NCBI GenBank assembly: GCA_001799845.1
Contig: MGUG01000035.1
Span: 717-64,716, forward strand
Source of the DNA: Elusimicrobia bacterium GWC2_64_44
GTDB taxonomy: Bacteria; Elusimicrobiota; Elusimicrobia; Elusimicrobiales; UBA9959
Length of the DNA: 64,000 nucleotides
Reading direction: 5' to 3'
Shown here: one piece after another, positions 1-64,000 of the stretch
How the letters are laid out: each line of letters starts with the position of its first letter
How positions within the stretch are numbered: position 1 is the stretch's first letter
Made by a program: the position numbers and the translations under genes
The notes under the pieces: model-generated
What the model was told of the DNA's origin: nothing
Seen by the model: only the letters and a program-made list of their open reading frames with translations
Databases searched by the model: none

Positions 1-675
1 GAGATCAGCCCGGCCGCGCAGGAGTACCTCTCCTCCAAGCCCGGGCGCAAGCAGTTCCTGGACGTGCTGATCCACGAGCGGCTGATGCTGCTGGCCGCGC
101 GCAAGAGCCGCGTGGCCTCCGGCGACGACTACAAGGGCCGGGTGCGCCAGAAAGAGGCCGAGATGAAGGACACCCTGCAGGCCTACAAGGATTTCATGCT
201 GGCCCGCATGTGGATAGAGGACATGCGGGAGGGCGAGCTGAAGGTGACCGACCAGGAAGTGCAGGAGTATTACCAGAAATACCCCAACAAGGTCACGCTC
301 GCCCACATCCTGCTGCCCAGCTACGAGGAAGCCGAGAAGGTGATGAAGAAGCTGAAGGGCGGGGCCGACTTCGACAAAACGGCCAGGGAGTATTCGCTGG
401 ACAAGGAAACCGTGCGCCTGCCCCCGGTGATGTACGGCGAGTTCATGCCGGAGCTGGAGGACATGGCCTTCAAGATGAAGACCGGCGAGACGCAGGGCAT
501 AGTGAAGACCCCGATGGGCTTCCACATCATCAAGAAGCTCGGCCAGGACAGGGCCGCGCAGCCCGAAGCGCTGGAGCGCGCGCGCAAGATCATGGAGAAG
601 AAGAAATTCGACGCCTACCTGGCCAAGTTCCAGGAGAAGAACAAAGTGGAGGTTACCGATGAAAACTATAAATAA
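1..675 (+). CDS. parvulin-type peptidyl-prolyl cis-trans isomerase (5' end truncated by window edge)
   Basis: Frame 1 is open from nt 1, so the GVG-start ORF at 64 is probably internal. The C-terminal half has the PpiC/parvulin rotamase pattern: TLAHILL...EEAEKVMKKLKGGADFDKTAREYSLD...GETQGIVKTPMGFHIIKKL. Confidence 0.8.
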   Translation, partial: EISPAAQEYLSSKPGRKQFLDVLIHERLMLLAARKSRVASGDDYKGRVRQKEAEMKDTLQAYKDFMLARMWIEDMREGELKVTDQEVQEYYQKYPNKVTLAHILLPSYEEAEKVMKKLKGGADFDKTAREYSLDKETVRLPPVMYGEFMPELEDMAFKMKTGETQGIVKTPMGFHIIKKLGQDRAAQPEALERARKIMEKKKFDAYLAKFQEKNKVEVTDENYK

Positions 676-1756
676 ATTCCTCGCGGCCGCGCTGCTGTGC
701 GCCGCCGCGCCCGCCGCGGCCGCCGTGGTGGAGGAGCTGGCCGCGCGCGTGAACAACGAGCCGGTCACCATCTCCGACTACAAGCGCGCCAAAGAGGCGC
801 TGACCGAGCAGTACGCCGCCGCTATGCCCGACTTCTTCAAGCAGAAGGACGCCGAAGCCCAGATAGAGAAGGCCGCGCTCGACAAGCTGGTGGACGAGGC
901 CCTGCTGCGGCAGAAAGCCGAGTCGCTGAAGATGAAGGTCTACGAGCGCGAGCTGGAGAACGGCGTGGGCGAGATCCGCAAGCGCTTCGCCCGCACCCCC
1001 GCCGGCGAGCAGATGCCGCCCGAGAAGGCCGAAGCCGCCTTCCGCGCCGAGCTGAAGAAGGAGGGCGTTTCGCTGGAGGAGTTCCGCGAGCGCATCCGCA
1101 AGCAGCTGATGGTGCAGAAGCTGGTGCAGGAGACCATCAAGGCCCGCGCCAAGATGCCCGGCGACGCCGAGACCAAAGCCTATTTCGACAAGATCTCCCT
1201 GGTCCTGAAGGACGGAGAGGCCGCCGCGAAGGACCTGGACGAAGAGGCGAAGCAGGACCTGCTGGCCGTGGCCGGCAAGTTCCGCGAGATCACCGCCGAG
1301 CGCCTGCGCCTGCGCCACGTCCTCATAAAGGTCGCCGAGACGGCGACGCCCGAGGAAAAAAAGGCCGCGCAAGACAAGGCCCTGGCCGTGAGCAAAGAGA
1401 TAGAAGGCGGGCTGGATTTCGACGAGGCCGTGGAGAAGTACTCCGAGGACAAGGAAAGCGCCGCCCGCGCCGGCGACCTGGGCTACGTGATCAAGGGCAT
1501 GCTGCCCCCCGAGGCCGAAGAGGCCGCCTTCAAGCTGCAGGTCGGCGGGAACTCGCAGCCGGTGGAGACCAAGTTCGGCTGGCATATCCTGCGCCTGGAA
1601 GAGAAGCGCGCCGCGCAGAAGCTGCGCTTCGAGCCGGTCAAGGACGACCTGGAGCAGGTGCTGGCGCAGAACTCCTTCGCCGCGGAGCTGGGCAGCTACA
1701 TCAAGGACCTCCGCAAGAACGCGAAGATCCAGATCTTTATCGCCGAGAAGAAGTAA
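659..1756 (+). CDS. surA: SurA-like periplasmic chaperone / parvulin PPIase with signal peptide
   Basis: ATG at 659 overlaps the upstream stop by 17 nt. Signal peptide MKTINKFLAAALLCAAAPAAAA. SurA_N-like start (VVEELAARVNNEPVTISDY). One parvulin domain (LRHVLIKV...GGLDFDEAVEKYSEDKESAARAGDLGYV...TKFGWHILRLEEK). It lies directly upstream of pdxA, as in the classical surA-pdxA arrangement. Confidence 0.75.
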   Translation: MKTINKFLAAALLCAAAPAAAAVVEELAARVNNEPVTISDYKRAKEALTEQYAAAMPDFFKQKDAEAQIEKAALDKLVDEALLRQKAESLKMKVYERELENGVGEIRKRFARTPAGEQMPPEKAEAAFRAELKKEGVSLEEFRERIRKQLMVQKLVQETIKARAKMPGDAETKAYFDKISLVLKDGEAAAKDLDEEAKQDLLAVAGKFREITAERLRLRHVLIKVAETATPEEKKAAQDKALAVSKEIEGGLDFDEAVEKYSEDKESAARAGDLGYVIKGMLPPEAEEAAFKLQVGGNSQPVETKFGWHILRLEEKRAAQKLRFEPVKDDLEQVLAQNSFAAELGSYIKDLRKNAKIQIFIAEKK

Positions 1757-1773
1757 GGCCCCGCGACCAGCGA

Positions 1774-1805
1774 GCCACGGGGCGCCCGCGCCCCGTGGCT
1801 TTTTT
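1774..1805 (+). terminator. rho-independent terminator-like hairpin abutting the pdxA start codon
   Basis: An 11-bp perfect stem: gccacggggcg (1774-1784) pairs with cgccccgtggc (1789-1799). The loop is 4 nt and is followed by T6 (1800-1805). The pdxA ATG begins at 1806. Confidence 0.6.
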
Positions 1806-2741
1806 ATGAAACCAGAACTGCTCATCACCGCCGGAGACCCGCTGGGCATAGGCCCGGAGATCACCGTAAAGGCCCTCCAAAGCCCGGCGGTGCGCCGCGC
1901 CTGCCGCCCCGCGGTCACAGGCGACAGCGCCGCCCTGCGGCGCGCGGGCTGGACCCCGGCCCTGGCCCCGCTGCTGCCCGCCGACGCGGGACGGCTGGAC
2001 TTCAAAAGACCGGGCCCCACGGCCGCCGGCGGGGCGGCCTCGCTGAACGCCGTACTGGCGGCGGTGGAACTGGTAAAGAGCGGCGCTTTCGCAGGGCTGG
2101 TGACGGCCCCGGTCTCCAAGGAGGCCTGGGCGCTGGCCGGCGCCCCGGCCCCGGCGCACACGGACCTGTTCCGCCTGCTCGAGCGCCGCGAGCCGCTGAT
2201 GCTGTTCTCGCGCGGCGCCGTTAACGCCGCGCTGGTCACAGAACACGTGCCGCTGAAGCGCTTGGCCGCCGTCCTGACCAAAAATTTGGTAATACAGAAA
2301 GCCCTGCTCTTCGCCTCGGCGCTGAAGGCGCGGGGGTTCAAGCGGCCGCGGCTCGCCCTCTGCGCGCTGAACCCGCACGCCGGCGACGGCGGCGTGATAG
2401 GGCGCGAAGAGATAGAGACGCTGGCCCCTGCGCTGAAAGAACTCGGCAGGCGCGGCCTGCGCGTGAAGGGCCCGCTGCCCTCCGACGCCGCCTGGGCGGA
2501 CCACCTGGCCGGCGGCAGCGACGGCCTGCTGTGCCTCTACCACGACCAGGCGCTGGTCCCGCTCAAGCTGGCGCCCGCGAAGGGCCCGGCGGTGCACTGG
2601 ACCTGGGGCCTGTCTTTCCCGCGCACCTCGCCCGCGCACGGCACGGCCTTCGATATAGCGTGGAAGGGCCGCGCAGACGCCTCGGGCATGGAAGCGGCCA
2701 TCCTCTTCGCCGCCGGGCTCGCCTCAAGGAAGAACATATGA
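1806..2741 (+). CDS. pdxA: 4-hydroxythreonine-4-phosphate dehydrogenase
   Basis: Family hallmarks along the full length: MKPELLITAGDPLGIGPEI, ALNPHAGDGG, LYHDQALVPLK, TSPAHGTAFDIAWKG. Confidence 0.9.
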   Translation: MKPELLITAGDPLGIGPEITVKALQSPAVRRACRPAVTGDSAALRRAGWTPALAPLLPADAGRLDFKRPGPTAAGGAASLNAVLAAVELVKSGAFAGLVTAPVSKEAWALAGAPAPAHTDLFRLLERREPLMLFSRGAVNAALVTEHVPLKRLAAVLTKNLVIQKALLFASALKARGFKRPRLALCALNPHAGDGGVIGREEIETLAPALKELGRRGLRVKGPLPSDAAWADHLAGGSDGLLCLYHDQALVPLKLAPAKGPAVHWTWGLSFPRTSPAHGTAFDIAWKGRADASGMEAAILFAAGLASRKNI

Positions 2742-3349
2742 CGGAACTTATCGGCTATCTCGCCTCCGCGCTGGTCGCGGTCTCGCTGCTGACCAGCAAC
2801 GTGCTGCGCCTGCGCGTGCTCAACCTCATCGGGGCCGTAGTCTTCGTGGCTTATGCCGGGCTTACCCGCGCGTGGCCCGTGCTGGCCGTCAACCTGTTCG
2901 TGGCGGGCATAGACCTGTGGCATATCGTGGCGCTGAAGTCCAAGAAGGAGATCTTCAAGCTCATGCCGGTGGGCGGCGCCGACCCGCTGCTGGCGAACTT
3001 CCTGGCCTACCACGCGCGCGGCATCTGGCAGTTCTTCCCGGACTTCGACCTGTCCTCGCTGAAGGACCCCCGCTGCGTGTTCATCCTGCGCAACCTGCTG
3101 CCGGTGGGGCTGTTCGTCTACACCGAGGAAAAACCGGACATCCGCGTGCACCTGGACTACGTGGCCGAAGACTACCGCGACCTCAAGAGCGCACGCTTCC
3201 TGTTCAACCGCCCGCAGAACCCGGAGACCTTCGCGGGCTTCACCGATTTCTGCGCCTCGGCCGCCTCGGAGAAACACGCCGGCTACCTGCGCCGCCTCGG
3301 CTTCGAGGAGCTGGCGGGCAAGCCGGGAACCTTCAGAAAAAAGATCTAG
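2738..3349 (+). CDS. hypothetical membrane protein (N-terminal TM helices, soluble C-terminal domain)
   Basis: The ATG at 2738 forms an ATGA overlap with the pdxA stop. The N-terminus MTELIGYLASALVAVSLLTSNVL...LIGAVVFVAYAGL...VLAVNLFVAGIDLWHIV is hydrophobic. The longer ORF-track start at 2531 would overlap pdxA by about 200 nt in another frame, so it is rejected. Confidence 0.6.
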   Translation: MTELIGYLASALVAVSLLTSNVLRLRVLNLIGAVVFVAYAGLTRAWPVLAVNLFVAGIDLWHIVALKSKKEIFKLMPVGGADPLLANFLAYHARGIWQFFPDFDLSSLKDPRCVFILRNLLPVGLFVYTEEKPDIRVHLDYVAEDYRDLKSARFLFNRPQNPETFAGFTDFCASAASEKHAGYLRRLGFEELAGKPGTFRKKI

Positions 3350-3352
3350 CGC

Positions 3353-4684
3353 ATGAACTTAAAGAGACTGGATATATTGCTGGCGGGAGACGAGGACTTC
3401 CTGGAGGACCTGCCCGACAGGACCGAGACGACCTTCTCCTCCAAAGTGCTGGACCTCCTGCGCCGCGTGACTCGCGTGACGGATATCGTGTCGCCGCGCC
3501 TGGGCATAGTCCTGCTGGCCACGCACGCGGCCATAGCCGGCTACTCCGTGGCCGTGGTCAACAACGTGCTGTCCTCCCCGCTTAGCCGCCTGCGCTTCGC
3601 GCTGCTGCTGAGGCTCCGGCGGCCGCGCGCCGTGGGCATCAGCACGGTGGCTATGCGGAGGACCGAGACCACCGCGCAGATAGTCGCCACCGCCCGGCGC
3701 CTGTGCCCCGGGGCCGCTATCATCCTGGGCGGCCAGAACGCGGTGCAGACCCCCGCCACCCGCAAACTGGCCGACCTGACCGTAACCGGCCACGGCGAGA
3801 ACGTGCTGCTGCGCCTGCTGGGCGAGTTGAAGGCCGGGCGTCCCCTGGCTTCCATGGACGGCGTGCACAAGGACGAGAACGGCTCCCCCATACTGAAAGG
3901 CGATCCCTACTACGGCGCGGAGGGCGGCACCCAGCTGCCGGACTGGGGCTTCACCACTTCCTCCAACAAGGTCATCCCCGTGGAGGGTTCGCGGGGCTGC
4001 TGGCACAGCTGCGCTTTCTGCACCACCTCCAACCAGGGCCGCCAGGTGTTCCGCAAGCCCGCCGACGTCCTGCGTGAGGCACTCAACGACGTGCGCAAGT
4101 TCGGCGCGCGGCAGCTGCACTTCGTGGATTCCAGCTTCACCTGCAGCAAGGAGTTCATCGACGAGTTCCTGCGGCTGCTCGCGGAGTCCGGCGAGAAGTT
4201 CCGCTGGAGCTGCTTCTCCCGCGTGGACGATTTCACCGCCCAGCCGGGGCTGCCGGGCAGGATGGCGCGCGCCGGCTGCATACTCAGCTACCTGGGCATA
4301 GAGTCGGTGCACGACGACATCCTGGAGCGGATGCGCAAAGGCTACGTGCGCAAGACCATCGCCGAAGGCCTGTCTAACCTGGAAGGCCTGAACGTGTACG
4401 GTAATTTCATCGTCGGCTTCCCGGGCGATACCGAGGAGAAGGTGAAGGACACCGTAGCGTTCATAGAGCGGTTCCAATTCGACAAGGTCAGCATAGCGCC
4501 GCTGTACGTGCCGCCGCAGCTCTACGCGCAGGCCCGCGCCAAACCCGAGCTGTACTGCCACCTGCGCGGCAAGTCGGAGTTCGAGTGGGAGCACGACACC
4601 ATGAACCGCGCCCGCGCCGTGGAGCTGGCCGACTGGGCCAGGAAAACCCTGAACAAGCACAAAGGCCGCACCTTCGCGTATTGA
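3353..4684 (+). CDS. B12-binding-domain radical SAM protein
   Basis: CxxxCxxC motif in EGSRGCWHSCAFCTTS. It is preceded by a Rossmann-like B12-binding-type region (VGISTVAMRRTETTAQIVATARRLCPGAAIILGGQ). Typical downstream radical-SAM elements follow (LHFVDSSF, YLGIESVHDDILERMRKG). Confidence 0.85.
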   Translation: MNLKRLDILLAGDEDFLEDLPDRTETTFSSKVLDLLRRVTRVTDIVSPRLGIVLLATHAAIAGYSVAVVNNVLSSPLSRLRFALLLRLRRPRAVGISTVAMRRTETTAQIVATARRLCPGAAIILGGQNAVQTPATRKLADLTVTGHGENVLLRLLGELKAGRPLASMDGVHKDENGSPILKGDPYYGAEGGTQLPDWGFTTSSNKVIPVEGSRGCWHSCAFCTTSNQGRQVFRKPADVLREALNDVRKFGARQLHFVDSSFTCSKEFIDEFLRLLAESGEKFRWSCFSRVDDFTAQPGLPGRMARAGCILSYLGIESVHDDILERMRKGYVRKTIAEGLSNLEGLNVYGNFIVGFPGDTEEKVKDTVAFIERFQFDKVSIAPLYVPPQLYAQARAKPELYCHLRGKSEFEWEHDTMNRARAVELADWARKTLNKHKGRTFAY

Positions 4685-4706
4685 CGCGCGGTCCGCGGCT
4701 GACATA

Positions 4707-4744
4707 ACGAGAACGGGAAGCCTGCGCTTCCCGTTCTCGTTTTT
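4707..4744. terminator. bidirectional rho-independent terminator between convergent genes
   Basis: A 14-bp perfect stem: acgagaacgggaag (4707-4720) pairs with cttcccgttctcgt (4727-4740). The loop is 6 nt and T4 follows. It sits between the stops at 4684 (+) and 4759 (-). Confidence 0.75.
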
Positions 4745-4758
4745 GCCTGTCCGGCAGT

Positions 4759-5625
4759 TCAGGGAACCTGGGAGAGTTTTACGGTGTGATCTTTGGGCAG
4801 CACGGCCGCCGAGTAGTAATCGTGGGCGCCTTCACCGGCGGCCATGGCCATCGGGTCCACCTTGTAGCTGACCACGAGGTTCTTGCCGCTCTTCTGCAGC
4901 TTCGCTATCCGGAAAATTCCGTTGGGCAGGTCGGACAGCGAGATAAGCACCACCACGGCGTCGCGGGAGAAATCCGGCGCCGCGAGCTGCGAGGGCCTGG
5001 GCGCAAGGGCGGAGGCGTCGCCTTCCTGGCGGCATTTGTGGGAATTGGCGAAGGCCCACCAGGTCTCGGAGGACTTGAAGACCTTGAATTCCACCGGCGC
5101 GGTGAACAGGGTCAGGCCTTCCTGGGCCGCGCCGCGCCCCAGCTCCGGCATGGTGGAGACCCGCAGCTTGGGCTCCGCGCCAGGCTCGTTGCCCAGGTTG
5201 CGTATCTTCTTGCTGAAGTCGGAATCCTTCAGCCGGATGGGCGCGGGCTTCTTCTTGCCGCCCCCCATCTCGTTGAGCATGGACATCATGTCCTTGGGAG
5301 ACTCGGCCACACCGTTGAAATCCCCGCTGCGCACCACGTTTATGGCCCCGTCCGCGTTGACCGCGGCGGTGGAGAGCCCCTGGCGCGTGCCCGGGATCAT
5401 GGATGCGCGCACATTGGAGCCGGCGGAGTACCTGGCCGCGGCCAGGGCCTGCTGGGCCATGGCTTCGGCGTTCTCCGGCCTCTCGTCCGCGGCTTCCTGG
5501 CCGGGCAGCGAGGGCTTCTCCCCCTCCAGCAGGCTGCCAATGTGGTTAACGCCCATCAGCAGCGTGAAAATCACTATAAGTCCGCCGAAAAGATAGATGA
5601 GAGAGCGCAATATTCTGGCATCCAT
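4759..5625 (-). CDS. hypothetical membrane-anchored protein
   Basis: ATG start. N-terminal TM helix (LIYLFGGLIVIFTLLMGV). Codon usage matches neighbouring genes. No family recognised. Confidence 0.6.
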   Translation of the reverse strand: MDARILRSLIYLFGGLIVIFTLLMGVNHIGSLLEGEKPSLPGQEAADERPENAEAMAQQALAAARYSAGSNVRASMIPGTRQGLSTAAVNADGAINVVRSGDFNGVAESPKDMMSMLNEMGGGKKKPAPIRLKDSDFSKKIRNLGNEPGAEPKLRVSTMPELGRGAAQEGLTLFTAPVEFKVFKSSETWWAFANSHKCRQEGDASALAPRPSQLAAPDFSRDAVVVLISLSDLPNGIFRIAKLQKSGKNLVVSYKVDPMAMAAGEGAHDYYSAAVLPKDHTVKLSQVP

Positions 5626-5773
5626 AGCTCAAGTATACAAAAAGGATTTAATTTTTAGTTATTATTTCTGTAACAGGGAGGCGCTAGAATTACATAGGCG
5701 GAGAACAGGTTAATAATACTTCCTTTAATTAAGGCTGTTGCGGTATGCGGCGCGCGGTGAACAGGAAAAAGCT

Positions 5774-7747
5774 ATGAAATATTGGGCGTACGTCAATAAC
5801 GAGATCTTAGGCCCTTTCGAGAAGGAGAAACTGCTCGAACTGCCGTCTTTTTCTCCTGCGCTGCTCGTCTGCCCCCAGACCCCGGTGGGAGAAAAGACCG
5901 AAGACTGGAAGGAAGCCTCCACCTACCCCGAAATTTCCGCGCTGCTGGGCGGGGCCGTCCCTGCTCCCGCGCCGACGCCCGCTCCCGCTCCCGCCCCGGC
6001 CGAGCAGTTCACTCCCGAGCGCTTCTCCCCTACGCCGTCCGCCGCGCCCATAGCGCAGCCGGCCATACAGGCCGCGACCCTTTCCTTCAAGCCTCTTACC
6101 GCCGCCAAGCCTATAGACCCCATGCCGCCCCTGGGCCACAGCGACTCCCTGGGCGATATCACCGTCAGCCATTTCGGCAAGGGGAACGGCACGCCCGCTC
6201 ACGAAGCCGCGCCCGCACCCGCGCAGCAGGCCACCTCCGGCTTCGACCCTATCAGCCTCTCCACCATAGTGCGCCGCACCGAGACCCTGTCCGGCCAGGA
6301 ACTGCCCAAGGCCGCGATACCGGAAGGCCTGGCCCTGGAGCCGCAAACCTTTAAGCCTGCGGCCGCCGCGCCGGCCCCCGCCATGGAATTCACGCCCGCG
6401 CCGGAGCCCCTGCCGGTTTTTGCGGCTACCCCGCAGCCCGCGCCGGTCACCGCCCCTATAACCTTCCCCGCTCCCGAACCCGCACCTGCGCCCGCCGCCG
6501 CCCCCGCGGCCGCCCCGGCCATGGACCTCGGCGCCCTGCAGGCGCTGATACAGCGCCTGGACGCTATTTCCGCCTCGTCCGCCACCCGCAGGGACGTGGA
6601 TTCGGCCGTGGACCCGCTGCGCCTCAAGCTGGACCAGATGGGCGAGGTGATCTCCTCCATCAAGAACTCCCAGTTCCAGCGCGAGGTCATGGACAAGCTG
6701 CTTTACCTGGAGAACGCGGTAGGCGACCTGAAAGACACCCTCAAGCGGCAGGCCGCCGCGCCGGCTCCCGCCCCCGCCATGGCCCACCAGGAGATGAAGA
6801 TAGAGCGCAACTCGGATACCGTTTTCGGCGTGCAGCAGGCCCCCAAGCCGGCTGAAAAAGCGAAACCCGAACCCGCGAAGGAGCCCGCGAAGCAGGAGAT
6901 AAAGGACGAAGGCAGCAAGCCCTCGAGGATAGTCCCCATAATAAAGAAGTTCCTTAAGATCATACTTACGCTGGTACTGCTGGCGGCGACGATCGGTGGC
7001 GGCCTCTTCGGGCTGAAGACCTTCGCCCCCGACATCTTCAAGCAGATCCCGGTGCTGCCGGGCCTTGTAGCCAACATCCCCTTCCTGGGCGGAGAGGCGG
7101 CCCCCGCCGTCGCGCCGGAAGCATCCCCCACCGGCGGCGAGCAGGGAGCGGCCGGGCAGGAGCCTCCCGCCGGGGGTCAGCCCGGTCAGACCGCGACGCC
7201 CCTGACCCCCGAGCAGCAGGAGGCCCAGCGCGTGGCGGCCCAGGAGCAGGTCAGGAGCGCGCAGCAGAAACTGCCCGACGTACCCGCCAAGGTGGTGCCG
7301 GAAGTGATCTATATCACCCGCACCTACAAGACCAAGCCGGCCGCTGTCAACACGCTGGAGAACAAGATCTATGAGCACGCCGGCAAGGCTGGCGGCAACA
7401 TAAACGGGACCAATTGGAACGTCAGGGCCACCCAGCTGGAAGGCTCTTACGAGATAGACGCCCTGGTGCCCGGCCAGGCCGGCACGCTGACCTACACTTT
7501 CCTCGTGGACCACGCCAAGAAGACCGTGGTGCCGGTGAACGAGGGCGCCGTAGCCGCCTTCCAGGCGCTGGTAAAGGACAGCGCGCGCGGCGGCAAGCCC
7601 GGCGCCAAAGCCGCCAAGCCAGCGGCTAAGCCCACGGCCAAACCCGCGGCCAAGCCCGCTGCCAAGCCGGCGGCCAAAAAAGCCGCCGCGGCCGAGGGCG
7701 AGGACGAATACGAGTACGTCTACGAGGACGAGGAAGGCGCCGAGTAG
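5774..7747 (+). CDS. GYF_2-like N-terminal domain, Pro/Ala-rich single-TM protein with (A/T)KPA repeats and an acidic tail
   Basis: I prefer the ATG at 5774 (MKYWAYVNNEILGPFEKEKL...) with aggaaaaa upstream over the ORF-track start at 5738. A TM helix is present (ILTLVLLAATIGGGLFGL). The C-terminus is AAKPAAKPTAKPAAKPAAKPAAKKAAAAEGEDEYEYVYEDEEGAE. Confidence 0.65.
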   Translation: MKYWAYVNNEILGPFEKEKLLELPSFSPALLVCPQTPVGEKTEDWKEASTYPEISALLGGAVPAPAPTPAPAPAPAEQFTPERFSPTPSAAPIAQPAIQAATLSFKPLTAAKPIDPMPPLGHSDSLGDITVSHFGKGNGTPAHEAAPAPAQQATSGFDPISLSTIVRRTETLSGQELPKAAIPEGLALEPQTFKPAAAAPAPAMEFTPAPEPLPVFAATPQPAPVTAPITFPAPEPAPAPAAAPAAAPAMDLGALQALIQRLDAISASSATRRDVDSAVDPLRLKLDQMGEVISSIKNSQFQREVMDKLLYLENAVGDLKDTLKRQAAAPAPAPAMAHQEMKIERNSDTVFGVQQAPKPAEKAKPEPAKEPAKQEIKDEGSKPSRIVPIIKKFLKIILTLVLLAATIGGGLFGLKTFAPDIFKQIPVLPGLVANIPFLGGEAAPAVAPEASPTGGEQGAAGQEPPAGGQPGQTATPLTPEQQEAQRVAAQEQVRSAQQKLPDVPAKVVPEVIYITRTYKTKPAAVNTLENKIYEHAGKAGGNINGTNWNVRATQLEGSYEIDALVPGQAGTLTYTFLVDHAKKTVVPVNEGAVAAFQALVKDSARGGKPGAKAAKPAAKPTAKPAAKPAAKPAAKKAAAAEGEDEYEYVYEDEEGAE

Positions 7748-7764
7748 CGCGTCCCGTTAAAAAG

Positions 7765-7796
7765 AAAAGGAGGGGAACTTTCCCCTCCTTTTTTCT
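7765..7796. terminator. bidirectional rho-independent terminator
   Basis: A 12-bp perfect stem: aaaaggagggga (7765-7776) pairs with tcccctcctttt (7781-7792). The loop is 4 nt, with an A-run on one side and a T-run on the other. It lies between the convergent stops at 7747 (+) and 7810 (-). Confidence 0.8.
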
Positions 7797-7809
7797 TGCC
7801 CGGCCGGAA

Positions 7810-8889
7810 CTATTTCCTGGCGGTAGTGAGGCGCCGCTTGGCCGCCGCCGCGCGCAGAGCTATGCCCACCAGCTCCTTCAGTACCTTCGCCGGCTTCAGC
7901 CCCGTCTTCTCCCACAGGCGCGGATAGAGGCTGTGCGAAGTGAACCCTGGCAGCGTGTTGATCTCGCAGAAATAGACTTTTTTTACGTCCTTCGGGTCCA
8001 CGAAGAAGTCTATCCTGGCCATGCCCGAGCCGCCCAGCGCCAGGAAGATCTTCACGGCCAGGTCCCGCAGGCGCGCCGAAACCGCCGCCGGCAGCGGCGC
8101 CGGCAGCAGGAAGTCCATGCCGTCGTCGTCGAGGTATTTAGCCTCGTAGTCGAAGAACTCGTGCTTGCCCTTAGGCACCACCTCGCCGCAGACGCTGGCC
8201 GCCGCGCCCTCGGGAGAGCCCAGCACGCCGCAGACTATCTCGCGGGCCCTGTCCACACCCTTCTCTATCATGACCGCCGTGTCGAAGCGGAAAGCGTTGA
8301 GCACCGCCGGGCGCAGCTCCGCGGGGCGCTTGACCTTGGCCACGCCCACCGAGGAGCCCTGGGCCACCGGCTTCACGAAGAGCGGGAAGCCGAGCCGGAG
8401 CGCCCGCTTGAGCAGCGGGCCCATGGCGTCGCGCTGGTGGGCGCGGATCACTACGTGCGGCAGCACCGGCACGCCGTCCAGGGCGGCCAGCTCTTTGGAA
8501 ATTATCTTGTCCATGCCCACCGCCGAGGCGGTAACCCCGCAGCCGGTATAGGGCAGGCCGGCCAGCTCGAAGAAGCCCTGCATCGCGCCGTCCTCGCCGG
8601 TGGACCCGTGGACGATGGGAAACATGGCGTCCGGCTTCACGCGGCCGCCGCCCCGCTTCAGGAAGCAGCCGGCACCGAGCGACGGCTCCAGCTCCGGGCC
8701 GGCGAGTCGCCGGCCGGCCAGCAGGTCCGCCAGCCTCACCAGGCGCCAGGCCCCGGCCCTGGGCGCGTAGAAAGGAAGCACCGAAAAACCGGCGTCAGCT
8801 AGCTTGACGCAAACGGTCTTAGCGGATTCAATGGACACTTCATGCTCCGGAGACTTGCCACCAAAGACCACGGCTATCTTTTTCTTCAT
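7810..8889 (-). CDS. ddl: D-alanine--D-alanine ligase
   Basis: MKKKIAVVFGGKSPEHEVSIESAK, HGSTGEDGAMQGFFELAGLPYTGCGV, FPLFVKPVAQGSSVGV, EINTLPGFTSHSLYPRLW. An SD-like GAGGA lies upstream. Confidence 0.92.
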   Translation of the reverse strand: MKKKIAVVFGGKSPEHEVSIESAKTVCVKLADAGFSVLPFYAPRAGAWRLVRLADLLAGRRLAGPELEPSLGAGCFLKRGGGRVKPDAMFPIVHGSTGEDGAMQGFFELAGLPYTGCGVTASAVGMDKIISKELAALDGVPVLPHVVIRAHQRDAMGPLLKRALRLGFPLFVKPVAQGSSVGVAKVKRPAELRPAVLNAFRFDTAVMIEKGVDRAREIVCGVLGSPEGAAASVCGEVVPKGKHEFFDYEAKYLDDDGMDFLLPAPLPAAVSARLRDLAVKIFLALGGSGMARIDFFVDPKDVKKVYFCEINTLPGFTSHSLYPRLWEKTGLKPAKVLKELVGIALRAAAAKRRLTTARK

Positions 8890-9959
8890 GGTTTTTCCTC
8901 TTCCAGCTTCTTCTCTATCGTCCCCCCGCCCAGCACCCTGTCTCCCTCGTAAAAAACCGCGGCCTGGCCGGGCGCCACGGCGAACTGCGGTGCCGCCAGC
9001 CGCACCTCCGCCCGCCCGCCCGGCAGCGGCCTGACGGCGCAGGGCGCGGGTTTATGGCGGTAGCGGATCTGCGCCGCGGCGGAGAATTCCGCTCTGCCCG
9101 GCGGGGTCAGCCAGTTAAGCCCGCTCATCGTGAACGCGGCGCCGTGCGCGGCCGCGAGCGGCCCCAGCACCACCTCGTTGGTCTCCGGCCGCACCTCGGC
9201 CACGTAGAGCCGTTCGCCGCCGTAAACCCCGGTGCCGCGGCGCTGCCCTACCGTAAAATTGAAAAAGCCGTTATGCCTGCCCAGGCGTTTGCCGTTGAGG
9301 TCCACGATGTACCCCGGGCGCGGCTTAACGCCCGCGTATTTCTTCAGGTAATGCGTGTAGTCGCCCTCGGTGATGAAGCAGATGTCGTTGGATTCCGGCT
9401 CGGACGCCGACGGCAGCGAGAACTCGGCCGCTATTTTGCGCACCTCTTTTTTGGTCAGGCCGCCCAGCGGGAACAGCACCCGCCCCAGGTCAGCCCGGCG
9501 CAGGCAGTAAAGGAAATAGCTCTGGTCCTTCAGCGGGTCGGCCCCGCGGTAGAGGCCGTACTCCCCGGCCTCTTTCTTTATCACGGCGTAGTGCCCGGTG
9601 GCGAGCGCGTCCGCGCCGAGCGACAGCGCGAGGTCCAGCAGGTAGGAGAACTTCAGGTGGCGGTTGCATTCCACGCAGGGGTTCGGCGTGGCGCCGGCCA
9701 GGTAGGAGGCCGTGAAATTGTCTATGACGGTTTTGGAGAACAGGCCCTGCGCGCTTTTGAAGTAATGCCGTATGCCCAGCGCCTGCGCCGAGGCGCGCGC
9801 CTTGGCCGCGCTGTCGGCGCCGCCGCAGCACTTCACCGCGTTCTTGCGCTCCGAGAAAAGCCGCAGCGTCACGCCGATGACCTCGTGCCCTTCTTTCTTA
9901 AGCAGGGCCGCGGTCACGGACGAGTCCACCCCGCCCGACATGGCGACAACGATCTTCAT
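8886..9959 (-). CDS. mnmA: tRNA 2-thiouridine(34) synthase
   Basis: PP-loop MKIVVAMSGGVDSSV. Also CCGGADSAAKARASAQALGI, NPCVECNRHLKF, ATGHYA, KDQSYFL. The stop overlaps the ddl start by 4 nt. Confidence 0.92.
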   Translation of the reverse strand: MKIVVAMSGGVDSSVTAALLKKEGHEVIGVTLRLFSERKNAVKCCGGADSAAKARASAQALGIRHYFKSAQGLFSKTVIDNFTASYLAGATPNPCVECNRHLKFSYLLDLALSLGADALATGHYAVIKKEAGEYGLYRGADPLKDQSYFLYCLRRADLGRVLFPLGGLTKKEVRKIAAEFSLPSASEPESNDICFITEGDYTHYLKKYAGVKPRPGYIVDLNGKRLGRHNGFFNFTVGQRRGTGVYGGERLYVAEVRPETNEVVLGPLAAAHGAAFTMSGLNWLTPPGRAEFSAAAQIRYRHKPAPCAVRPLPGGRAEVRLAAPQFAVAPGQAAVFYEGDRVLGGGTIEKKLEEEKP

Positions 9960-9999
9960 TCCCTCTATTTTATCTAAAGGGGACGTTGATTCCTAATTC

Positions 10000-11907
10000 C
10001 TATTTCCATGACAGAGGATGCTTAGGAGATCCTCCGCCCCTATCTCCCACGATAACTGAAACCATCTGCATTTCCCCGACATTGCCTAAATTATCTTCCG
10101 TTTGATAATAGATGACATGCTCACCTTCGGGCAACTGGAACGGCGCGGAGTAAGTATAATTTTCACAGCTTCCAATGCCGTCAATTCCGCCGCTATAGTC
10201 GGAATAAGAGCATTCCTCGAAAGAAATGTCTATAAGCATATATACTGCTTTTAGCCCGCTGGCCACTCTGCTCGACAGCGGATCGGCAGAGACAATGCTG
10301 ATGGTGTTGCCCGGTTCGGCATAGCCCGTTGCACCCGGCAACAGTGCCTTACCGTTTACCCTCAAAGCTGCGGCTGGAGGCGTTCCATCCACAAAGACTT
10401 CCATACCCGCGATCTTGCCTGAATTTCCGGCATTGTCTACCGCCCAATAATGCAAGTTATGCACACCTTCCGGAAGCAGAATCGGCTCCCGGTATACTGG
10501 GTTAGGGCAAGTTCCACGGCTAGCGGCCTGGTTGTAGGGTTCCTGCAGGCACTCCGCCGTAGCCGGTTCATCGAGAAGAAAATATGTCGTAGCCACACCG
10601 GCCATGACGCCGTGACCTCCGACATCCTTTGCATTGATACTTACCGGCACTCTCCCGGAAAAGTAGACATTCCCATTCCCTTCAAACTGCGCACTCGATT
10701 CTACCGTAACGAATGGCGCTGCCTTGTCAAAAACCCCGATCGGCGCCATCACAGAAAAGACCCCGCCCGCTTTTTGCACATCGCCTTTGACTTTCCGGGG
10801 CCTCACGGGAGCCCGGCTTGACTCCGGCGCGGCCGCAGAATACCTGATCCTGCCTAAGGCAAATCCTGCCGCCTGCGCGGCAAGGGCATCAGGATCGCGC
10901 TGCATACTTTCAAGAGCGGGCAACGCGCTCTTGGCCACAGGGCCGATCGCTCCCAATACCCGCGCAGAATCCATGCGTATCTCCTTATCAGAGGAGGCAA
11001 GATTTGCTATTAAATCAGGAATAGCGCCCTCAAGACCGCTGCCCACGCTTAACATCGCGCGCAGGGCGCCTCTCCGTAACTCCGGGTCATGATCGCGCAG
11101 ACCCTCTATAAGTGCGGGCGCCACACCTTTAACTTCAGAGCCTATCTTTGTGATCGCGGACATCGCGGCTTTACGGACTTTACGGTCCGGGTCACGCAGC
11201 GCTTTTATTATCTCCGGAGCGAAATTAACCGGCTTCCCCTGCATACAGGTAAAGGTCTCGATGACACGGAGGCGCATGTTCGCGTCAGTGGCGTCCGCAG
11301 CCTTTTTAAGTTCAGGATTGGCCGCCTCCCCGATGGCACACAACGCAGTTCGTGCGCTAGCGTACTCCGGCTCTTTGGCAAGAAGTTTGACTAACAGCGG
11401 GATAGCTTCTTCCGCTATAGGCCGAACCATTCCCAAAGCATTGATTGCCGCGATTCTGGCCTCTGTTCCCGGTCCGGATACGGTACGTACAAGGCCTGGC
11501 ACGGCCGCATTACCGGATCTCGAAAGCGCGGCCGAAGCATAACTTCTTACTTTTGCGCTCGGATCTGCGAGCCTGTTTACTAACTCAGCAATAACATTCT
11601 CCACATCAGGAGCGATGAGTCCCAGTGCAAAAACTGTATGGGCGCGAACCTCCTCGTCCCCCGCTTTCAAGAACCTTACCAGATCAGGAATAGCCGCCTT
11701 TGCCTTCGGCCCAAGTCTCGAAGCGGCTCCGATTCCCCGAGTCCGCTCGGATTCCTCCGGAGAACGGATCAGCGAGAGGATTTCGCCCATATCAACCGGA
11801 TAGTCGGGTGGCGCCGAAAAAGCTGGCACTGCCAACGCCATAAACATCAGCAGACAAAAGCAACACAGTAATGTTCTAATAGTTACCATCAGCATGAGAA
11901 AGTCCAC
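10000..11907 (-). CDS. secreted HEAT-repeat protein with two C-terminal Ig-like (D-x-AGN type) domains, on a low-GC island
   Basis: Signal-peptide-like N-terminus (CLLMFMALAVPAFSA). Repeated HEAT/PBS-lyase-type units (DEEVRAHTVFALGLI, DPSAKVRSYASAALSRSG, DPDRKVRKAAMSAITKIG, DHDPELRRGALRAMLSVG, DKEIRMDSARVLGAIG). The C-terminus has HNLHYWAVDNAGNSGKIAGMEVFVDGTPP and EGEHVIYYQTEDNLGNVGEM, the same boundary motif used in the giant protein. Confidence 0.75.
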   Translation of the reverse strand: MDFLMLMVTIRTLLCCFCLLMFMALAVPAFSAPPDYPVDMGEILSLIRSPEESERTRGIGAASRLGPKAKAAIPDLVRFLKAGDEEVRAHTVFALGLIAPDVENVIAELVNRLADPSAKVRSYASAALSRSGNAAVPGLVRTVSGPGTEARIAAINALGMVRPIAEEAIPLLVKLLAKEPEYASARTALCAIGEAANPELKKAADATDANMRLRVIETFTCMQGKPVNFAPEIIKALRDPDRKVRKAAMSAITKIGSEVKGVAPALIEGLRDHDPELRRGALRAMLSVGSGLEGAIPDLIANLASSDKEIRMDSARVLGAIGPVAKSALPALESMQRDPDALAAQAAGFALGRIRYSAAAPESSRAPVRPRKVKGDVQKAGGVFSVMAPIGVFDKAAPFVTVESSAQFEGNGNVYFSGRVPVSINAKDVGGHGVMAGVATTYFLLDEPATAECLQEPYNQAASRGTCPNPVYREPILLPEGVHNLHYWAVDNAGNSGKIAGMEVFVDGTPPAAALRVNGKALLPGATGYAEPGNTISIVSADPLSSRVASGLKAVYMLIDISFEECSYSDYSGGIDGIGSCENYTYSAPFQLPEGEHVIYYQTEDNLGNVGEMQMVSVIVGDRGGGSPKHPLSWK

Positions 11908-12042
11908 GTGCCCCTCCGGAATCGCTCCGGATATCCCTTTTGCGACATTCTACCAAACAACAAGCGGGGCTCCCGGCAGATTTAAGTACGGAGACGAAGA
12001 ATTAGAAACTGAAATCTGCCTCACGCGCAGCAAGCGGAAAAG

Positions 12043-12074
12043 AAAAAGAGGGACCGATGTCCCTCTTTTTCTTT
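12043..12074 (-). terminator. rho-independent terminator ending the flbD-motAB-lipoprotein unit
   Basis: A 12-bp perfect stem: aaaaagagggac (12043-12054) pairs with gtccctcttttt (12059-12070). The loop is 4 nt. On the minus-strand RNA the hairpin is followed by a U-rich run, about 20 nt after the stop at 12090. Confidence 0.75.
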
Positions 12075-12089
12075 GGCGGAGCGCGCTCT

Positions 12090-12839
12090 TTATTGGCCGA
12101 AGTCGAAGCCTTTGAACAAATCCTCTTCCGCCTGAGTGCCGCCCGCCGGCGCGGCAGTATCACCTGCCGCCGGCTTGGCCGGCTCCGGTCCCTTGGCGCC
12201 GGGCAGGCTCTGCATGCGGCCCTTGCCCTCGCCCACCGGCTGCACAATGATCTTGCGCACGCCCTCGGCGAAAGCCAGGAAGCCCGTGTCGAGGTTGAAA
12301 TAAAGCCGGAAAGGGGATTCCTTCATCTGCGGCTCGTAGGCCTTGCCCAGGTTCAGCCGCTGCTGGTCCCAGCCCGGGTTATAGACCAGCTTGCCGCGCA
12401 CGTCCACCTCGTTGTCGGTGACCGGCAGCGAAAAGTGTATCTTGAAGAGCCCCATGGTATCGCTGATGCCGGGCGCGAAAGAGAGGTTGATCCCGGCGCC
12501 GGCGTTCTCTTCCATGGCGAAGGCGTCCGCGCCGTCGCCGCCGCCGCCTGCCCCGCCCTTGCCCGCGTCGGGCAGCACCTTCACGGTGACGCCCTCTATG
12601 GGGTTGCCCTGGTAATCGGTGATCACGCCCTGGACGTTGCCGTCGAGGAAAGTGCCCATCTTGGTGGTGGAGAAGAACAGGAACTCGCGTTTGCCGGTGA
12701 CCTTCCTGGTCAGAGAGAGGTCGCCGACGCGGGAGTCGGTGAAATCCACCACCTTCAGGCGCTTAAGCCCGCCCATGCAGCCCGCCAGCGGGGCGGCCAG
12801 CAGCGCAACAGCCAGTAATTTAACGAGTCGCTTCTTCAT
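12090..12839 (-). CDS. lipoprotein (hypothetical), 4 nt downstream of motB
   Basis: Lipobox in MKKRLVKLLAVALLAAPLAGC. A carboxypeptidase-regulatory-like beta-sandwich hint (GVITDYQGNPIEGVTVKVLPD). Pro/Ala-rich C-terminal tail. Confidence 0.7.
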   Translation of the reverse strand: MKKRLVKLLAVALLAAPLAGCMGGLKRLKVVDFTDSRVGDLSLTRKVTGKREFLFFSTTKMGTFLDGNVQGVITDYQGNPIEGVTVKVLPDAGKGGAGGGGDGADAFAMEENAGAGINLSFAPGISDTMGLFKIHFSLPVTDNEVDVRGKLVYNPGWDQQRLNLGKAYEPQMKESPFRLYFNLDTGFLAFAEGVRKIIVQPVGEGKGRMQSLPGAKGPEPAKPAAGDTAAPAGGTQAEEDLFKGFDFGQ

Positions 12840-12843
12840 AGAT

Positions 12844-13635
12844 CTAGTTGCCTCCCTCCGCGGGGGCCTCGCCGGCCTCCGCCGGGGTCTCGGGCGCCGC
12901 CGGGGTTTCGGCGGGCGGGGCCGGAGCTTCGCCGGGGCCGGGCAGCTGCGCTTCGGCCCCTTCGGCCGGTTTAGGCGCGGGGGCGTTTACCAGGCCCGGC
13001 GGCTGCGGCGCGTCGGGATAAGCGTTATTCTTGATGAAGAACACCACGCGGCGGTTCGTCTTGCGGTTGGCGACGGAAGTATTGGGGACCTTGGGGTGGT
13101 ATTCCCCATAGCCCACGGCCGCCATGCGCTTGGGCGGGAATTTTGCTCCCAGCATGGACATGACCACGCTGGTGGCGCGGGCGGTGGACAGCTCCCAGTT
13201 ATTGGCATATTCCTTGGTGGCTATCGGGATATCGTCGGTATGACCTTCCACCACTATGTCCTGCTTCTCGGCCAGTTTCAAAAGGATAGGGCTGATCTTA
13301 TCGAGCTGCGCGCGCATCTGGTCGGTGAGCTCGGCGCTGCCGCTCTCGAAGAAGGCCATGTCGCTCTGCTCCTCCATCGTTATGCGCATGCCCTCCTTGT
13401 CCATCGTCACGCTGCCGGACATCTTGCCTTCCTTGATCATCTCCTGGATGTCGGCCTGCGCCTTCTGCATGTCCTTGTTGAGGGCGGCGGAGAGGGCGTA
13501 GAGGATGACGAAGAAGCAGACCAGCTCGGTCATCAGGTCGGCGTAGTTGACCATCCACGGGGGCGCGGGCTCGCCTACGGGCGCCACGCGCCTGTCGTCC
13601 TCCGGGATCATTCCTTTTACGGCTCTTACGGGCAT
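12844..13635 (-). CDS. motB: MotB-type stator protein (OmpA-like peptidoglycan-binding C-terminus)
   Basis: WMVNYADLMTELVCFFVILYALS is the plug/TM segment with the conserved Asp. FESGSAELT...VVEGHTDDIPI...NWELSTARATSV...NRRVVFFI is the OmpA_C-like domain. A Pro/Ala-rich tail follows. Confidence 0.85.
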   Translation of the reverse strand: MPVRAVKGMIPEDDRRVAPVGEPAPPWMVNYADLMTELVCFFVILYALSAALNKDMQKAQADIQEMIKEGKMSGSVTMDKEGMRITMEEQSDMAFFESGSAELTDQMRAQLDKISPILLKLAEKQDIVVEGHTDDIPIATKEYANNWELSTARATSVVMSMLGAKFPPKRMAAVGYGEYHPKVPNTSVANRKTNRRVVFFIKNNAYPDAPQPPGLVNAPAPKPAEGAEAQLPGPGEAPAPPAETPAAPETPAEAGEAPAEGGN

Positions 13636-13653
13636 AGGTAATCGCTCCCGGGG

Positions 13654-14439
13654 CTAGGCCGGGGTCTCTTTCTTGATGGCGGCGCGGGCGGTCGGGTCCA
13701 GGTAGGCCTTCAGGTTGGCCTCCACCACGCTGGGCGTGGCGCCGCTCTGCAGCAGCAGCACGCCGCGGATGATGATCTCTTTTACGAACAGCTCCTCGTC
13801 GGAGCGGTTCTTGAGCTTGCCGCCCATGGGCATGAACAGCCAGTAGCCCGACGCAAGGCCGTAGAAGGCGGCGGCGAGCGCGAGGGCCATGCGGCGCGGC
13901 ACCTGGGCCACGTCGTCGATGGAGGAAAGCATCAGGATCATGCCGAGCACGGTGCCGATGATGCCGAACGCCGGGGCGTAGGTGCCCAGCGCGTTGAAGA
14001 TCTCGCGGCCGTTCTTGTGGCGCTCGCGGATGAAGTCGATCTCGGTCTCGAGCATGTTGCGGATGAACTCGTGGTCCGCGCCGTCGATGACCAGCTGCAC
14101 GCCGCGCTTGAGGAAGTCGTTGTCGATAGCCTTCACGTCGGACTCGAGCGACAGGAAGCCGTCCTTCTTGGCCTTCTGCGACAGCGACACGAACGTGGTG
14201 ACCAGCTTGGAGGTGTCCTCGCCCTTGGTGGTCAGCACCTTCTTGAGGATCTTGCCGGAGCCGATCACGGAGGAGAGCGGGAAATTGACCAGCAGCGCGC
14301 AGAAGGTGCCGCCCATGACGATCAGGAAGGCCTCGATGTTCATGAAGGGCTTGAAGCCCGCGATGCCTTCCTGCAGGTAGACGGACCCCAGCACGAAGCC
14401 CATGAAGACCACGATACCGCTTAATGTGCCTATATCCAT
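13654..14439 (-). CDS. motA: MotA/TolQ/ExbB-family proton-channel stator protein
   Basis: 261 aa with 4 predicted TM segments. The C-terminal half has the family pattern (AFGIIGTVLGMILML...ALALAAAFYGLASGYWLFMPMGGKL). It is flanked by flbD and motB. Confidence 0.85.
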   Translation of the reverse strand: MDIGTLSGIVVFMGFVLGSVYLQEGIAGFKPFMNIEAFLIVMGGTFCALLVNFPLSSVIGSGKILKKVLTTKGEDTSKLVTTFVSLSQKAKKDGFLSLESDVKAIDNDFLKRGVQLVIDGADHEFIRNMLETEIDFIRERHKNGREIFNALGTYAPAFGIIGTVLGMILMLSSIDDVAQVPRRMALALAAAFYGLASGYWLFMPMGGKLKNRSDEELFVKEIIIRGVLLLQSGATPSVVEANLKAYLDPTARAAIKKETPA

Positions 14440-14454
14440 GAGAGCAGCGTCTCC

Positions 14455-14679
14455 TTACTTTTTCTCGTAACCCTCCAGCGGGTTAATGCATTTCCTTTCG
14501 GAATAAACTTTCTTCTTGTACTCCACGACCAGGGCGATGACCTCGTCCACCGGGTTCCTGACCAGGTAGCGGTTGCCGGTGGCCAGGTTGATCACCGTGT
14601 CCGGCGAGCCCTCCACGCTCTCGATCAGTTCGGCGTTGACCACCACGAGCGAGCCGTTCAGTTTTTCGAGTTTGATCAT
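14455..14679 (-). CDS. flbD: FlbD-family small flagellar protein
   Basis: MIKLEKLNGSLVVVNAELIESVEGSPDTVINLATGNRYLVRNPVDEVIALVVEY matches the FlbD pattern. It occupies the classical position upstream of motA. Confidence 0.75.
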   Translation of the reverse strand: MIKLEKLNGSLVVVNAELIESVEGSPDTVINLATGNRYLVRNPVDEVIALVVEYKKKVYSERKCINPLEGYEKK

Positions 14680-14767
14680 GTCTTTTAATTATACTTTAAA
14701 TAAAAATAAAGGCGGCGGACGACCCCGGTCCCCCCCGCCGTTAAACACGCTCCGTCTCAGGCCCCAG

Positions 14768-17128
14768 TTACTCTTTTTTGCCTTTCAGGGCCCACTTAAG
14801 CCGTCCGCCCAGGGAGGCTTCTATGGCCCGGTATTTTTCCAGCTCGGCGGCCAGCTCGGCGGCGCGGGCGTTCTGAGCGGCGTCCTGCTCGGCGGCGGCG
14901 GACTGCAGGCCGGCGGCCCTGGCCTGCTCGGCCTCCAGCTGGGAGGCGGCTTCCTGGGCCTGGAATTCCATCTGCTGGATCTTCTGCTTGAGGAAAAGCA
15001 GCTCGGATTCGAAGCGGGAGCGGTTCTCGGCCTCGAGGCGCAGGTTCTCGGCCTGGGCCTTCAGGTTCTCTCCCTGCCCGCGGAGGGCTTCGTCGGCTGC
15101 GGCTTTCTGGGCGGCCAGGGCGGCATAACCTTCGCGCAGGGCGGCATATTCCGCGGCCAGGCGCTGGCGGTCGGCCTCCAGGGCGCGCGCCGTCTTCTCT
15201 ACCTCTTCTTTCTGGCCCGCCAGCAGGGCGGCCTGCTCGTCGCGCAGCTTCACCGAAGCCGCGGCGCGGGACATCTCTTCTTCGAAGTGTCTGGCCTTCT
15301 CCGCCAGGGCGCGGTCAAAGGTGGAGGCGTCGCCGGCCAGGCGGCGGTTCTCGGCCTCCAGGCGGGCCACCGCTTCCTGCGCGGCGGCCGCGGCGGCGCG
15401 GGCTTCCTTGAGCTGGTCCGTGTAGACGGACTCCAGCTGCCGCTTCAGCGCGGACTTCTCTTCCTCGGCGGAAAATTCGTACTTCATGCGCAGCTGCGAG
15501 AGCTTGGCGTCGAAGTCGGCCTGGCGCTCCCCGGACAGCCGGGCGAGCTCGGCCTGCTGGGCGGCGGCCTGGCGGGCCAGTTCGGCCTGCTTATCGGCGG
15601 CTGCCTTGGCCAGCTCGGCCTGCTTATCGGCTGTCACCCGGGCCAGCTCGGCCTGTTTCTCGGCGGTCACCCTGGCCAGCTCTTCCTGGCGGGCGCGGTT
15701 GAGCTCGGAGATCTTTTCCTCGTGGCGGCGGTTGAACTCGGCGGTCAGCTCGGTGCGGACCTTCTCCACTTCAGCCGCGGCGCGGGCGGCCATGGCCTCC
15801 AGCTCCGCCTGGTGGGCGCCCTTTATGCCGTCGCTCTCCTGCCTGAGCTTGCGCAGCTCCTCGAGCTGGCCGGCCATGTTCTGGGCGAGCTGCATCTTCT
15901 CCAGCTTCAGCTGGCCGCGCTCCTTCTCCAGCACGGCGTTGATGGCCTGCACGCGGGCCACAAAGCCCTTGATCTTCATGAGCTCGGAAATGGCGCGGAT
16001 CTTCTCTCCGGACACGTCGGCCAGGAGTTTCTCTTTCTCCTGCAGCTGGGCCTCATAGCCCTCGGCGGCCTTGCGCAGGGCCTCGTTCATCTCGGAATTC
16101 TTGCGGTCGGACAGCGTGCCGATCTCGGCCTGCAGGCGGCCTATCTCGCCCTGCACTTTCTCGGCCTCGTAGCGGACCTTCTCCTCGCGGTGGGACGCCT
16201 CCAGCCGGGAGGTCTCCTCGCGGCCGCGCAGGGAGGCGTTCTCGGCCTTGAGGTCAGCGATCTCGCGCTCCTTCTCGGGCATCATCTTGATCCAGCCCTC
16301 GATGGAGGCCTTTTCGCGCTCGGCGCGCGCCACGTCGTCGCGCAGCTTGGACGCCTCGCGCTCGGTCATGGACTTCTCGAGCGAGACCTTGCGGAACTCG
16401 TCCTCTACGTCGCGCAGGCGCTCCGCGGAGGTCTTCAGCGAGCGGATCGTCTCTTCGCGGCTTGAAATTTCCTTCTGCCACTGGGCTTTCTCGTCCAGCC
16501 AGCGGCGCTCCATCTCCTGGAGGCGGTAGATGAAATGGCCCTCGGTGTCGCGGCCCTGGGTCTCGCGCTCGGACATCTGGTTCTTGAGCGTGGTCATCCA
16601 GGTCTCGCGCTCCTGCGCCAGGCGGGATTCCATCTCCTTGATCTTGGACTTCAGCGTGAGGCGCTCCTCCTCGACCTCGTGGTCGCGGCGGTCGCGGCGC
16701 ATCTTCTCCTGTATATCCTTAAGGGAGGTCTCCACGCGGGAGGAGAGCACTTCGTCCTGCTGGCTCTTCAGCGTGGCCAGCAGCGCCTTCTCCTTCTCGG
16801 CGGACAGGAGCTTCTCCATGTCGTTGATCTTCTTCTCCAGCTTGTCCTTCTCCTCCTGCATGCGGCGGGACTCCGCCTCGGCGGCGTCCCTCTGCGCCTG
16901 CGTGGGGCCGGCGGGAGGCGCGGGCTGCTGGAAGTTTCCGGGCATGGCCGGGAAGGCCGGCGCCTGCATACCGGGCAGCTGGGGCATGGACGGCAGAGAA
17001 GGCTTGCCGCCGGGAGGAAGCGGCGGCAGATTGGGTTTGGCCATGCCCGGGGGAAGCGGGGGCATGCCAGGTTTAAATTTGTTCTTGTCCTTGTCGTCCA
17101 TAAACATTGCGCCTAGAGCCGGTATCAC
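14768..17128 (-). CDS. polyproline N-terminus + very long coiled-coil protein (hypothetical)
   Basis: The ORF-track start at 17128 is GTG; an ATG at 17107 (MFMDDKDKNKF) is an alternative. The N-terminus is PPLPPGMAKPNLPPLPPGGKPSLPSMPQLPGMQAPAFPAMPG. About 700 aa of E/K/R/A/L-rich heptad-like sequence follows. It includes the tandem units AEKQAELARVTADKQAELAKAAADKQAELARQAAAQQAELARL. Confidence 0.75.
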   Translation of the reverse strand: MIPALGAMFMDDKDKNKFKPGMPPLPPGMAKPNLPPLPPGGKPSLPSMPQLPGMQAPAFPAMPGNFQQPAPPAGPTQAQRDAAEAESRRMQEEKDKLEKKINDMEKLLSAEKEKALLATLKSQQDEVLSSRVETSLKDIQEKMRRDRRDHEVEEERLTLKSKIKEMESRLAQERETWMTTLKNQMSERETQGRDTEGHFIYRLQEMERRWLDEKAQWQKEISSREETIRSLKTSAERLRDVEDEFRKVSLEKSMTEREASKLRDDVARAEREKASIEGWIKMMPEKEREIADLKAENASLRGREETSRLEASHREEKVRYEAEKVQGEIGRLQAEIGTLSDRKNSEMNEALRKAAEGYEAQLQEKEKLLADVSGEKIRAISELMKIKGFVARVQAINAVLEKERGQLKLEKMQLAQNMAGQLEELRKLRQESDGIKGAHQAELEAMAARAAAEVEKVRTELTAEFNRRHEEKISELNRARQEELARVTAEKQAELARVTADKQAELAKAAADKQAELARQAAAQQAELARLSGERQADFDAKLSQLRMKYEFSAEEEKSALKRQLESVYTDQLKEARAAAAAAQEAVARLEAENRRLAGDASTFDRALAEKARHFEEEMSRAAASVKLRDEQAALLAGQKEEVEKTARALEADRQRLAAEYAALREGYAALAAQKAAADEALRGQGENLKAQAENLRLEAENRSRFESELLFLKQKIQQMEFQAQEAASQLEAEQARAAGLQSAAAEQDAAQNARAAELAAELEKYRAIEASLGGRLKWALKGKKE

Positions 17129-17191
17129 ATCTATATTCTAAAAGAACCCGATTTCTTTTTGGTTACAAGATTGTTAACAATTTAAAGGGTC

Positions 17192-17285
17192 GGGGACGTT
17201 GTTGAGTTGTTGAGTTGTTCGCAAAGTGTCTAGGGGGCAAGCATGGTCCATACATGAAACAACTCAACAACTCAACAACGTCCCC
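17192..17285. repeat. 28-bp perfect inverted repeat (long hairpin) between the FliF/FliG-fusion gene and the coiled-coil gene
   Basis: ggggacgttgttgagttgttgagttgtt (17192-17219) is the exact reverse complement of aacaactcaacaactcaacaacgtcccc (17258-17285). The loop is 38 nt. Each arm contains 2 tandem gttgagtt units. Confidence 0.85.
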
Positions 17286-17290
17286 TAAAT

Positions 17291-19243
17291 CTATCTCCCT
17301 ACGCTGGCCTTGAAACCGGCCAGCCATTCGGTGGCGGCGGGGTCACCGGACAGCGCGGCGTACTTCTCGTAGGCGGCCACGGCCTCGTCCACCCGCTGCA
17401 GCCCGTAATAGGCCGCGCCCAGGTACTGCCAGGTAGTCGCGTCGCCGGGGTTCGCGGACGAGGCGTATTCCAGGTACTGCAGGCTTTCCTGCACCTGACC
17501 CTGGTTGTACATATTGATGCCGGCGTCGGCGTACTGCTTCGCCTGCGCGGCCTGCTCCGGAGAGGGGCCGGCGGGGGCCTCTTCCTTCGGAGCGGCGCCT
17601 CCTGAAAGCTTCTCGTACTTCCTGCGGCGCTCGTCGCCCGAGGACATCTCGGCCCCGTCGATCAGGTAGATCTCCTGCGAGGAGCCGCCGCGCGAGGCGA
17701 TCTTGCCCTCCGCCTCCAGCGCCTTGATAGCGTCGAGGATCTTCATCTGCGCCTCGTCCTGCTGGGCCTGCGTGACGTTGCCGGAGTACTCCATGATCTC
17801 CTTGATGGCGTTCACCGCGCCCGAAGACATGTTGGCGAAGAACTTCTCCGAGATGGCCGGGTCGGCCTTGGCCACGGCGCGCGCGATATCCTCGTTGTTG
17901 AGGGCGCGGATAATGGTCTGGATGTCGCGGTCGGCGAACTCTATGATATCCTCGAACATCAGCACGATGCGCTTGACCTTGGCGTAGATGTCGGGCTTCT
18001 GCGTCTTGAGGTACTCTATGATGTTCTTGCGCGTGGCCGGGTCCGAGTCCTCGAGCATCTTCGACAGGCGCTCGATGCCGCCCATCACGAAATCGACGTT
18101 CTCCTTTATATCCCTGTCTATGGCGTCTATCTGCTCGCGCGTGGCCTGGCGCACCGTCAGCGCCTCCAGCGCCACGCGGCTCTGCATCTCCACGGGCAGC
18201 ATGGACAGCGCCTGGCGGGAAAGGTCCGGCTTCATATAGCTCAGCACTACGGCTATCACCCACGGGTCCTCTTTGCGCAGCAGGAACAGGTAGATGAGCC
18301 GCTTGAGGTTTTCCTCGTTCAGGTAAGTGAACGGTTCAAATTTCTTCATACTCTCGTCCTCTTCTTCCTTCTTCTCGTCCTCTTTCTGGAGGAAGTTCAT
18401 GTCTATGCTCTGGTGGCCCTCGGTCTCCTCCTTGCCCTCCTCATCGCCGCCGCCGCCTCCGCCCTCTTCCCGCTTGTCCTCTATGTTGACCTCGGCGCCG
18501 GGCTTGGCCATCAGGGCTTTGATGTACTTGCGGAAGAAGCCCCACAGCGGGCCGAACAGGAACAGCAGCAGCAGCAGGAACAGCAGCGCGTAAAGCAGGG
18601 GCAGGTAGACCGACGGCTTCTTGAGGTCGTCCAGGGGGTTAGCCGCCTTGAACTTGGTCGGTTTGAACAGCACGGTGGGCGCGTCCTTCTTGCGTATCTT
18701 GTAAGGCAGCAGGAAGTCGTCCACCCGCTCGCGGGCCAGTTTGACCGCGGCGGGCTGCAAAGTTTCGTCGTGGATGACGGTGAGCTGAAAGCGGGTGATC
18801 TCGGTCTCCACGCCGTAGCGGATCTCCTGCACGCCCTTGGCCTGCTGGGCCTGCTGGCCCGAGGCGGCTTCGGGGCGCTTGTTCTCCCCCCCCAGCACGG
18901 AGCGGGGCTTGGGAATGCCGGGCAGGATGAAATCGGTGTCGGGGCTGTCGGCGCCGGCGCCCTTCTCCTTGTACTTCTGCATGATGCCCAGGCCTTCCTT
19001 GGTCTGCTCGGCCTTCTTGGCTATCACTTCCAGTTCCACGTCGGCGAAGACGAAGGACCGGTCGGCCCCGAGGATGGGGTCGAGGATTTCCTTCTTGATC
19101 TTGGTCTCGGCCTCCCGGCGCAAACTATCCTGCTTCTCGAGCAGCGAAGTCTCCATCAACGGATTATCCGGGGCGTCCGCGGCATACATCCGCGCCGCCC
19201 CGAAGCCCGCAATGAGCGCCAGGACCGCAAAAAGCTTCCTCAT
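17291..19243 (-). CDS. membrane-anchored FliF(C-terminal ring/TM part)::FliG(middle+C domains)::TPR fusion protein
   Basis: Signal peptide MRKLFAVLALIAGFGAARMYA. FliF-like ring-building segments (ETKIKKEILDPILGADRSFVFADVELEV; EITRFQLTVIHDE). TM helix VYLPLLYALLFLLLLLFLFGPLW, then an acidic linker. FliG_M-like EDPWVIAVVLSYMKPDLSRQALSMLPVEMQSRVALEAL (EHPQ-box position). FliG_C-like RDIQTIIRALNNEDIARAVAKADPAISEKFFANMSSGAVNAIKEIMEYSGNVTQAQQDEAQMKILDAIKALEAEGKI. C-terminal TPR (AQAKQYADAGINMYNQGQVQESLQYLEYA...TWQYLGAAYYGLQRVDEAVAAYEKY). Confidence 0.75.
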   Translation of the reverse strand: MRKLFAVLALIAGFGAARMYAADAPDNPLMETSLLEKQDSLRREAETKIKKEILDPILGADRSFVFADVELEVIAKKAEQTKEGLGIMQKYKEKGAGADSPDTDFILPGIPKPRSVLGGENKRPEAASGQQAQQAKGVQEIRYGVETEITRFQLTVIHDETLQPAAVKLARERVDDFLLPYKIRKKDAPTVLFKPTKFKAANPLDDLKKPSVYLPLLYALLFLLLLLFLFGPLWGFFRKYIKALMAKPGAEVNIEDKREEGGGGGGDEEGKEETEGHQSIDMNFLQKEDEKKEEEDESMKKFEPFTYLNEENLKRLIYLFLLRKEDPWVIAVVLSYMKPDLSRQALSMLPVEMQSRVALEALTVRQATREQIDAIDRDIKENVDFVMGGIERLSKMLEDSDPATRKNIIEYLKTQKPDIYAKVKRIVLMFEDIIEFADRDIQTIIRALNNEDIARAVAKADPAISEKFFANMSSGAVNAIKEIMEYSGNVTQAQQDEAQMKILDAIKALEAEGKIASRGGSSQEIYLIDGAEMSSGDERRRKYEKLSGGAAPKEEAPAGPSPEQAAQAKQYADAGINMYNQGQVQESLQYLEYASSANPGDATTWQYLGAAYYGLQRVDEAVAAYEKYAALSGDPAATEWLAGFKASVGR

Positions 19244-19325
19244 ACAGTATTTATTTTATCTTTATCCTATTACAGAAAAGTTTCAGAATCGTTCATTCTT
19301 TACGGCTGGGGGCGCTCGTGGTTGG

Positions 19326-19612
19326 GCGGCATACCGCAGGGATAGGACCGCAAAACGCGTTCGCGCACACCGTGCGCTCACTCCGCATTCGGCCTCGGCG
19401 CTACGCAAGCCTCGGCCTCATGAGGGTTTTGCTTGTCCTACCCCTGCGGTCTCCGCCGGTTGCTCGCTTAGAATAGTACTGACACGGACGGAGGGGCGGT
19501 GAGGGTATGCCTTCGCAGGGGCCTCACGAGGCCCGAGCTTGCGTAGCGCGAGGGCCGAGCTGACAGAGCGAAGCCACGGTGTGGCCGAGCGTACCCGGAG
19601 AAGGCATACCCT
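19326..19612. repeat. two diverged, inverted copies of a hairpin-forming intergenic element of about 110-135 nt
   Basis: Unit 1 (19326-19458) closes through ggcggcataccgcaggg..aggac pairing with gtcct.cccctgcggtctccgcc. Unit 2 (19498-19612) closes through gagggtatgccttc (19501-19514) pairing with gaaggcataccctc (19597-19610). The unit cores are reverse complements of each other (cggcctcggcgctacgcaagcctcggcctcatgagg versus cctcacgaggcccgagcttgcgtagcgcgagggccg). Confidence 0.6.
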
Positions 19613-19633
19613 CGCCGGCCTGCCCCACCCCTC

Positions 19634-21250
19634 TTAGCGCACCTGCTTGAGGAAGTTGCGGACCATGGTGTTGTTGGGGTTGATCTCCACGACCTTCTCC
19701 CAGATGACCTTGGCCTTCTCCTTCTGGTCCATCAGGTAGAAAGAGCTGCCCATGATCTCGAGCGCGGTCTCGTTGTTGGGCTCGAGGTCCAGGATGTCCT
19801 GCGCGCGCTTCATGGCCAGGTCGTACTTGCCGTCATAGATGGCCTGGCGGGCGTCATAGGTGCGCTGGTCTATATAGGTAAAGATCTCGGGGCCCTCGGG
19901 CTTGCGGGTCAGCTCGCTCACGCCGGCCTCTTTCTCCACCATGTTCAGCAGCGACAGCAGGCGGTCGTTCTTCGGGTCCTTGTTGAAGGCGTGGCGCAGC
20001 ACGTTGACCGAGGCGCGCAGGTCCTTGCCGTCCACGTAGGAGATGATGCCGCGGCGGGTCAGGGTGGGCACCTCGTCGCCGCCGGTGGCGTCCGGCACGT
20101 AGTCGATGGCGCCCTGCAGGCGGGTCACCATGCGGCGGATCTCGGCGTTGCCGGGGTCGGCGTCCATCGCGGAGCGCAGTTTCTCCATCGCGCGGCCGAA
20201 GTAGCCGGACTTGAAGTACTGCAGCGCCTGGCGGATGATCTCGCGGACCTCGCGGTCGTGCTTGGCCTTGTTGCTCTGGCCCAGGCGCATCGTCACGGAG
20301 AAGCGGGTGGTGGTGCCGAGGGCGTGCACGCCCTGGGCGATGTCGAAGCCCAGGCTCTTGTACTTGATGCCGAGGCCGAAATCGGCCTCCTGGATCTCGG
20401 GGGAACCCATCACGCCGAAGCGCAGGGCGCTCCAGTACATCAGCCAGTACTCGCCGCCGAAGCGCCAGTTCATGTCGGCGCCCTGGGGCTTGACCAGGTC
20501 GAAGCCGAACAGCAGGCTGCCCTTGAACAGCGACAGCGCCTGGCCGAACTTCAGGGTCAGGGGCAGCTTGTCCTCGGTGTCGCCCGAGGCCATGGAGAAG
20601 ACGTTCTGGATGCCGATGGCGGCGCGGTAGGTCTTGGAGAACTTCTGCAGCATCGCGATGTCGATGGCGTTGAAGGAGTCGGCGGAGGTGTCCAGGGTGC
20701 GGGAGATGTTCTTGGCCATGATGCCGAAAGAAAGCTTATCGGAGACCTCGCGGCCCCAGGAGAAGGCCAGCGCGCGCTCCACGCTGTCGAAGGTGCCCAG
20801 GGTCTTGATGTCGATGATCTCGTCGCCGGCCGGGTTGGCGGTGATGGAGATCTTCTCAAAGCCCACCGACTTCAGCTGGGTCATGCTGACGGCCCAGGTG
20901 CCCTTGCTGGTAGTGGGGTGCGCGTAGGTGAAGAAGTTAAGGGTGGTGTCCGCGAACAGGGTGGCCTGCATCGCGGTGAACTCCTTGCGCTCGAGCATCG
21001 TCAGCGCGGCGGGGTTCCAGTAGGAGGCGGAGGCGTCGTCGGCCACCGCGAAGAAGGCGCCGCCCATGCCCAGGCCGCGGGCGCCGGCGCCGTAGCTCAT
21101 GAAGGCGCCGGGCTGGCCGCCGCTCTGCGCCAGGGCGTTAACGGCCGAAAAGGCAATAAAAAACCCCATGGCGAGGCTGAAGCGCATTATACGCTTCGTT
21201 TCAGCCCATATAGCCAAGGGGGCAAAGGCAATACAAAGATTGCTTTTCAT
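19634..21250 (-). CDS. FadL/PorV-like outer-membrane beta-barrel fused to a C-terminal TPR domain
   Basis: The likely true start is the ATG at 21187 (MRFSLAMGFFIAFSAVNALAQ signal peptide). The N-terminal barrel signature is AGARGLGMGGAFFAVADDASASYWNPAALTML, the FadL/TodX/PorV-type motif. Alternating beta-strand pattern runs to about aa 325. TPR-like repeats follow (YFKSGYFGRAMEKLRSAMDADPGN; YDGKYDLAMKRAQDILDLEPNN; KEKAKVIWEKVVEINPNN). Confidence 0.75.
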   Translation of the reverse strand: MKSNLCIAFAPLAIWAETKRIMRFSLAMGFFIAFSAVNALAQSGGQPGAFMSYGAGARGLGMGGAFFAVADDASASYWNPAALTMLERKEFTAMQATLFADTTLNFFTYAHPTTSKGTWAVSMTQLKSVGFEKISITANPAGDEIIDIKTLGTFDSVERALAFSWGREVSDKLSFGIMAKNISRTLDTSADSFNAIDIAMLQKFSKTYRAAIGIQNVFSMASGDTEDKLPLTLKFGQALSLFKGSLLFGFDLVKPQGADMNWRFGGEYWLMYWSALRFGVMGSPEIQEADFGLGIKYKSLGFDIAQGVHALGTTTRFSVTMRLGQSNKAKHDREVREIIRQALQYFKSGYFGRAMEKLRSAMDADPGNAEIRRMVTRLQGAIDYVPDATGGDEVPTLTRRGIISYVDGKDLRASVNVLRHAFNKDPKNDRLLSLLNMVEKEAGVSELTRKPEGPEIFTYIDQRTYDARQAIYDGKYDLAMKRAQDILDLEPNNETALEIMGSSFYLMDQKEKAKVIWEKVVEINPNNTMVRNFLKQVR

Positions 21251-21254
21251 CGTT

Positions 21255-21330
21255 TTCGGCAGCCTGACCCCCGCTTACTTAGCGGGTCTAAGCTTTGCGC
21301 CGCCAGCTTTCGCTGGCTTTGCTATTATCG
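21255..21330 (-). promoter_or_regulatory. candidate c-di-GMP-I (GEMM)-like riboswitch aptamer, copy A (5' leader of the PorV-like/motor operon)
   Basis: Minus-strand RNA: CGAUAAUAGCAAAGCCAGCGAAAGCUGGCGGCGCAAAGCUUAGACCCGCUAAGUAAGCGGGGGUCAGGCUGCCGAA. Hairpin 1 is GCCAGC-GAAA-GCUGGC (GNRA loop). Hairpin 2 is CCCGCU-AAGUA-AGCGGG. The flanks GCAAA, GCGCAAAGC and GCUGCCGAA match my memory of the GEMM consensus (GCAAA..GNRA..GACGCAAAGC..ACCGAA). It is 68/76 identical to copy B, with stem differences compensatory. Confidence 0.6.
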
Positions 21331-21375
21331 TAACAATACGGCATTACAACGCTGTTACAGATTTACGGCATTAAT

Positions 21376-21403
21376 ATTATAGCAGATAATATGGGTTTGT
21401 CAA
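21376..21403 (-). promoter_or_regulatory. sigma70-type promoter A (TTGACA-16 nt-TGcTATAAT)
   Basis: On the minus strand the -35 is TTGACA (21403..21398), the spacer is 16 nt, and the extended -10 is TGC-TATAAT (-10 at 21381..21376). The same architecture and spacing occur at 63342..63369. Confidence 0.7.
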
Positions 21404-21409
21404 GGGGGA

Positions 21410-21429
21410 GGTATTGACATGTCAATACC
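21410..21429. promoter_or_regulatory. perfect 20-bp palindrome upstream of promoter A (operator/activator-site candidate)
   Basis: ggtattgaca/tgtcaatacc is self-complementary. Its core TTGACA-TGTCAA sits just upstream of the -35. The counterpart ttgac-ag-gtcaa lies at 63381..63392, at the equivalent position of promoter B. Confidence 0.55.
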
Positions 21430-21525
21430 TATAGTATACCCCCTAAAACCCCCCTTTGTCCAGCCCCCCCCCGGCCCACTCTGACCAGGCCCTACCGCGC
21501 CCTGCACTCGCTTATGATGCGGCGA

Positions 21526-21708
21526 GATCATGCCCTTTGTAAGCGATTTTAGGGCGTAGGGCCAAGGTCCGTAGCGGACCGCCTATCATTAAGGCGGCGG
21601 CAGAGATTGTCTGAGGAGCGCACTGTGTGCGCGACGAGTTCTCCGCCGGCGGAGGACCGCAGGCCCTCTTCCCCCACGCCCGCTTATGAGCGAGCAAAGG
21701 GCATGATC
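21526..21708 (-). other. highly structured 3' region immediately after the giant-gene stop codon
   Basis: A 14-bp closing inverted repeat: gatcatgccctttg (21526-21539) pairs with caaagggcatgatc (21695-21708, 5 nt after the stop). Nested local hairpins include ctccgccggcggag, gcgcac-tgt-gtgcgc, ggtcc-gctac-ggacc and ccgcc..ggcgg. No U-tract was recognised. Confidence 0.5.
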
Positions 21709-21712
21709 GAGC

Positions 21713-24700
21713 CTAGTGAATTACGCCCACCTTGCGCATGATGACCTTGCTGCCCTTGGGGCTGGAGGCCTTCACGCGCACTATATAGCCGCCCTTGCCC
21801 ACCACGCCGCCCAGGCCGTTCTTGCCGTCCCAGAGCACGTGGTTCGGGCCCAGCTGACCGCCGGGGCCGCCGCTGGAGAACTTGAATTCGCGCACCACGT
21901 AGCCCAGCAGGTCGTAGATCGTCAGCGTCACCTCGGCGTTATCGTTGAGGGTATAGGTCAGGTCGACGCGGCCTTCCACGCCGCCCTTGCGCAGGTCCAC
22001 CGGGTTCGGGTAGCTGGAGACCTTGGAGAGCAGCTCCTCGCCTATGGTCGTGCCGGCCGGGGTGGAGACCGTGGACCATTCCGAATGCTCGCCGGCGAAG
22101 TTCCAGCTGCGCACGCGATAGGCGTAATACTGGCCCAGCGGCCGCGGGGTCTCGCCGGGCACGCCCGGGTCGCCCACGGTATAGATGTTGTTCAGCGCGC
22201 CGCCGGTCTTGAAGCCCGGGATGGCGGCGATGGTCTTCCAGACGGGGCTCGTGCCCTCGCGCTCCTGGATCTCGTAGGACATGATATTGGACTCCAGGTC
22301 CTGCGCCTGGTTCCACTTCAGCGCGTAGGCCTGGCCGGAGGCCACGCCCTTGGCCACCTGCGGCTCCGGCGCCCCGGGCGTGGTCGGGTAAGTGGTGTCT
22401 ATGCGGTAGATCAGCACCGGCACGCCGTTCTCGCTGGGGATGTACTGGCCCGAGGCCATCAGGCCGCGCACGGAGATGACGTAGGCGCGGTCGGACACCG
22501 TCTCGCCCCAATAGGTATGCGGGCCCTTGAACGAGCCCTGCACGCCGCGCTCCACGATCTTGAAGGTCTTGGCGTCGAGCTTGTTGACCAGCATGATCTC
22601 GTTGCCCACGTAGGCGATGCCCTCCGCGGCGAAACCCTCCGTGGAGTCCACCGTGAACGAGGAGGAGTTAACCTCGATGCGGCTGATCAGCTTGGTGAAG
22701 TGGCCGGGCGACAGCGCCACATTGGTCACCTTGCCGGTCAGCGCGGTGCCCACGGTCTGCCAGGAATTCTTGATGCCGGTCGGCTCGGCGTAGTTGCCGC
22801 CCAGCGAGACCTCGTAGGAGACTACAGGGCCGGAGGCCGGGTTCCAGAGGGCCGTCAGCTCGGTCGTCCTGGCGGACCAGGCCGAGGGCACGGCGCCCAG
22901 CTCGGAAACGGCCAGTTCGACGCGGGAGTTCCTCACGTTGTCGCCTATGAAGTAGAGCGGCTTGCCGGTGCCGTCGTCCACGATGCGGTCGGACACGTAG
23001 TCGAGGTTGGTCTCGAAGTCCAGCAGCCCGTCGCCGTCTATGTCGAAGGTGGGCAGGCCGGAGTTGTTCAGCGTGACGTTGAGGCACTTGCCCGAGCCGT
23101 AGAAGTCGAAGTTATCGGGCCGGCCGTCGCCGTTGATATCTATCAGCGGCTCGTCGGCCTTGCAGCCCGAGGCGGTGTAATTGTAGATCCAGCCCTTCCA
23201 GCCGGCGGGCACGGCGCCGTAGGAGACGCTGGCCGTGTTGGCGATGGGCAGGTTGCCCGCGCCCAGCACCACGTTGCCGCTGGAGTCGGTCATCGCGTAG
23301 GCGGGGTAGCCGTTGGACGCCAGCATGATGTTCTTGTACACCGGCGTCAGCGGGATGACGGCCGGGGCGATCAGGACCTGGTTGGAGGTCATCGGGTAGC
23401 TGTCGGAGAAATTCTGGCCGGCGGCCAGCGGCAGCCCGCCCAGGCCGCGCATGTCGTTGAAGGTGCCCAGCGACAGGCTGGCCAGGTGCCCCAGGGTGTC
23501 CGCGCCGGAGAGGTCGGTGGAGGAGCTGACGTCGGCGGAGAGGTGCAGCACCAGCCCGCCGGTGGACACTATGACGTAAGGCAGGTTGCCGTCCATGATG
23601 GTGACCGTGACCTGGCTCTCGAAGGGGTTAGTGGCGGAATTCACCGCGTAGCCCAGGCGGTAGTCCGAGATCGGGCTGAACGCGCCGTCGCCGTCGTCCT
23701 TCCACAGCGAGACCACGGCCAGGTCGCCGTCGCCGTAGCCCGCGGTGGCGCTGCTGATGGAGCCCCCCTGCGTGAAGTTGATCTGGCCTATCGCCACGAA
23801 GTCCGAGAGGGTCTCCAGGTTGAAGCTCAGCATCGGCACGTTGCGGGTGTTCTTCTCGGCCGACTTGGGCGAGACATTGGTCCCCGAGACGGCCAGCGTG
23901 ATGGCGCGGATGGGCACCAGGCTGGAACTGAACGGATAGATGTCGCTGTAGTTGCCCTTGGGCAGCGCCTTCGTGATCCCGATATAGACCGTCGGGGAGA
24001 TGTCGTGCGGCGCGTTGACCGTGAGCCAGGACTTGTCACGGATCATCAGGCCGACCTTGTTGGCCTTGATGGCCATTTCGCCGATGTCATAGACGGCGAA
24101 GAAAGTCTGCGCCAGCGGGCTCAGCGTCTGCGTCTGCGACAGCGAGACCGTGATCTGGGTGTTCAGCGCGTTGTCCTGGTCGAACAGGTCCACCTTGCGC
24201 ACCCTGGCCCCGGCGGGATGGTTGATCAGCGGCGTAATGAAGTCGCCCAGTTTCTCGCCTCTCGAAGTCACGTTCAGGTACGGCTTGCCGGAACCGTCGA
24301 TGCCGGAGCCGGAGTAAGTGATCAGTTCGGCGTCGCTGACATAGAGGCGGCCGGAGACCGGGAAGCCCTTGGTGGACTCCAGGACCAGCTGGAACGGCAC
24401 CGTATCCGTGGAGGTGAACGGCCTGTAGAGGGTGCTCCTGGCCTCGGAGATGTTGACGTCGTTCACGTCGAGCATGTCGTTCTGGTTCGAGTCCTGGTAG
24501 ATGGACACGAACTTGACGTCGGTGTTCTTGCCGAACGGCGCGTTCGGGTCGTTGGAGGCGCCGGTGCGCTGCACCTTTACGGCGCTCCAGCGGGCGTTGC
24601 CGGCCTCGGTGGTCAGGTTGAAGCGCACCATCGGCACGCCCACCTGCGCCTGGCCTACGCCGCCGCCCTGCACCAGGTCGGCGGCCATGTCGTTGGCGCC

Positions 24701-27700
24701 CAGCATAACGGGCGACGGGATCTCCCGCACCAGCACCGGGACGGTGTTGATGGGCCAGGTGGACAGGTTTATAGTGTTCGGGATGCCGATCGTGAAATTG
24801 GCAGCGGAACCGATGTTCAGCCCGGCGCTGGACCCGACGATGGCGAACTGGGACAGGTCGTAGCTGACGAAGGCGCAGACCGGCGTGGTGGTTATGACTA
24901 CGGGCGTCTTCAGCACTATATTGATAGTGCTCGAGGAGAAAGCCTCGTTGCCGTAGCTCATCATGTTGGGATAGACGCCGGCAGAGCTGCTGGACGTATC
25001 CACGGAATCCAGCAGACAGTTATCGTTGGAGTCCCGCCAGACCTTGATCAGGTCTATGTCGGAATCGTTGGCCGTGCCGAGGCGGTTGACCTTCACGGCC
25101 TCCAGCAGCGCGGAGGTCTTGTCGACGCTCATGCGCATGGACAGCAGGCCGACGTTCTTGTCGTTCTGCACGGCGGAGACCGGCGAAATATCCTCGGGCA
25201 CCAGCGACACGGTATTGAGAGTGGGCATCACCACGGTGTTGGGGCCCGCCACCGGGTTCAGGAACTGCGCGTTGTGGCCGGAGTTGTCGGGCCCGAAGAA
25301 GAAGCTGGACTCGAACGGGATCTCGGCGTTCAGCACGTCGTTGGGCGGCGTCAGCTGCGCGTGCGAGAACTTGGAGGTCTTGTCTATGTCCATCGACACG
25401 AAGATCGCCGTCGGGGTGGAACTGACCACCACGTAGTCCTGGTTGTTGAGAGCCGGGTCCGCCACGTAGATGGTGGCGCGGCCCACCGGGTCGTTCACGC
25501 CGAAGCGGCCCGTGCCTATCACGATGTCGGAGGTGTTCATGCCCGTGGCCGGGTCCCTGTCGAACACGCCGTTGCCGTTGTCCTTCCAGACGCGGATCAT
25601 ACCCACGTCGGAGTCGTAGCCGTTGAGGCCTGCCGGCTGCTTGCGGTTCAGGCGGAAGCCGCGCCAGCGCACGCCGTAGCCCGAGGTCAGCAGCGTCATC
25701 TTCATGTAGGGGTAATTATCCCAGCCCTGGTAGACCATGCCGCCCAGGACAGCGCCGTTAGCGTGCGCCAGCACCGGGGTGTTAAAGACGCCGCGCGTCA
25801 CCAGGGTGATGGCGCCCAGGGCAGTGCCCTCGTAGCGGACTATCTCGCCGTCCGCCATGGCGTAGCCGGCCGCCGGCAGGCCGGCGGTGGAGGTGACCAG
25901 CCAGGCCGGGTCCATGGTGCCGGCCGCGGCGCCGCCCGGCACGTCCAGCGCGAGGCGCACCGAGGGGATGGACGCGCCGCCGTCGGGCGCGAAGAGGGGC
26001 TCGGTATTCACGGTCACCGTGCTGGGAGCAGAAATGATCTCCCGCACCCTGGAAGAGAAGGTCAGGTTGGAATTAAGCGCCGAGAAGCTGTTGGGCAGCG
26101 ACAGGGAATTCTTTACCGGGTCCTCGGCGACGGGGCTGTTCTGCGGGAACGACTCCGCCTTCAGGTAGGCGCCCAGGTAGCGCGGGTTACCCAGCGAGTC
26201 GTTGGGCATGGCCGACTCGCGGATGTCGTAGGTCAGGAAGTAGCGCTTGGAAACCGCGAGCGTCTGGGACTGCAGCGAGGTGACCACGCGCCGCTCCGCG
26301 CCCAGGTCCACCCTGGCCACCAGCGGGCCGTAGATGGTATTGCCGAAGGTGCCCGTGCCGACCTGCTCGTCGAGGGCGCCCAGGAAGCCGTTGTCGTCCT
26401 TGTCGTACCAGACCTTAACGGCGGAGATATCGCTCACGGCCGAGCCTTCCTTGATGACGGTGCCGGTCGCGTACACCAGCATCCAGCGCCACATCGCGTC
26501 GGCCACGTCCGTCTCCACCGTAAAGGACAGGATGGGCTGGTTCTGGGCCTTCTGCTGCAGCGTGGCGCCGGTGTACGTGTCGGAGGCCTTCACGGTCACC
26601 TTGTCGGAATACTCCGAGACGCGGCCTATCAGCGAGAGCGTCTTGCCCGGGGAGGTGACGCCGATATTGCCGGCGCTCATGAACTTGGGCGCCTCTATCT
26701 GGAAATAGTCGGTGGTGCGGATGGCCATGCCGATGTAGGCAAAGTTGGACACATTGGCCAGAGGATCTATGTCGTAAGTTACGAAGTAGTCTTTGGATTC
26801 CTTGTAAAGGACCTGGCCGTCCATGCTGCCGCCGTCGCCCACCAGGGGCAGGACGGCCTGGCCGGAGATAATGGTGCCGCTGCCCCAGACCACCTGCACG
26901 GTACCCTCGGCCCCGCGGGTAATGCCGCCGAACTCGTTGTTCAGCACGTCCACGGTGGAATAGTAGACGACTTCCTTGAGCGACGGGTCTTCCTGGTTGT
27001 CGTTGACGATCAGGCGGCCGGGCGCGCGCGGGAAGGGGCTGTCCGCGGGGAAGAATTTCTGGATGTCGCCGACGCGGATCACCGTATCGGTAGAGACCAG
27101 GGGCAGCCGCAGCGAGTCGTACGGGAAGGTGCGGTTGCTGACGCCGACCAGCAGCACCTCGGTGTCCTTGACCGTGGTGGTGGTCTGCAGCAGCCCGTCG
27201 CCCGTCGAGTCCTGCCAGATGCTGATCTTCTTAACGTCGGTGACCTTGTTCCACGCGGCGGTATTGCCGTTCTCGGCGGCGGTCACCCAGCGGTCCAGCT
27301 TGAGGCCGCGCCAGACGGCGGAACCGATAGTGTCCTTGATATTGAGCGTCAGGCGCGCCACGGGCTTGTTCACGTCGTTCTGCGTCACGAACGAGGGTTT
27401 GCTGAAGTCGTTCGGGGCCGCCTTGTTCACGTCGGACAGGTAGACCATGTCAGAGGTGGCGAACAGCGGCACCGTGGACGACACGATGGGCGCGAAGGAG
27501 CCGACGACGCCGTCGATCAGGCTGATGCCGGAGTTCTCCAGGCGCGCGCCGTGCGTCAGGTTGGGGATCGCGTCCGTAGCGAACTCGTAGACGACGTAGA
27601 AGGTCTTGGTGCTGATGGAGACGGCGCCGTCCACGCCCGGGTTATAGAGCGGCAGCACGAAGGTGCCGGGGTCGGCCGGGTCGAAAGTGGGCGGGTTGGC

Positions 27701-30700
27701 CGGGTCCGTTATTTCCTTGTCGATGGCCTGGTCGAAGACCGTCGGGGTGCTCTCGTCCACCTCGAGGAAGAGGCGCACGCTCTTGAGGTCCTGGCCGGAG
27801 CCGGTGCCGGTCTTGATGATCTTGAACGACTTTATCGTACCCACGAAGTTGTCGGTCCAGGCCTCTATCTTCAGGAAGCCGGCGCGCTCCACGCTCTGCT
27901 CCACGTAGTTATACTGCGCCGCGTTGACGCCGGCCTGCCACCAGGCGCCGATATCGGTGCCCTTGACCAGCACGGTGGCGGGCTGGTTGCGCACCGGCGA
28001 GGTGGCGGTCTGGATCGGGAAGTTGTTGTAGGCCACGCCCACGAAGGTGGAGTTCAGCACCACGAACGACGGGTTGTTCATCACCAGCGCGAAGCTGCGC
28101 GGCGTGGCCGCCACGGTGGACATGCGTACCGCGAAGTAGAAGTTGCGCGGCGTGTTGGAGACGATGGCCGCGGTGGAGACCTTGGTGTTCAGGTCGTCGA
28201 ACCTCCAGCCCTGCAGGTCGGTGTCGTAGGTGCCGCTGGACATGAGGATGTCGGTGGGAGAACCGCCGAGCACCGCCTCGCCGTCGAAGACGCCCAGCTG
28301 GCCGGCCGTCTCGTTATCCTTGTACATGTTGATCTGGATAATGTCGGAGTAAGCCAGCGTGCCCGAGCTCTTGATCTGCACGGACTTCAGGTAGGCCGGC
28401 GGCGCGCCGGCCGGCGAGGTCTGCATGGTCAGGCGCAGCATGGGCACCGGGGCCGGGATGTCGGCTATCACGCCGTCGCCCTGGTAGATGGCGTACTTAT
28501 TGATGCCGATGGAGGTTTTGGAGACGGGCAGCGGGTCCTCGGGCGAGAAGTCGCGCGGAGTTATCACCAGGCCCGACAGCACCACGTCGCCGCTGGAGCC
28601 CTGCGGCAGGCCGCGCGCGCTGTCCAGGGTATAGCCGTAGATCTGCGTCTGGTGGTAGTCGGTCACGTTGACCTTCAGCGTTTCCACCATCGTGTCGTAG
28701 ACCATCAGCGTGCGCTCGCCCTGGTCGGCGGGGACGAAGATATAATCCGTGGTGTTGTTGATGTAGTCGCGCAGGTCGGCCGACCCCTTGGAGTTGGTCG
28801 TCATCTTTATCTTGCCGGTGTAGTACATGCCGTTGACCGGGTCGCCGGTGGCCACGTTGCCGAACTGGTCGCGGGCGCGCAGGATCAGCGAGCCCGGGGT
28901 CTGCACGCGCAGGGGGCTGGCGAGCGTGTAGCCATGGTGCAGCGTGAAGTAGGCCGCCGTGCTGGGCGTGATGTATTGCTCCTGGGAGATGGGCGCCAGG
29001 TTGACCCCGTAGGCGGCTATGAAGGAGTTGGCCGTGATCGGGGCGGTGCCCACGAGCTTGTCCCACACGTAAATATTGGCGAAAGAGTAGCCCGCCGGGA
29101 TGTCCAGGTCGAGCGGGTTGGTCTTCAGCAGCTTCCAGCTCGGGTTGGAGTCCAGCACGGGCGCGGCGGGGTCGATGCCGCCGAAAGTGGTATTGCGCGT
29201 GGACGAGAAGCGCACGCTGACCGGCGAATTGGTGGTCGTATTGTTCTCGAAGCTGTCCTTGAGCGCCACCGTCACCACGGTGGGCACGGTCACGCCGGTA
29301 ACGAAGTCGGCGTACTGCGTGGTGGTACCGGCTATCAGGCGGCGCGGCGGGGTGTAGAACATCACGTGGTCCGGGGGCGCGGGCACCACGGTATAGGAGG
29401 AGATGGCCGGCAGCCAGCCCTTGGGATAGGCGGGCAGGTTGTCCACCCGGAGCTGATGCGTCGTGGGCGAGACCAGCGTGTCCAGCAGGTAGAAGCTGGT
29501 GGAGGCCTGGCCCAGCGCCATGTTGGCCGTGCCGGGCTGCGGCGCGAAGGTGTCCTTGTCGGGCGCGGAGAACCTGACGTTGCCCAGGGAGGTGGACTCC
29601 AGGGAGAAAGTCACGCCCGCGCCCGCCGCATCCTCCTGGCCGCCTGCCACCGGGGTCGGGTTGCCGTAATGGTCCTCGATGGACAGCAGGAACATCTGCG
29701 AGGTCACGCCGGCGGTCAGCACCTGGCCCGCGTTGTAGCTGACGTTGATGCGGTAGGTCAGGTCGGGAACTATCACCACGGACTGGGTCGAGGCCGACCA
29801 GCCTTCGCGGTCCGGAACGGCGACCCTGATGACGGGCCGCACCGGAGCGGCGGAGGACGGATAGACGGTGGAAGCCGTGGTATCCATGTAATAGAAGGTC
29901 GTCATGAAGGCGTTCAGCGGGATGTCAACGTAGGACACCGTGGACGAGAAGACCGGCGGGAAGGCGCCGGACACCGTGCTGGAGGCCGAGAAGGAGAACG
30001 CGTCGTTGATCAGCGAGGACTGGCGGGTGAAGGTGGACAACACCACCTGCACCGGGGCGGTGGCCACGGAGGGGTTGGCGAACATATCGCGCAGTTCGGC
30101 CTTGAAGACCTGCACATCGCCGAACTTGTCGGTGATCTTGCCGGCCGTCATCGAGCGGGGATCGTTGCCGAAGGCCACCTGCGCCACCTGCGCCGGGTTG
30201 ACCCGCAGCTGGTGGATGGCCGGCTGCATGGAGCCGGACCGGGCCTCTATCTGCCAGTAGCCAGGCCTGTTGTCCTCGAAGGTGTTGGCGGCCGGCGAGG
30301 TGCCGGAATACGAGGAGGTCCTGTCGTGGTAGCGGAAGGACGCCCTGGTCTGGTTGGGCGGGATGATCACCGCGTTGATGAACTGGTCGTGCAGCACGGT
30401 GCGGAAGCCGTAGTCGCCCACGTTGCCGAAGGTGGCCATGGTCCGGCCGAGGCCGGTATGCACCGCCACCTGGGCCGCCGGGAGGCCCAGGTAGACGCCC
30501 GTCTCGCCCTGCTTGGTCACGTTGTCGAAGTCGTCGCGGCGCTCCACGGTGAAGAACGCGCCGGTGGCGCCCATTTCCTGGATGCCGACCAGGGCTTCCG
30601 TCTGGCTGGAGTAATAAACAAGCTTGGTCGGCGTGCCGCCGGTGGTGGTCAGCTGGCCGCTCAGGTTCTGGCGGGCGGCGGCGTAGGTGCCGTAGGAGGC

Positions 30701-33700
30701 CGGGTTCAGCGTGGTGGTGCCTAGCCAGACGCGGGCCCAGTCCCCCGCCTTGCTGGATACCTGGTAGGCGATCGGGGTAGAGAGGCCTACCCTGCCGTCC
30801 GAATCAGTATAGACCAGCGTGGAGACGCCCATGTCGATCCAGTTGGAGCCGCTCCTGTAGCGCACGCTGCCGGTGGAGCCGTAGACCTCTCCGATGGAGA
30901 CGTAGGCCGGCAGGCCCGCCGAGGAGATGCTGTTATTGAAGGCGTCGGTGAGCTGCGCCGTAAGCTGCTGTACGCCGGGCGCCAGCAGCGAGCCCGCCGG
31001 CACCTCTATGTCGGCGTCGGGCGAGACGGTATAGACCATCGGCGGGCCGGGGTTGACCTGCAGCGCCAGCGACGGGGTAACGCCGATGGCGGCGTTGAGC
31101 GAGTCGTGCGCGCCGATGGTGTCGGGGCCGGCCTTGCGCAGCGTGAACCAATTGACCAGGCTCTTAACGCCGTAATCCGCCGAAATGTAGCCGGTAACGG
31201 TGTCGGCCAGCGTCGGGTCCTGGATGGAGTTGACGCGGTCCGTCACCACGAAGGCCGCCGTGCCAAGATAGACGTTGGGGCCGGTGGAACAGATGTTGTT
31301 GTAATTATCCAGCACGTAAAGCTGGGCGGAGAAGGGCACGCCGGCCACCACTATCGTGGAGGCGACGACGAAGGACATGCTGACCGCCGGGCCGGGGTTG
31401 ACCGTCATCGTGGAGAGCCCGGTGGCGTAGTCAGCGGGCGAGGCCGGGGTGGTGGCGGCCATCACCGTGTAGCTGCTGATGGAGGTGCGGGCGTCCACCG
31501 CGAACACGGCGCTGCCGTTGGCCAGCGTCTGCGGGGCCGGGGCCAGGGGCTTCGGGTCGTTGGGCGTGGTGACGCGCACCTCGGGCATCACGGCGGGCGG
31601 GTTGGTATCCTGCGAGGGGCCGGAGCCTTCCGTGACCTTGTTGAAGAACAGGTCGGTCAGGAAAACGCCCGCGAACAGGGCCCCGGTGCCTATGGTGTGC
31701 TGGGAAGGCGGGCCGCTGCGGCCGGGCCAGGAGAGCGAGGAACTGCGGCACGGCGGGCTGACGGCGCACTTGCCCTCCGCCAGCGTCTGGCCGGGCAGCA
31801 CCACTTCCAGCCGCACGGCGGTGGAGGCGTAGACCTTGAAAGAGTCCCTGGCCGCCGTGTTGTCGTTGCGGCAGACGCCGCCCGGGTTGCCGAAGCAGAC
31901 GTAGTTGTCCCCCGCGTCCTGCGGGAAGACCTTGACCGAGGCGGCCGAAGTGCGGGTGACCAGGTTCAGCGGCAGCTGCTTGCTGCCGAAGTTCAGCGGC
32001 ACGCTGTCGGAATCGATGTCGTAAATGTCGGAGGTTACGAGGTACACCGTGGGACCCACCGACAGGTCCTGGTAGACGTTCATGTACTTGTCCACCAGGT
32101 TGATGGTGGCCGTGAAGCCGGTGCCGGCGGTCTGCGTGGAGGCCGCCAAAGACTTGCCGCTGGCCCCCGCCAGGTAATCGCCCGAGCCGGGCAGCGCTAT
32201 CTCTCCGGGCAGGATCAGCTGCAGGCCCACGGGGTCGGAGGGCCGCAGCGTGAACGTGGAGGATTTGGGATCGTCCACCAGGCCCGAGCCGCCGAAGTCC
32301 GTGGCGGACAGGTAATGGGTGGCCGCGCGGCGCATCGACAGGAAGATCAGGTCGGTATAGCCGTAGGTGGTGTTGACCGCCACGGTGGCCACCGAGGGGG
32401 CATAGGCGTCGGTGGGGGTGTTAAGTTTTACGTCCACCGGCCGGCCGGGCACCAGGTTGAAGTAATCGTCCACGACGCCGACGCGAACGCCGAATGTGCC
32501 GTCCACGGTCTGGGCCGAGGCCAGGCCGGTCTTGCCGTTGGAAGAGGACTGTCTGAAGCCCTCGCCCGGCAGCGTCAGCAGCAGGCGGCGCGGCACGCCG
32601 GGGCTCACGTTGACCACGCTGGTAAGGTCCTGGGCGAGCACGGGGCCGCCGGCCAGGCCCGGGGGAACGGTCTGCGCGGTAAGGGTGGTGGTGCCGGCCC
32701 GGATAGGCGTCACGCTGAAGGTCGCCGAGCCGGTCACGATCTGGGAAGCGGGCACGACTATGGCGGTCGGGTCGTCGGAGAGCAGGCGGATCTCCTGGCT
32801 GGCGCCGGGGGTCAGGTTCCAGAAAGCGTCGGTGATGTCCACCGTTACGGTGAAGGGCACGCCGGCCTGCTGCGCGGGGATCGGGCCGGTGCGGCCGTTG
32901 GTAGTGGACCCGGAGACCCGCGTCTCCACGGGCACCAGCGCGCGTATCCTGGTGGGCGTGTGAGGCACCAGCAGCAGGCCGCCGCTGACGGTGGTGCCGA
33001 GCGGCGGCACGGTGCCGCTGTTGTCGTTGACGGTGAGCGTCCTGGAGCCGGCCGTGCGCAGGAAGACGTTATTGATGGTGGCGCTGCCGTCCACCATGCT
33101 GTAGGCGTTGCCCAGCACGCCGTCGGCGGCGGGGCCGGCGAAGGTGTCGTTGGTAGTGACGCGCAGCGTCTTGTCGAGCGCGGCGTCGTCCACGCGGTTA
33201 TAGCGCGAGTCGGCCGCGTAGACCTGCGCGTCGAAGTAGACGCCGGCGGTCTGCGTGGAGATCTCGCCTTGCACGCCGAAGGGCGCGACCACCTTGCCGG
33301 GCACCAGGTACTGCGTGGGCAGCAGCACGATCAGGCGGGAGGCCGCGCCGGGCACTACCGTTATGTTGTAGTCGGTGCTGGTGGACAGCTTGGGCTCTAT
33401 CGTGTCGGCGTCGGCGGCGCTGATCACCAGGTTGGCGGTGGCCGCGCTGGGCAGGAAGCTCAGGATATCCGCCGAGCCGTTGGCCAGCGACTGGGCGGCG
33501 TGCGTGGACGCGTAGATGTCATTGGAGGTTATCTGTACGCGGCGGCCGTCGCTGACCAGGTTGCCGAAGTCGTCCACGGCGCGCACGGTGAGCGTATAGG
33601 TAGCGCCGGCTGTCAGAGGGCCGGCCGTGCCGGTCTTCCAGCCTATAGCGCCTTCGGAAGCCGCTTCGGTGGGCACCAGCAGCAGCAGGTGCCTGGCCGG

Positions 33701-36700
33701 GGCGGGGTCCACGGGAATGCCGGTCACGGTATCCGTGCTGAAGAAAGTGCCGGTCAGGCCGGTGTCCGTCACGCGCACCGACAGGCCGGGGGCCGGGTTG
33801 CGCGTGACCGGGATCACGGGGAAATCGGTGGAGCCGTTTATCAGGCTGCGCCGGTAAGGATCCTCGTGCATGCCGCGCGCCTGGATATTGGGGTCGTTGA
33901 GGAAATCTATCTGCACCTGCGGCGTGTTGGACGACTTGTCCGTCATGAACGGGGTAGTGCCGCGCACGACGTTATAGTATTCGTCCACCAGGTAGACGGT
34001 AAACTGCGCCGTGGCGCCGGCTGTCAGGTTGGCCGGGCCGCCGGACTTGCCGCCGGTGGACGGATTGGCGCCGTAGGGCGGCAGGCCGGGCTGCAGGCCC
34101 TGGCCGGGCGCGACAACGTGCAGCTTGACCGGCCTGTTCCACCAGACCCGCACGGGCGCAGGGGTGAAGTAGGAGGAGGTGGCCGAAGGCAGGGCGGAGC
34201 TCTCGGCTTTAATGGTATGCGTGCCCGCGGTCACCGGCGTGAAGATAAAGGAGGTGGCGCCGGCCGCCAGGGTATTGGAGTCCGGGTTGACGTCGTAGAG
34301 GTCGGTGGTGATGGCCGAGTAGACCTTGAAGGCGGCCGTGATGTCGGTGTTGTAGTAGGGGTCCACGCCGTAGACTTTCACCTGGAAAGTGGCGCCGGCG
34401 AGCAGATCGGAAGAGTTGCCCGTCTTGCCGAAGGGCTGCACGTCCCATTTACCCTGTACGCGGGTCTCACCGGGGAACAGGGCCAGCAGGCGGTCGGCCG
34501 TCTGCGCCACCACGGGCACCGCGGAAGAGGGGTTGCGGGCGTTGGTATAGACGCCGTGGCCGGAGGCGGACACGGTCCAGCCGGAACCCGTCGCGGAAAC
34601 CAGCGTCCTGTTGACGGTGGTGGAACCGATGAAGTCCACGTAGCCGTCGGCCGAGAGGTTGTTGTTGTTCGGGTCGCTGTCAGCCAGGTAGACATGCGCC
34701 GCCGACGAGACCACGAGGTTCCAGTACTTGTCGGTCACCTGCAGCAGGAAAGGTACGCTGGAGCCGGCCGGCTTGGTGCGCGGCGCGCCGGTGCTGCCCT
34801 CCACCCCCACCTCGGTGCGGCCGGCCGAAGGCAGCTGGCCGGCGGGGTCGAAGTCCGCTATCACCTGCACGCGATCGGCGGTGGTCGGGTTCACCGTCAC
34901 GCTGCGCGAGCCGAAGATAGCGGGGTTAACGCTGTCCTCGGAGCGCACGATGCGGTTGGCGCCGGCCTTGCGCATGCGGATCTGGAAGAGCTTGACGCCG
35001 TAGTCGCTGGGCTTGAAGACGTACTGCTTGGGCAGGCCGCGGTAGTCGTCCGGCACGTCGTCGTTGTCCATCATCTCGGGGCCGCCGGGCATGCCGTCGG
35101 CGTAGAAGTTAACGGTACCCTGGTAAGCGCGCGCGGTGCTGCCGGTGCCGTTCGCGCCGTCCTTCGCGGTGACCTCCAGGTTGATGTCCGAGCCGGCGGA
35201 CATCGGGTTGGCCGACACCGTCACCAGGAAGCTCTGCGCCGGGGCGGCGATGTAGAATTTGGGGCCGGAGTCCACGATGCTCTCGGTGTTGCCGGCGTTG
35301 TCGGTCACGCGCACCCAAGAGGAATAAGATTCGCCGCGCACCCAGCAGGTGTGGGCCGCGCGCTCGGTGTCGTCGTCGCAGACCAGGCCGGTGAACTGCC
35401 AGTTGCCCAGGGAATCCGTGAACTGCGCCGGCACCCAGACTTCGCCGCCGGCGGAGGGCGTCCAGGTGGAGCCGTTCCAGAAATAGCCGGTGTCGTCGTA
35501 ACCGCCGGCGTTGATAGGGCCGCCCGAAGCCAGCATCGGGTCGGCGTCCTGGAACACCAGCACCTCGATCTTGCCGCGATGCCAGGGCTTGGCGGCCTCG
35601 GGGTAGACGCCGGAACCCGTGCCGTCGATGCCGGTGGTGAAGCCGGGGTCGGAGGAATTGCCGACCAGGGCCTTATTGTCGTTGTACACCATCGTATTGA
35701 CGGGGTTGACCACCACCGACTGCGGCTCGGTGGTGTCGTAGAGGAAGCGCGACTGGCCGGGGATATTCTGCACGTTGCCGATGGAGTCCGTGGCGGAGGA
35801 CCTGACCAGGTAATGGCGCTTGTCGGCCAGCGCTAGCATGCCGCTGCTGTAGGTCCAGGAGGACGGGTACAGGTTGGACACGTCCAGCCAGGTCTCTGGG
35901 TCGTTGACGAACCCGGTGGAGCCGTCGAAGTATTTGGGGCCGCCCGCTTCGTCGAGCACGCGGATGGAGACCTTGGCCGAGGCCACCGTGGTGACCGCGT
36001 CGGCCGAGGTGCCGTGCAGGAACGGCAGGTTGCTGGCGTTATAGGCGGTCTCGGGGCCGGGCTGCACCGGCGCGGACAGCGGCGGCACGTTGTCGAACCG
36101 GAAGGTGCGCGTGGAGAGCGACATCTCCTGATTGGTGGTGGCGTCCACGGCGCGCGTCACGATATAGAAGGTCTTGCCGTTGCCGGTATCTCCGCCGCCC
36201 AGGCCGTCGTGCGTGCCTTCCTTCCAAGCGAAGTTGTTCGCGCCGGGGTTGGCAAAGTCGAAAGTGACGTCGTTGTAGTCCCAGTGGTTGGTGACGTCCT
36301 TGCCGCCGGGGCCGTTGGCTATTGACCACCAGCCGGTGTCGGAGGCGGACCAGTGCGGCACGGTGGGCTGCCAGTAGTAGGTGGCGGGGCCGGAGAGATA
36401 CCACATCCGGATACGCACGTCGTTGACGAGCGAGGTCAGGTCGTACGACGTGCCCGTGATGGAGGTCATCGAGGAATAGAGCGCCCCGTCCACGGGCGGG
36501 AAGGTGATGCGGGAGGCCGGCGCCACGTTGTCGAAGCTGAACGTGGAGGAGGTCACCGTGAAGTTGCCGGCGCGGTCGAGCACCTTGGTCTCCACGCGCA
36601 GGCCGCTGTCGCGGTTGGGCCAGGCCAGCGCGGCCGAGTCGTAGCGCCAGTTAAAGACGCCGCCGGCGGACGCGGAGTCCACTGAAACGTTCCAGATCTC

Positions 36701-39700
36701 GGGGAAGCCGACGCAGGCGTCGGCGTTGCCCACCCAAGACAAGGTCCTGGGCAGGCCGCCGCAGGTCCCGGAATCCAGCCAGTAGCGGTTCAGCGTAATG
36801 TCATACACCCTTACGCGCGGGAAATCCACGTTAAAGACGTCATTTGCGGTACCCGACACCTGCGGCAGGGTGATGTGCCTTGCGCCGTTAAGGGGCGTCA
36901 GGATGCCGGCCGTGGGGCTGGACACGTCGAAGCGGAAGGTATTGACCGCCGTGGGCGTCTCGGTGTTGCCGGCCACGTCGTAGGCGCGCGTCATCACGGA
37001 ATATAACTTCCCGTCCTCGAGGCCGGAGGAATTGTCGGAAGGCGGCAGCTGGGCGGCCTTGGTCCAGGGCGAACCGCTCACTGCCAACAGCCAGGTATCC
37101 GCGCCCCAGGTAGTGCCGGTCCAGTATTCGCCACTCTCACGCTGTATCCTGATCTGCGAGCCGATGGTCACGGCCGAGGCGGAAGGGTTGGAATTCACGT
37201 CCTGCGCGGTACCGGTGACGGCGGCCAGCGCTTTCAGGAAAGAGCCGTCGACCGGGGTCACCGGGCGCGACAGGGGCGGCGCGACGTCGTAGCGGACCAC
37301 GGTGGCCGACGGGGGCGGCAGGGCGTTGCCGGCCAGGTCGTCCGCCGTCACGTAAATATTGTAGTTCTTGTTGTCCGTCAGCGGCGGCGCGGCGGCCGTC
37401 CACGCGTAGCTGGGACCGGCGCCCGTGATGACGGCCGTTATCCACTTGGCGGTGGGCGAGTTGAAGGTAGAGGGCTGCGTATCGTAATAGAGGCCGGAGT
37501 CCACCTCCTGCACCGCGATGGACGCGGAGCGGATAGTGAACTCTTCGTACGCGGTGCCGGCCACGGTGGCCAGCGCTTTCAGGTTGCCGCGTGAATCCGG
37601 CAGGCTGTACGGGTAGGTGACCACGGCGTCGGGCCACGTAGTGTCGTAAATAAAGGTCAATTCAGAGACGGCGGTTTCGACATTGGGCGGCGCCACGTCG
37701 TCGGAGGCGCGCACCTTGATGCGGTAGGTGTAGCCGTCCCGCAGGTTCGGGGCCTTGAAGCTCCAGGCGGTGCCTACATAGGTGGTTTCCAGAGAAACGG
37801 CGCTCAGGGGCTGGAAGGTCTCCGAGGTGAGCGTGAAGGTGCCGGGGAAGAGGCCGTTCCAGTGGCCGGCGGCCGGCGTAACCTCGGCGATGGAGATCTC
37901 GAGCTGGGCCAGGGTAGAGATGCCGGCCAGGTTATCGGCGGCCGTGCCGGTTATGAACGGCAGCGTGCGCACCCGCAGGTTCTGCGTCGGGTAGGTCACC
38001 CTGGAGACGGGATTGGTGTGGTCGTAGATGACGTTGGCGTTGGCGACCGGGGCAGAAACGTTGGGCGTCGGGATGGCGTTGTCCCGCGCGCGGGCCTTGA
38101 AGGTGTAAACCCGGTCCTTGTTGGCCTCTATGGCGCCAGCGAGGCCGCCCGGGTTGTAGGTCCAGGTGCCCGAGGACGGGCCCACCACGGTCCAGGCTAT
38201 CGCGTTCTTCCAGGAGGTGGCGTCGGTGAGCGTGTAGGAAGAGAAAGTGACGGCCCCGTCGTAGTAGTAGGTATCCCCCAGGTAGAGGTAGGAAACCTGC
38301 ACTTCCACGTTGTTCTGGTTGGCGATGCCGGAATTGGTCTGCCAGTTGGGGTCGTTGGCCGTGCCCGACACCTGTACCACGGAGGAGATCTTGCTGTTGG
38401 CCGCGGGGGTGATCACGGCCAGCGAGGGCGCGGTCTTGTCGGTCGTGAAGGTGACCGAGGAGCCGTTGCCGGAGAAGAGCGACTGCACGTTGCCGGCCCT
38501 GTCGGAAGCCTCCGCCCACAGCGTGAAGGAACCGTCGTCGGCCCAGGCCGGCACGGCGGACAGCGACCAGGAGGATTCGTGCACCGCGGCGTCGGCCCAG
38601 ACCAGCGGGCTGGAGTTCCAGCCGCCGCCGTCCCAGTACTGCGCGAGCTTGTTGTCGCGGATGCGCACCTTGACGCCGGAGATCTGCACGCCGGGCTGCT
38701 GGCCCACGTTGACGAGCACCAGGTCTTCGACCAGCGTGCCGCTGGCCACGCTCACGCCGGAGCGGCTCTGGCCGGGGGCCACGGAGGAGACCACCGCGGT
38801 GGGGACCGTCACGTCGAAGCTGAAGAGGTTGGCGGCGGAGAAGTCGGATTCCGTGCCCTCGAAGGCGCTGTTATTATAGGTGGTGTCCAGCGCCTTGGCG
38901 CGGGCGCGGTACTGCACGCCGTTGGCGTAGGCCGCCGTCGGGTAGGAGACCACGTACTCCCACGAGGACGCGGCCACGAAATAGGCGCCCTGGTTGCCCG
39001 TCTGGTTCCAGCTCGGCGTGAAGGCGGAGGAGGCGTTATCCCAGAATTTGCCGGAGTCCGGGCCGTTGACGGCCTGCAGCTCGCCCCAGACCTTGTTCAC
39101 GCCGGAAGCCGGCGGGCTGACCGCGGGCGGGTCCTGGGCGGTACCGCCCAGGCGCGGCAGCGCGTTGTAGTAGGCCTGCGCGGCCGCCGGCAGCTGCACG
39201 GCCGCATCGGGCTGGGCCGTGTCGGAATAGACCTGGTTGACGGCCGGGCCGACCTCGTAGACGTCGGAGTAACTGACGCCCACCGAGCTGAAGGTGTAGG
39301 AGGACCCGCTCACCAGCGGCGGCAGGTTGGTGCTGTAGGTCCAGACGCCGCCGCCGGGCGGCACCGCCACGGAGACGCTGGAAACGGCCGCCTGCCAGGC
39401 CGGGGTGGAGAAGTTCCAGTACCAGTTGTCGCTCACGCGGCGCACTTCCAGGCCCAGGCGCTTGGCGTCCGCGTTGGCCGTACCGCTCACCTGCGTCAGC
39501 GCCTTGTAGAACTTCAGGTTCTCCGGTATGGTGACGCGCGTCGCCGAGGGCGGCGGCATGAAGCGGAAGCGGCGCGATCCCCAGGTCAGCTCGCCGTTGT
39601 TAACGTTGTCGGCCGCGCTGGACTTGATCACGTAGTAGCAGTAGGCGCGGAAGACTACCCCCGAGGCGTTGTAGGTCCAGGTATTGTCGCCGGAATTGTA

Positions 39701-42700
39701 AGCGCTGACCCCGAGCCAGGCCTCGCCGGGCTGCCAGCCGGAGAGCCCCCAGTACCTGGAGTTATTGAGCGGATCGGTGCAGGTATTCTCGGGCGCCTGG
39801 GAAACGTCCTGCTGGATGCGGATCTGCACGGTGGAGATGCCGGCTGTAAAGTCCGCCGCCGTGCCGGCGATGCTGCTGACCACCATGTAGAAGGCGTTCT
39901 CCGTGGGCGGCGAGGTTATGGCGGAATCGGGCTGCATCAGGTCCAGCGTGAAAGTGGAATAGTTAAGGGCGAAAGCCGAATAGTTGCCGGCCCTGTCTGT
40001 CGCTTTCGCGCGCAGCAGGAAGGTGGCGCTGGAGCGCCCGACGGCCCAGGAGTCGCTGCCGGCGGCCTTGTTCTGGGGCAGCGCCGTCACGGTCCAGTTA
40101 GCGGAGGCGGCGGTGACGCTGGAAACATAGCCGGCCTGCCACAGGCCAGTGTTGAAGTTCCAGTAGCGGTTGGGCTTGGCGTCGGTGTCGGTCAGCTCGT
40201 ATTCTATCGTCGACAGCGCCGACGGTATGCCGCCGCCCGCCACGGGATCCTGCGCGGTGCCGGTCAGCGCCGAGACGGTCTGCCTGTAGGACAGGTGCGC
40301 GGGCTGGGCGATACCGGCCAGCGGCGTGCTGAAGTCCACCAGGAAGGTGGCGGTGGCGTAGAGGACCTCGGTGTTGGGGCCGCCGTTGACCGGCTGCGTG
40401 TTGTCCAGCGCCTGCGCCTGCACCTCGAAGCGGTAGCCGTCGGCGCTGTTGGCGCCGGTGAAGGCGCTGGCGGGAATGGATTTCAGCCACGGGCTCAGGG
40501 CGCCGTCGACGGCCATGAAATTCCAGACGCCGACGCTGGTGGTGGTCCAGGTATTGAGGCCCCAGTGATAATAGGTGCGAGCGCTCAGGGAGTCCAGGCG
40601 CGAGATGCGCATGCTGACCGAGGCCAGCCCGGACGCCACGCCCATGCCCGGGTCCGCCGCCGTGCCGGTTACGCCGGCGATAGGCGAGTTGAGATAGGCG
40701 CCGTCGGCCGGGTAGGTCACAGAGGAAACGGGCACGATCGGGTCCAGCGTGAAGAGGATCTCCGGGTTCAGCGGGGCCGCGGCGCCGGGCCGCGACCGGT
40801 TGCCGGCCAGGTCCTTCGCCCGGATATAGAGGCGGTATTGCAGCGAGGCGTTGGAAGCCAGCAGCGCGTTGAATTCCGCCACCAGGGCGGGGTCGGTAAG
40901 GCTCCAGACGCCGCCGCCGAGGGTGTCGGCGTTGCGCCAGTGAACGGCCTCGTTCCAGCTGGCGGCGGGGTCCCAGCCCGTGCCGTTCCAGTAGGTCAGC
41001 AGCGCGTTATCCTGCACGGCTATCTGTATGCCGGTGGCGGGGTCCAGGGCGCTGTACTGCTCGAGGAAGGTGCCGGAGATGGAGGGCAGGGCCGTGTAGG
41101 CGCGGTTGTTGCCCGGCATCGTTATCGTGGCCGTAGGCGCGGAATTGTCGTAGCAGAAGGAGCGCTCCTGGTACAGCTCCTGGTTGAAAGCGCGGTCCGT
41201 GGCGCGCGAGCGCACGGTATAGGTCGAGCCCTCGGTCAGCGCAGGGGGCCAGGTGTCCCCGCCGGAAGGGTAGGACCAGTTGGCGCCGGAGATTATATTC
41301 ACGCCTATGACGCCGTCGGGCACCTGCGCCACCGGGGTCAGGGTCGCGCTGCGCCAGTTGCCGGCGCCGGCGAAAGCGGAGCCGTTAAATGTGTTGCCGG
41401 CGGTGTCGGCGATCTGCACGTCCACGCCGTTGGGCGCGAGGCCGCTCATCGCCTCCACGGCGGGGGCGGCCACCCAGTCCGACGCGCCGCCGGAGAAGAC
41501 CGCGGCGCTGGAGGCGTTGTGGAAGGGGTGCGAGGGCGCGGTGATAGTGCTCGACGCGCGGTTGGTATCGAAGATCAGGTCGCGGGCGTAGACGCCGTCG
41601 GGCACCACGTTGCCGGCGTTGTCCGTGGCCTTGAGTTCCACGCGGAAGCGCTTGTTGAGCGGCCAGGTGGGCGGCGTATAGGACCAGGAACCCACGCCGG
41701 AGACGGCCAGCCAGGAAGAAGGCGTCACCTGCCAGGCCGACCCGTTCCACTTGGGTTTCACGGCGCCGCTCTCGGAGAGGTTAGAGATCTGGGTGAGCAC
41801 CGGCGGGACTATGCCGGCGGGACTGTCCACCGAGCTGCCCAGCAGGTCGCCGGTGGCGCGGGTGGGCCCGTAGAAGGCGCTGGCGGCGGCCATCGGCGTG
41901 GAGATGACGATGGACGGGTAATTGAAGTCAGAGGTCACCTTTATCGAGGAGAACGCCTCGGCGTTGCCCGCCTTGTCCAGGCCGGCCACGGCGATGAAGT
42001 ACTCGTGGTTATCCGTAGAGATGGTGGGCGGATCATAGGTAAGCGGCGGGTAGCGCCACGTGATGGTGGAGGCGGAAGAGGTGTAGTCCACCGGCAAGTC
42101 GGTGACCGTCATGGAACTCCAGCCGAGGGCGGCGGTACCGCGCCAGTAATAAACGTCGCCGGAGAGCACGTGCGAGATGCGCAGTTTCAGGCCGCCGGCC
42201 GCGGCCAGGCCCGACAGGCCGCCGAAGCTGGTGCCGGAAACCTCGGCCAGGCCGGCCTGGATGAAGCTGTTCGCCGTGGGCGTGGAGACCCTGGAGGTGG
42301 GCGGCGTGCCGTCCACCACGAAATTGTGCACGGTCCAGGGGTTCTGCTCGTTGCCGCCGCGGACGTCCATGGGCTCGGCTTTGTCGAAGGCGCGCACGCG
42401 CAGCGTATAGTCGCGGTCGGAGACCCAGTTGGCGCCGTCGAAGGGATAGCGCCAGGTATCGGAGCCCACGGCGTTCTGCCAAGCCCCGTCGAAGGTGACG
42501 GTCCAGGAGCTGAAGGCCGAGCCGGTCCAGTAATAGGTGGTCTCGCCTGCCAGGTAGCTCAGGTGGATCTGCGGCGTGCTGAGGAGCACGCCCACGAACG
42601 GCAGCGCCGTGTCGGCCGCGCTGCCGTTAAAAGCGTTATTGCCGGTCAGGCCGCCGGGCTTGTACTGCTGCTGGTGCAGCGGCTGCGTGATCACCGAGGT

Positions 42701-45700
42701 GGGCGGCGTCCTGTCCCAGATGAAGGTCCTGGAGGAGACGCCGTCGGTAAAGCCGGCCTGCAGGTTGGCGGCGAAGTCCAGCGCACGCACGTTCACCACG
42801 TAGTCCTTGCCTGACCCCAGCGCCGACTCCAGGTTGGGGTGGGCGTAGGACCAGGTATCCGTGCCGACGGCCACGTTGAATGTGGAGGCGGAGATGGCGA
42901 AGCCGCCCGAACCGTGCTCCCAGCGCTTGTCGGCCTGCACGTCGTAGATCTGCACCTCCACGGTGCGCAGGTCGGACTTGTAATTGGGCGAATACACGCC
43001 CAGCGGGTCGTAGGCGGTGCCGTTGAGGCCCGTCAGACCGCGCAGGACCTGCCTGTTGCCGGGGAAAGCCAGGTAGCCTGACGGCGGGGTAGTATCGAAC
43101 AGCACCTGGTACGAGGCCATGCTGCTCTCGTTGTTCTCGACGTTGCCGGCCTTGTCCTTGGGCAGCAGCAGCACCCGGTAGCGGCGGCCGTCCTGCAGGG
43201 CGGGATTTACCTGGGTGGCGGTGGACCAGTTAACGGTGATATCCGGGGTGTAACTGGTCTCCAGGCTGACGCTGTTGACCGAGAAACTCGAGCCGGTCCA
43301 GTAGTAACCGTTCTCCACGTCCTTGATCCTGATATAAACGGCGCCGCCGAAGCCCTGCTGCAGCGAGGGCTGCGTTATGTTGGTAGGGTCGCTCGCGGTG
43401 CCCCAGATCGCCGGCATCAGGTTTATGTTCGGAACGCTCGGGGACTGCACGACGCCGACCGGCTTGGTATTGTCTATGACCATGCGCCGCTCGGCGTTGT
43501 CGCCGGCCTCGGCGGCCGAGTTGTAAGGCGTGACGGTGACCGTGTAAGAGGCGTTGTCCACGGTGAAGGCCGCGGGGCCGTTGATGGCCTGCACCCAGGC
43601 GCCGCCGACGTGGCTGACGTAGGTATAGGTGTCGTAGCTGACCCACGACAGCGTGGGCTCGTACCACCAGGCCGTCGCGCCCTTGTCGCGCCGCAGGCGC
43701 ACCTGCACGCTGTCGGCGTCGCGCAGGTTGGAGCCGCTGCCCTTGATGTTGAGCATGTCGGCCGCCTTGAAGTTGCGGTCGTCGGGACCCATCGGGGTGT
43801 CGATGTAGGCCACGGGCCGCGGGGTCTTCAGCAGGAAATTCGTGTCCACGTTCTCGAACGCGCCCATCGACTTCTCGTTGTTGCCCTTGTCTATGGCCAG
43901 CGCTATCACGTCGTACTGGCTCTCGTTGATCCACGGGACCCCGGAGGTGTTCCAGGTCCAGGTGCTGGGCTGCGCCGGGTCGGAGTTGTAAGCCACGGTG
44001 GCCGTGGTGAACCAGATGCGGCTGTTCGGGTACAGGCCGCCGGGGCAGGCGGCGAAAGTATTGGTGACATTGTCGTAGCAGCGCGGCGCGCCGGTGCCGG
44101 TGTTCTGGCGCAGCGAGACCCTGACCATCCAACCGGCCTTCAGTTCGCCGGGGTAAGTGTCGTGCGCCGTACCGGAGATCGCCGACACCGAGGCCACCTC
44201 GCCTATGGGCACCAGCGCGCGGGAGGTGGGCGGCGTGGTGTCGCCGGTAAAGTAGTTGGTCGTGTACTGCGTTTCCATCTGGCCCAGGATATCGCGCACG
44301 CGGCTCATCGCGTAATAGGTGGTGCCGTCCTGGATGGCGCCGCCCGGCAAGCTGTAAGTCCAGGTGCCGGAGGAGGCGCCGGCAAAGACCGCCGCCTTCC
44401 ACTGGCGGGAAGGCTGCGTAAACGCCCCGCCGTCCCACCACAGGTTGCCGCGCAGTTCCTGCATGGCCACCTCGACGCCGGCGGCGAAAGTGCTGATGCC
44501 GGCCTCGTAATTCTGCGGCGCGGTGAAGGCCCTGAGATATTCCACGGAATCGTCCGCGGTGCCGTTGATGGCGGGTACGGCGCCGATGAAGCTGTTATGC
44601 ACCGGGAAGGCCACCTTGGAGGTCGGCGTGGTCATGTCCACGAGGAACGTGAAGCTGGAGTAGTACGCCCCGGAGACGTTGTTGAGGGCCTGGTCGCGGG
44701 CGTAACTGAAGAGCGTGTACTCGTAGCCGTCCTCCTGGGAAGCCGGGCTGACCACCTTGCTCCAGCTCAGGATGCCGCTGACGCCGAAAGTGTCGCCGGC
44801 GGCGGCGGCCCAGTTGTTATTGATGAAGCTCCAGTAGCTGTTGTCGGAGCGTTTGAGCTTCAGGCGGACCTCGCTGACGCCCGCTGGCTCGATGCCGGCG
44901 TCGAAGGCCGTGCCGGCTATCAGGCCGGTGGAAACGGCCAAAGCGGCGGCGTTCGGCACCGTGAAGTTGGTGCTCGGCAGCGTGGCGTCGTAGGTGAAGT
45001 AATAAGCGGCGGAGTTATCCGCGTTCAGGTTGGCGTCCACCTGCGCCTTGGAGGGCGAGGCCTGCCAGTTGCCGGCCTTGTCCCAGGCGCGGGTCCAGAC
45101 CGAGATCTTGTGGCTGTCCACCGTGACCAGCGAGGGCAGGGCCAGCGACCAGGCGCCGTTGGCGTAAGCGGCGGTGCTCCAGTTGACGTGGCTCACGGAG
45201 CTGTCGTCCCAGGAATTGGTCTCCCAGTTCCAGGTGGCGTTGAAGCTGCCGCGCGCCTTGACCAGCACGTGCACCCCGGCGATGACGCCGGTGTCCGTCA
45301 CCACGCCGTAAAGCATCGGGGCGCTGCTCTGGAAGGACACATTGACGGGAGACGTCGTGACAGAGATCGGGGCCTCGTTGTCGAACTGCACAATCCGGCC
45401 GGCCTCGGCGGGGATATCGGCCGTCTGCGGCTCGCCGACCGCGGGACCGAACTCTTTATTGAGGGCCAGGTCGTAAGCGTAGGTCACGAAGCGGTAGTTC
45501 TGCCGCTTGTTGGTGGCTATGGCCGACTGCAGCCCGGCAGGCAGCGCGTAGGTCCAGTTTACTCCGGGCTGACCCATGCTGTAAGGCGAGGTGTCGACGT
45601 AAGCCTCGAACCACGCGGGCGCCGGCTGGTCGAAGGCCGAGCCGCTCCACCAGTCGCCGCCTACCAGGCGGATGGCGACCTTTACGGTGTAGGTGCCGAG

Positions 45701-48700
45701 GGCGGACTCATAGACGCGCGCGGCGTAGCGTTCGTCGCTGGCCTGGCCCGAGACGAAGGGTATGGCGGTCACGAACTCGTCGGCCGGCGCCAGCACCGTG
45801 GACGTGGGTTTCTCCAGGTCGTATTTGACCGTGACGGCGGCGATGGCGGAATCGTTGCCGGCCAGGTCCGAGGTCCTGGCCTGGACGTAGTAGCGGTGGT
45901 CGTTCTCCAGCGGCAGGTCCCCGTCGTTCCAGTTCCAGGCGGCCGGGGTGCCCTGCGCGGGCAGCCACAGCGTACCGGCGCAGGCGGAGAAGGCGTTCCC
46001 GTCGAAACACTGGGAGATCTCGAGGTCGGAGATGGATACGGCGGCGGTGCTGGGCCCGGTGAAAGGCGCCGTCTGCGCGCTGGAACCGGTGCCGGCCAGG
46101 GGAGTGGAAACGAACACCCTGGAATAGGTGCGGGCGAGCGGGAAAGACAGCGAGGCCAGCGGCGGCGTTATGTCATACGTTACCGTATAAGTGGAGTAGA
46201 CCGAGGAATAATTTCCGGCGTAGTCCAGCGAGCGGGCCACGGCCGTATAGGCCAGGTCGTCCTGCAGCATGGCGGCCGGCACAGTGTAATACCAGGAGGT
46301 GGGCCCCAGTTTGGCCGTCGTGATCCAGTATTCCCCCGCCTGCCAGACCGAAGAGGCGTGGTTCCAGTAGCGCTCGCTGCCGACGGCGCCGGTGGAGATC
46401 TTGAGCTCGGTGCGGTTGATGCCCGAGATGTCGGCCGAGGCCGTGCCGCCTATGCCCGGCAGCGCCCGGACGGCGTTCTCCGTAGGCGTGGTGACAAGGA
46501 CGGCCGGCGGCGTATTGTCCACTATAAAGTAGCGCACGTTGGCGCCGCGCGCCTGCGGGTTCTCCCAGTTGCCGTCCCCGGAGTCGTCGGCCAGGCGCGC
46601 GTCGTCCATGGTCTTTATCTCGACCTTGTACTCGCGGTCGGTGGCGTCCCAGTTCACGTCGGTCAGGTAGACCCAGGTGCCGCCAGTTCCGGCCGGCGTC
46701 ACCTGCACCGGCTGCCAGGCGGCCTCGGCCCCGCTCAGGGTGAAGTTGGGCGGAGTCCAGTACCAGGTGTCGTTGCCCTGCAGGTAGGACAGGCGGATGC
46801 GGCCGTCGCTCAGGCCGGCGTTGTTCTGGCTGTAGGCGTTGTCGTTGGCCGAGCCCTGCAGGCGGGTGCTGGTGGCGCCCTTGCCGATATTGGCCGGCCT
46901 GTAGCGGCCGTTCACGCCGTCCAGGTCATCGGCCGGCAGCGTGAAGAGCGAGGCCGGCGGCATCTTGTCCATCTTGATCACGCGCGAGGAGACCGGCGCG
47001 GAGAACTGGTCCTGCTCGTTGCCGCCCACGTCGAGGCCCTTGGCCAGCACCAGGTACGCCAGGCCGCTGGTGCCTGCGGTAAAGCGGCTGTCGAGGCCGG
47101 AGGGCGCGTACATCCAGCTGGTGGCGTCCGGCGAGAGGAAGCCGCTGGTATTGCCCTTCAGGGCTATCCAGACCGGAGCCGCGCCGCCGGCCAGGAAGTC
47201 GGTGCCGTTGAACCACTGCGGCGGGGTGTCCAGCTGCTGCACGGCTATATAGACCTCGGAGTTCTGGAAATTGTCGAGCGCCGTGCCGGAAAGAGCTGCC
47301 AGCTGCCGCACGCCGCTGGCGTTGGCGTCCTGCGGCGCGCCTATGTTGGCGGTAGGCGACGTGATGTCTATAGTGAACTGGAAAGGCGCGGCGGAACCGT
47401 TGTTGCCGGCTTTGTCCGTGGCCACCAGTTCCACCACGTAGGTATGGTCGGGTTCGAAGGCCCGGCCGGCGGAGAAATAGTCGGTGGTATAGGTGAGCAG
47501 GCCGGTCTTCAGCGTATCGTTCCAGTTCAGCGAGGCCGTGAGGTTGGTGAACGGCGGCGCCGCGGCGGTGAAGGTGGAGGCCTGAGTGTTCCAGAACTCC
47601 TCAGCGCCCTGGCGCTTGACCCTGAAGTAGGCGGAAACCACGGTGCCGGGGGAGGTATCGGCCACGGTGCCGGCCAGCGCGCCCAGGGAGCGCAGGTAGA
47701 CCTTGTTGGGCATGGTGACGCCGGCGGACGGGTTGGTGATGTCCAGCACGAACTCGCGGCCGAGGGCAGGCGTTTCGGCGAGGCCGTTGGTGTGGGAGGC
47801 CTTGGAGGCCACGCTATAACGCCTGTTGCCGTTCCACGCCGGCACGGTCAGGGCCCAGCCGGGACCCGGGAAGGTATTAACCCCGACGTAGCCGGGAGTG
47901 ACCGCCCAGGCGGTGGTGGTAGAGACCCAGCTCACACCGCTCCAGACCAGGTCGTCGTTGCCCTCGCCCAGCTTAAGGTCGGGGCCGTAATCCAGTATGC
48001 GCACGGCCACGGTGGTGGCGTAGACGGCGGTACCCAGGATGGACGGTATGGTGTCGGCCCGGTAATGCGGCACACCGGCGGGCGGGGTATTGATGGAGGA
48101 GACCGGCGGCGGCGGGAACAGCTTGAACTGTATCAGAGCGGAATCGGGCAGGGCCTGGCCCGGCTTGGGGACCTCGTTGGCGGCCTGGTCCACCGCCTTG
48201 GCGAAGATCTGGTACTGCACGCCGGTCATCTCGGTGTACCAGGTGGGCGAGGACGGCCCGGTGGCCTGCCAGGAACCGCCGGCCACGGTCGTCGCGTCGT
48301 AGAATTTCTCCGTCCCCAGGTCCCAGGCGCCTGTGACGTTGTTCCAGTACTTGCCGGCGCAGACGCTGTCCACGCAGTAGTAAGAGATGCTCACCTTGTC
48401 CAGCGTGCCGGGCGCGAAGTCGGAGGCGGAACCGGAAATAACGGTCAGCTCGGAATGCACGTCTACGCCGTGCGTCGGGTAGGTCACGGTGGAAACGGGG
48501 TTAGTGAAGTCGGCCTTGACGGCCGTGGCGGTGGCGTAGACCAGCTGGTAGTTGCCGGCGCGGTCGCGCGCCCAGGCGTCCACCTCGTAGGTCTCGCCGC
48601 TCTGCCACGGCGCGGTATTGAGCTGCCACCAGGTGCCGCCGGAGCTGAGGGTGCCGTAGCCCAGCACGCTGTTCTCTATGGCGCCTACGGCCCAGGAAGA

Positions 48701-51700
48701 CCCGGCTATGCTCCAGTACTTGCCGGCCTCGGCGCCGGCGGTCTGCTTAATGCGCACCTGGATATCGTAAACGCGCCCGTTGGGGCGGTCGAAGGAGCCG
48801 CCGGTGATCTTGCCGGTCTGGCTGATATAGCCGTTGTTGTACGGGTAGAAGATGGCCGCCGTCGGGCGCGTGACGTCGTAGATGAACGAGGATTTCAGCC
48901 CGTAGCCTTCCTGGTTAAGGGCGGCGTCGCCGGCGTTGGTACGCACGTAGAAGATCCTGCCGTCATTGCCCGCGAACATGGCCGGGTTGATGTCCCAGGT
49001 CCAGTTGGCGTAGGGAGAGTTGGCGCTGAGCTGCTGCGGCGTGGCGCTCCAGCCGTTGACGCCGTTCCAGTACCAGCCGTCGGAGTCGCGCGTAACGTAG
49101 AGGGACAGTTCCGAAACGCCGGAAGAGCCGGGGTCGTAGCTGGTGCCCTGCACCTGGCCCGGCAGCGTGTTGAGGTGCTGCGCTTCGGAAGGCACCGTAA
49201 CGGTGGAAACGGGGGCCTCGCTATCGTAGAGGAACGTCGCCGTGGTATAGACGGTGTCGTAGTTGCCGGTTATGTCTACCGCGCGGGCGCGGATGCGGTA
49301 GGAGGCGCCGCTGGTCCAGGTGGAATCCTGGATGTTATAGGACCAGGTGGAAGAGGTGGTCCAGACGGTCTCCGTGACGGGCAGCCAGGGCGCGGCGTTC
49401 TCCTGCGCGCCGGGCGCAGACCAGGGCGGGTTCAGCGCCGGGTTGTAGTATTTATTCAGCGAGGTCATGAACACCGTGATGCGGGTGCTGGCCACCTTCA
49501 GGTTGTCGCCGGAAGTACCGCCTATCACGGGCAGGCTGTTATAGCTGGGCAGCACCGGGGCGGTGAAGTAGCTGACCGGCTTCTCGTTGTCGTAGCGGAT
49601 CGTGACGCCGTTGGCGGGCGGCACGTCGGTATCCAGCGGCTGGCCGCTGTTGGGCCCGTATTCCGGGTTGAGCGCCAGGTCGTAGGAGAAGGGCACTATG
49701 CGGTACTGGGAATTCTGGTTCAGCGGGTTGGTCAGGTAAGTGACCATGCCGCTCGGCAGGGAATAGACGAATTTGCCGGTATTGATGCCAGTGGTGGTCA
49801 GGTTCGCCTCGTACCACTTCGGGTCGGTTCCGGTGAAGTCGGTGTCGTTCCACCACCCGAGCTCGGCGCCGGTCAGGCGCTTGAGGGCCACCTTCACGGT
49901 ATAGGTGCCCAGGTCGGCCCGGTAAGTGTCGGCGAAATCCGCGGCCGTGCCGAGGATCTGCGTGAAGCCCGTGGTATAGCCGGTCAGGGGATAGGTGATC
50001 GTGGAAGTAGGCGTGTTGAGGTCGTACTTCACGGTCACGGCGGAAGGCGCGGACTCGTTGCCGGCGAAGTCGACGGCCTTGGCCTCTATCTTGTACTGGC
50101 GGTTGCCGGAGAAGGTCAGGAAGGCGCTGTTGTAGGTCCAGTTCGCCGGGGCGCCCTGAGCCGCCAGCCAGAAAGGACAGGCCACGAAGAACGAGCCGTT
50201 AAAACAGGTGGTGTTGCCCAGGTCGGTGATCTGCAGAGTGACCCCGCTGACCTTGGCGTAGGTCTCGGCCTGGTCGTCCTGGTTGGACGTGCCGGCGAGA
50301 GGCGTGGAGAGTTTGATGCCGGAATAGGCGACGCCCTGCGCCGGGTGCGCGACGGCCACGTACGGCGCCACCGTGTCGTACACGAACGTGTAGGTGGAGT
50401 AGAGCGAGGAATAGTTGCCGGCGTAGTCCTTGCTGCGCACGTCGGCGGTATACGCTTTGTCGTCGACCAGGATAGACCCGGGCAGCGTGTAATACCAGGA
50501 GGTCGGCCCTTCTTTAGTCGTCTGTATCCAGGTCTCTACGGTCTCGGTCCAGGCGGAGCCGCTCCAGTAGCGGATGCCGGTGCCCGTGCCGGTGGAGAGC
50601 CGTATCTGCGTGAATTCGTGGCCGGCCAGGTCCGCGTTGGCGGTGCCGTAGATCGTGAAGGGCGTCTTCTGCGCCAGGGCCGTAGGGGAGGTGATCAGCA
50701 CCGCGGGCGGCGTGCCGTCCACTATGAAGGTCCTGGTGGTATAGGCCGTCTCCCAGTTGCCCTCCCCCCCGTCGTTGGGCAGGCGCGCGTCGTCCATGGC
50801 CCGGGCCTGCAGGCGGTACTCCCGGTCCTGGGCCGGCCAGTTTATCGCCGTGTAATAGTCCCATGACCAGCTGGGAGCCGCGCCGGAAAGGTCCGCGTCG
50901 GCCCAGGAAGTGACCTCGGTCACGGTCCAGGAACTGAAGGCGGCGCCGGTCCAGTAATAGGTGTCTCCGGACTGCAGGTAGCTGAGGCGCACCTGCACCG
51001 TATTCACGCCCGCGCTGGTGGAAGCGGGCAGGTCGAACGCGGAACCGCGGAAATACGAGCCGGCCTGGCCTATCGCGAGCGGGTGGTAGCGGCCGGTAAC
51101 CCCGCCGGCGTCGTCGACAGGGCGGGAGATGGAGGAACCGGGCTTTTCCTTGTCCACGCGGACGATGATGGAGGAGACGCCCACGCCGAACTGCGTCTGC
51201 AGGTTGCCGGCGGTATCGGAGGAACGGACCAGCACGAGGTAGTTGAAGCCGGAAGCGAAGTCGTCGTCGAGGCCGGCCGGGGCGTAGGCCCAGCTGGTGG
51301 CGTCCGGGGACAGGAAGCCGTTGGCGCCGGTGATCCTTATCCAGCTCGGGTTGTCGCCCGACACCGTGAAGTCGGAGCCGCTGTACCAGCGCTGCGGGTC
51401 GGCGTACTTGCGGATGGCGATGTCCACCGCGGCGTTGCTGTAGGCGTCCTGCGCGGTGCCGGAGAGGGCGGGCAGCGTGCGTACGCCGTTGCCGTTGGCG
51501 TCGCCGGGCGAGGAAATGCCCGCCGACGGAGGGGTCCTGTCCACCACTATGCGTTTGCCGATGCCGGGCGGGATATCGGCCGCCTGCGGCTCGCCGGAAT
51601 TGGGGCCGAACTCGCGGTTGCTGGCCAGGTCGTAGGACCACGGCACCAGCCAGTAAGCGACGCCCTCATTGGCGACAAGGTCCATCTCGGACTTCATGCC

Positions 51701-54700
51701 AGCCGGTAGAGTGTAGGTGAAGTTCACCGGGAAATTGCCGGCCGCCGTGTCGGTATAGGTCTCGTACCAGGCCGGCTGCACGCCGCCGAAGTCGGCGCCG
51801 TTCCACCAGCCCGCCGGCGCGCTCACGCGCATCACGGCTACCTTGACGGTATAGGTGCCCAGCTTGGCCTCGTAGGCGCGCCCGCCGTACTGTTCGTCCG
51901 TGGCCTGGCCGCGCAGCTGGCCGAAGCCGGTGGTAGAGCCCTGCAGCGGGTAATTTATGGTCGAGGTCGGACGCTCCAGGTCGTAATTGATGGTGGCGGT
52001 GACCGGCGCGGATTCGTTGCCGGCGAAGTCCACGGATTTGGCACGCACTATGTAGCGGTGGTCGTTGACAAAGACCAGGTCCGGGTCATTGAAGGTCCAG
52101 TTGGCCGGGTTGCCCTGCGCGCCTTGCCAGACGGGGCAGGGCGAGAAGCCGGCGCCGTTGAAGCAGCCCGGGGCCGTCAGGTCTTCTACCTGCACCGTCA
52201 CCGTGCTGACAAGCGAGTAGGGATCCGTCTGATCGGCCTGGTCGGAGGCGCCGACGGCTTCGGTGGAGAGCTTGACGTGCGAGTAAGTCCCTCCTTCGGC
52301 CGGATGCGACATCGAGACATGGGGCGCGACGTCGTCGAAGGTGAAGTTATAGGTCGAATAGAGCGTCGAGTAATTGCCGGCGCTGTCGAGAGTGCGGGCC
52401 TCGGCGGCATACGGCATGTCGCTGGCCAGCATGGCGCCGGGCAGGGTGTAATACCAGGAGGTAGACCCCTGCTTGACGGACTGGATCCAGGCCGCGGGAT
52501 CGTTGCCGTCGGCGGTCCAGCCGGCGCCGGACCAGTAGCGGGTGTTCACGCCGGAACCGGTGGAAACGCGCACGTAGGTCTTATCGTGGCCGGACTTGTC
52601 CGCGTTGGCGGTACCGTAGATGGTGAAAACGGCCCGCTGCGCCGGAGCGGTGGGCGAGGTGACCAGCACCGCCGGCGGGGTGGTGTCGAGCACTACCTCG
52701 TAAACGGTGCCGAAGGCGCCGGAATTCTGCGGCACGGCGTTGTCTATGCCGCGCACGGCCACCATGTATTTCTGGTCCGAATAGAAGTTCGCCGAAGGCA
52801 GGGTATAGTCCCAGTTCGGAGGCGTAAAGGCGTCCGGCTGGAAATCGGAAGGCGTGGAAGACCAGGAGAGGCCCGTCCAGTAATAGGTAGTGCTGCCCTC
52901 CAGCCTGCCTATCTGCACCCGCAGGTTGGCTACGCTGTCGACCCCGGCCGGGGTATCCGAGGCGAGGCCGCTTATGGTCCAGGCGGACCCCGGGTTCACG
53001 CTGCCGTTCCCGTCGCCGTCCTCATAGCCGGTTATCGACGCCGCCGGCGGCTGCACGTCCCAGACCATGGTGAACGAGGATTCGTCGAGCACGTAGGTTT
53101 GCTGGGTGTTGCCCTGCGGGAGCGCGGTGTCGCGGGCCCGCACGCGCAGTATGTACGAATAGCCCTGCGTGAAGGCGGCCGGCGGCGGCAGGAGCGAGTG
53201 GGTCCAGGAAGAGATCGCAAGGCCGGGCGCGTGGATGGTGGAAGTGCCCCAGTAGACTTCTGCCTCCTGCGTCTGGGCAGCGTCCCAGGTACCGGTGTTC
53301 CACTTCCAGTAGCGCAGCGCGTCGCTGCCCTGCGCGGGCCGCTTGATATGCACCAGCACCTTGTCCAGTTTGCCGACGGCGCCGCCGGGGCCGGCCACGT
53401 CCCAGGCTGTGCCGTGCAGCGCGTCCAGCGAGGACCGGACATTGCCGCTGACCGCGGTGACGGTGGAGTTGACGGCGATATAATCGTCGAGCTGCGCCAC
53501 CGGCGAACTGCGGTCCACGATGAAATCCACCGCCGCGCCCAACTGCTGGTTGGTGGCCCGGTCGCTGGCCCTGGGCGTAATGCGGTAGCTGCCGCCGTCG
53601 GTCCAGGCCGGCAGGTTCACGCCGAGCGACCAGACCGTGCCGGCCACGGTAGTAGTGGACCAGACTATGCTGTCCTGCCACGCGGTGGTGACCGGGTTCC
53701 AGTAGGTGGTGGACTGCGACAGGTCCTGTATGGCTATCTCGCTCTTGTCCAGCAGGCCGGGCGAGACGTCCGAGACGGCGCCGGACAGCTGCGGCAGGCG
53801 CTGGTAGATCAGCGCGGCCGGCACGCCCACGGCTATCGAGGGCGGCGTCGCGTCATAGACTACGGTATTGCCCACCAGGTCTATAAGCTGCTCCTCGCCG
53901 GCGGTGCCGTAACCCTTGGAGAGGAAGTAGTAGGAGGTATTGTCGGTCCAGGCCTCCGTGGAAATGTTCGTATCCCAGTCCCAGTACAGGCTCGAGTCGC
54001 CCAGGATGGAGACGTTGGAGGCGTTATGGTACGCGCGCGGGGCGGCTTCCGCGGAACCCGGGGCGGAGAAGGAGCTGCCGTACCAGTAATAACCGTCGGT
54101 CTTGCGCTCCACGGAAACCTTCACGCTGGAGACCGTGGAGAAAGTGAACTTGGAGGCGCCGCCGGATACCACCTGGGGTTTCGCCTTCATGTGAGAGGTG
54201 TTCGCCGGCGCGCTGATCCAGGTGCCGGGGTACGGCGCGGTGTAGTACATGTTCTTGCGCCAGACCGTGGACTCGGTGTTATTGGCCTTGTCGCGGGCGT
54301 GGGCGCGCACCGAGTACCAAGCGTTGTTCCATTGCCAGACGGTATCGGGCACGTCGTAGGACCAGTTCCCGCCGGTTATGGTCACCGAGGAGACCGGCAC
54401 CCACGAGGTGGAATTATTCTGCCAGCTCTGGCCGTCGTAGGTCCAGGTGATGGCGCCGCCCTGGCCGCTGGGGCTGTAGCCGAACTGCAGGAGGATATTG
54501 TTCAGTTCGCCCGGCGCGGCGTCGAACGCGGTGCCGGTGACCTGCGGCAGCGGGATCTCGCCGTAGGAAAGCCCTTCGCCGGGCACGGAGATGGTGGACG
54601 AGGGCGCGGTAAAGTCGGCCTTGATGGCGGTGACCGTGGAATAGACCGGCTCGGCATTGCCGGCGCGGTCCATGGCGTACGAGTTCATCTCGTAGGTCTC

Positions 54701-57700
54701 GCCGGACTGCCAGGGCGTGGTAGCAAGCTGCCACCAGGTGGCGGAGGGGCTCAGCGTGCCGTAAGAGGTAACGCTGTTCCAGACCTCGGGCGAATTTTCC
54801 ACGGTCCAGCTGGAATCGGACACGCGCCAGTAATGGTCGGCCTTGGGGCCGGTCAGCTGCTTAATGCGCAGCTTGATCTCAGTGGTCACGCCGAAGGGTT
54901 TGTCGTAGGCCTCGCCCGTCACCTTGCCGGTCTGGCTGATATAGCCGTTATTGTACGGGTAGGTGATGGTATTGGTCGGGCTCGTGACGTCGTAGACGAA
55001 GGTGGACTTGACCGAGGGTGTTTCCTGGTTGGTCGCGCGGTCGGTGGCCCAGGAGGTGACCGTGTACTGCTCGCCGTCTATATAGGCGGCCTCGCCGTCC
55101 ACCAGGTAGGTCCAGTTGGCGTAAGGCGGCGAGCCGGGCAGAGGCTGCGCCGGGCCCCAGCCGATACCGTTCCAGTAGTCGCCGTTGGACTTGCGCAGGT
55201 AGAACTTAAGGTCGTTAACCCCGGAGAAAGCGTCCGAGGTGGAGCCCAGCAGGGTTATCTGCTTGGCGGCCAGCGGCAGGTGGGCGTTGTTGGCCGGGTA
55301 CGAAACCGCGGAGCCGGGGATCTCCGTGTCGAACTGGAACGTGGCGGTGGCATAGGTCACGTCCCAGTTGCCGTACTCGTCGCGGGACCTGACGCGGACG
55401 CGGTAATTAGCGCCGCTGGTCCAGGAGGAGTCCTCTATGGTGTAAGTCCAGGTGGCGGAGGTGTCCCAGACCGTCACCTGAGGAGTTATCCACGGGGCGT
55501 CGTTGTCCGAGGCGCAGGTAGTGTCGTTCCAGGCCCCGCTCAGCGCCGGGTCATAGCACTTGCCCTGGTTATAGTTCATCATGCTGAACTGCACGGCGTT
55601 GGCGCCGGAGTTATCGTCGGCGTAGCCGGACAGGGTAGTAAGCGTCCTGTAGGCGACGGCCGACGGCGAGGTAATGACGCTGACCGGCCGCTGGTTCAGG
55701 AAGTCACGGGTGGAATACACCACCGAGTAGTTGCCGGCGTAATCCAGCGCGCGCGCGGATACAGTATAAGTGGCCTTCTCCACCAGCATGGACGGGGAAA
55801 CGGTGTAGTACCAGGAGGTCGGCCCCATCCTGAAGGAGTCGTTCCAGGTTTCAGGCTCGGTAACCCACTGGGTCAGCGCGGCGCTCCAGTAGCGCGTGGT
55901 GCCGCCGGTGCCGGTGGAAATGCGCACCTGCGTCTTGCGGAAACCGGCTATGTCCCCGTCGGCGCTGCCGTAGATATTGGTGTTGGCGTTCAGCGACAGC
56001 TCCGTCGGCGTGGTGATGGCCACGGCGGGCGGCGTGTCGTCGACAATAAAGCGCTTCGTGTTGGCGCCGGTGACGGCCGTCTCCCAGTTGCCGTCGGTGC
56101 CGCCGTTGTAGGGGCGCGCGGCGTCCATGGAGCGGCTTTCCAGCTTGTACTCCCTGTCCCCCGCGGGCCAAATGATATCGGTGGGATACAGCCAGGAACC
56201 GGAGCCGGAGGCGTCCCTCCACGACACGGAACCCGCGGCGGTGCCGGAGCTGAAGACGGCGCCCACCCAGTACCAGGTGTCGTTGGAGAGCAGGTAGGAC
56301 AGGCGGATCTGGCTCTTCTCCACGCCGGCGTTGTTGGCGGCGTAGAAATTATCCAGCGCCCCGCCGTAGAAGCGGGAAGAGGTGCCGGACTTGCCGATAC
56401 TGGCGGATTTGTAGCGGCCGCTCTCGCCGTCGCCGTAGTCGGCCGGCAGCGTGATCGAGGTTGCCGGCGGCTGCTTGTCCACGTAGATCACGCGCGACGA
56501 GATATTTACGGCCAGGTCCTCCTGGATATTGCCGGCCACGTCGGTGGAGCGCACCAGTATCAGGTACTTGAGGCCGCCGGTCATGGCGGTGTCGAGGCCG
56601 GCCGGGACATAGGCCCAGCTGGTGGCGTCCGGTGACAGGAAACTGCCGCCGCCGGCCACGTCCCGCCAAACCGGCTCGGCCTGCAGAGAGTTAAAGCCGG
56701 CGCCGTCGTACCAGAGCTGCGGGCTGCCCCACTGGTGCACGGCTATCTGCACGCCTTCGTTGCGGCCGTTGTCCGAGGCCGTACCGGAGATCTGCGGCAG
56801 GGCGCTGACGCCGGAGGCGCCTGTGGGCAGCAGTATCCTGGCCGTCGGCGAGGCGGTGTCAATGGTGAACTGCTGGTAAGGCGCCGGGAAATATTTGGCG
56901 CGGTTGGCCTTGTCCGTAATGCGTGCCTGCACCTCGTAGGTGCGGCTGTTCTCAAAAACCGGCAGGCCGGTGTTGAGATACCAGTATTCCAGCGCGGAAT
57001 CGAAAGCCCCGTCGTCGGCCACGGTCTGGAGCCAGGTCACGGAAGCCTCCCAGCTGTCGCCGTCCCAATAGTAGGTGCCGGCCAGCGTGGAGATGGCCAC
57101 CTCGACGTTCTGCACCTTGCCCTCGCCGGAGTCGCTGGCGGTACCGTAGATGGAAGGCAGGCTGCGCTCGTACACGGCGTTGGGCTCCACCAGGGTGCTG
57201 GCCGGGTCGTCGCCGTCGATATAGAAATAGCGCTCGGAGAACGGCGTGAGCTCCAGCGTGGCGTCGGCGGCCGCGCGCACCTTCAGGCTGAAGCTGTTGG
57301 TGCCGGCGGGCCAGATGCCGGTGATGTTCTTTGACCATAGCCCGCCGCCCACGCTGTCCACGCCGAAGTAACCGCACGAGGCAACGCCGACTTCGTAGGA
57401 CTCGTCGGTGCAGCCGGCGAGGTAGGTGGCGGTGGAGATCCAGCCGCCCGGGGTCCAGACCTGGTCAGGCTCGGCGGTAAGGTTGGTGATCATCACCTGC
57501 GCCGTAGTGGCGGCGGCCAGGGAGCCGTTTATAAAGCTCAGGTCCGCGGGCCTGTAATACGGGATGCCTCCGAGGGGCACGGATATGGACGAGTCCGGCA
57601 TCGGCGTTATCTTGTTTATCCTTATCAGGGCGGAGCCGGTGGGCGGCGTGGTAAAACCGGCGTAGCCGGGGAAGGTGGTCTTGTTCCCGACGGCGTCCAT

Positions 57701-60700
57701 CGCGCGAGCGAAGACCAGGTAGGTAAGGCCGTTCTCCAGGACCGGGATGCTGGACCCCGTCACGGTCCACTGCACCGGCGTGGCGGTATTGGTGGAAGCT
57801 TCCACGAAGGCCGTGTCCGGCGGCGGGTTGACGTCGTCGCCTACGTCGAAGGTGCCGACGGAGGCCGGGTTCCACCACTTGCGGGCCGTAAGGCTGAAAT
57901 AGGCCACGTGGACGTGCTTGATGGCCGTGTAGGAGTCCTGGGCCGTGCCGGCCACGGTGTCGAGCACGTAGACATTCTCGGAGGCCGGCTGCTGTATCAG
58001 CGCGGCCGGGGTGCTCTTGTCCACTTTAAAGGTGTTGCGGTTGCGGCCCTGCACAAAGATGGCTTCGACATTGGGTTTTGGCCCGTTGTCTTTATCCAGC
58101 GCGCTGTCCATGGAGCGGACACGCACGTGGTAGGAGCGGCCGTCCGCGGCCGCCGCGAACAGCGAGGCCGTATTGTAGGAATAGGTGCTGTCGGCGACGT
58201 TGGGCATGTCCTTCCAGGTGGCCGCCGAGCCGCAGGTGCCGGAATAGTCGGTGCCGTTCCAGCAGGTGTTCTCAAGGTCGTCGCGGATCTCCACCTGCAT
58301 GCCGCTGACGCTGCCGCCGGAGGCCAGGCCCGCGAGCGGCAGGTCGGTGGCGGTGCCTAGCACGGAGGCCAGCTGGTAGCCGGGCTGGTTGCTGTACCAG
58401 TTGTCGTTGAGCGGGCTCAGCAGCGTGGAAGTGGGCGGCTGCACCTCGTAGCGGAAAGAGAGCTTCAGCGTTTCGGAGGAGCCCTTGTTGCGGTAGTCCT
58501 CGTCGGGCAGGTCCACGTTGTCCTGCGACCAGGCGTAGACCAGGAACTCGTCGGCCGTGGGCACCGGCACCGGCGGGTGGCCGGGGTAATCCACGTCGGA
58601 CCAGAAGCCGCCCATGCTCTGGTGGGCCCAGTCCAGCGCCGGGGCCTGGCAAGAGTCGTCGCGCTCGTTCTGGGGCATCCAGCCGGTGCCTGTGCCGGTC
58701 CACCATTTCAGGTCCGACAGGCGCTGCACGCCTATGCAGGTCAGGTTCAGGCCGGCCTGGCGCGTGGTATCAGGCATGTCCTTGGCCGTGCCGGCGATGT
58801 TGGTGAGCTCGGTGTCCGAATAAGTGCCGCCGGGCAGCGGGTTAAGCACCTCGGTGGCCGGCGGCGTGGCGTCGTACTTGAAGACCACGGTGGAATAGAC
58901 GGTGGCGTAGTTGAGCGCCTTGTCCCGGGACTTCGCCACCAGGGTGTATTCCTCGCCACTGGTCCACTTGGCGGCCTCCTGTGTTTCGGAGGACTGCCAG
59001 ACATCGAAGGGGACGGTGGTGGTGGTGGCCGCCAGGTTCCATATAGAATCGGTCTGGGACACCCAGTTCTTAAGCGGCTTGCTCCACTTGGAGAGGTTTT
59101 CCGGGAATTCGAGCGAATACTCCACGCTGCCCACGCGCGAGATGGGGTCGTTGGAGGTGCCGATGAGCGCGGTCAGGGAGCCCAGGCCGTACTTGCCGCC
59201 GCTCACGGGGAACTGGATCTTGTTGGTAGGGGCGGTGCCGTCGTAGTAGAAGTAGCCGCTGGTGGCAGGGGAGAGCGCGGTGCCGGTGGAATTGCCGGCT
59301 GCGTCCTCGGCGTAAAGCGCCACGCTGTACCAGTAGCCGTCCTGCCAGTTGGTGGAGATGGCGATGCTGTAGCCGAACGGGTCTCCGGCGGGGGCGTACT
59401 GCGCCGAGGCGAACGTCGGCGCCGGCGAGGCGCAGGCCGAACCCCACTTGGTGCCGCCGCCCTGCTCGTAGACGCAGTAGCGCACCCAGCGCTTGCCTAT
59501 GACGGGGTCCACCACGTTGTCGGTGATGGCGCCCTCCAGCAGCGTCACGGAGTTCTTCCAGACGTTGGCGGGGTCGGCCAAGCTTACCGGGCCCTCCGGA
59601 TAGTCCATCGGGTCCATCAGGGGGCTCGGGCTGGTGACCGTCACGGTGGGCGCGCTCAGGTCGTAATAGAACTCGCGGTTGCTGCTGGCCGAACCCTGCG
59701 AGAAATAGTCGCCCTGGCGCTGCGCGATGCGGTACTTGCGGCCGTCGGTGAAAGTGGGCAGCTTGGCGTGCAGCACATTGTCCGGCACGCTCTTGACTAT
59801 GGTATCTATATTCTTATAGGTACACTCCGTGCCGCAGGAGAACTTGGTGATCTCTCCGGGCGGAGACGGGATCTTGACCATGTAGTACCAGGTGGCGGCG
59901 GCCTGGAAACCTGTGGCTGTAAAACCGGTCCAGTACTGGTCGTTCAGGTCGAAAACATTGTCCACGGAATCGCGCAGCTGCATCTCTATGTACTTGATGC
60001 CGGAGGCCGTGTCGGTGGATTTGCCCTGTATATAGGGTATGCTTTTTTTGCTGGAGTTGGCTTCGGGGAAAGAGAAGTTGCCGTCCGAAGGGGTCTTGTC
60101 CACCGTGAAGACCACGGGGTTGGACGGCGAGCCGAAGCCGCGGTCGTTGGTGCGGCCGCGCGACTCTATCTGGAAAGTCTGGCCACTGGCCTGGGCTACC
60201 GCGTCGTTGTACCAGCCGGTATGGGTCCAGCTCGCGACGCCGCCGGTGACCTGTATCCACTGCTGGCCGTAAACGCCGGGGTCTATATAGGCGTCGGCGC
60301 CGTTCCACTGGAAACCTGCCTGGGCGCCGCTGAGCAGCGTCACCCGCACCTGCGGGGCTATGGACGCCTGGCCCGCGGCAGGGGCGAAGCTGGCCGTGCC
60401 GGTTATGGAGGCGATACCGCTGGAATAGGAAATCGGCTCTACCGGGTAAGTAAGTTCCGAAGAGGGCACCGTGACGGTGGCGATGCCCACCTTTAGCACC
60501 TCGCGGGCGTCGTAGTTGATGACGCGCATGTCCATCGGTCCGGCGGAGACGGACTGGTCCACAGTGAAGTGGACGCTGACGGTGACGCTGGTAACGCCTA
60601 TCGGGGTCATGCTGGTGACGGTGACGCCGTCCAGCGGTTCCCCGTTGCGCTCGAAAGAGAGCGAGGGCGTCGGGTTATTGAAGAGGTTGGTGCCTGTCAG

Positions 60701-62098: not shown

Positions 62099-62104
62099 AG
62101 ATCT

Positions 62105-62737
62105 TTATTTTTTCGGCAGCGTCTGCAGCGCGTTGCCGGCCCAGAGCGCCGTTTTGGCGTCCTTGCCGGCCTTCAGCGCGTTCAGGGCGGCGCGCGCCCT
62201 GGCGGTACCTGTCTTGGCCAGGCTGTTGACCGCCGCCTTGCGCACCAGTTCGTCCTTGTCCTCGGCGGCGGCCTTGCGCAGCGGCTCCACGCCGTCGTCC
62301 GACTTAAGCCTGCCCAGCACCTCGGCCGACTTCAGCCGGGTATTGCGGTCGGCGTGGGACAGCAGGGCGCCCAGGGTCTTGGCCGCGCGCTTGTCGCCCA
62401 GGTCGCCCAGGGCGTCTATCAGCGGCAGGCGGGTTTCGTCGCCGGCCGCGGCCAGTGCGTCGGTAAGGGTTTTGTAGGCGGTCTTGTCGCCGGACTTGGC
62501 GAGCAGGCGGGCCGAGCGCTCGCGGACCTCGGGGTCCTTGTCGGCCATGGCCCGCTTGAGCAGTTCCGGCTTGCGCTGGTCCTGCATCCCGGACAGCTTG
62601 TTCAGGGCCTTGCGGCGCGTCTTGAAGTCGCCATCTGCCAGCTCGGCCTCGACCGAGGACAGTTCAGCCGACTGCTGGGCGGCGGCGAACACGGCGGGGA
62701 GCGCTATTAATATTACAGTAAATAGTAGTCTGTGCAT
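62105..62737 (-). CDS. periplasmic HEAT-repeat protein, translationally coupled to the giant gene
   Basis: I prefer the ATG at 62737 (MHRLLFTVILIALPAVFAAAQQ signal peptide) over the ORF-track start at 62953, which runs through an AT-rich non-coding-looking stretch. HEAT/PBS-lyase-type repeats: DPEVRERSARLLAKSGD, DETRLPLIDALGDLGD, DRNTRLKSAEVLGRL, DKDELVRKAAVNSLAKTG. The stop TAA (62105-62107) lies 6 nt before the giant-gene ATG (62098). Confidence 0.75.
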   Translation of the reverse strand: MHRLLFTVILIALPAVFAAAQQSAELSSVEAELADGDFKTRRKALNKLSGMQDQRKPELLKRAMADKDPEVRERSARLLAKSGDKTAYKTLTDALAAAGDETRLPLIDALGDLGDKRAAKTLGALLSHADRNTRLKSAEVLGRLKSDDGVEPLRKAAAEDKDELVRKAAVNSLAKTGTARARAALNALKAGKDAKTALWAGNALQTLPKK

Positions 62738-62806
62738 AGGCAAACAAAAAACGACCAGACCTTGCCCAGGCGTTTTTTTCCAGGGGCAAAGCACGGATAT
62801 TAAACC

Positions 62807-62834
62807 ATTATAATATAAATTAATTGTTTCGCAA
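62807..62834 (-). promoter_or_regulatory. possible proximal promoter (TTGCGA-16 nt-TATAAT) in an AT-rich patch
   Basis: On the minus strand the -35 is TTGCGA (62834..62829) and the -10 is TATAAT (62812..62807). The AT-rich context could produce this by chance. Confidence 0.3.
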
Positions 62835-62951
62835 ACGTTAAACGCGCGTGAACGACCGCCGGATACAATACAGCATCCTTCTCCCCTTCCGGGCAGACCG
62901 CCATAATATCCACGCGCCGTCACGGCTCTGGACATTTCGCCTCCCAGGCCC

Positions 62952-63026
62952 AAAAAAAGGGCCGTTTCTGCTCTCTTCGCCTCAACCCGGTTCTGGGCTG
63001 ATACCCCGAAGACAGCGGAAACGGCC
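62952..63026 (-). terminator. terminator-like hairpin about 50 nt downstream of aptamer B (candidate expression platform)
   Basis: On the minus-strand RNA, GGCCGUUUC (63026..63018) pairs with GAAACGGCC (62968..62960). C-U7 follows immediately (62959..62952). The enclosed loop of about 49 nt may add further pairs. Confidence 0.4.
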
Positions 63027-63073
63027 TAAATCCGTTCCGACACGCCGGCACAAAAACCGGTCGGTTCTTCATC

Positions 63074-63149
63074 TTCGGCAGCCTGACCCCCGTTCACATA
63101 ACGGGTCTTAGCTTTGCGCCGCCGGCTTTAGCCGGCTTTGCTATTATCG
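63074..63149 (-). promoter_or_regulatory. candidate c-di-GMP-I (GEMM)-like riboswitch aptamer, copy B (5' leader of the HEAT + giant-gene operon)
   Basis: Minus-strand RNA: CGAUAAUAGCAAAGCCGGCUAAAGCCGGCGGCGCAAAGCUAAGACCCGUUAUGUGAACGGGGGUCAGGCUGCCGAA. It has the same flanks as copy A. Hairpin 1 is GCCGGC-UAAA-GCCGGC and hairpin 2 is CCCGUU-AUGUG-AACGGG. Relative to copy A, both stems keep pairing through double substitutions. Confidence 0.6.
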
Positions 63150-63164
63150 GATACTTCAAAAAAC

Positions 63165-63271
63165 GTCCCGCCCTTTTGGGACACACACCGCGCTCACACT
63201 GCACCGCGTCTGTCTGCGACCGCAACCGCGACCGCACCGAACTACTCCGCACCGAGCCAAAAGGGCGGGAC
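63165..63271 (-). repeat. 15-bp inverted repeat bounding a 77-nt insert in leader B; terminator-like on the RNA
   Basis: gtcccgcccttttgg (63165-63179) is the reverse complement of ccaaaagggcgggac (63257-63271). On the minus-strand RNA the hairpin is followed by GUUUUUUG. The segment is absent from leader A, which has only 45 nt between the -10 and the aptamer. Confidence 0.6.
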
Positions 63272-63341
63272 ACCACGACCGCACTACAACCACGCTACGC
63301 AACGCCACAACCGCACCGCAACTGCACCACGCTGCAAATAT

Positions 63342-63369
63342 AGTATAGCAGATGGAGCGGGTTTGTCAA
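63342..63369 (-). promoter_or_regulatory. sigma70-type promoter B (TTGACA-16 nt-TGcTATACT)
   Basis: On the minus strand the -35 is TTGACA (63369..63364), the spacer is 16 nt, and the extended -10 is TGC-TATACT (-10 at 63347..63342). The flanking sequence is homologous to promoter A (tatagcagat....gggtttgtcaag). The upstream palindrome ttgac-ag-gtcaa is at 63381..63392. Confidence 0.65.
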
Positions 63370-63480
63370 GCCCTGCCAGCTTGACAGGTCAACACCTGGC
63401 CGCCGACGAAAACACTCGGCGGTTAACTGCCCGGACCCGCGCCGCAACGCTTGGCAGGGCGGCCGCATGGCCCAGTCAGA

Positions 63481-64000
63481 TCACTTCGTGCCGGCCTCTT
63501 TCCCGTTCGACAGCAGGATCAGTTTGGTGTTCGGGGCGCCGCTAGGCAGCACCTTTACGCCGAACACTCCCTTCGCTTTTATCCTGCGCAGGGCTTCTTC
63601 AGTATTGAGCAGTACGGCTTTACCGCCAGGCTTCAGCAGGCCCGGCAGCCTGGCCAGGAAGCCGTCCAGAACCCGGCCATCGTCTCCGTCCAGGAACGCC
63701 TTCCCCTCGTACGAAGCGGCGTCGCCCTCCAGGTAGGGCATATTGGCCAGCACATGGTCGAACCCGGAGAAACCCTCCGGCAGGGTCACGGCGGTAATAT
63801 CGCCCACTACCGAATGCAGGCGGAAGCCGGCCAGGGCGGCCAGCGCGCGGGTGTTAGCGACCGCAAGCGGATTTATGTCCAGGGCGTAAATATCCGAGCC
63901 GGAGTTCAGCCAGGCCAGCCAGGAATCCGCGCCTGAGCCGCTGCCGACCACCAGCACCTTGTCGCCTTTCTTTATGCCGCCGTCCCTGAGCACATAGTTG
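63481..64000 (-). CDS. class I SAM-dependent methyltransferase (5' end probably beyond the window)
   Basis: Motif I is VLVVGSGSGADS, followed by DIYALDINPLAV and a post-I acidic residue. The frame stays open to the window edge, and the ORF-track start at 63993 is a GTG. Confidence 0.7.
   Translation of the reverse strand, partial: NYVLRDGGIKKGDKVLVVGSGSGADSWLAWLNSGSDIYALDINPLAVANTRALAALAGFRLHSVVGDITAVTLPEGFSGFDHVLANMPYLEGDAASYEGKAFLDGDDGRVLDGFLARLPGLLKPGGKAVLLNTEEALRRIKAKGVFGVKVLPSGAPNTKLILLSNGKEAGTK

Follow-up and report, generated by a model that had tools for sequence, protein, structure and literature searches.

A giant, probably surface-displayed adhesin of a groundwater Elusimicrobiota bacterium and its conserved neighbourhood of a PorV-like barrel and flagellar-type motor genes

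Background

The stretch of DNA analysed here (the window, 64,000 nucleotides of contig MGUG01000035.1 from Elusimicrobia bacterium GWC2_64_44) contains a reading frame of 13,461 codons, which raises the questions of whether such a protein is real, how it would leave the cell, and what it would do there. The explanation that best fits the evidence is that the frame probably encodes a giant polar fibrillar surface adhesin of a groundwater Elusimicrobiota bacterium, with its C-terminal domain held on a PorV-like barrel.

A single giant reading frame

The giant ORF lies at 21713..62098 on the minus strand, as do all features described below, starts with an ATG codon, and encodes 13,461 amino acids (1,436.6 kDa, pI 4.7). 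A preliminary description of this DNA had claimed a single uninterrupted frame, and this is confirmed by the ORF list and by our own translation, in which the sole stop codon is at the end of the ORF and the window contains no Ns. At 65% GC, stops would make up ~2.5% of random codons, and the probability of finding none in 13,461 codons is ~e^-341, thus excluding a chance origin. The coding statistics are uniform over 40,383 nt without a stop, and the GC content by codon position (0.57/0.51/0.90) follows the pattern of the neighbouring real genes. The ORFs of up to 3,002 aa on the plus strand of this region are antisense shadows of a GC3-rich gene. The preliminary description mentioned neither the minus-strand orientation, nor the source organism, nor the hypervariability of the giant gene, nor its conserved PorV-TPR / FliG-TPR / FlbD / MotAB neighbourhood.

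A different concern is that the contig is chimeric or collapsed, or the gene a polished pseudogene, such that a 13,461-aa protein would never be made. The context is a short-read metagenome, related contigs frequently break at the giant gene (for instance, ENA contig L003, with 100% identity to window positions 12991-21427, ends at 21427), a chimeric contig (L002) is known close by, and exact 50-mers of the giant gene are absent from the JGI contigs searched. Moreover, the retrieved relatives of the C-terminal 1,200 aa are all short, and the source-named relatives of both this region and the N-terminus are labelled 'partial'. However, the DNA repeats within the gene reach at most ~78% identity over at most 236 nt, with the exception of a few 45-51-nt motifs at 88-91% identity, and TRF did not find an array in the gene, making repeat collapse unlikely. 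In addition, a 970-aa N-terminal fragment (P0121) from an independent JGI assembly is identical to the giant protein, the 100% identity of contig L003 likewise supports the assembly, and collinear orthologues of 10,786, 12,671 and 16,125 aa in other, independent assemblies have their parts in the same succession along the C-terminal ~2,600 aa. With the long stop-free frame and its uniform coding statistics also counting against an artefact, we consider this explanation extremely improbable.

Architecture of the giant protein

From the N-terminus, the protein consists of a signal peptide, a propeller, repeat blocks A, B and C, and a FlgD_ig-type C-terminal domain (CTD), which bears out the earlier proposal of an ordered, polar layout comprising three separate repeat blocks. 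The Sec-type signal peptide (aa 1-36; 61991..62098), as read from the sequence, has a K-rich n-region, the h-region LAAALLLALPAL, and an AGA-AD junction between signal and head. In every relative of the head family, the domain is located at residue ~37-80.

The N-terminal head (aa 37-442; 60773..61990) is a beta-propeller on the basis of AF2 modelling and Foldseek. The model (pLDDT 81.5, pTM 0.85) has about 26 strands, and the best Foldseek matches are seven-bladed PLL/PHL lectins (E=2e-11, TMt 0.65-0.75), with six-bladed sialidases next, lending support to what had previously been a weak call. The overall fold is that of a six- or seven-bladed propeller, as in the PLL/PHL lectins of Photorhabdus, CV39L, six-bladed sialidases, and fungal fucose lectins. 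Known propeller lectins and sialidases are nonetheless distant in sequence (9-13% identity), and Pfam and motif searches did not place the head in a lectin or the GH33 sequence family. No Pfam or PDB match to the head sequence was found, and the other members of its family likewise have no Pfam match; this family is rare, with 17 relatives (clusters) among 1.84 billion representatives. The earlier Asp-box label is not sustained, as there is no BNR/Asp-box Pfam match at E<=5, and neither the canonical S-x-D-x-G-x-[TS]-W Asp-box nor the R-[IL]-P (RIP) motif was found in the head. PLL/PHL-type propellers are free soluble proteins, whereas the propeller described here is the predicted tip of a 1.4-MDa fibre.

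The sialidases that match the fold of the head would be in keeping with an organelle for attack or attachment in an epibiotic or predatory lifestyle, as has been suggested for the giant genes of Omnitrophota. The fibre would then tether a small cell to its host or prey, and the propeller would be not a lectin but a sialidase-like glycosidase that acts on the envelope of the partner. Many related MAGs derive from 0.1-0.2 um groundwater filtrates, and the hypervariability of the giant gene (see below) fits an arms race. Elusimicrobia are also among the phyla enriched in huge proteins, an enrichment tied to host association (PMC11573180). Such an organelle is improbable, however, given that lectins rank above sialidases in the fold search, that the head has no RIP motif, canonical Asp-box, or BNR or glycosidase HMM match, and that HMM scans of all 13,461 aa found no peptidoglycan- or envelope-degrading domain.

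The head is followed by a linker (aa 443-557; 60428..60772), the first residues of which (aa 443-460, at the end of the head model) have a pLDDT below 50. This segment had been described as an IPT/TIG-like unit, but has no Pfam match at E<=5. Block A (aa 558-8964; 35207..60427), as delimited with a self-HMM, is an array of 65 tandem Ig-like extender units with a mean length of 129 aa and a mean pairwise identity of 23% (maximum 58%). A profile of 35 units matched the PDB entries for MpIBP RII (4p99, E=2.8e-11), SiiE (2yn3, E=1.6e-7), and an RTX adhesin (5irb, E=6e-4), and these matches to adhesin extenders support the Ig-like D-x-AGN stalk originally suggested. The Pfam matches of block A are weak, to Big_13 and Big_3, with Big_13 reaching 31.5 bits in one tile.

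Block B (aa 9041-11160; 28619..34978), found by repeat analysis, is a second beta-sandwich family, with nine clear ~122-aa units at aa 9041-10159 and a remainder of about 7-8 degenerate units that have a D-x-[YF]-x-N strand motif in common. The profiles of blocks A and B align with a probability of only 4% (hhalign), indicating distinct families, and the Big_1-like label given to block B finds no support at the family level, with no Big_1 Pfam match even at E<=5. In block C (aa 11200-12830; 23609..28501), defined by a recurring domain and a partial model, seven copies of a ~85-aa domain are spaced at 175-345 aa, with other beta segments interleaved, and the modelled part (aa 12262-12830) is all-beta. 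The ~85-aa domain does bear a loop of the (W/Y)-x-D-x-(N/D)-x-(N/D)-G type, as had been noted, but its short length and variable spacing are at odds with the regular ~200-aa module of the preliminary description.

The unique region preceding the CTD (aa 12831-13365; 22004..23608) was characterized by modelling and by weak HMM matches (FG-GAP/Dockerin/EF-hand, E=0.015-0.2), and contains two D-x-D-G-D-G loops at aa 12985-13030. In the model, the C-terminal 1,200 aa consist entirely of beta structure and look like chains of tandem FN3/Ig domains, with PorU also among the Foldseek matches. An FN3-like beta-sandwich at about aa 13245-13350 is present in this model, with Foldseek matches to tandem FN3 domains; the FN3 label thus applies to the modelled fold and not to the family, as no fn3 Pfam match was obtained even at E<=5.

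A C-terminal sorting-type domain

The CTD (aa 13366-13461; 21716..22003) is a basic domain (pI 9.7) of 96 aa with a FlgD_ig fold, and is the most conserved segment of the giant protein. The Pfam FlgD_ig model scores 28.4 bits against a GA of 27, supporting the FlgD_ig-type assignment, and residues 1117-1198 of the C-terminal model form 7 strands with a pLDDT of ~70-82. In contrast, the T9SS sorting-domain models fall below cutoff (TIGR04183, 17 bits against 23; PF18962, 12.8 bits against 27), and when the C-terminal 794 aa were scanned with NCBIfam, the type B model TIGR04131 gave no match. Of the T9SS-like CTD proposed earlier, a FlgD_ig-type beta-sandwich at the extreme C-terminus therefore stands, whereas matches to TIGR04183 and PF18962 above cutoff do not. 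A CTD HMM scores 137-176 bits in all orthologues, and in divergent alleles the CTD is 56-88% identical as compared to 27-43% for the remaining C-terminal part. Such strong conservation across alleles points to a conserved binding partner.

A sorting domain at one end and a single differentiated head at the other argue for a polar fibre rather than a lattice former. This polarity bears on the possibility that the giant is a ligand-free structural protein of the envelope or matrix, such as a sheath, S-layer-like coat, or biofilm scaffold, with the repeats providing bulk or spacing. The composition of the giant (acidic, rich in Ser, Thr, Ala and Gly, with few cysteines) would suit such a role, and coat proteins also use beta-sandwich repeats. 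However, the repeats are most closely related in sequence to the extender domains of adhesins, and a 1.4-MDa protein would be a costly coat subunit per copy; with the polar build also standing against it, a coat function is highly improbable.

Neighbouring genes and the PorV-TPR barrel

Upstream of the giant gene is a gene for a HEAT-repeat protein (62105..62953), the stop codon of which precedes the giant ATG by 6 nt and shares its frame, an arrangement suggesting that the two genes are probably co-transcribed. Directly downstream is a gene for a PorV/PorQ-family outer-membrane beta-barrel with a C-terminal TPR region (19634..21250). Its signal peptide follows an internal methionine, and Met22 at 21187 is probably the actual start. 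The protein scores 111.2 bits with NF033709 (cutoff 90), and its only non-TPR match in the PDB, a weak one, is F. johnsoniae PorV (6h3i_F, E=0.079). This adjacent PorV/PorQ-family gene, together with the conservation of the CTD, supports the earlier view that the C-terminus is the end that is sorted. The spacer between the giant and PorV-TPR genes contains a sigma-70-like promoter (21376..21403; TTGACA-16-TATAAT with an extended -10 TG, a 12/12 match) inside a stretch that is 98.5% identical to contig L001, and the giant gene and the cluster that begins with PorV-TPR are thus probably separate transcripts.

Of 50 informative loci, 33 carry a giant orthologue immediately upstream of PorV-TPR, among them loci of lineages whose FliG identity is only 44-46%. 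In the other 17 PorV-TPR has no giant upstream, and the barrel is therefore not exclusively dedicated to giant cargo. In one locus (L009), a 1,678-aa protein encoded two genes upstream of PorV-TPR, with a sensor cyclase gene between, ends in a related CTD.

Comparison with known giant adhesins and secretion systems

As in MpIBP of Marinomonas primoryensis, SiiE of Salmonella, and LapA/FrhA, tandem Ig-like extenders of ~100-130 aa make up a megadalton fibre, and the D-x-AGN / D-x-T-P motif and the placement of ligand-binding domain(s) at one end are shared with the BIg-repeat adhesins, of which a long extender array such as the 65 units of block A is characteristic. The units of block A are longer, however, at 129 aa versus ~104 aa in the BIg-repeat RTX adhesins. 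RTX adhesins are held at the cell by the N-terminus, with their ligand-binding modules close to the C-terminus; the giant, with a Sec signal, an N-terminal head, and a C-terminal sorting domain, has the opposite polarity. It contains no GGxGxD motif and no HemolysinCabind match, and no T1SS genes were found in the 64-kb window.

A second point of reference is SprB of Flavobacterium johnsoniae, a large repeat adhesin of the T9SS with a C-terminal sorting domain and a barrel gene downstream; in the sprCDBF operon, SprB is directly upstream of its PorP-like partner SprF. The giant comes from a different phylum, its CTD is FlgD_ig/type-A-like rather than type B, and the adjacent barrel is of the PorV/PorQ family rather than PorP and is fused to TPRs. 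The likeness extends to the proximity of genes for a PMF-driven motor of the 5:2 type, described for the SprB region or pathway (PMC9143113, PMC8986121), although the giant's neighbours are flagellar-type MotAB and a FliG-like protein rather than GldLM. No Gld genes (GldK/N, GldLM) and no SprA were found in the window.

Type A cargo of the Bacteroidota T9SS, shuttled by PorV, likewise combines a ~90-aa C-terminal Ig-like beta-sandwich with a PorV/PorQ-family protein, the difference being the sub-cutoff TIGR04183 and PF18962 scores of the giant CTD. The T9SS core (SprA/Sov, PorK/L/M/N, the PorU sortase) is absent from the window, and the rest of a T9SS is not known from Elusimicrobiota. Finally, the giant genes of Omnitrophota (West-Roberts et al.) are also very large ORFs of small-celled, uncultivated groundwater lineages, but no cell-wall-degrading domains were found in the giant studied here. 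MotA, FliG, PorV and T9SS are not mentioned in bioRxiv 10.1101/2023.11.21.568195, where Elusimicrobia appear only as a download set.

A model for display of the fibre

In the reading that we favour, a surface adhesin held by the barrel, the Sec signal peptide would take the giant across the inner membrane. By analogy with the PorV-cargo, PorQ-PorZ and SprF-SprB pairs, the downstream PorV/PorQ-family barrel would then recognise the basic FlgD_ig/T9SS-type CTD and carry the giant to the surface or anchor it there, the C-terminus lying closest to the cell. A thin stalk would be built from about 90-100 beta-sandwich domains in tandem, namely the 65 Ig-like units of block A, about 17 of the second family and, after these, the chunkier third block. 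If the rise per domain is similar to that of MpIBP, this stalk would be several hundred nanometres in length. The propeller would form the far tip and bind the ligand, which, to judge from the modelled fold, is probably a glycan.

Several observations weigh against this adhesin model, including the sub-cutoff scores with T9SS sorting-domain HMMs, the absence of SprA, PorK/L/M/N and PorU from the window (the T9SS being regarded as a Bacteroidota/FCB system), the 17 loci in which PorV-TPR has no giant upstream, the identity of only ~10-12% between the head and lectins, and a paralogue (P0138) located away from any PorV-TPR.

The FliG-like and MotAB cluster

The cluster order (PorV-TPR, FliG-TPR, coiled-coil, FlbD, MotA, MotB, lipoprotein) is kept in virtually every sufficiently long Elusimicrobiota locus, with minor order variants in a few, over a range of FliG identity of 43-96%. 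The FliG-like protein (17291..19243) is membrane-anchored, consisting of a signal peptide, a conserved periplasmic domain of ~190 aa, a TM helix (aa 212-235), an acidic/Gly linker, FliG_M and FliG_C, and TPRs. It matches T. maritima FliG-MC (1lkv) with E=9e-33, whereas TIGR00207 reaches 113.6 bits against a cutoff of 226.7 and aligns only from model position 112. Thus, the FliG_M/FliG_C folds of the flagellar rotor are shared, but FliG_N, which binds FliF, is replaced by the signal peptide, periplasmic domain and TM helix, and TPRs are added. The EHPQ of the EHPQR motif is changed to EDPW, and the torque helix reads MSSGAVNAIKEIMEYSGNVT in place of MSKRAAALLKDELEYMGPVR, with 3 of the 4 canonical charges changed. 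Similarity of the periplasmic domain to FliF or to any solved structure was not detected.

The 786-aa coiled-coil protein (14768..17128) has a Pro-rich N-terminus followed by a long coiled coil, with no TM helix and no Pfam match, and, with a single exception, keeps its place in the loci reaching far enough past FliG-TPR. Next are FlbD (14455..14679; 74 aa) and the flagellar-type MotA/PomA stator A subunit (13654..14439); flbD directly before motA is also found in Firmicutes and spirochaete operons. MotA matches C. sporogenes MotA (8ucs; E=3e-50, 174 bits). Its charged pair is preserved as K/E in the places of R90/E98, as are the prolines of TM3 and TM4, with the motifs KAKKDG..SLE, APAFG and FMPMG. 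MotB (12844..13635) has the plug, the Asp of YADLMT, and an OmpA-like peptidoglycan-binding domain. The residues and domains of a stator are thus in place, although the MotAB equivalog cutoffs are not reached (235 versus 394 bits). The last conserved gene encodes a 249-aa lipoprotein with an LAGC lipobox (12090..12839). No other flagellar genes were found in the window. A Zorya anti-phage system was considered and rejected, as PADLOC gave no ZorA for MotA or its neighbours and only generic ZorB matches for MotB.

Most of the phylum is reported to lack flagellar structural genes, and free-living Elusimicrobiota are reported to keep motAB, flbD and fliG without them, in a role termed 'unclear' (bioRxiv 10.1101/2022.07.08.499144). 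One extension of the adhesin model, compatible with it, is that the giant serves as the effector of a machine, as yet undescribed, that spans the envelope, a possibility that we rate as rather unlikely. Flagellar-type stators (MotA5B2) would drive a ring formed by the membrane-anchored FliG_MC-TPR protein, turning or pushing it, and the FliG-like periplasmic domain, the lipoprotein, and the periplasmic TPRs of the PorV-like barrel would relay force to the barrel holding the fibre. The outcome could be movement of the adhesin over the surface (gliding), motor-assisted secretion, or tensioning or retraction of the 1.4-MDa protein. The conserved cluster order, the adjoining giant in 33 of the 50 loci, and the preserved MotA charged pair and prolines and MotB Asp are all consistent with this arrangement, as are the reported orphan motor genes themselves. 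The topology also fits, with FliG_MC cytoplasmic like the loop of MotA and one TM helix leading to the periplasmic domain. A further parallel is SprB, moved by the GldLM/T9SS motor (PMC8986121). On the other hand, adjacency is the sole link between motor and fibre, a consensus promoter separates the giant gene from the cluster, 17 of the 50 loci have the cluster with no giant upstream, and the FliG-like protein is changed in three of the four canonical torque-helix charges and in the EHPQR motif and carries a periplasmic domain with no detectable similarity to FliF or solved structures. Only tentatively, then, may the cluster be viewed as an Elusimicrobiota-specific machine that re-uses the flagellar rotor-stator without a flagellum and couples PMF to the anchor of a lectin-tipped adhesin.

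Variation between strains

Outside of the CTD, even near-identical strains carry different alleles of the giant gene. In the comparison with L001, for instance, the allele is replaced between flanks that are 98.5% identical. The variation in orthologue length (10,786-16,125 aa) is located N-terminal to the collinear C-terminal ~2,600 aa. The stalk and head are thus fast-evolving and swapped between strains, as expected for an exposed structure under diversifying selection.

Implications

Considered alone, the giant protein is a well-dissected addition to the megadalton fibrillar adhesins, with an unusual build that combines a Sec signal and a lectin-like N-terminal tip, the latter from an uncharacterised family of 17 clusters, with a basal sorting domain in the style of the T9SS, in a phylum other than the Bacteroidota. 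Replacement of its alleles at the strain level identifies it as being under strong diversifying selection, exerted for instance by phage, grazers, or partner specificity, in ultra-small bacteria of groundwater. As the most frequent upstream neighbour of the conserved cluster, the giant adhesin also provides, through this neighbourhood, a concrete candidate function for orphan flagellar motor genes. If the fibre is indeed coupled to the motor, this would explain the 'enigmatic' orphan motAB, flbD and fliG genes of non-flagellated Elusimicrobiota, and may represent a third means of linking a 5:2 ion motor with a structure on the cell surface, after flagella and GldLM/T9SS.

Reality of the giant reading frame

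The giant ORF starts with an ATG codon, extends over positions 21713..62098 on the minus strand of the window, and encodes 13,461 amino acids. Its translation contains a single stop codon, the terminal one, and the window contains no Ns. In random sequence of 65% GC, stop codons are expected at a frequency of about 2.5%, and the probability that 13,461 codons are free of stops by chance is about e^-341. Codon-position GC (0.57/0.51/0.90) matches the GC3-rich pattern of the adjoining bona fide genes, and the long plus-strand ORFs within the region are antisense shadows. The predicted product has a mass of 1,436.6 kDa and is acidic (pI 4.7), with abundant Ala, Thr, Ser, Gly and Val and only 0.3% Cys.

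The chief artefact to be feared in a gene of this type is repeat collapse, and here the danger is low. Even the closest repeats within the gene's DNA do not exceed ~78% identity across at most 236 nt, the exceptions being a few 45-51-nt motifs of 88-91% identity, and Tandem Repeats Finder detected no tandem array in the gene. An identical 970-aa N-terminal fragment is present in a separate JGI assembly (P0121), an ENA contig (L003) is 100% identical to window positions 12991-21427, and orthologues of 16,125, 12,671 and 10,786 aa are found in other assemblies. Two of these three are collinear with the giant over the last ~2,600 aa at 59-77% identity, and the third shows 71% identity over most of this region but only 46% over the final ~740 aa. 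None of the exact 50-mers taken from the central and 5' portions of the gene matched a JGI metagenome contig. The giant ORF is accepted as real, and the notion that it was created by misassembly is hardly credible.

Contigs near this locus nevertheless need care, since one of them, JGI contig Ga0103682_10003042 (L002, 9735-9811 and 9812-12033), is probably an assembly chimera, in which unrelated genes are linked to a fliG-like gene by way of a duplicated 77-nt segment. With the duplicated 77-nt stretch forming the junction, this contig was rejected as an instance of the fliG-like gene occurring without its usual neighbours, the barrel gene and the giant. A further locus, L011, was left aside on account of rearrangements at contig ends.

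Immediately upstream of the giant on the same strand lies a HEAT_2-repeat ORF (62105-62953), whose stop codon is in frame and 6 nt before the giant ATG, such that no more than one TAA and two codons lie between the reading frames. All relatives of the giant in which the N-terminus is covered begin with a signal peptide of their own, making a fusion of the HEAT-repeat ORF to the giant unlikely. The two genes are probably co-transcribed.

Domain architecture

The N-terminus carries a Sec-type signal peptide (aa 1-36) that can be read from the sequence as a basic n-region, a Leu/Ala h-region and an AGA|AD cleavage site. The segment that follows (aa 37-442) had been described, as a weak call, as a possible beta-propeller with Asp-box-like motifs. 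Sequence searches of Pfam, NCBIfam and the PDB returned no match for this head, nor did a profile search of the PDB, and structure prediction alone was informative about its fold. The AlphaFold2 model, built from a 15-sequence alignment, is all-beta, with ~26 strands, a pLDDT of 81.5 and a pTM of 0.85. Its closest Foldseek neighbours are the seven-bladed Photorhabdus lectins PLL/PHL (E-values down to 2e-11, TMt 0.65-0.75) and Chromobacterium CV39L, followed by six-bladed sialidases and fungal fucose lectins. The weak call was thus right at the level of the fold, but a motif search found no canonical Asp-box or RIP motif in the head. An alternative in which the head is an enzyme and the protein part of an organelle for predatory or epibiotic life, with the sialidase neighbours in its favour, is improbable.

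The head family is small: a complete HMMER search of 1.84 billion cluster representatives recovered only 17 relatives, all of which have the domain at the N-terminus and none of which has a Pfam match within it. The named relatives are mostly 'partial' proteins of Elusimicrobia MAGs; a few, on short contigs, are attributed to archaeal MAGs, which probably reflects mis-binning.

A linker (aa 443-557) leads to the repeat regions. Block A (aa 558-8964), delimited by a self-HMM and unit statistics, contains 65 tandem Ig-like units with a mean length of 129 aa, a mean identity of 23% and a maximum of 58%, and with the consensus ..GTA.D....V.V......YW.G..W....W.......W.Y.......G..Y.V.A.A.D.AGN.....F..D...P. 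A few segmental duplications are apparent, at offsets of 5, 11, 14, 16 and 25 units, in the absence of a strict super-repeat. In Pfam, block A has only weak matches to Big_13/Big_3. A 35-unit profile compared with the PDB matched Ig-like extender domains from MpIBP, an ice-binding adhesin (4p99, E=2.8e-11), from SiiE (2yn3, E=1.6e-7) and from an RTX adhesin (5irb).

Block B (aa 9041-11160), identified by repeat detection and motif counts, comprises nine clearly homologous ~122-aa units (aa 9041-10159) followed by ~7-8 degenerate ones. The strand motif diagnostic of this block, D-x-[YF]-x-N, is found 12 times between aa 9,001 and 11,200, a single time within aa 1-9,000, and not at all afterwards. 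The probability in a profile-profile comparison of blocks A and B is 4%, and the two are therefore distinct families. The block B profile yielded only monobody noise against the PDB.

Block C (aa 11200-12830) was previously described as a series of ~200-aa calcium-loop-like modules. The loop itself holds up, as each of the seven copies has a VW(K/R)D-x-(N/D)-x-(N/D)G-like motif, but the regular module does not: the repeated domain is ~85 aa long and spaced irregularly, at 175-345 aa. A unique region (aa 12831-13365) follows, with two D-x-D-G-D-G loops, for which matches to FG-GAP, dockerin and EF-hand-like families are weak (E=0.015-0.2), and an FN3-like sandwich. An AlphaFold2 model of the last 1,200 aa (18 sequences) is all-beta, with a pLDDT of 63 overall and of 70-89 for several domains; its Foldseek neighbours, generic chains of tandem FN3/Ig domains together with PorU and phage tail-tip proteins, do not discriminate between individual domains.

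Pfam searches with 1,000-aa tiles and ten dissected segments of the giant gave almost nothing above threshold. For this reason, several labels of the preliminary description were not adopted as family assignments, namely Asp-box for the head, IPT/TIG for the linker (no HMM support in Pfam), Big_1 for block B (the sole hint being Invasin_D3 at E=0.1), and FN3 for the pre-CTD sandwich.

The C-terminal domain and exchange of alleles

The C-terminal domain (CTD, aa 13366-13461) had been likened to both FlgD-Ig and T9SS sorting domains. The first likeness is borne out by a FlgD_ig score of 28.4, just above the gathering score of 27, but the T9SS models fall below their thresholds (TIGR04183, 17 versus 23; PF18962, 12.8 versus 27). 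The CTD is basic (pI 9.7) within an acidic protein. These last 96 aa are the best-conserved part of the giant, with 56-88% identity to orthologues in which the ~2,200 aa before them drop to 27-43%, and a CTD HMM scores 137-176 bits in every giant orthologue.

Comparison with the locus of a closely related strain (L001) reveals a different pattern of divergence on either side of the stop codon of the giant. Across the flanking cluster the two strains share 98.5% nucleotide identity, and identity falls abruptly at the giant gene to ~79% or to unalignable sequence, with the breakpoint (window 21468, L001 7775) in the spacer just past the stop codon. The L001 allele encodes 16,125 aa, 2,664 more than the 13,461 aa of the window, and the length variation lies N-terminal to the collinear ~2,600 aa at the C-terminus. 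Near-identical flanks, an abrupt drop and a conserved CTD together argue that the giant gene is a hypervariable, exchangeable surface-protein locus joined to a conserved sorting domain.

The neighbouring barrel and motor-like genes

The source of the window is an Elusimicrobiota (Elusimicrobiales-type) bacterium from groundwater. The spacer 3' of the giant is ~460 nt long and contains, upstream of the next gene, a sigma-70-like promoter on the minus strand (21376-21403) that matches the consensus at 12/12 positions and has an extended -10 TG; four promoter-like sites are found in 800 nt versus 0.5 expected. This next gene is the first of seven on the minus strand (12090-21250), and encodes a PorV/PorQ-family outer-membrane barrel fused to TPRs (PorV-TPR; NF033709, 111 bits versus a cutoff of 90). 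It is followed by a 650-aa FliG-TPR protein with FliG_M and FliG_C (1lkv, E=9e-33), a 786-aa protein with a long coiled coil after a Pro-rich N-terminus, FlbD, a flagellar-type MotA (8ucs, E=3e-50), MotB and a lipoprotein. In FliG-TPR, a signal peptide precedes a conserved periplasmic domain of ~190 aa, a single TM helix that is invariant, an acidic/Gly linker, the FliG_M and FliG_C domains, and TPRs. MotA retains both TM prolines and has K/E where R90/E98 would stand, and MotB has a plug, the Asp of YADLMT and an OmpA domain. The Zorya defence system was tested as an explanation of MotAB and rejected.

A scan of a genome collection recovered 129 FliG-TPR relatives, of which the best 80 all belong to Elusimicrobiota or to MAGs classified no further than 'bacterium'. 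From PorV-TPR to the lipoprotein, the order of the seven genes is kept in almost all loci of sufficient length, a few of which show local order variants, at FliG identities of 43-96%. Linkage to the giant was counted in 50 non-redundant loci whose upstream sequence spans at least 7 kb, and an ORF that runs off the locus end was taken as a giant. An orthologue lies immediately upstream of PorV-TPR in 33 loci, including two lineages with merely 44-46% FliG identity, and is absent there in 17/50. In one of the 17 (L009), an FN3 protein of 1,678 aa, whose CTD is related (36.8 bits), is encoded two genes upstream of PorV-TPR.

Most free-living Elusimicrobiota are reported, in a 2022 preprint, to be without flagellar structural genes and yet to keep motAB, flbD and fliG, in a role described as 'unclear' (bioRxiv 10.1101/2022.07.08.499144). 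We found in the literature no description of the cluster or of a function for it, or of giant proteins tied to FliG/MotAB/PorV in Elusimicrobia. One reading that would extend an adhesin function is that a PMF-driven envelope machine acts on the anchor of the fibre. Such a machine would agree with the topology of FliG-TPR, the conserved synteny, a stator whose residues are intact, and the presence of TPR arms on the barrel and the FliG-like protein alike. However, the sole link is adjacency, a promoter separates the giant from the cluster, and the cluster also occurs without a giant upstream. Moreover, the canonical FliG charges are altered, only one of four being kept on the torque helix, and EDPW replaces EHPQ; other charges of this helix (K481, E482 and E485) are invariant in the phylum. 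No similarity to FliF could be detected in the periplasmic domain, and the idea of a FliF-like ring was dropped when a profile search of the PDB came back empty. Coupling of the fibre to a motor is accordingly a rather doubtful proposal.

Other genes of these loci may be mentioned. Sensor nucleotide cyclases recur near giant-type CTD proteins, as a sCache-HAMP-guanylate-cyclase gene between the 1,678-aa CTD protein and PorV-TPR (L009, 6312-7724), and as a CHASE2-guanylate-cyclase gene (L091, 5764-7893) two genes downstream of the paralogue P0138. In the window, positions 10000-11907 (minus strand) encode a HEAT-repeat protein of 635 aa, which has a hydrophobic segment at its N-terminus and ends in an OmpL47-type/Big_13-like domain. 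The GC content of its gene (54.6%, GC3 0.54) is far under that of its 65% surroundings, and the gene is probably a recent insertion, since it is missing between the lipoprotein gene and mnmA in three related loci (L006, L007 and L009). Two GC3-rich ORFs of 669 and 288 aa (5738-7747, plus strand, and 4759-5625, minus strand) have no Pfam match; an unannotated 617-aa ORF of similar size adjoins ddl in L006.

A probable adhesin and its proposed mode of display

Taken together, the giant is probably a polar fibrillar adhesin. It would be exported by Sec, and its conserved CTD would dock on the adjoining PorV/PorQ-type barrel, which would carry or anchor it at the outer membrane. Such docking is proposed by analogy with the PorV-cargo, PorQ-PorZ and SprF-SprB pairs, and is supported by adjacency, CTD conservation and the PorV/PorQ family match. 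As the CTD scores below the curated sorting-domain models and no T9SS core is visible in the 64-kb window, the protein is said to work like a CTD-sorted adhesin, and is not claimed as a T9SS substrate. An RTX/T1SS adhesin was also tested, and rejected. Some 90-100 beta-sandwich domains would build the stalk, which by comparison with MpIBP would extend several hundred nanometres, and the lectin-like propeller at the distal tip may bind a ligand, probably a glycan. That the protein instead forms a structural coat is very improbable.

Giant Ig-repeat adhesins are of a known kind, and the phyla rich in huge proteins already include Elusimicrobia (PMC11573180). What is new is the build, which combines a Sec signal, an N-terminal tip formed by an uncharacterised family of propellers and, outside Bacteroidota, a T9SS-style CTD with its cognate PorV-TPR barrel; allele replacement at the strain level; and the repeated occurrence next to an orphan FliG/FlbD/MotAB cluster. 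It is possible, if on balance doubtful, that the giant belongs to a new motor-driven surface system.

Follow-up and report, generated by a model that had tools for sequence, protein, structure and literature searches.

The A-band of titin contains super-repeats of 7 and 11 domains. Giant adhesins of the SiiE/MpIBP/LapA type are secreted by the T1SS, carry C-terminal RTX repeats and lack a Sec signal peptide. Among repeat proteins generally, the commonest mode of expansion is multi-domain duplication in the middle of an array, and nebulin, with its 7-domain super-repeats, is listed under multi-domain internal duplication (PMC1553488). MpIBP has approximately 120 identical repeats (PMC4083281). 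Periscope proteins recombine frequently within the gene by means of highly identical DNA repeats, and violate the dissimilar-neighbour rule (PMC8201768). According to the available portions of two surveys of huge proteins (PMC11573180; West-Roberts et al., 2023, bioRxiv 10.1101/2023.11.21.568195), Elusimicrobia have a high propensity for proteins >5,000 aa, and the giants of Omnitrophota contain HEAT repeats, dockerin and enzymes; those portions describe no cassette or super-repeat structure.

The window analysed here is a 64-kb stretch (64,000 nucleotides) from Elusimicrobia bacterium GWC2_64_44. It encodes a giant, probably surface protein of this groundwater Elusimicrobia bacterium, and we consider it likely that its stalk is an 11-domain super-repeat that was duplicated in blocks and trimmed by deletions.

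The giant gene and its neighbour

The giant ORF, its recognizable parts and the adjoining gene are as follows.

21713..62098, minus strand: giant ORF of 13,461 aa, with an N-terminus that resembles a signal peptide by inspection (MTAWVNKLKGAAGLKSLAAALLLALPALSPLPAGA, followed by ADV)
35249..60466, minus strand: 65 tandem Ig-like domains of ~125 aa, D1-D65 (aa 545-8950), delimited by iterated HMM parse and domain table, with weak Pfam Big_13/Big_3_2 matches, AF2 and Foldseek
31019..35065, minus strand: second array (aa 9012-10360), with ~11 domains that are each ~120 aa long and of another type, outside the cassette system
21716..22075, minus strand: C-terminal ~120 aa, a beta-sandwich resembling FlgD_ig and T9SS type A sorting domains (profile scores)
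19634..21250, minus strand: PorV/PorQ-family outer-membrane protein with C-terminal TPR repeats, directly downstream of the giant ORF (NF033709, 111 bits, cut-off 90)

The C-terminal domain scored 30.2 bits with FlgD_ig (cut-off 27), 22.2 bits with TIGR04183 (cut-off 23) and 15.1 bits with PF18962 (cut-off 27). Apart from this domain, the C-terminal 4,500 aa matched no Pfam or NCBIfam family. The head, comprising the N-terminal 545 aa, had no Pfam or NCBIfam match, and its AF2 model, built on a 2-sequence alignment, reached a pLDDT of 36.7, too low for use. The GGxGxD motif is absent from the whole protein, and the flanking ORFs scanned within the window gave no match to T9SS machinery. The adjoining gene, with its above-threshold NF033709 match, encodes a PorV-type outer-membrane protein, a candidate partner. 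The giant protein is probably a cell-surface protein that probably acts as a long extender. It would be exported through Sec and a C-terminal T9SS-like sorting domain, possibly handled by the PorV-like neighbour.

The Ig-like stalk and its repeated blocks

Big_13 (46.5 bits) and Big_3_2 (32.7 bits) exceed their cut-offs only as sums over the whole protein, and no single stretch passes. The AF2 model of D26-28 consists of three all-beta sandwiches (pLDDT 89.7, pTM 0.72). Searched with Foldseek, this model gave 6xi3, 2yn5, 5irb and 4p99 as top matches (E about 3e-8 to 1e-6). The PDB structures that it matches best come from the extender regions of giant adhesins and from tandem FnIII domains of titin.

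The all-versus-all identity matrix of the 65 domains has a median of 26%, a 95th percentile of 33% and a maximum of 61%. Within 45.4-57 kb, 21 domain pairs share 40-61% identity, of which 19 form collinear runs of three to four domains (D10-12/D24-26, D10-12/D35-37, D13-15/D29-31, D21-23/D26-28, D21-23/D37-39 and D24-27/D35-38). In 10,000 shuffles of domain order, the number of collinear pairs averaged 0.36 and never exceeded 8 (p<=1e-4). Self-BLAST of the giant protein likewise returned off-diagonal blocks of 365-414 aa with 42-49% identity (E 1e-81 to 1e-105). Neighbouring domains are at most 38% identical, and the members of every pair at or above 40% stand at least five domains apart.

An earlier note on this DNA had proposed nested duplications of cassettes A-B-C, D-E and F-G-H between 45400 and 57000, marked by recurring peptides. 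Two of the checks it had suggested, a self-comparison and a pairwise identity matrix, bore out the blocks, and the cassettes correspond exactly to the domain classes a-b-c, d-e and f-g-h defined below. All marker peptides were found on the minus strand in the giant ORF within about 25 nt of the positions it gave: G(P/S)TSWYYT at 55825, 52468, 50509 and 46306; YPYNNGYISQTGK at 54961 and 48847; and the paired-Cys motif at 52165 (CFNGAGFSPC), 50206 (CFNGSFFVAC) and 46009 (CFDGNAFSAC). GFLSPDATSW, given there as occurring three times, is exact at 51319 and 47143; the copy at 56644 reads SFLSPDATSW, with one mismatch. Copy identity, put at 50-65% by eye, was measured as 40-61% per domain. The main copies do lie inside the proposed range, and weaker, older ones reach further, to 58.0 kb on one side (D7-9) and 35.2 kb on the other (D40-65).

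An eleven-domain super-repeat

Eleven domain classes were scored by HMM-versus-sequence profile scores. Each cassette is a piece of a single 11-domain super-repeat, x y z a b c d e f g h, and the cassette region is the younger half of the 65-domain stalk. The domains are arranged as follows.

54605..58009, minus strand: D7-D15, x y z a b c f g h, super-repeat copy 1, without d-e; SFLSPDATSW (a), GPTSWYYT (c), YPYNNGYISQTGK (h)
52676..54604, minus strand: D16-D20, diverged; D19/D20 are degenerate a/b, D18 is x-like and D16-17 have no class (profile scores, class-specific motifs in alignments)
51530..52675, minus strand: D21-D23, c d e, the youngest cassette copy, ending at a non-canonical e/a junction with D24
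48500..51529, minus strand: D24-D31, a b c d e f g h, the most complete block
47357..48499, minus strand: D32-D34, x y z, with strong orthologues in all relatives; ~31% identical to D7-9
45371..47356, minus strand: D35-D39, a b c d e
35249..45370, minus strand: D40-D65, the older, weakly periodic part of the array (lag-11 autocorrelation, permutation test)

Domain length, insertions and motifs are specific to each class and are retained in its different copies and lineages, for example the disulfide loop of d, the ~30-aa insertion of e, GFLSPDATSW in a and YPYNNGYISQTGK in h. D21-23 share 61, 52 and 50% identity with D26-28. The assignment of D16-18 to x y z by profile scores is weak. The autocorrelation of domain similarity is highest at lag 11 (mean rank 0.74-0.79) and rises again, more weakly, at 22 and 33. 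D40-65 taken alone show the same lag (mean rank 0.72, p=0.0002; 0.0006 corrected over lags), and in-phase relics there include D41 and D52 (g), D46 (a), D47 and D58 (b), and D49 (d). Between old and young domains, in-phase similarity exceeds out-of-phase similarity (p=3.6e-5). The relative L007 carries x y z a b c d e f g h twice, followed by x y z a b c d e.

Two candidate derivations were rejected. D13 had been considered a chimera of d and f marking the deletion of d-e; it is a full-length f, because it aligns over its full length with class f and its cysteines lie at positions other than those of class d. A simple five-domain tandem duplication does not yield D21-25, in that D24 (a) is unlike D29 (f) and D19-20 are only remotely a-b.

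The earlier note had read the cassettes as copied in different combinations. The combinations are real: the window contains abc+fgh, cde, abcdefgh and abcde, in the homologue P0001 a D13-like f comes after c d e a b c, and some homologues, such as P0008, show out-of-phase junctions. Such variety would be expected if a-b-c, d-e and f-g-h were separate modules inserted independently, with no fixed period. However, the cyclic order is always kept except at the c/f and e/a junctions, the full 11-domain unit stands in tandem in L007, and lag-11 periodicity reaches D40-65, a region without recent copies. One whole-domain deletion in a periodic array suffices for each observed combination. Independent shuffling is unlikely, and the combinations are better read as one 11-domain unit altered by whole-domain deletions and duplications.

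The 11-domain period might also be a maintained structural ruler, more than a fossil of gene growth. The lengths, insertions and motifs retained by each class could then reflect packing of the stalk against a periodic partner repeating every ~11 domains, such as a self-associated fibre, an S-layer-like lattice or a sheath, analogous to the titin 11-domain super-repeat that matches the thick-filament period. We regard this as quite improbable; if true, the giant stalk would be a bacterial molecular ruler.

Relatives and positional orthologues

Elusimicrobia and 'bacterium F11' are the only sources of the homologues found. For each copy, positional orthologues are present in four independent Elusimicrobia relatives. 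L005 (median 88% identity) is collinear with the window over D15-60 and L009 (median 59%) over D4-58, and L006 lacks exactly the five domains D21-25. In bootstrapped NJ domain trees with orthologues from 3-5 genomes, positional clades were recovered for a+b (100/99/84%) and, each at 100%, for D37-39, D21-23, D13-15, D29-31 and D32-34. Every cassette copy of the window was already in place in the ancestor shared by at least five sampled lineages. Since then the copies have evolved separately, each as a positional orthologue under purifying selection, and related lineages still differ by whole cassettes.

The first c-d-e-f-g-h-x-y-z block of L007 is placed outside the D26-34 clades that the five genomes form, and in the D42-48 tree L009, with the window-type arrangement, is basal. 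These two placements leave a three-way choice: the same six domains were lost twice, or the L007 block is a duplicate confined to that lineage and evolving fast, or lineages exchanged segments. A single clean scenario was rejected: the D42-48 tree could be reconciled with the f-g-h and x-y-z trees, in which the extra L007 block falls outside the D29-34 clades, only by assuming parallel loss, rate acceleration or segment exchange.

Positional orthology would be blurred, or the age of the copies under-estimated from their 40-61% identity, if intragenic gene conversion had kept them similar. Class c is indeed ambiguous: the D26-position c-d-e of L009 joins the D21 clade with weak support (60%), and the first c of L007 is closest to the D37 clade. 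Values of dS between the window and L005 differ two- to four-fold from one part of the gene to another, a pattern suggestive of recombination. Against such concerted evolution, a+b, f+g+h, x+y+z and D37-39 cluster by position and not by genome in trees covering 3-5 genomes (bootstrap 84-100%), and copies longer than 100 nt are now at most 75% identical in DNA. We therefore consider it very improbable, and favour block duplication followed by independent divergence of the copies.

Age of the copies and selection

No DNA repeats >100 nt above 75% identity were found, and Tandem Repeats Finder reported nothing in the cassette region. Third-codon-position identity is 47-69% between paralogues, compared with 50% for unrelated domains. 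The dN/dS between cassette copies, which the earlier note had proposed as a check on selection, was calculated and dropped: pS is saturated, so the ratios of 0.4-1.06 are meaningless. Orthologues are informative, and omega between the window and L005 (0.05-0.37) indicates purifying selection, which upholds the suggestion that the array is under selection. An assembly artefact or very recent slippage, conceivable for a metagenome assembly in which repeats are a classic source of misassembly, is effectively refuted by the low DNA identity of the repeats, the lack of tandem DNA repeats, the saturated synonymous sites and the identical domain order in L005 and L009, which are independent assemblies from other sites. 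The expansion is old, as had been proposed, and the positional clades agree with this.

Growth of the stalk

The stalk would have grown by in-frame duplications of multi-domain blocks and been trimmed later by whole-domain deletions, such as the loss of d-e from copy 1 and the event behind the non-canonical e/a junction at D23/D24. The most plausible route would be unequal homologous recombination between paralogous domain-coding DNA while it was still similar. Recombination is an inferred mechanism only, because the present copies share just short stretches of 64-72% DNA identity, located at domain boundaries. Block-wise copying would keep neighbours dissimilar, which, following the literature, should curb misfolding between domains as well as further recombination. 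This mode of growth is already known for repeat proteins and no new mechanism is shown, since repeats are known to expand mainly by multi-domain duplication.

This bacterial gene is an unusually clear example of a giant gene whose growth can be retraced one domain at a time. The super-repeat is at least five periods deep, and its copies have positional orthologues in lineages that still differ by cassettes. The cassettes are natural units for structure prediction, with c-d-e models at pLDDT 90, and the array can be used to test methods for inferring tandem domain duplications.

Comparison with known systems

The stalk resembles the multi-domain duplication described by Bjorklund, Ekman & Elofsson (2006; PMC1553488), in that blocks expanded in mid-array, autocorrelation peaks at a fixed lag, neighbours are dissimilar and in-phase domains are similar. 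Its period of 11 equals that of the titin A-band, a coincidence. The likeness to titin is one of evolutionary mode only, and beyond the fold class there is no homology (Foldseek matches at 12% identity). In contrast to titin, the giant gene is bacterial and intron-free, its classes all belong to one Ig-like family instead of an Ig/FnIII pattern, and the stalk has no known periodic binding partner.

With the BIg-extender adhesins (SiiE, MpIBP/MpAFP and LapA-like RTX proteins; 2yn5, 5irb, 4p99, 6xi3), the giant protein shares the fold, the beads-on-a-string architecture and the very large size, and like the stalks of SiiE/MpIBP/LapA-type adhesins its stalk is probably an extender. It differs from the T1SS RTX adhesins in lacking GGxGxD and in having a signal-peptide-like N-terminus, a T9SS-like CTD and a PorV-like neighbour. 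Its stalk copies are 26-61% identical, unlike the identical repeats of MpIBP, and its domain content differs from that of the Omnitrophota giants.

Periscope proteins (Whelan et al., 2021, PMC8201768) are likewise surface tandem-domain stalks whose length varies between relatives by whole repeats. Their identical repeats shift copy number rapidly, whereas in the giant stalk copies >100 nt share at most 75% DNA identity, adjacent domains share at most 38%, and differences in copy number are seen only between deeply diverged lineages.

Giant gene and domain array

The largest feature of the window is a minus-strand ORF without internal stop codons, with the following layout:

21713–62098, minus strand, giant ORF of 13,461 aa
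35249–60466, minus strand, aa 545–8950, array of 65 contiguous Ig-like domains (D1–D65, numbered from the N-terminus), 113–167 aa each
31019–35065, minus strand, aa 9012–10360, second array, after the first, with ~11 domains of another ~120-aa type

The domains were parsed with an HMM seeded with one domain and iterated on the giant protein itself until converged. The protein has a signal-peptide-like N-terminus and is high in Ala, Thr, Ser, Gly, and Val. Pfam returned weak matches to bacterial Ig-like families (Big_13, Big_3_2, Big_3_3, and Big_3_4) and a C-terminal FlgD_ig match, with no family match in the ~3,000 aa between the second array and the C-terminal sorting-like domain. The plus strand has a positive GC skew that persists along the whole giant gene. 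Antisense ORFs of 1,500–3,000 aa lie opposite it on the plus strand (21716–30724, 31106–35836, 37862–42814, 43610–50866, and 52058–56635). These are most likely shadow ORFs, not genes, caused by the 65% GC and strong codon bias.

Duplicated cassettes

The earlier note proposed that marker peptides between 45.4 and 57 kb delimit copied cassettes A-B-C, D-E, and F-G-H. A peptide search found all listed markers, no more than ~25 nt from the positions proposed:

51319 and 47143 (exact), minus strand, GFLSPDATSW, with SFLSPDATSW at 56644
55825, 52468, 50509, and 46306, minus strand, G(P/S)TSWYYT
54961 and 48847, minus strand, YPYNNGYISQTGK
52165, 50206, and 46009 (the last reading CFDG), minus strand, paired-Cys loop

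In a 65 × 65 global identity matrix, median identity is 26% (95th percentile 33%, maximum 61%). Of the 21 domain pairs with at least 40% identity, 19 have another such pair next to them on the same diagonal, against a mean of 0.36 and a maximum of 8 in 10,000 domain-order shuffles.

Collinear runs of similar domains (amino acid identity per domain pair)
D10–12 and D24–26: 48, 54, 49%
D10–12 and D35–37: 53, 50, 48%
D13–15 and D29–31: 43, 42, 60%
D21–23 and D26–28: 61, 52, 50%
D21–23 and D37–39: 53, 47, 47%
D24–27 and D35–38: 51, 42, 54, 41%

Self-BLAST of the giant protein gave off-diagonal blocks of 365–414 aa (42–49% identity, E 1e-81 to 1e-105). The repetition therefore extends past the period of one domain, and the outcome that the note named as a refutation did not occur. 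The copies are diverged as proposed, at 40–61% identity per domain, somewhat lower than the 50–65% judged by eye. The collinear runs define eight strong classes, and the three cassettes match exactly classes a-b-c, d-e, and f-g-h.

Domain classes
a: D10, D24, D35
b: D11, D25, D36; more distant D47
c: D12, D21, D26, D37
d (the paired-Cys domain): D22, D27, D38
e: D23, D28, D39
f: D13, D29
g: D14, D30
h: D15, D31

From D7 on, the array reads D7–9 (x y z) and D10–15 (a b c f g h), followed by the diverged D16–20, D21–23 (c d e), D24–31 (a b c d e f g h), D32–34 (x y z), D35–39 (a b c d e), and then D40–65. The duplicated cassettes are thus real, and the first interpretation was essentially right.

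An 11-domain super-repeat

For each domain, an HMM was built on its positional orthologues and run against all domains; the scores recovered x, y, and z in addition to the eight classes. They also detected weaker in-phase relics in D40–65 (D46 resembling a; D47 and D58, b; D49, d; D41 and D52, g) and among D16–20 (D19 resembling a; D20, b; D18, x). D19 and D20 have class-specific motifs in common with a and b, respectively. Mean similarity rank plotted against domain lag has one clear maximum, at lag 11 (0.74 over window D24–65, 0.79 for the domain order of locus L007, described below), with weaker rises at lags 22 and 33 and 0.35–0.63 at the remaining lags. D40–65 alone, which lack strong paralogues, have a lag-11 mean rank of 0.72 (permutation p = 0.0002; p = 0.0006 once the maximum over lags 1–13 is taken). 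Similarity between these old domains and the young ones is higher in the same phase than in other phases (Mann-Whitney p = 3.6e-5). The reuse of cassettes in different combinations is real; given this periodicity and the class relics, however, they are most simply read as pieces of one 11-domain periodic unit. Copy 1 (D7–15) lacks d-e, and between D23 and D24 the array passes from e straight to a, skipping the f g h x y z expected from the period. The junctions classed as non-canonical lie at ~55.69 kb (D12|D13), ~52.68 kb (D20|D21), and ~51.53 kb (D23|D24). A d/f chimera was considered for D13 and ruled out: D13 matches class f over its full length and carries a separate cysteine pair, so the c|f junction lies at or near a domain boundary. 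What is added to the earlier note is this super-repeat and its history across lineages.

Relatives and their arrangements

A protein search with D21–D31 yielded no more than ten homologous fragments, every one from Elusimicrobia or 'bacterium F11'. Groundwater metagenome scaffolds carry an identical copy of the window's neighboring housekeeping protein. Scans of genome and metagenome collections gave five loci, of which L008 represents the same population as L007 (4808/4809 residues identical). Each domain of every locus was mapped onto the window domains.

Arrangement of orthologous loci
L005 (Elusimicrobiales STC_50): collinear with D15–D60, median identity 88%
L009 (Ga0209212_1001364): collinear with D4–D58, median identity 59%
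L006 (Elusimicrobia bacterium clean1135): collinear with D1–D20, then directly D26–D48, without exactly five domains (D21–25)
L007: D1–6, (x y z a b c d e f g h) twice, x y z a b c d e, D40–D58

The L009 span comprises a-b-c-f-g-h, D16–20, c-d-e, and then a-b-c-d-e-f-g-h-x-y-z-a-b-c-d-e; the L007 order is a regular 11-domain period. Protein fragments P0002, P0004, P0005, and P0006 have the same positional orthology as the longer loci, and the short homologue P0008 retains only D15, D32, D33, D43, D44, and D60–65. Fragment P0001 is 838 aa long and comes from a JGI contig of 3,140 nt; its order, c d e a b c f, occurs neither in the window nor in the four independent longer loci (L005, L006, L007, and L009). 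Its f domain is closest to D13 (48% identity, versus 29% to D29). P0001 is either a further cassette variant or a chimeric short contig.

The giant gene of L006 has one in-frame stop (L006:7577–7579) inside the conserved D12 motif (GPTSWY*T), with the frame open for 3,979 aa beyond. A sequencing error could account for it, as could a recent nonsense mutation or read-through. In L005, the N-terminal ~1,360 aa (L005:473 to ~4550, aa 1–1360) and five Ig domains are unrelated to the window head and D1–14, and the collinear part is entered at D15. Heads differ also in P0004, P0007, and P0008, the last with Kelch-type families. Across these homologues the stalk is conserved and the heads are swapped.

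Age and order of the duplications

In bootstrapped NJ trees of each class group, window and relatives form clades by position, not by genome. In the a+b tree, support is 100% for D10–11 (4 genomes), 99% for D35–36 (5 genomes), and 84% for D24–25 with L007 (100% without it); D37–39, D21–23, D13–15, D29–31, D7–9, and D32–34 each have 100%. Therefore, all duplications visible in 45.4–57 kb had taken place before the window and L009 lineages split; orthologous domains of the two are ~59% identical today. The youngest duplication is D21–23 versus D26–28.

Paralogues share 54–71% DNA identity. Their third-codon-position identity is 47–69%, against 50% for unrelated domain pairs, indicating that synonymous sites are saturated. 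No direct DNA repeat >100 nt exceeds 75% identity, and Tandem Repeats Finder reported nothing in the cassette region. The best short DNA matches (64–72%, ~50 nt) run across the borders between domains, every b|c border among them. This divergence, the lack of tandem DNA repeats, and the identical order in L005 and L009 exclude recent slippage and assembly error, as the earlier note had held.

A tree of D42 and D44–48 rooted with bacterium F11 gave (L009,(L007,(L006,(window,L005)))), all nodes having 100% support. On that tree, the ancestral arrangement would be window-type, and the L006 gap would then be derived, a deletion of five domains between two c domains. Against this, the first c-d-e-f-g-h-x-y-z block of L007 falls outside the matching clades of all five genomes, and would therefore be an ancient extra copy lost twice, a fast-evolving lineage-specific duplicate, or a segment exchanged between lineages.

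Selection and divergence

Selection on the copies had been proposed, with dN/dS between cassettes as the test. That test was dropped since synonymous saturation makes it uninterpretable. Between window and L005 orthologues, omega (dN/dS) is 0.05–0.37 in all 46 domains, and 0.05–0.23 in D31–53, where dS is unsaturated (0.2–0.5), which shows purifying selection on each copy. Divergence between window 37277–54979 and L005:473–24298, the closest orthologue, is a mosaic. D31–53 have dS of 0.2–0.5 and 87–96% amino acid identity; much of D15–30 and D54–56 has dS of 0.65–0.9 and 50–85% identity. This pattern suggests recombination between lineages inside the giant gene.

Fold, export, and neighboring genes

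An AlphaFold2 model of D26–28, from a 10-row alignment of paralogues and homologues, contains three beta-sandwich domains (pLDDT 89.7, pTM 0.72). Foldseek against the PDB matched it to tandem Ig/FnIII stalks (E 3e-8 to 1e-5, 12–15% identity), including a large-adhesion-protein extender (6xi3), SiiE (2yn5), MpIBP (5irb, 4p99), titin FnIII tandems (8bnq), and GhpA (9fls). No RTX motif was found in the giant protein. In its last 120 aa, FlgD_ig scores above threshold and a T9SS type A sorting domain just below. The neighboring genes are:

62105–62953, minus strand, HEAT-repeat protein, upstream
19634–21250, minus strand, PorV/PorQ-family outer-membrane protein fused to TPR repeats, next gene downstream
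17291–19243, minus strand, 650-aa protein with FliG middle and C-terminal domains plus TPR, after the PorV/PorQ-family gene
10000–11907, minus strand, HEAT-repeat protein, further downstream

These genes could form a dedicated export or anchoring module. From sequence and model, we infer that the giant protein is a putative Sec-exported surface fibre with a T9SS-like sorting step, in which the Ig array would act as extender.

Comparison with known repeat proteins

Adjacent domains are on average 27% identical (maximum 38%), and all pairs at least 40% identical lie at least five domains apart. Duplication in blocks yields such a pattern automatically. Repeat expansion most often involves several domains at once in mid-array, and selection against aggregation may favor multi-domain expansion (Björklund et al.; PMC1553488). 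The growth mechanism is already known, and this gene is a further case of it, not a new mechanism. Adjacent-domain divergence is the usual rule, with which 'periscope' proteins contrast, their highly identical repeats driving rapid length change (Whelan et al.; PMC8201768). Unlike periscope proteins, the giant gene keeps this rule.

Follow-up and report, generated by a model that had tools for sequence, protein, structure and literature searches.

What does leader B, one of two riboswitch leaders that share a promoter and an aptamer, do with the additional stretch that it alone carries between the two, upstream of a gene of 40 kb? The leaders lie in a stretch of 64,000 nucleotides (the window); all coordinates are window positions, and the transcribed strand, on which all features described here lie, is the minus strand. 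As the initial annotation had it, leader B repeats the promoter and the aptamer of leader A: the promoter regions are 83% identical, including an upstream palindrome TTGAC-NN-GTCAA, and the aptamers, both matched by RF01051, are 90% identical, the differences being compensatory changes in both hairpins. The distance from the −10 to the aptamer, put there at about 190 nt in leader B and 45 nt in leader A, measures 189 versus 42 nt.

The leader B promoter is of the sigma-70 type (TTGACA-16-TATACT with an extended −10 TG, 63342..63369), matches at 11/12 positions, and has a predicted transcription start near 63335; its CTGCTATAATA is kept in all relatives. The palindrome TTGACCTGTCAA (63381..63392), about 12 bp upstream of the −35 and with the counterpart TTGACATGTCAA in leader A (21414–21425), resembles an operator or activator site, and relatives' leaders keep it as TTGAC-NN-GTCAA. 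At the other end, directly 3′ of the riboswitch terminator, a Shine-Dalgarno sequence GGGAGG and an ATG (62935..62933; together 62933..62945) open a frame that enters the first gene, which encodes a HEAT-repeat protein (PF13646, HEAT_2; 62105..62737, the short form from ATG 62737) with a signal-peptide-like N-terminus. In the window and in 11/14 relatives this frame stays open and joins the HEAT gene in frame, one of the 11, L019, having a glycosyltransferase gene as the continuation; in the other three it forms a separate ORF of 51–78 codons. Next after the HEAT gene comes the 40-kb gene, an ORF of 13,461 codons (62098..21713); FtsH, a peptidase S41 and a methyltransferase are neighbors at the locus. 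A promoter scan also found a second promoter-like block, TTGCGA-16-TATAAT (62807..62834), which lies 3′ of both terminators, is conserved at the nucleotide level in relatives, and could bypass both stops.

The additional stretch begins with a G/U-rich tract (63272..63335) of tandem G-Y-R-G-Y penta- and hexamers (GCGGU, GUGGU, GCAGU, GUAGU), with GG-to-GG spacings that peak at 5, 6, 11, and 16 nt and an RNA composition of 43% G, 27% U, 20% C, and 10% A. The strand asymmetry and the reiterated GCGGU described earlier are clearly borne out: GCGGU occurs 8 times in 184 nt, whereas 5000 composition-matched shuffles average 0.8 and never exceed 5, and no other 184-nt stretch of the window has more than 8 (the plus-strand peak is 4). 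The total of GCGGT over the whole window is uninformative, the motif being unusual only in its local density. Among relatives, the tract varies in length from 15 to 202 nt and the repeat copy number from 9 to 27.

The tract is followed by the 5′ arm of a helix, P1 (GUCCCGCCCUUUUGG, 63257..63271), the 3′ arm of which (CCAAAAGGGCGGGAC, 63165..63179) is complementary at 15/15 positions across 77 nt; it is the perfect 15-bp inverted repeat of the initial annotation, and one of this length would arise by chance in the region with a probability that we roughly estimate at 1e-4. Enclosed by P1 are the junction J1/2 (CUCGGUGCGG…) and a candidate helix P2 (UGCGGUCGC-GGUU-GCGGUCGCA; together 63215..63256), followed by the hairpin P3 (GACA-G-ACGC-G-GUGC / GCGC-G-GUGU-G-UGUC, 63180..63214). 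The partners of P2 are two copies of the wobble-palindromic GCGGUCGC; 9/9 pairs, including three G·U pairs, are compatible in the 12–15 alignable sequences, with no covariation. P3 adjoins the P1 3′ arm without an unpaired nucleotide between them, which would give a coaxial stack of about 27 bp. Directly 3′ of P1 lies the tail GUUUUUUG (G + U6 + G, 63157..63164). The fold of the 184-nt leader RNA has an energy of −83.8 kcal/mol (z = −3.3 relative to shuffles). The first hairpin of leader B is not a simple terminator: it is the 15-bp closing helix of a multi-helix domain of about 100–150 nt.

This domain is present at the same site in 6/6 orthologous leaders retrieved by means of the HEAT protein (51–60% identity). 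Pattern scans found it in 11 genomes, all of them Elusimicrobia with one copy each, and in 11 metagenome contigs. In total there are 19 distinct complete elements, every one located between CTGCTATAATA and the aptamer, which follows 17–65 nt 3′ of the element in every case; a search pattern free of the aptamer gave 21 distinct loci, and in none is the element away from an aptamer. The carriers are a group of groundwater Elusimicrobia, which have it once per genome. In two loci (L019 and L031), the entire cassette precedes a different operon (glycosyltransferase/radical SAM). The population from which the window comes is represented by six independent assemblies with an identical HEAT protein; they are about 100% identical in the leader and so carry no information on variation.

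P1 is paired in 18/18 sequences, and 99.3% of its alignment cells pair, compared with 38–62% when the partner columns are slid, the 3′ arm being fixed by the search pattern itself in the loci found by pattern scan. Compensatory changes (U-A/C-G in seven sequences, C-G/U-A in two) are confined to two pairs and probably reflect few independent events. Across the 19 sequences, P1 has a base-pair probability of 0.92–0.998 and is worth 17–26 kcal/mol, and it encloses between 77 and 120 nt. P1, GCGGUCGCAGACAG and GGUGUGUGUC are near-invariant; the P3 core GCGGUCGCAGACAG is kept in all aligned relatives except L035, while the tips of P2 and P3, helices that both contain G·U pairs, vary in length, that of P3 from a minimal loop in L018 to an inserted perfect hairpin in L028. 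The element is a conserved, previously uncatalogued leader RNA domain with a defined fold and a fixed position.

No family that we compared accounts for it. Of the Rfam 15 covariance models, none matches the element at its gathering score even when searched to E ≤ 10, the best being the Pseudomonas sRNA P4 (17.5 bits, gathering score 37), and the elements of five relatives have no match at E ≤ 1. A G-quadruplex was rejected on the G4Hunter score (mean 0.13–0.43; best 25-nt stretch at most 1.16, with a threshold of about 1.2). A coding sequence was rejected as well: among relatives, the core (101–153 nt) varies in length by steps that are not multiples of three, for which reason we treat the plus-strand ORF that overlaps it (63138..63545) as spurious. 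The P1 5′ arm, as CGCCCUUUU, agrees with boxA, (U/C)GCUCUUUA, the site of NusB/NusE, at 7/9 positions, and at 8/9 in L010 and L021; a 7/9 match has an estimated chance probability of about 0.1–0.2, and the sequence is base-paired in P1. The same arm resembles CGCUCUUU, and GGUGUGUG appears to equal lambda boxC; the boxA match is at chance level and lies inside the helix.

Downstream of the element, the aptamer of leader B (63074..63152) is a clear member of the c-di-GMP-I (GEMM-I) family, with 55.8 bits to RF01051 against a gathering score of 35; aptamer A (21333..21255) scores 60.2 bits, and those of relatives 55–57 bits. Position 11 of the RF01051 model we take to be Vc2 G20, from an alignment with the Vc2 sequence. 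The position equivalent to this contact carries A and not G in aptamer B (63142), in aptamer A (21323), and in every relative (AAUAGCAAAGCC), which sets them apart from standard c-di-GMP-I aptamers. An A here is a mark of cGAMP-binding or bispecific variants (PMC6140456, PMC9481103). Both aptamers thus carry the signature of the GEMM-Ib type, and the corresponding ligand preference is a prediction from that signature; it concerns the neighboring aptamer, not the upstream element.

The expression platform (62952..63073) comprises a small hairpin CCGACCGG…, a pairing GGAACGG/CCGUUUCC that we read from the sequence as a possible anti-terminator, and a long terminator hairpin (63026..62960) with arms (62960–62979 and 63007–63026) that are 18/20 complementary, followed by U7 at 62958..62952. 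The initial annotation had taken this hairpin and U-run (there 62959..62952) for the expression platform, and the relatives agree: the stem has many compensatory substitutions and a run of U6–8 is retained, as expected of a conserved riboswitch terminator. As to ON versus OFF polarity, folding of the pairings CCGAAGA/UCUUCGG, GGAACGG/CCGUUUCC and AUCCG/CGGAU alone gave no answer.

More equivocal is the hairpin and U-run that precede the aptamer. In the window they are real (63271..63157), with a 15-bp stem, a GGGAC base, and then G + U6, as had been described; in most relatives, however, the U-run is interrupted (GUUUAUUU), and in L012 it is lost (CUUCAGCG). At least five of the 8 nt after P1 are U in 14/19 relatives, in genomes of about 63% G + C, while the count is four in L008 and L027, three in L035, and two in L012. 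With a tail that is weak in three relatives and essentially absent in a fourth, termination cannot be the sole conserved function. Typical terminators have loops of 3–8 nt; P1 itself encloses 77 nt in the window, and a terminator scan also picked a local hairpin of the compact form, an alternative for the 3′ arm, GUCCC-AAAAGGGC-GGGAC (−8.7 kcal/mol). No conserved anti-terminator alternative for P1 was found. P1 is moreover near-invariant while the stem of the riboswitch terminator covaries freely, which suggests sequence-specific recognition or a second role.

Of the readings that the initial annotation had offered, a second attenuator or a small RNA predicted to end near 63158 now lead. We favor, at a probability of roughly 45%, a new RNA domain of the leader, in which closing helix and U-tail together would act as a first attenuator in series with the riboswitch terminator, with a short G/U-rich RNA released. 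P1 and the tail would form an intrinsic-terminator-like checkpoint a few nucleotides before the aptamer. From the near-consensus promoter, most polymerases would stop near 63158, releasing an RNA of about 175 nt, and transcription of the A20-type GEMM-I riboswitch would be left to those that read through. The riboswitch terminator (U7) would then be the second checkpoint, a ligand-dependent one, on the way to the Shine-Dalgarno/ATG, the HEAT gene, and the 40-kb gene. The stability of P1 is well beyond what a small ligand could toggle, so the fraction that reads through would be low and constant or else under the control of a factor. As such a factor, the best candidate would be an RNA-binding protein of multimeric form, or an elongation factor, with the GCGGU array and the invariant core as its recognition site. 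Termination, factor, and two-input logic we infer, as we do the conditional nature of the two stops. More tentatively, the element would be the RNA half of a new attenuation system, in which such a factor would read the array together with the invariant three-helix core and gate the terminator, making a two-key lock with the cGAMP/c-di-GMP riboswitch on giant surface-protein and glycosylation operons in Elusimicrobia. No gene for an RNA-binding partner (NusG/KOW, TRAP-like, or other) was found in the window or the flanks examined.

Two known arrangements come close to this serial attenuator. Tandem leader elements with their own terminators act as logic gates, as in SAM-I/AdoCbl on metE and in the AdoCbl/c-di-GMP-I and AdoCbl/c-AMP-GMP pairs of Desulfuromonas acetoxidans (PMC9481103). 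Leader B resembles them in having two structured modules in series, the downstream one a c-di-GMP-I-type aptamer with a terminator platform (RF01051; PMC6140456); each module ends in its own hairpin and U-run, so transcription would pass two stops. Unlike in those tandems, neither a known riboswitch nor any Rfam family matches the upstream module, which is built largely of G/U pentamers and has a closing helix too stable for ligand switching, with a terminator that is predicted and a U-tail that is not universal. The other is the Bacillus trp leader, where TRAP binds 11 (G/U)AG repeats and controls a weak terminator (PMC3064811, PMC4027176). Both leaders have a purine-containing motif every 5–6 nt, upstream of and overlapping a weak terminator. 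A TRAP-type attenuator, with about 11 (G/U)AG triplets at spacers of 2–3 nt that overlap an antiterminator, was nevertheless rejected: the motif here is G-Y-R-G-Y, its 9–27 copies fit a ring protein of fixed stoichiometry poorly, no competition between antiterminator and terminator was found, neither window nor flanks have a TRAP-like gene, and the phylum is a different one.

An unlikely but closely related reading is that the main product is a trans-acting sRNA of about 175 nt, which pairs with C/A-rich targets or titrates a protein by way of GCGGU, with the operon served by read-through. It is compatible with the serial attenuator, the sole difference being which output matters. A near-consensus promoter followed by a stable 3′ hairpin and a U-run is standard architecture for a bacterial sRNA, and a reiterated short motif in a copy number that differs between species is as in sponge RNAs. 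CsrB and RsmZ are such protein-titrating sponges, with the motif GGA, and GcvB pairs with C/A-rich targets through a G/U-rich region; the leader B RNA shares with them a reiterated motif or G/U-rich single-stranded region and a 3′ hairpin of the Rho-independent type. Its motif, however, is GCGGU, and it always sits in an mRNA leader right before a riboswitch, a constancy over 21 distinct loci that points to action in cis. L012 has lost the U-tail, the analysis turned up neither target nor partner, and the sRNA models of Rfam have no match. The loss of the tail in some lineages fits a 5′ module that does not terminate but protects the very long, partly untranslated leader and mRNA, whether by blocking 5′-end-dependent decay, by resisting Rho loading, or through an RNase III site in the P1/P3 stack. 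The very stable fold, the abutting of P1 and P3, and a transcript rich in G and poor in C (43% and 20%), the opposite of a Rho-loading site, would all suit such a module. We consider it distinctly unlikely, given that leader A lacks the element although its promoter and aptamer are the same, that most lineages keep the U-rich tail, and that P1, GCGGUCGCAGACAG and GGUGUGUGUC are closer to invariant than a generic protective hairpin needs.

In a further reading, the element would act on the elongating polymerase, as a G/T-rich non-template strand or as nascent RNA, by recruiting a NusG-family paralogue or antitermination factor or as a dense pause array, and would thereby ready it for the 40-kb unit downstream, in a manner comparable to RfaH/ops, LoaP with its leader hairpin, put, or EAR. 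The ops element GGCGGTAGnnTG is read on the non-template strand, with G4, G5, A7, and G8 essential for RfaH (PMC5995543); E. coli ops (GGCGGTAGCGTG; PMC5995543) has GCGGT as its core, several relatives have GCGGTAGCG or GGCGGTCGC, and LoaP leaders likewise place a small hairpin and a leader terminator before long operons (PMC12691694). Against these likenesses, CGGTAG is missing from the window's element and from 11/19 elements and is inconsistently placed in the 8/19 that have it, there is no NusG/KOW gene in the window, the same cassette heads a glycosyltransferase/radical-SAM operon of ordinary size, and a processive anti-terminator upstream would override the intrinsic terminator of the riboswitch; the covariation and G·U pairs of P1 point to RNA, not single-stranded DNA. 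We regard an action on the polymerase as improbable, and as more improbable still that the three-helix core is a second aptamer that binds a metabolite in a tandem two-input gate with GEMM-I. A conserved core with helix tips of variable length and a terminator-like end of its own are what such an aptamer would have, and there are leaders in which an AdoCbl or glycine riboswitch precedes c-di-GMP-I (PMC9481103), but P1, with 15 GC-rich base pairs worth about −20 kcal/mol or more, is too stable to toggle, the interior is largely a low-complexity repeat, there is no alternative pairing, and no Rfam family matches. Finally, a perfect 15-bp inverted repeat around a short segment between promoter and gene, missing from leader A, speaks for a MITE-like or neutral insertion, or for a DNA inversion switch between the repeats. 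These are effectively refuted. The element is present once in each of the 11 genomes; a covariance-model search of 220 kb, the full window among them, likewise gave one copy at each locus, and the P1 arm has no other match in the window. Every relative examined has its single copy at the orthologous site, with strong conservation of both sequence and structure, which disposes of a mobile or recent insert, and the same conservation disposes of neutral sequence, the lack of further genomic copies notwithstanding. As for inversion, the orientation is identical in all contigs, including the six assemblies of the same population, the helices contain G·U wobbles, and no recombinase or transposase gene is nearby.

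Among uncultivated groundwater bacteria, genes with more than 10,000 codons are common, and the control of their expression is, to our knowledge, almost unexplored. The 40-kb gene described here is preceded by a very strong promoter, an A20-type (cGAMP or bispecific) riboswitch for cyclic dinucleotides, and a conserved RNA domain absent from Rfam. If this domain is a factor-dependent attenuator, it would represent a new protein–RNA or polymerase–RNA regulatory pair and would add a tandem logic gate to the catalogue of c-di-GMP-I riboswitches; should its main output be a G/U-rich small RNA, Elusimicrobia would gain one of their rare candidates for a regulatory sRNA. Either way, the motif is defined and testable, with 19 distinct sequences, an alignment, and a covariance model. 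The A20 aptamers, in turn, may point to cGAMP-type signaling beyond the Geobacter-type examples of the papers cited here.

Leader B, the riboswitch leader before the HEAT-repeat gene and the 40-kb gene, starts on the minus strand at a near-consensus promoter (TTGACA-16-TATACT with a TG extended -10, 63369..63342), preceded by the palindrome TTGACCTGTCAA (63392..63381). The promoter of leader A, the other riboswitch leader, has the same architecture and is 83% identical, palindrome included, and the two c-di-GMP-I aptamers (Rfam, both minus strand: copy B, 63152..63074, 55.8 bits; copy A, 21333..21255, 60.2 bits) are 90% identical, with differences that are compensatory in both hairpins. The initial annotation had given leader B the promoter and aptamer of leader A with a longer spacing between -10 and aptamer, and so it proved (189 nt vs. 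42 nt in leader A); the rest of its sequence observation on leader B was confirmed in every particular, including the perfect inverted repeat with its U-run, the G/U-rich tract of reiterated GCGGU, and the downstream hairpin with U7. In both riboswitch promoters a palindrome of 12 bp, TTGAC-NN-GTCAA, precedes the -35 by ≈12 bp (63381-63392; 21414-21425). It is kept in relatives' leaders as TTGACATGTCAA, TTGACGCGTCAA, and TTGACTTGTCAA, and is probably, by prediction, the binding site of a shared transcription factor.

The extra ≈190 nt between promoter and aptamer, hereafter the element, include a G/U-rich tract in which GCGGU recurs 8 times within 184 nt; composition alone predicts 0.8, 5000 shuffles never gave more than 5, and nowhere else in the window does a 184-nt stretch have more than 8. 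The 5′ tract is built of tandem G-Y-R-G-Y penta- and hexamers (GCGGU, GUAGU, GCAGU, GUGGU), with GG-to-GG spacings peaking at 5, 6, 11, and 16 nt, and among relatives it spans 15-202 nt with 9-27 motifs. The inverted repeat (63165-63179 / 63257-63271, minus, 15/15 complementary) provides the arms of helix P1, followed by G-U6-G (63164..63157, minus). P1, of 15 bp, is paired in 18/18 aligned sequences, the 3′ arm being fixed by the search pattern at loci from pattern scans: twelve pairs are invariant, one is G-C or G-U, and two change in a compensatory way (U-A to C-G in seven sequences, C-G to U-A in two), a covariation confined to these two pairs and probably to few independent events. Pairing amounts to 99.3%, compared with 38-62% when the partner columns are slid, and the predicted probability of P1 pairing is 0.92-0.998, with the helix accounting for 17-26 kcal/mol. 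Inside P1 lies a conserved joining segment, GGCUUGGUAC..., while in a candidate helix P2 two copies of GCGGUCG(C/U), self-complementary via G.U wobbles, pair with each other; its pairs are compatible (9/9) wherever aligned, with no covariation in the nine. Helix P3 (GACA-G-RCGC-G-GU.../...-GUGU-G-UGUC) adjoins the P1 3′ arm and contains the nearly invariant GCGGUCGCAGACAG, its tip varying between a minimal loop at one relative's locus (L018) and an inserted perfect hairpin at another (L028). In the window the tail reads GUUUUUUG; most relatives have GUUUAUUU, L008, L027, and L035 have a weak tail, and L012 has none.

The first gene after leader B encodes a HEAT-repeat protein (62737..62105, minus). 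Groundwater metagenome contigs encoding an identical protein are uninformative on conservation, because their leaders are essentially identical to that of the window. Homologues at 51-60% identity, one of them from an Elusimicrobiales MAG (NCBI), lie in syntenic loci: FtsH, a hypothetical gene, peptidase S41, leader, HEAT gene, and then a gene of 11,700-12,800 codons. Each of these leaders has a c-di-GMP-I aptamer, and the element stands between promoter and aptamer in 6/6 orthologous leaders with complete upstream sequence, a set unbiased towards having it because it was retrieved by protein. An exact-pattern scan for the P1 3′ arm, GTGTGTCCCAAAAGRGCGGG, matched 11 genomes of a 185,579-species collection, all Elusimicrobia MAGs with one match each, and GTGTGTGTCCCAAAAGRGCGGG (the same pattern plus two bases) matched 11 JGI metagenome contigs. 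Pattern scans and protein-retrieved loci together gave 19 distinct complete elements plus two truncated contigs, and in every case, truncated contigs included, the aptamer follows 17-65 nt downstream. Searched with a covariance model made from the element alignment, each locus yielded a single copy (92-146 bits), and the 64-kb window contained no other besides that of leader B. Rfam 15 has no family that matches the element, whether from the window or from relatives, and we found no description of it in literature mentioning both Elusimicrobia and riboswitches.

The MITE-like insertion offered by the initial annotation, and the neutral sequence it would have read from a lack of conservation in relatives, are both ruled out by the conserved position in the orthologous leaders and the single copy per locus and genome; we give a mobile or neutral insert almost no weight. 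The element is an RNA structure, and not a DNA repeat or inversion switch, because its helices contain G.U wobbles, its strand asymmetry is constant, its tail is one-sided, and its orientation is the same in all contigs.

P1 is GC-rich at its base, and the tail directly after it is rich in U against a genomic G+C of ≈63%; this combination is terminator-like. An alternative canonical local hairpin, GUCCC-AAAAGGGC-GGGAC, is available; no conserved alternative pairing to P1 was found, and P1 is too stable for switching by a small ligand. We therefore favor, at a probability of about 0.45, a reading in which the element works as a first attenuator immediately upstream of the aptamer. P1 and its tail would be the first stop and the riboswitch terminator the second; read-through of the first would be low and constant, or else governed by a factor that recognizes the GCGGU array and invariant core. 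TRAP acts on reiterated triplets beside a weak terminator (PMC3064811), and leader B likewise has a repeat array beside the terminator-like P1.

Against termination as the whole story stand the variable U-tail, the large domain enclosed by P1, and the near-invariance of P1, whereas the riboswitch terminator of the same leaders covaries freely; this near-invariance hints at sequence-specific recognition. A trans-acting G/U-rich small RNA, compatible with the attenuator, is an unlikely but serious reading, and a domain for stabilization, anti-Rho action, or processing somewhat less likely. Less likely again is that the element recruits an elongation factor or serves as an array of pause sites: the ops core CGGTAG lacks conservation, in L019 and L031 this cassette stands before an ordinary glycosyltransferase/radical-SAM operon, and the riboswitch terminator would be overridden by processive antitermination. 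A second small-molecule aptamer, set beside so stable a P1, ranks below even these.

The aptamer is followed, ≈50 nt on, by a long hairpin (62960-62979 / 63007-63026, minus, 18/20 complementary) and then by U7 (62958..62952, minus). Both are conserved among relatives, with U6-8 kept and many compensatory substitutions in the stem (e.g., GGCCGUUUCCGCUG, GGCCGUUUUGGCUG, GCCGUUCCCGUCG, in each case with the 3′ strand changed to match); the more divergent L010, L021, L028, and L035 have a compact terminator instead. We read hairpin and U-run as a standard riboswitch terminator, though folding alone does not decide whether ligand turns it on or off. Directly after it, a strong Shine-Dalgarno sequence with an ATG (GGGAGG-N5-ATG, 62945..62933, minus) opens a frame of 66 codons that reads on in frame into the HEAT gene (window and 11/14 relatives), forms a separate 51-78-codon ORF in three relatives, and runs into the glycosyltransferase gene in L019; the product of riboswitch-controlled transcripts might thus be a HEAT protein with an extended N-terminus, or a leader peptide. 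Downstream of both terminators, and inside this frame (peptide FNVCETINLYYNGLISVLC), an AT-rich promoter-like block before the HEAT gene (TTGCGA-16-TATAAT within TTTGCGAAACAATTAATTTATATTATAATGG, 62834..62807, minus), nucleotide-conserved in relatives, could drive riboswitch-independent transcription. A third conserved hairpin (62741-62791, CUUUGCCC...GGGCAAGG), with covariation in L007 and L014, precedes the U-rich run GGUCGUUUUUUGUUUG, which lies directly upstream of the HEAT ATG at 62737; this ATG has no obvious Shine-Dalgarno.

The complete cassette (palindrome, promoter, G/U element, aptamer with A20, terminator, small ORF, AT-rich block) also precedes a different operon, of family-2 glycosyltransferase/radical-SAM/B12-binding fusion proteins, in L019 (Elusimicrobiales STC_50, 1-6000) and L031 (1000-6300), and is therefore portable; palindrome and promoter are visible only in L031, as the L019 contig begins inside the element. 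Leader A, downstream of the giant gene, precedes a gene set (10000-21250, minus) encoding an outer-membrane FadL/UPF0164-like + TPR protein, a FliG-like + TPR protein, a 786-aa unknown, MotA/ExbB-like and MotB/OmpA-like proteins, a 249-aa unknown, and a 635-aa HEAT protein. The giant protein has a C-terminal FlgD Ig-like domain, and the set may be connected with this protein as a motor-like or secretion apparatus.

In the aptamers, the first hairpin of copy B (63121-63139) is capped by UAAA, and in relatives by CAAA or UUAA, unlike copy A (21298-21316) and the family consensus, which have a GAAA tetraloop; the tetraloop-receptor contact may differ in B-type aptamers. When thresholds are relaxed, c-di-GMP-I-GGC, a variant family (RF03167), becomes the top clan member for the aptamers of L007, L010, L012, L028, and L029 at 44-51 bits, below its gathering score of 59; gathering thresholds assign these aptamers to RF01051. 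Both window copies and all relatives have A, not G, at one position (63142 and 21323, minus; AAUAGCAAAGCC), which we take to be the equivalent of the Vc2 G20 contact. An A there is the signature of cGAMP-binding or bispecific GEMM-Ib variants (PMC6140456; PMC9481103), and suggests cGAMP-type signaling or dual sensing in these Elusimicrobia.

Catalogued tandem leaders whose elements each carry a terminator of their own include AdoCbl/c-di-GMP-I and AdoCbl/c-AMP-GMP (PMC9481103); leader B parallels them in having elements in series, each with its own, here predicted, stop. The aptamer and its terminator belong to a known class and are ordinary examples of it. Judged by its sequence, leader B is a tandem leader, and the first of its modules is an RNA motif, new and lineage-restricted, of predicted function.
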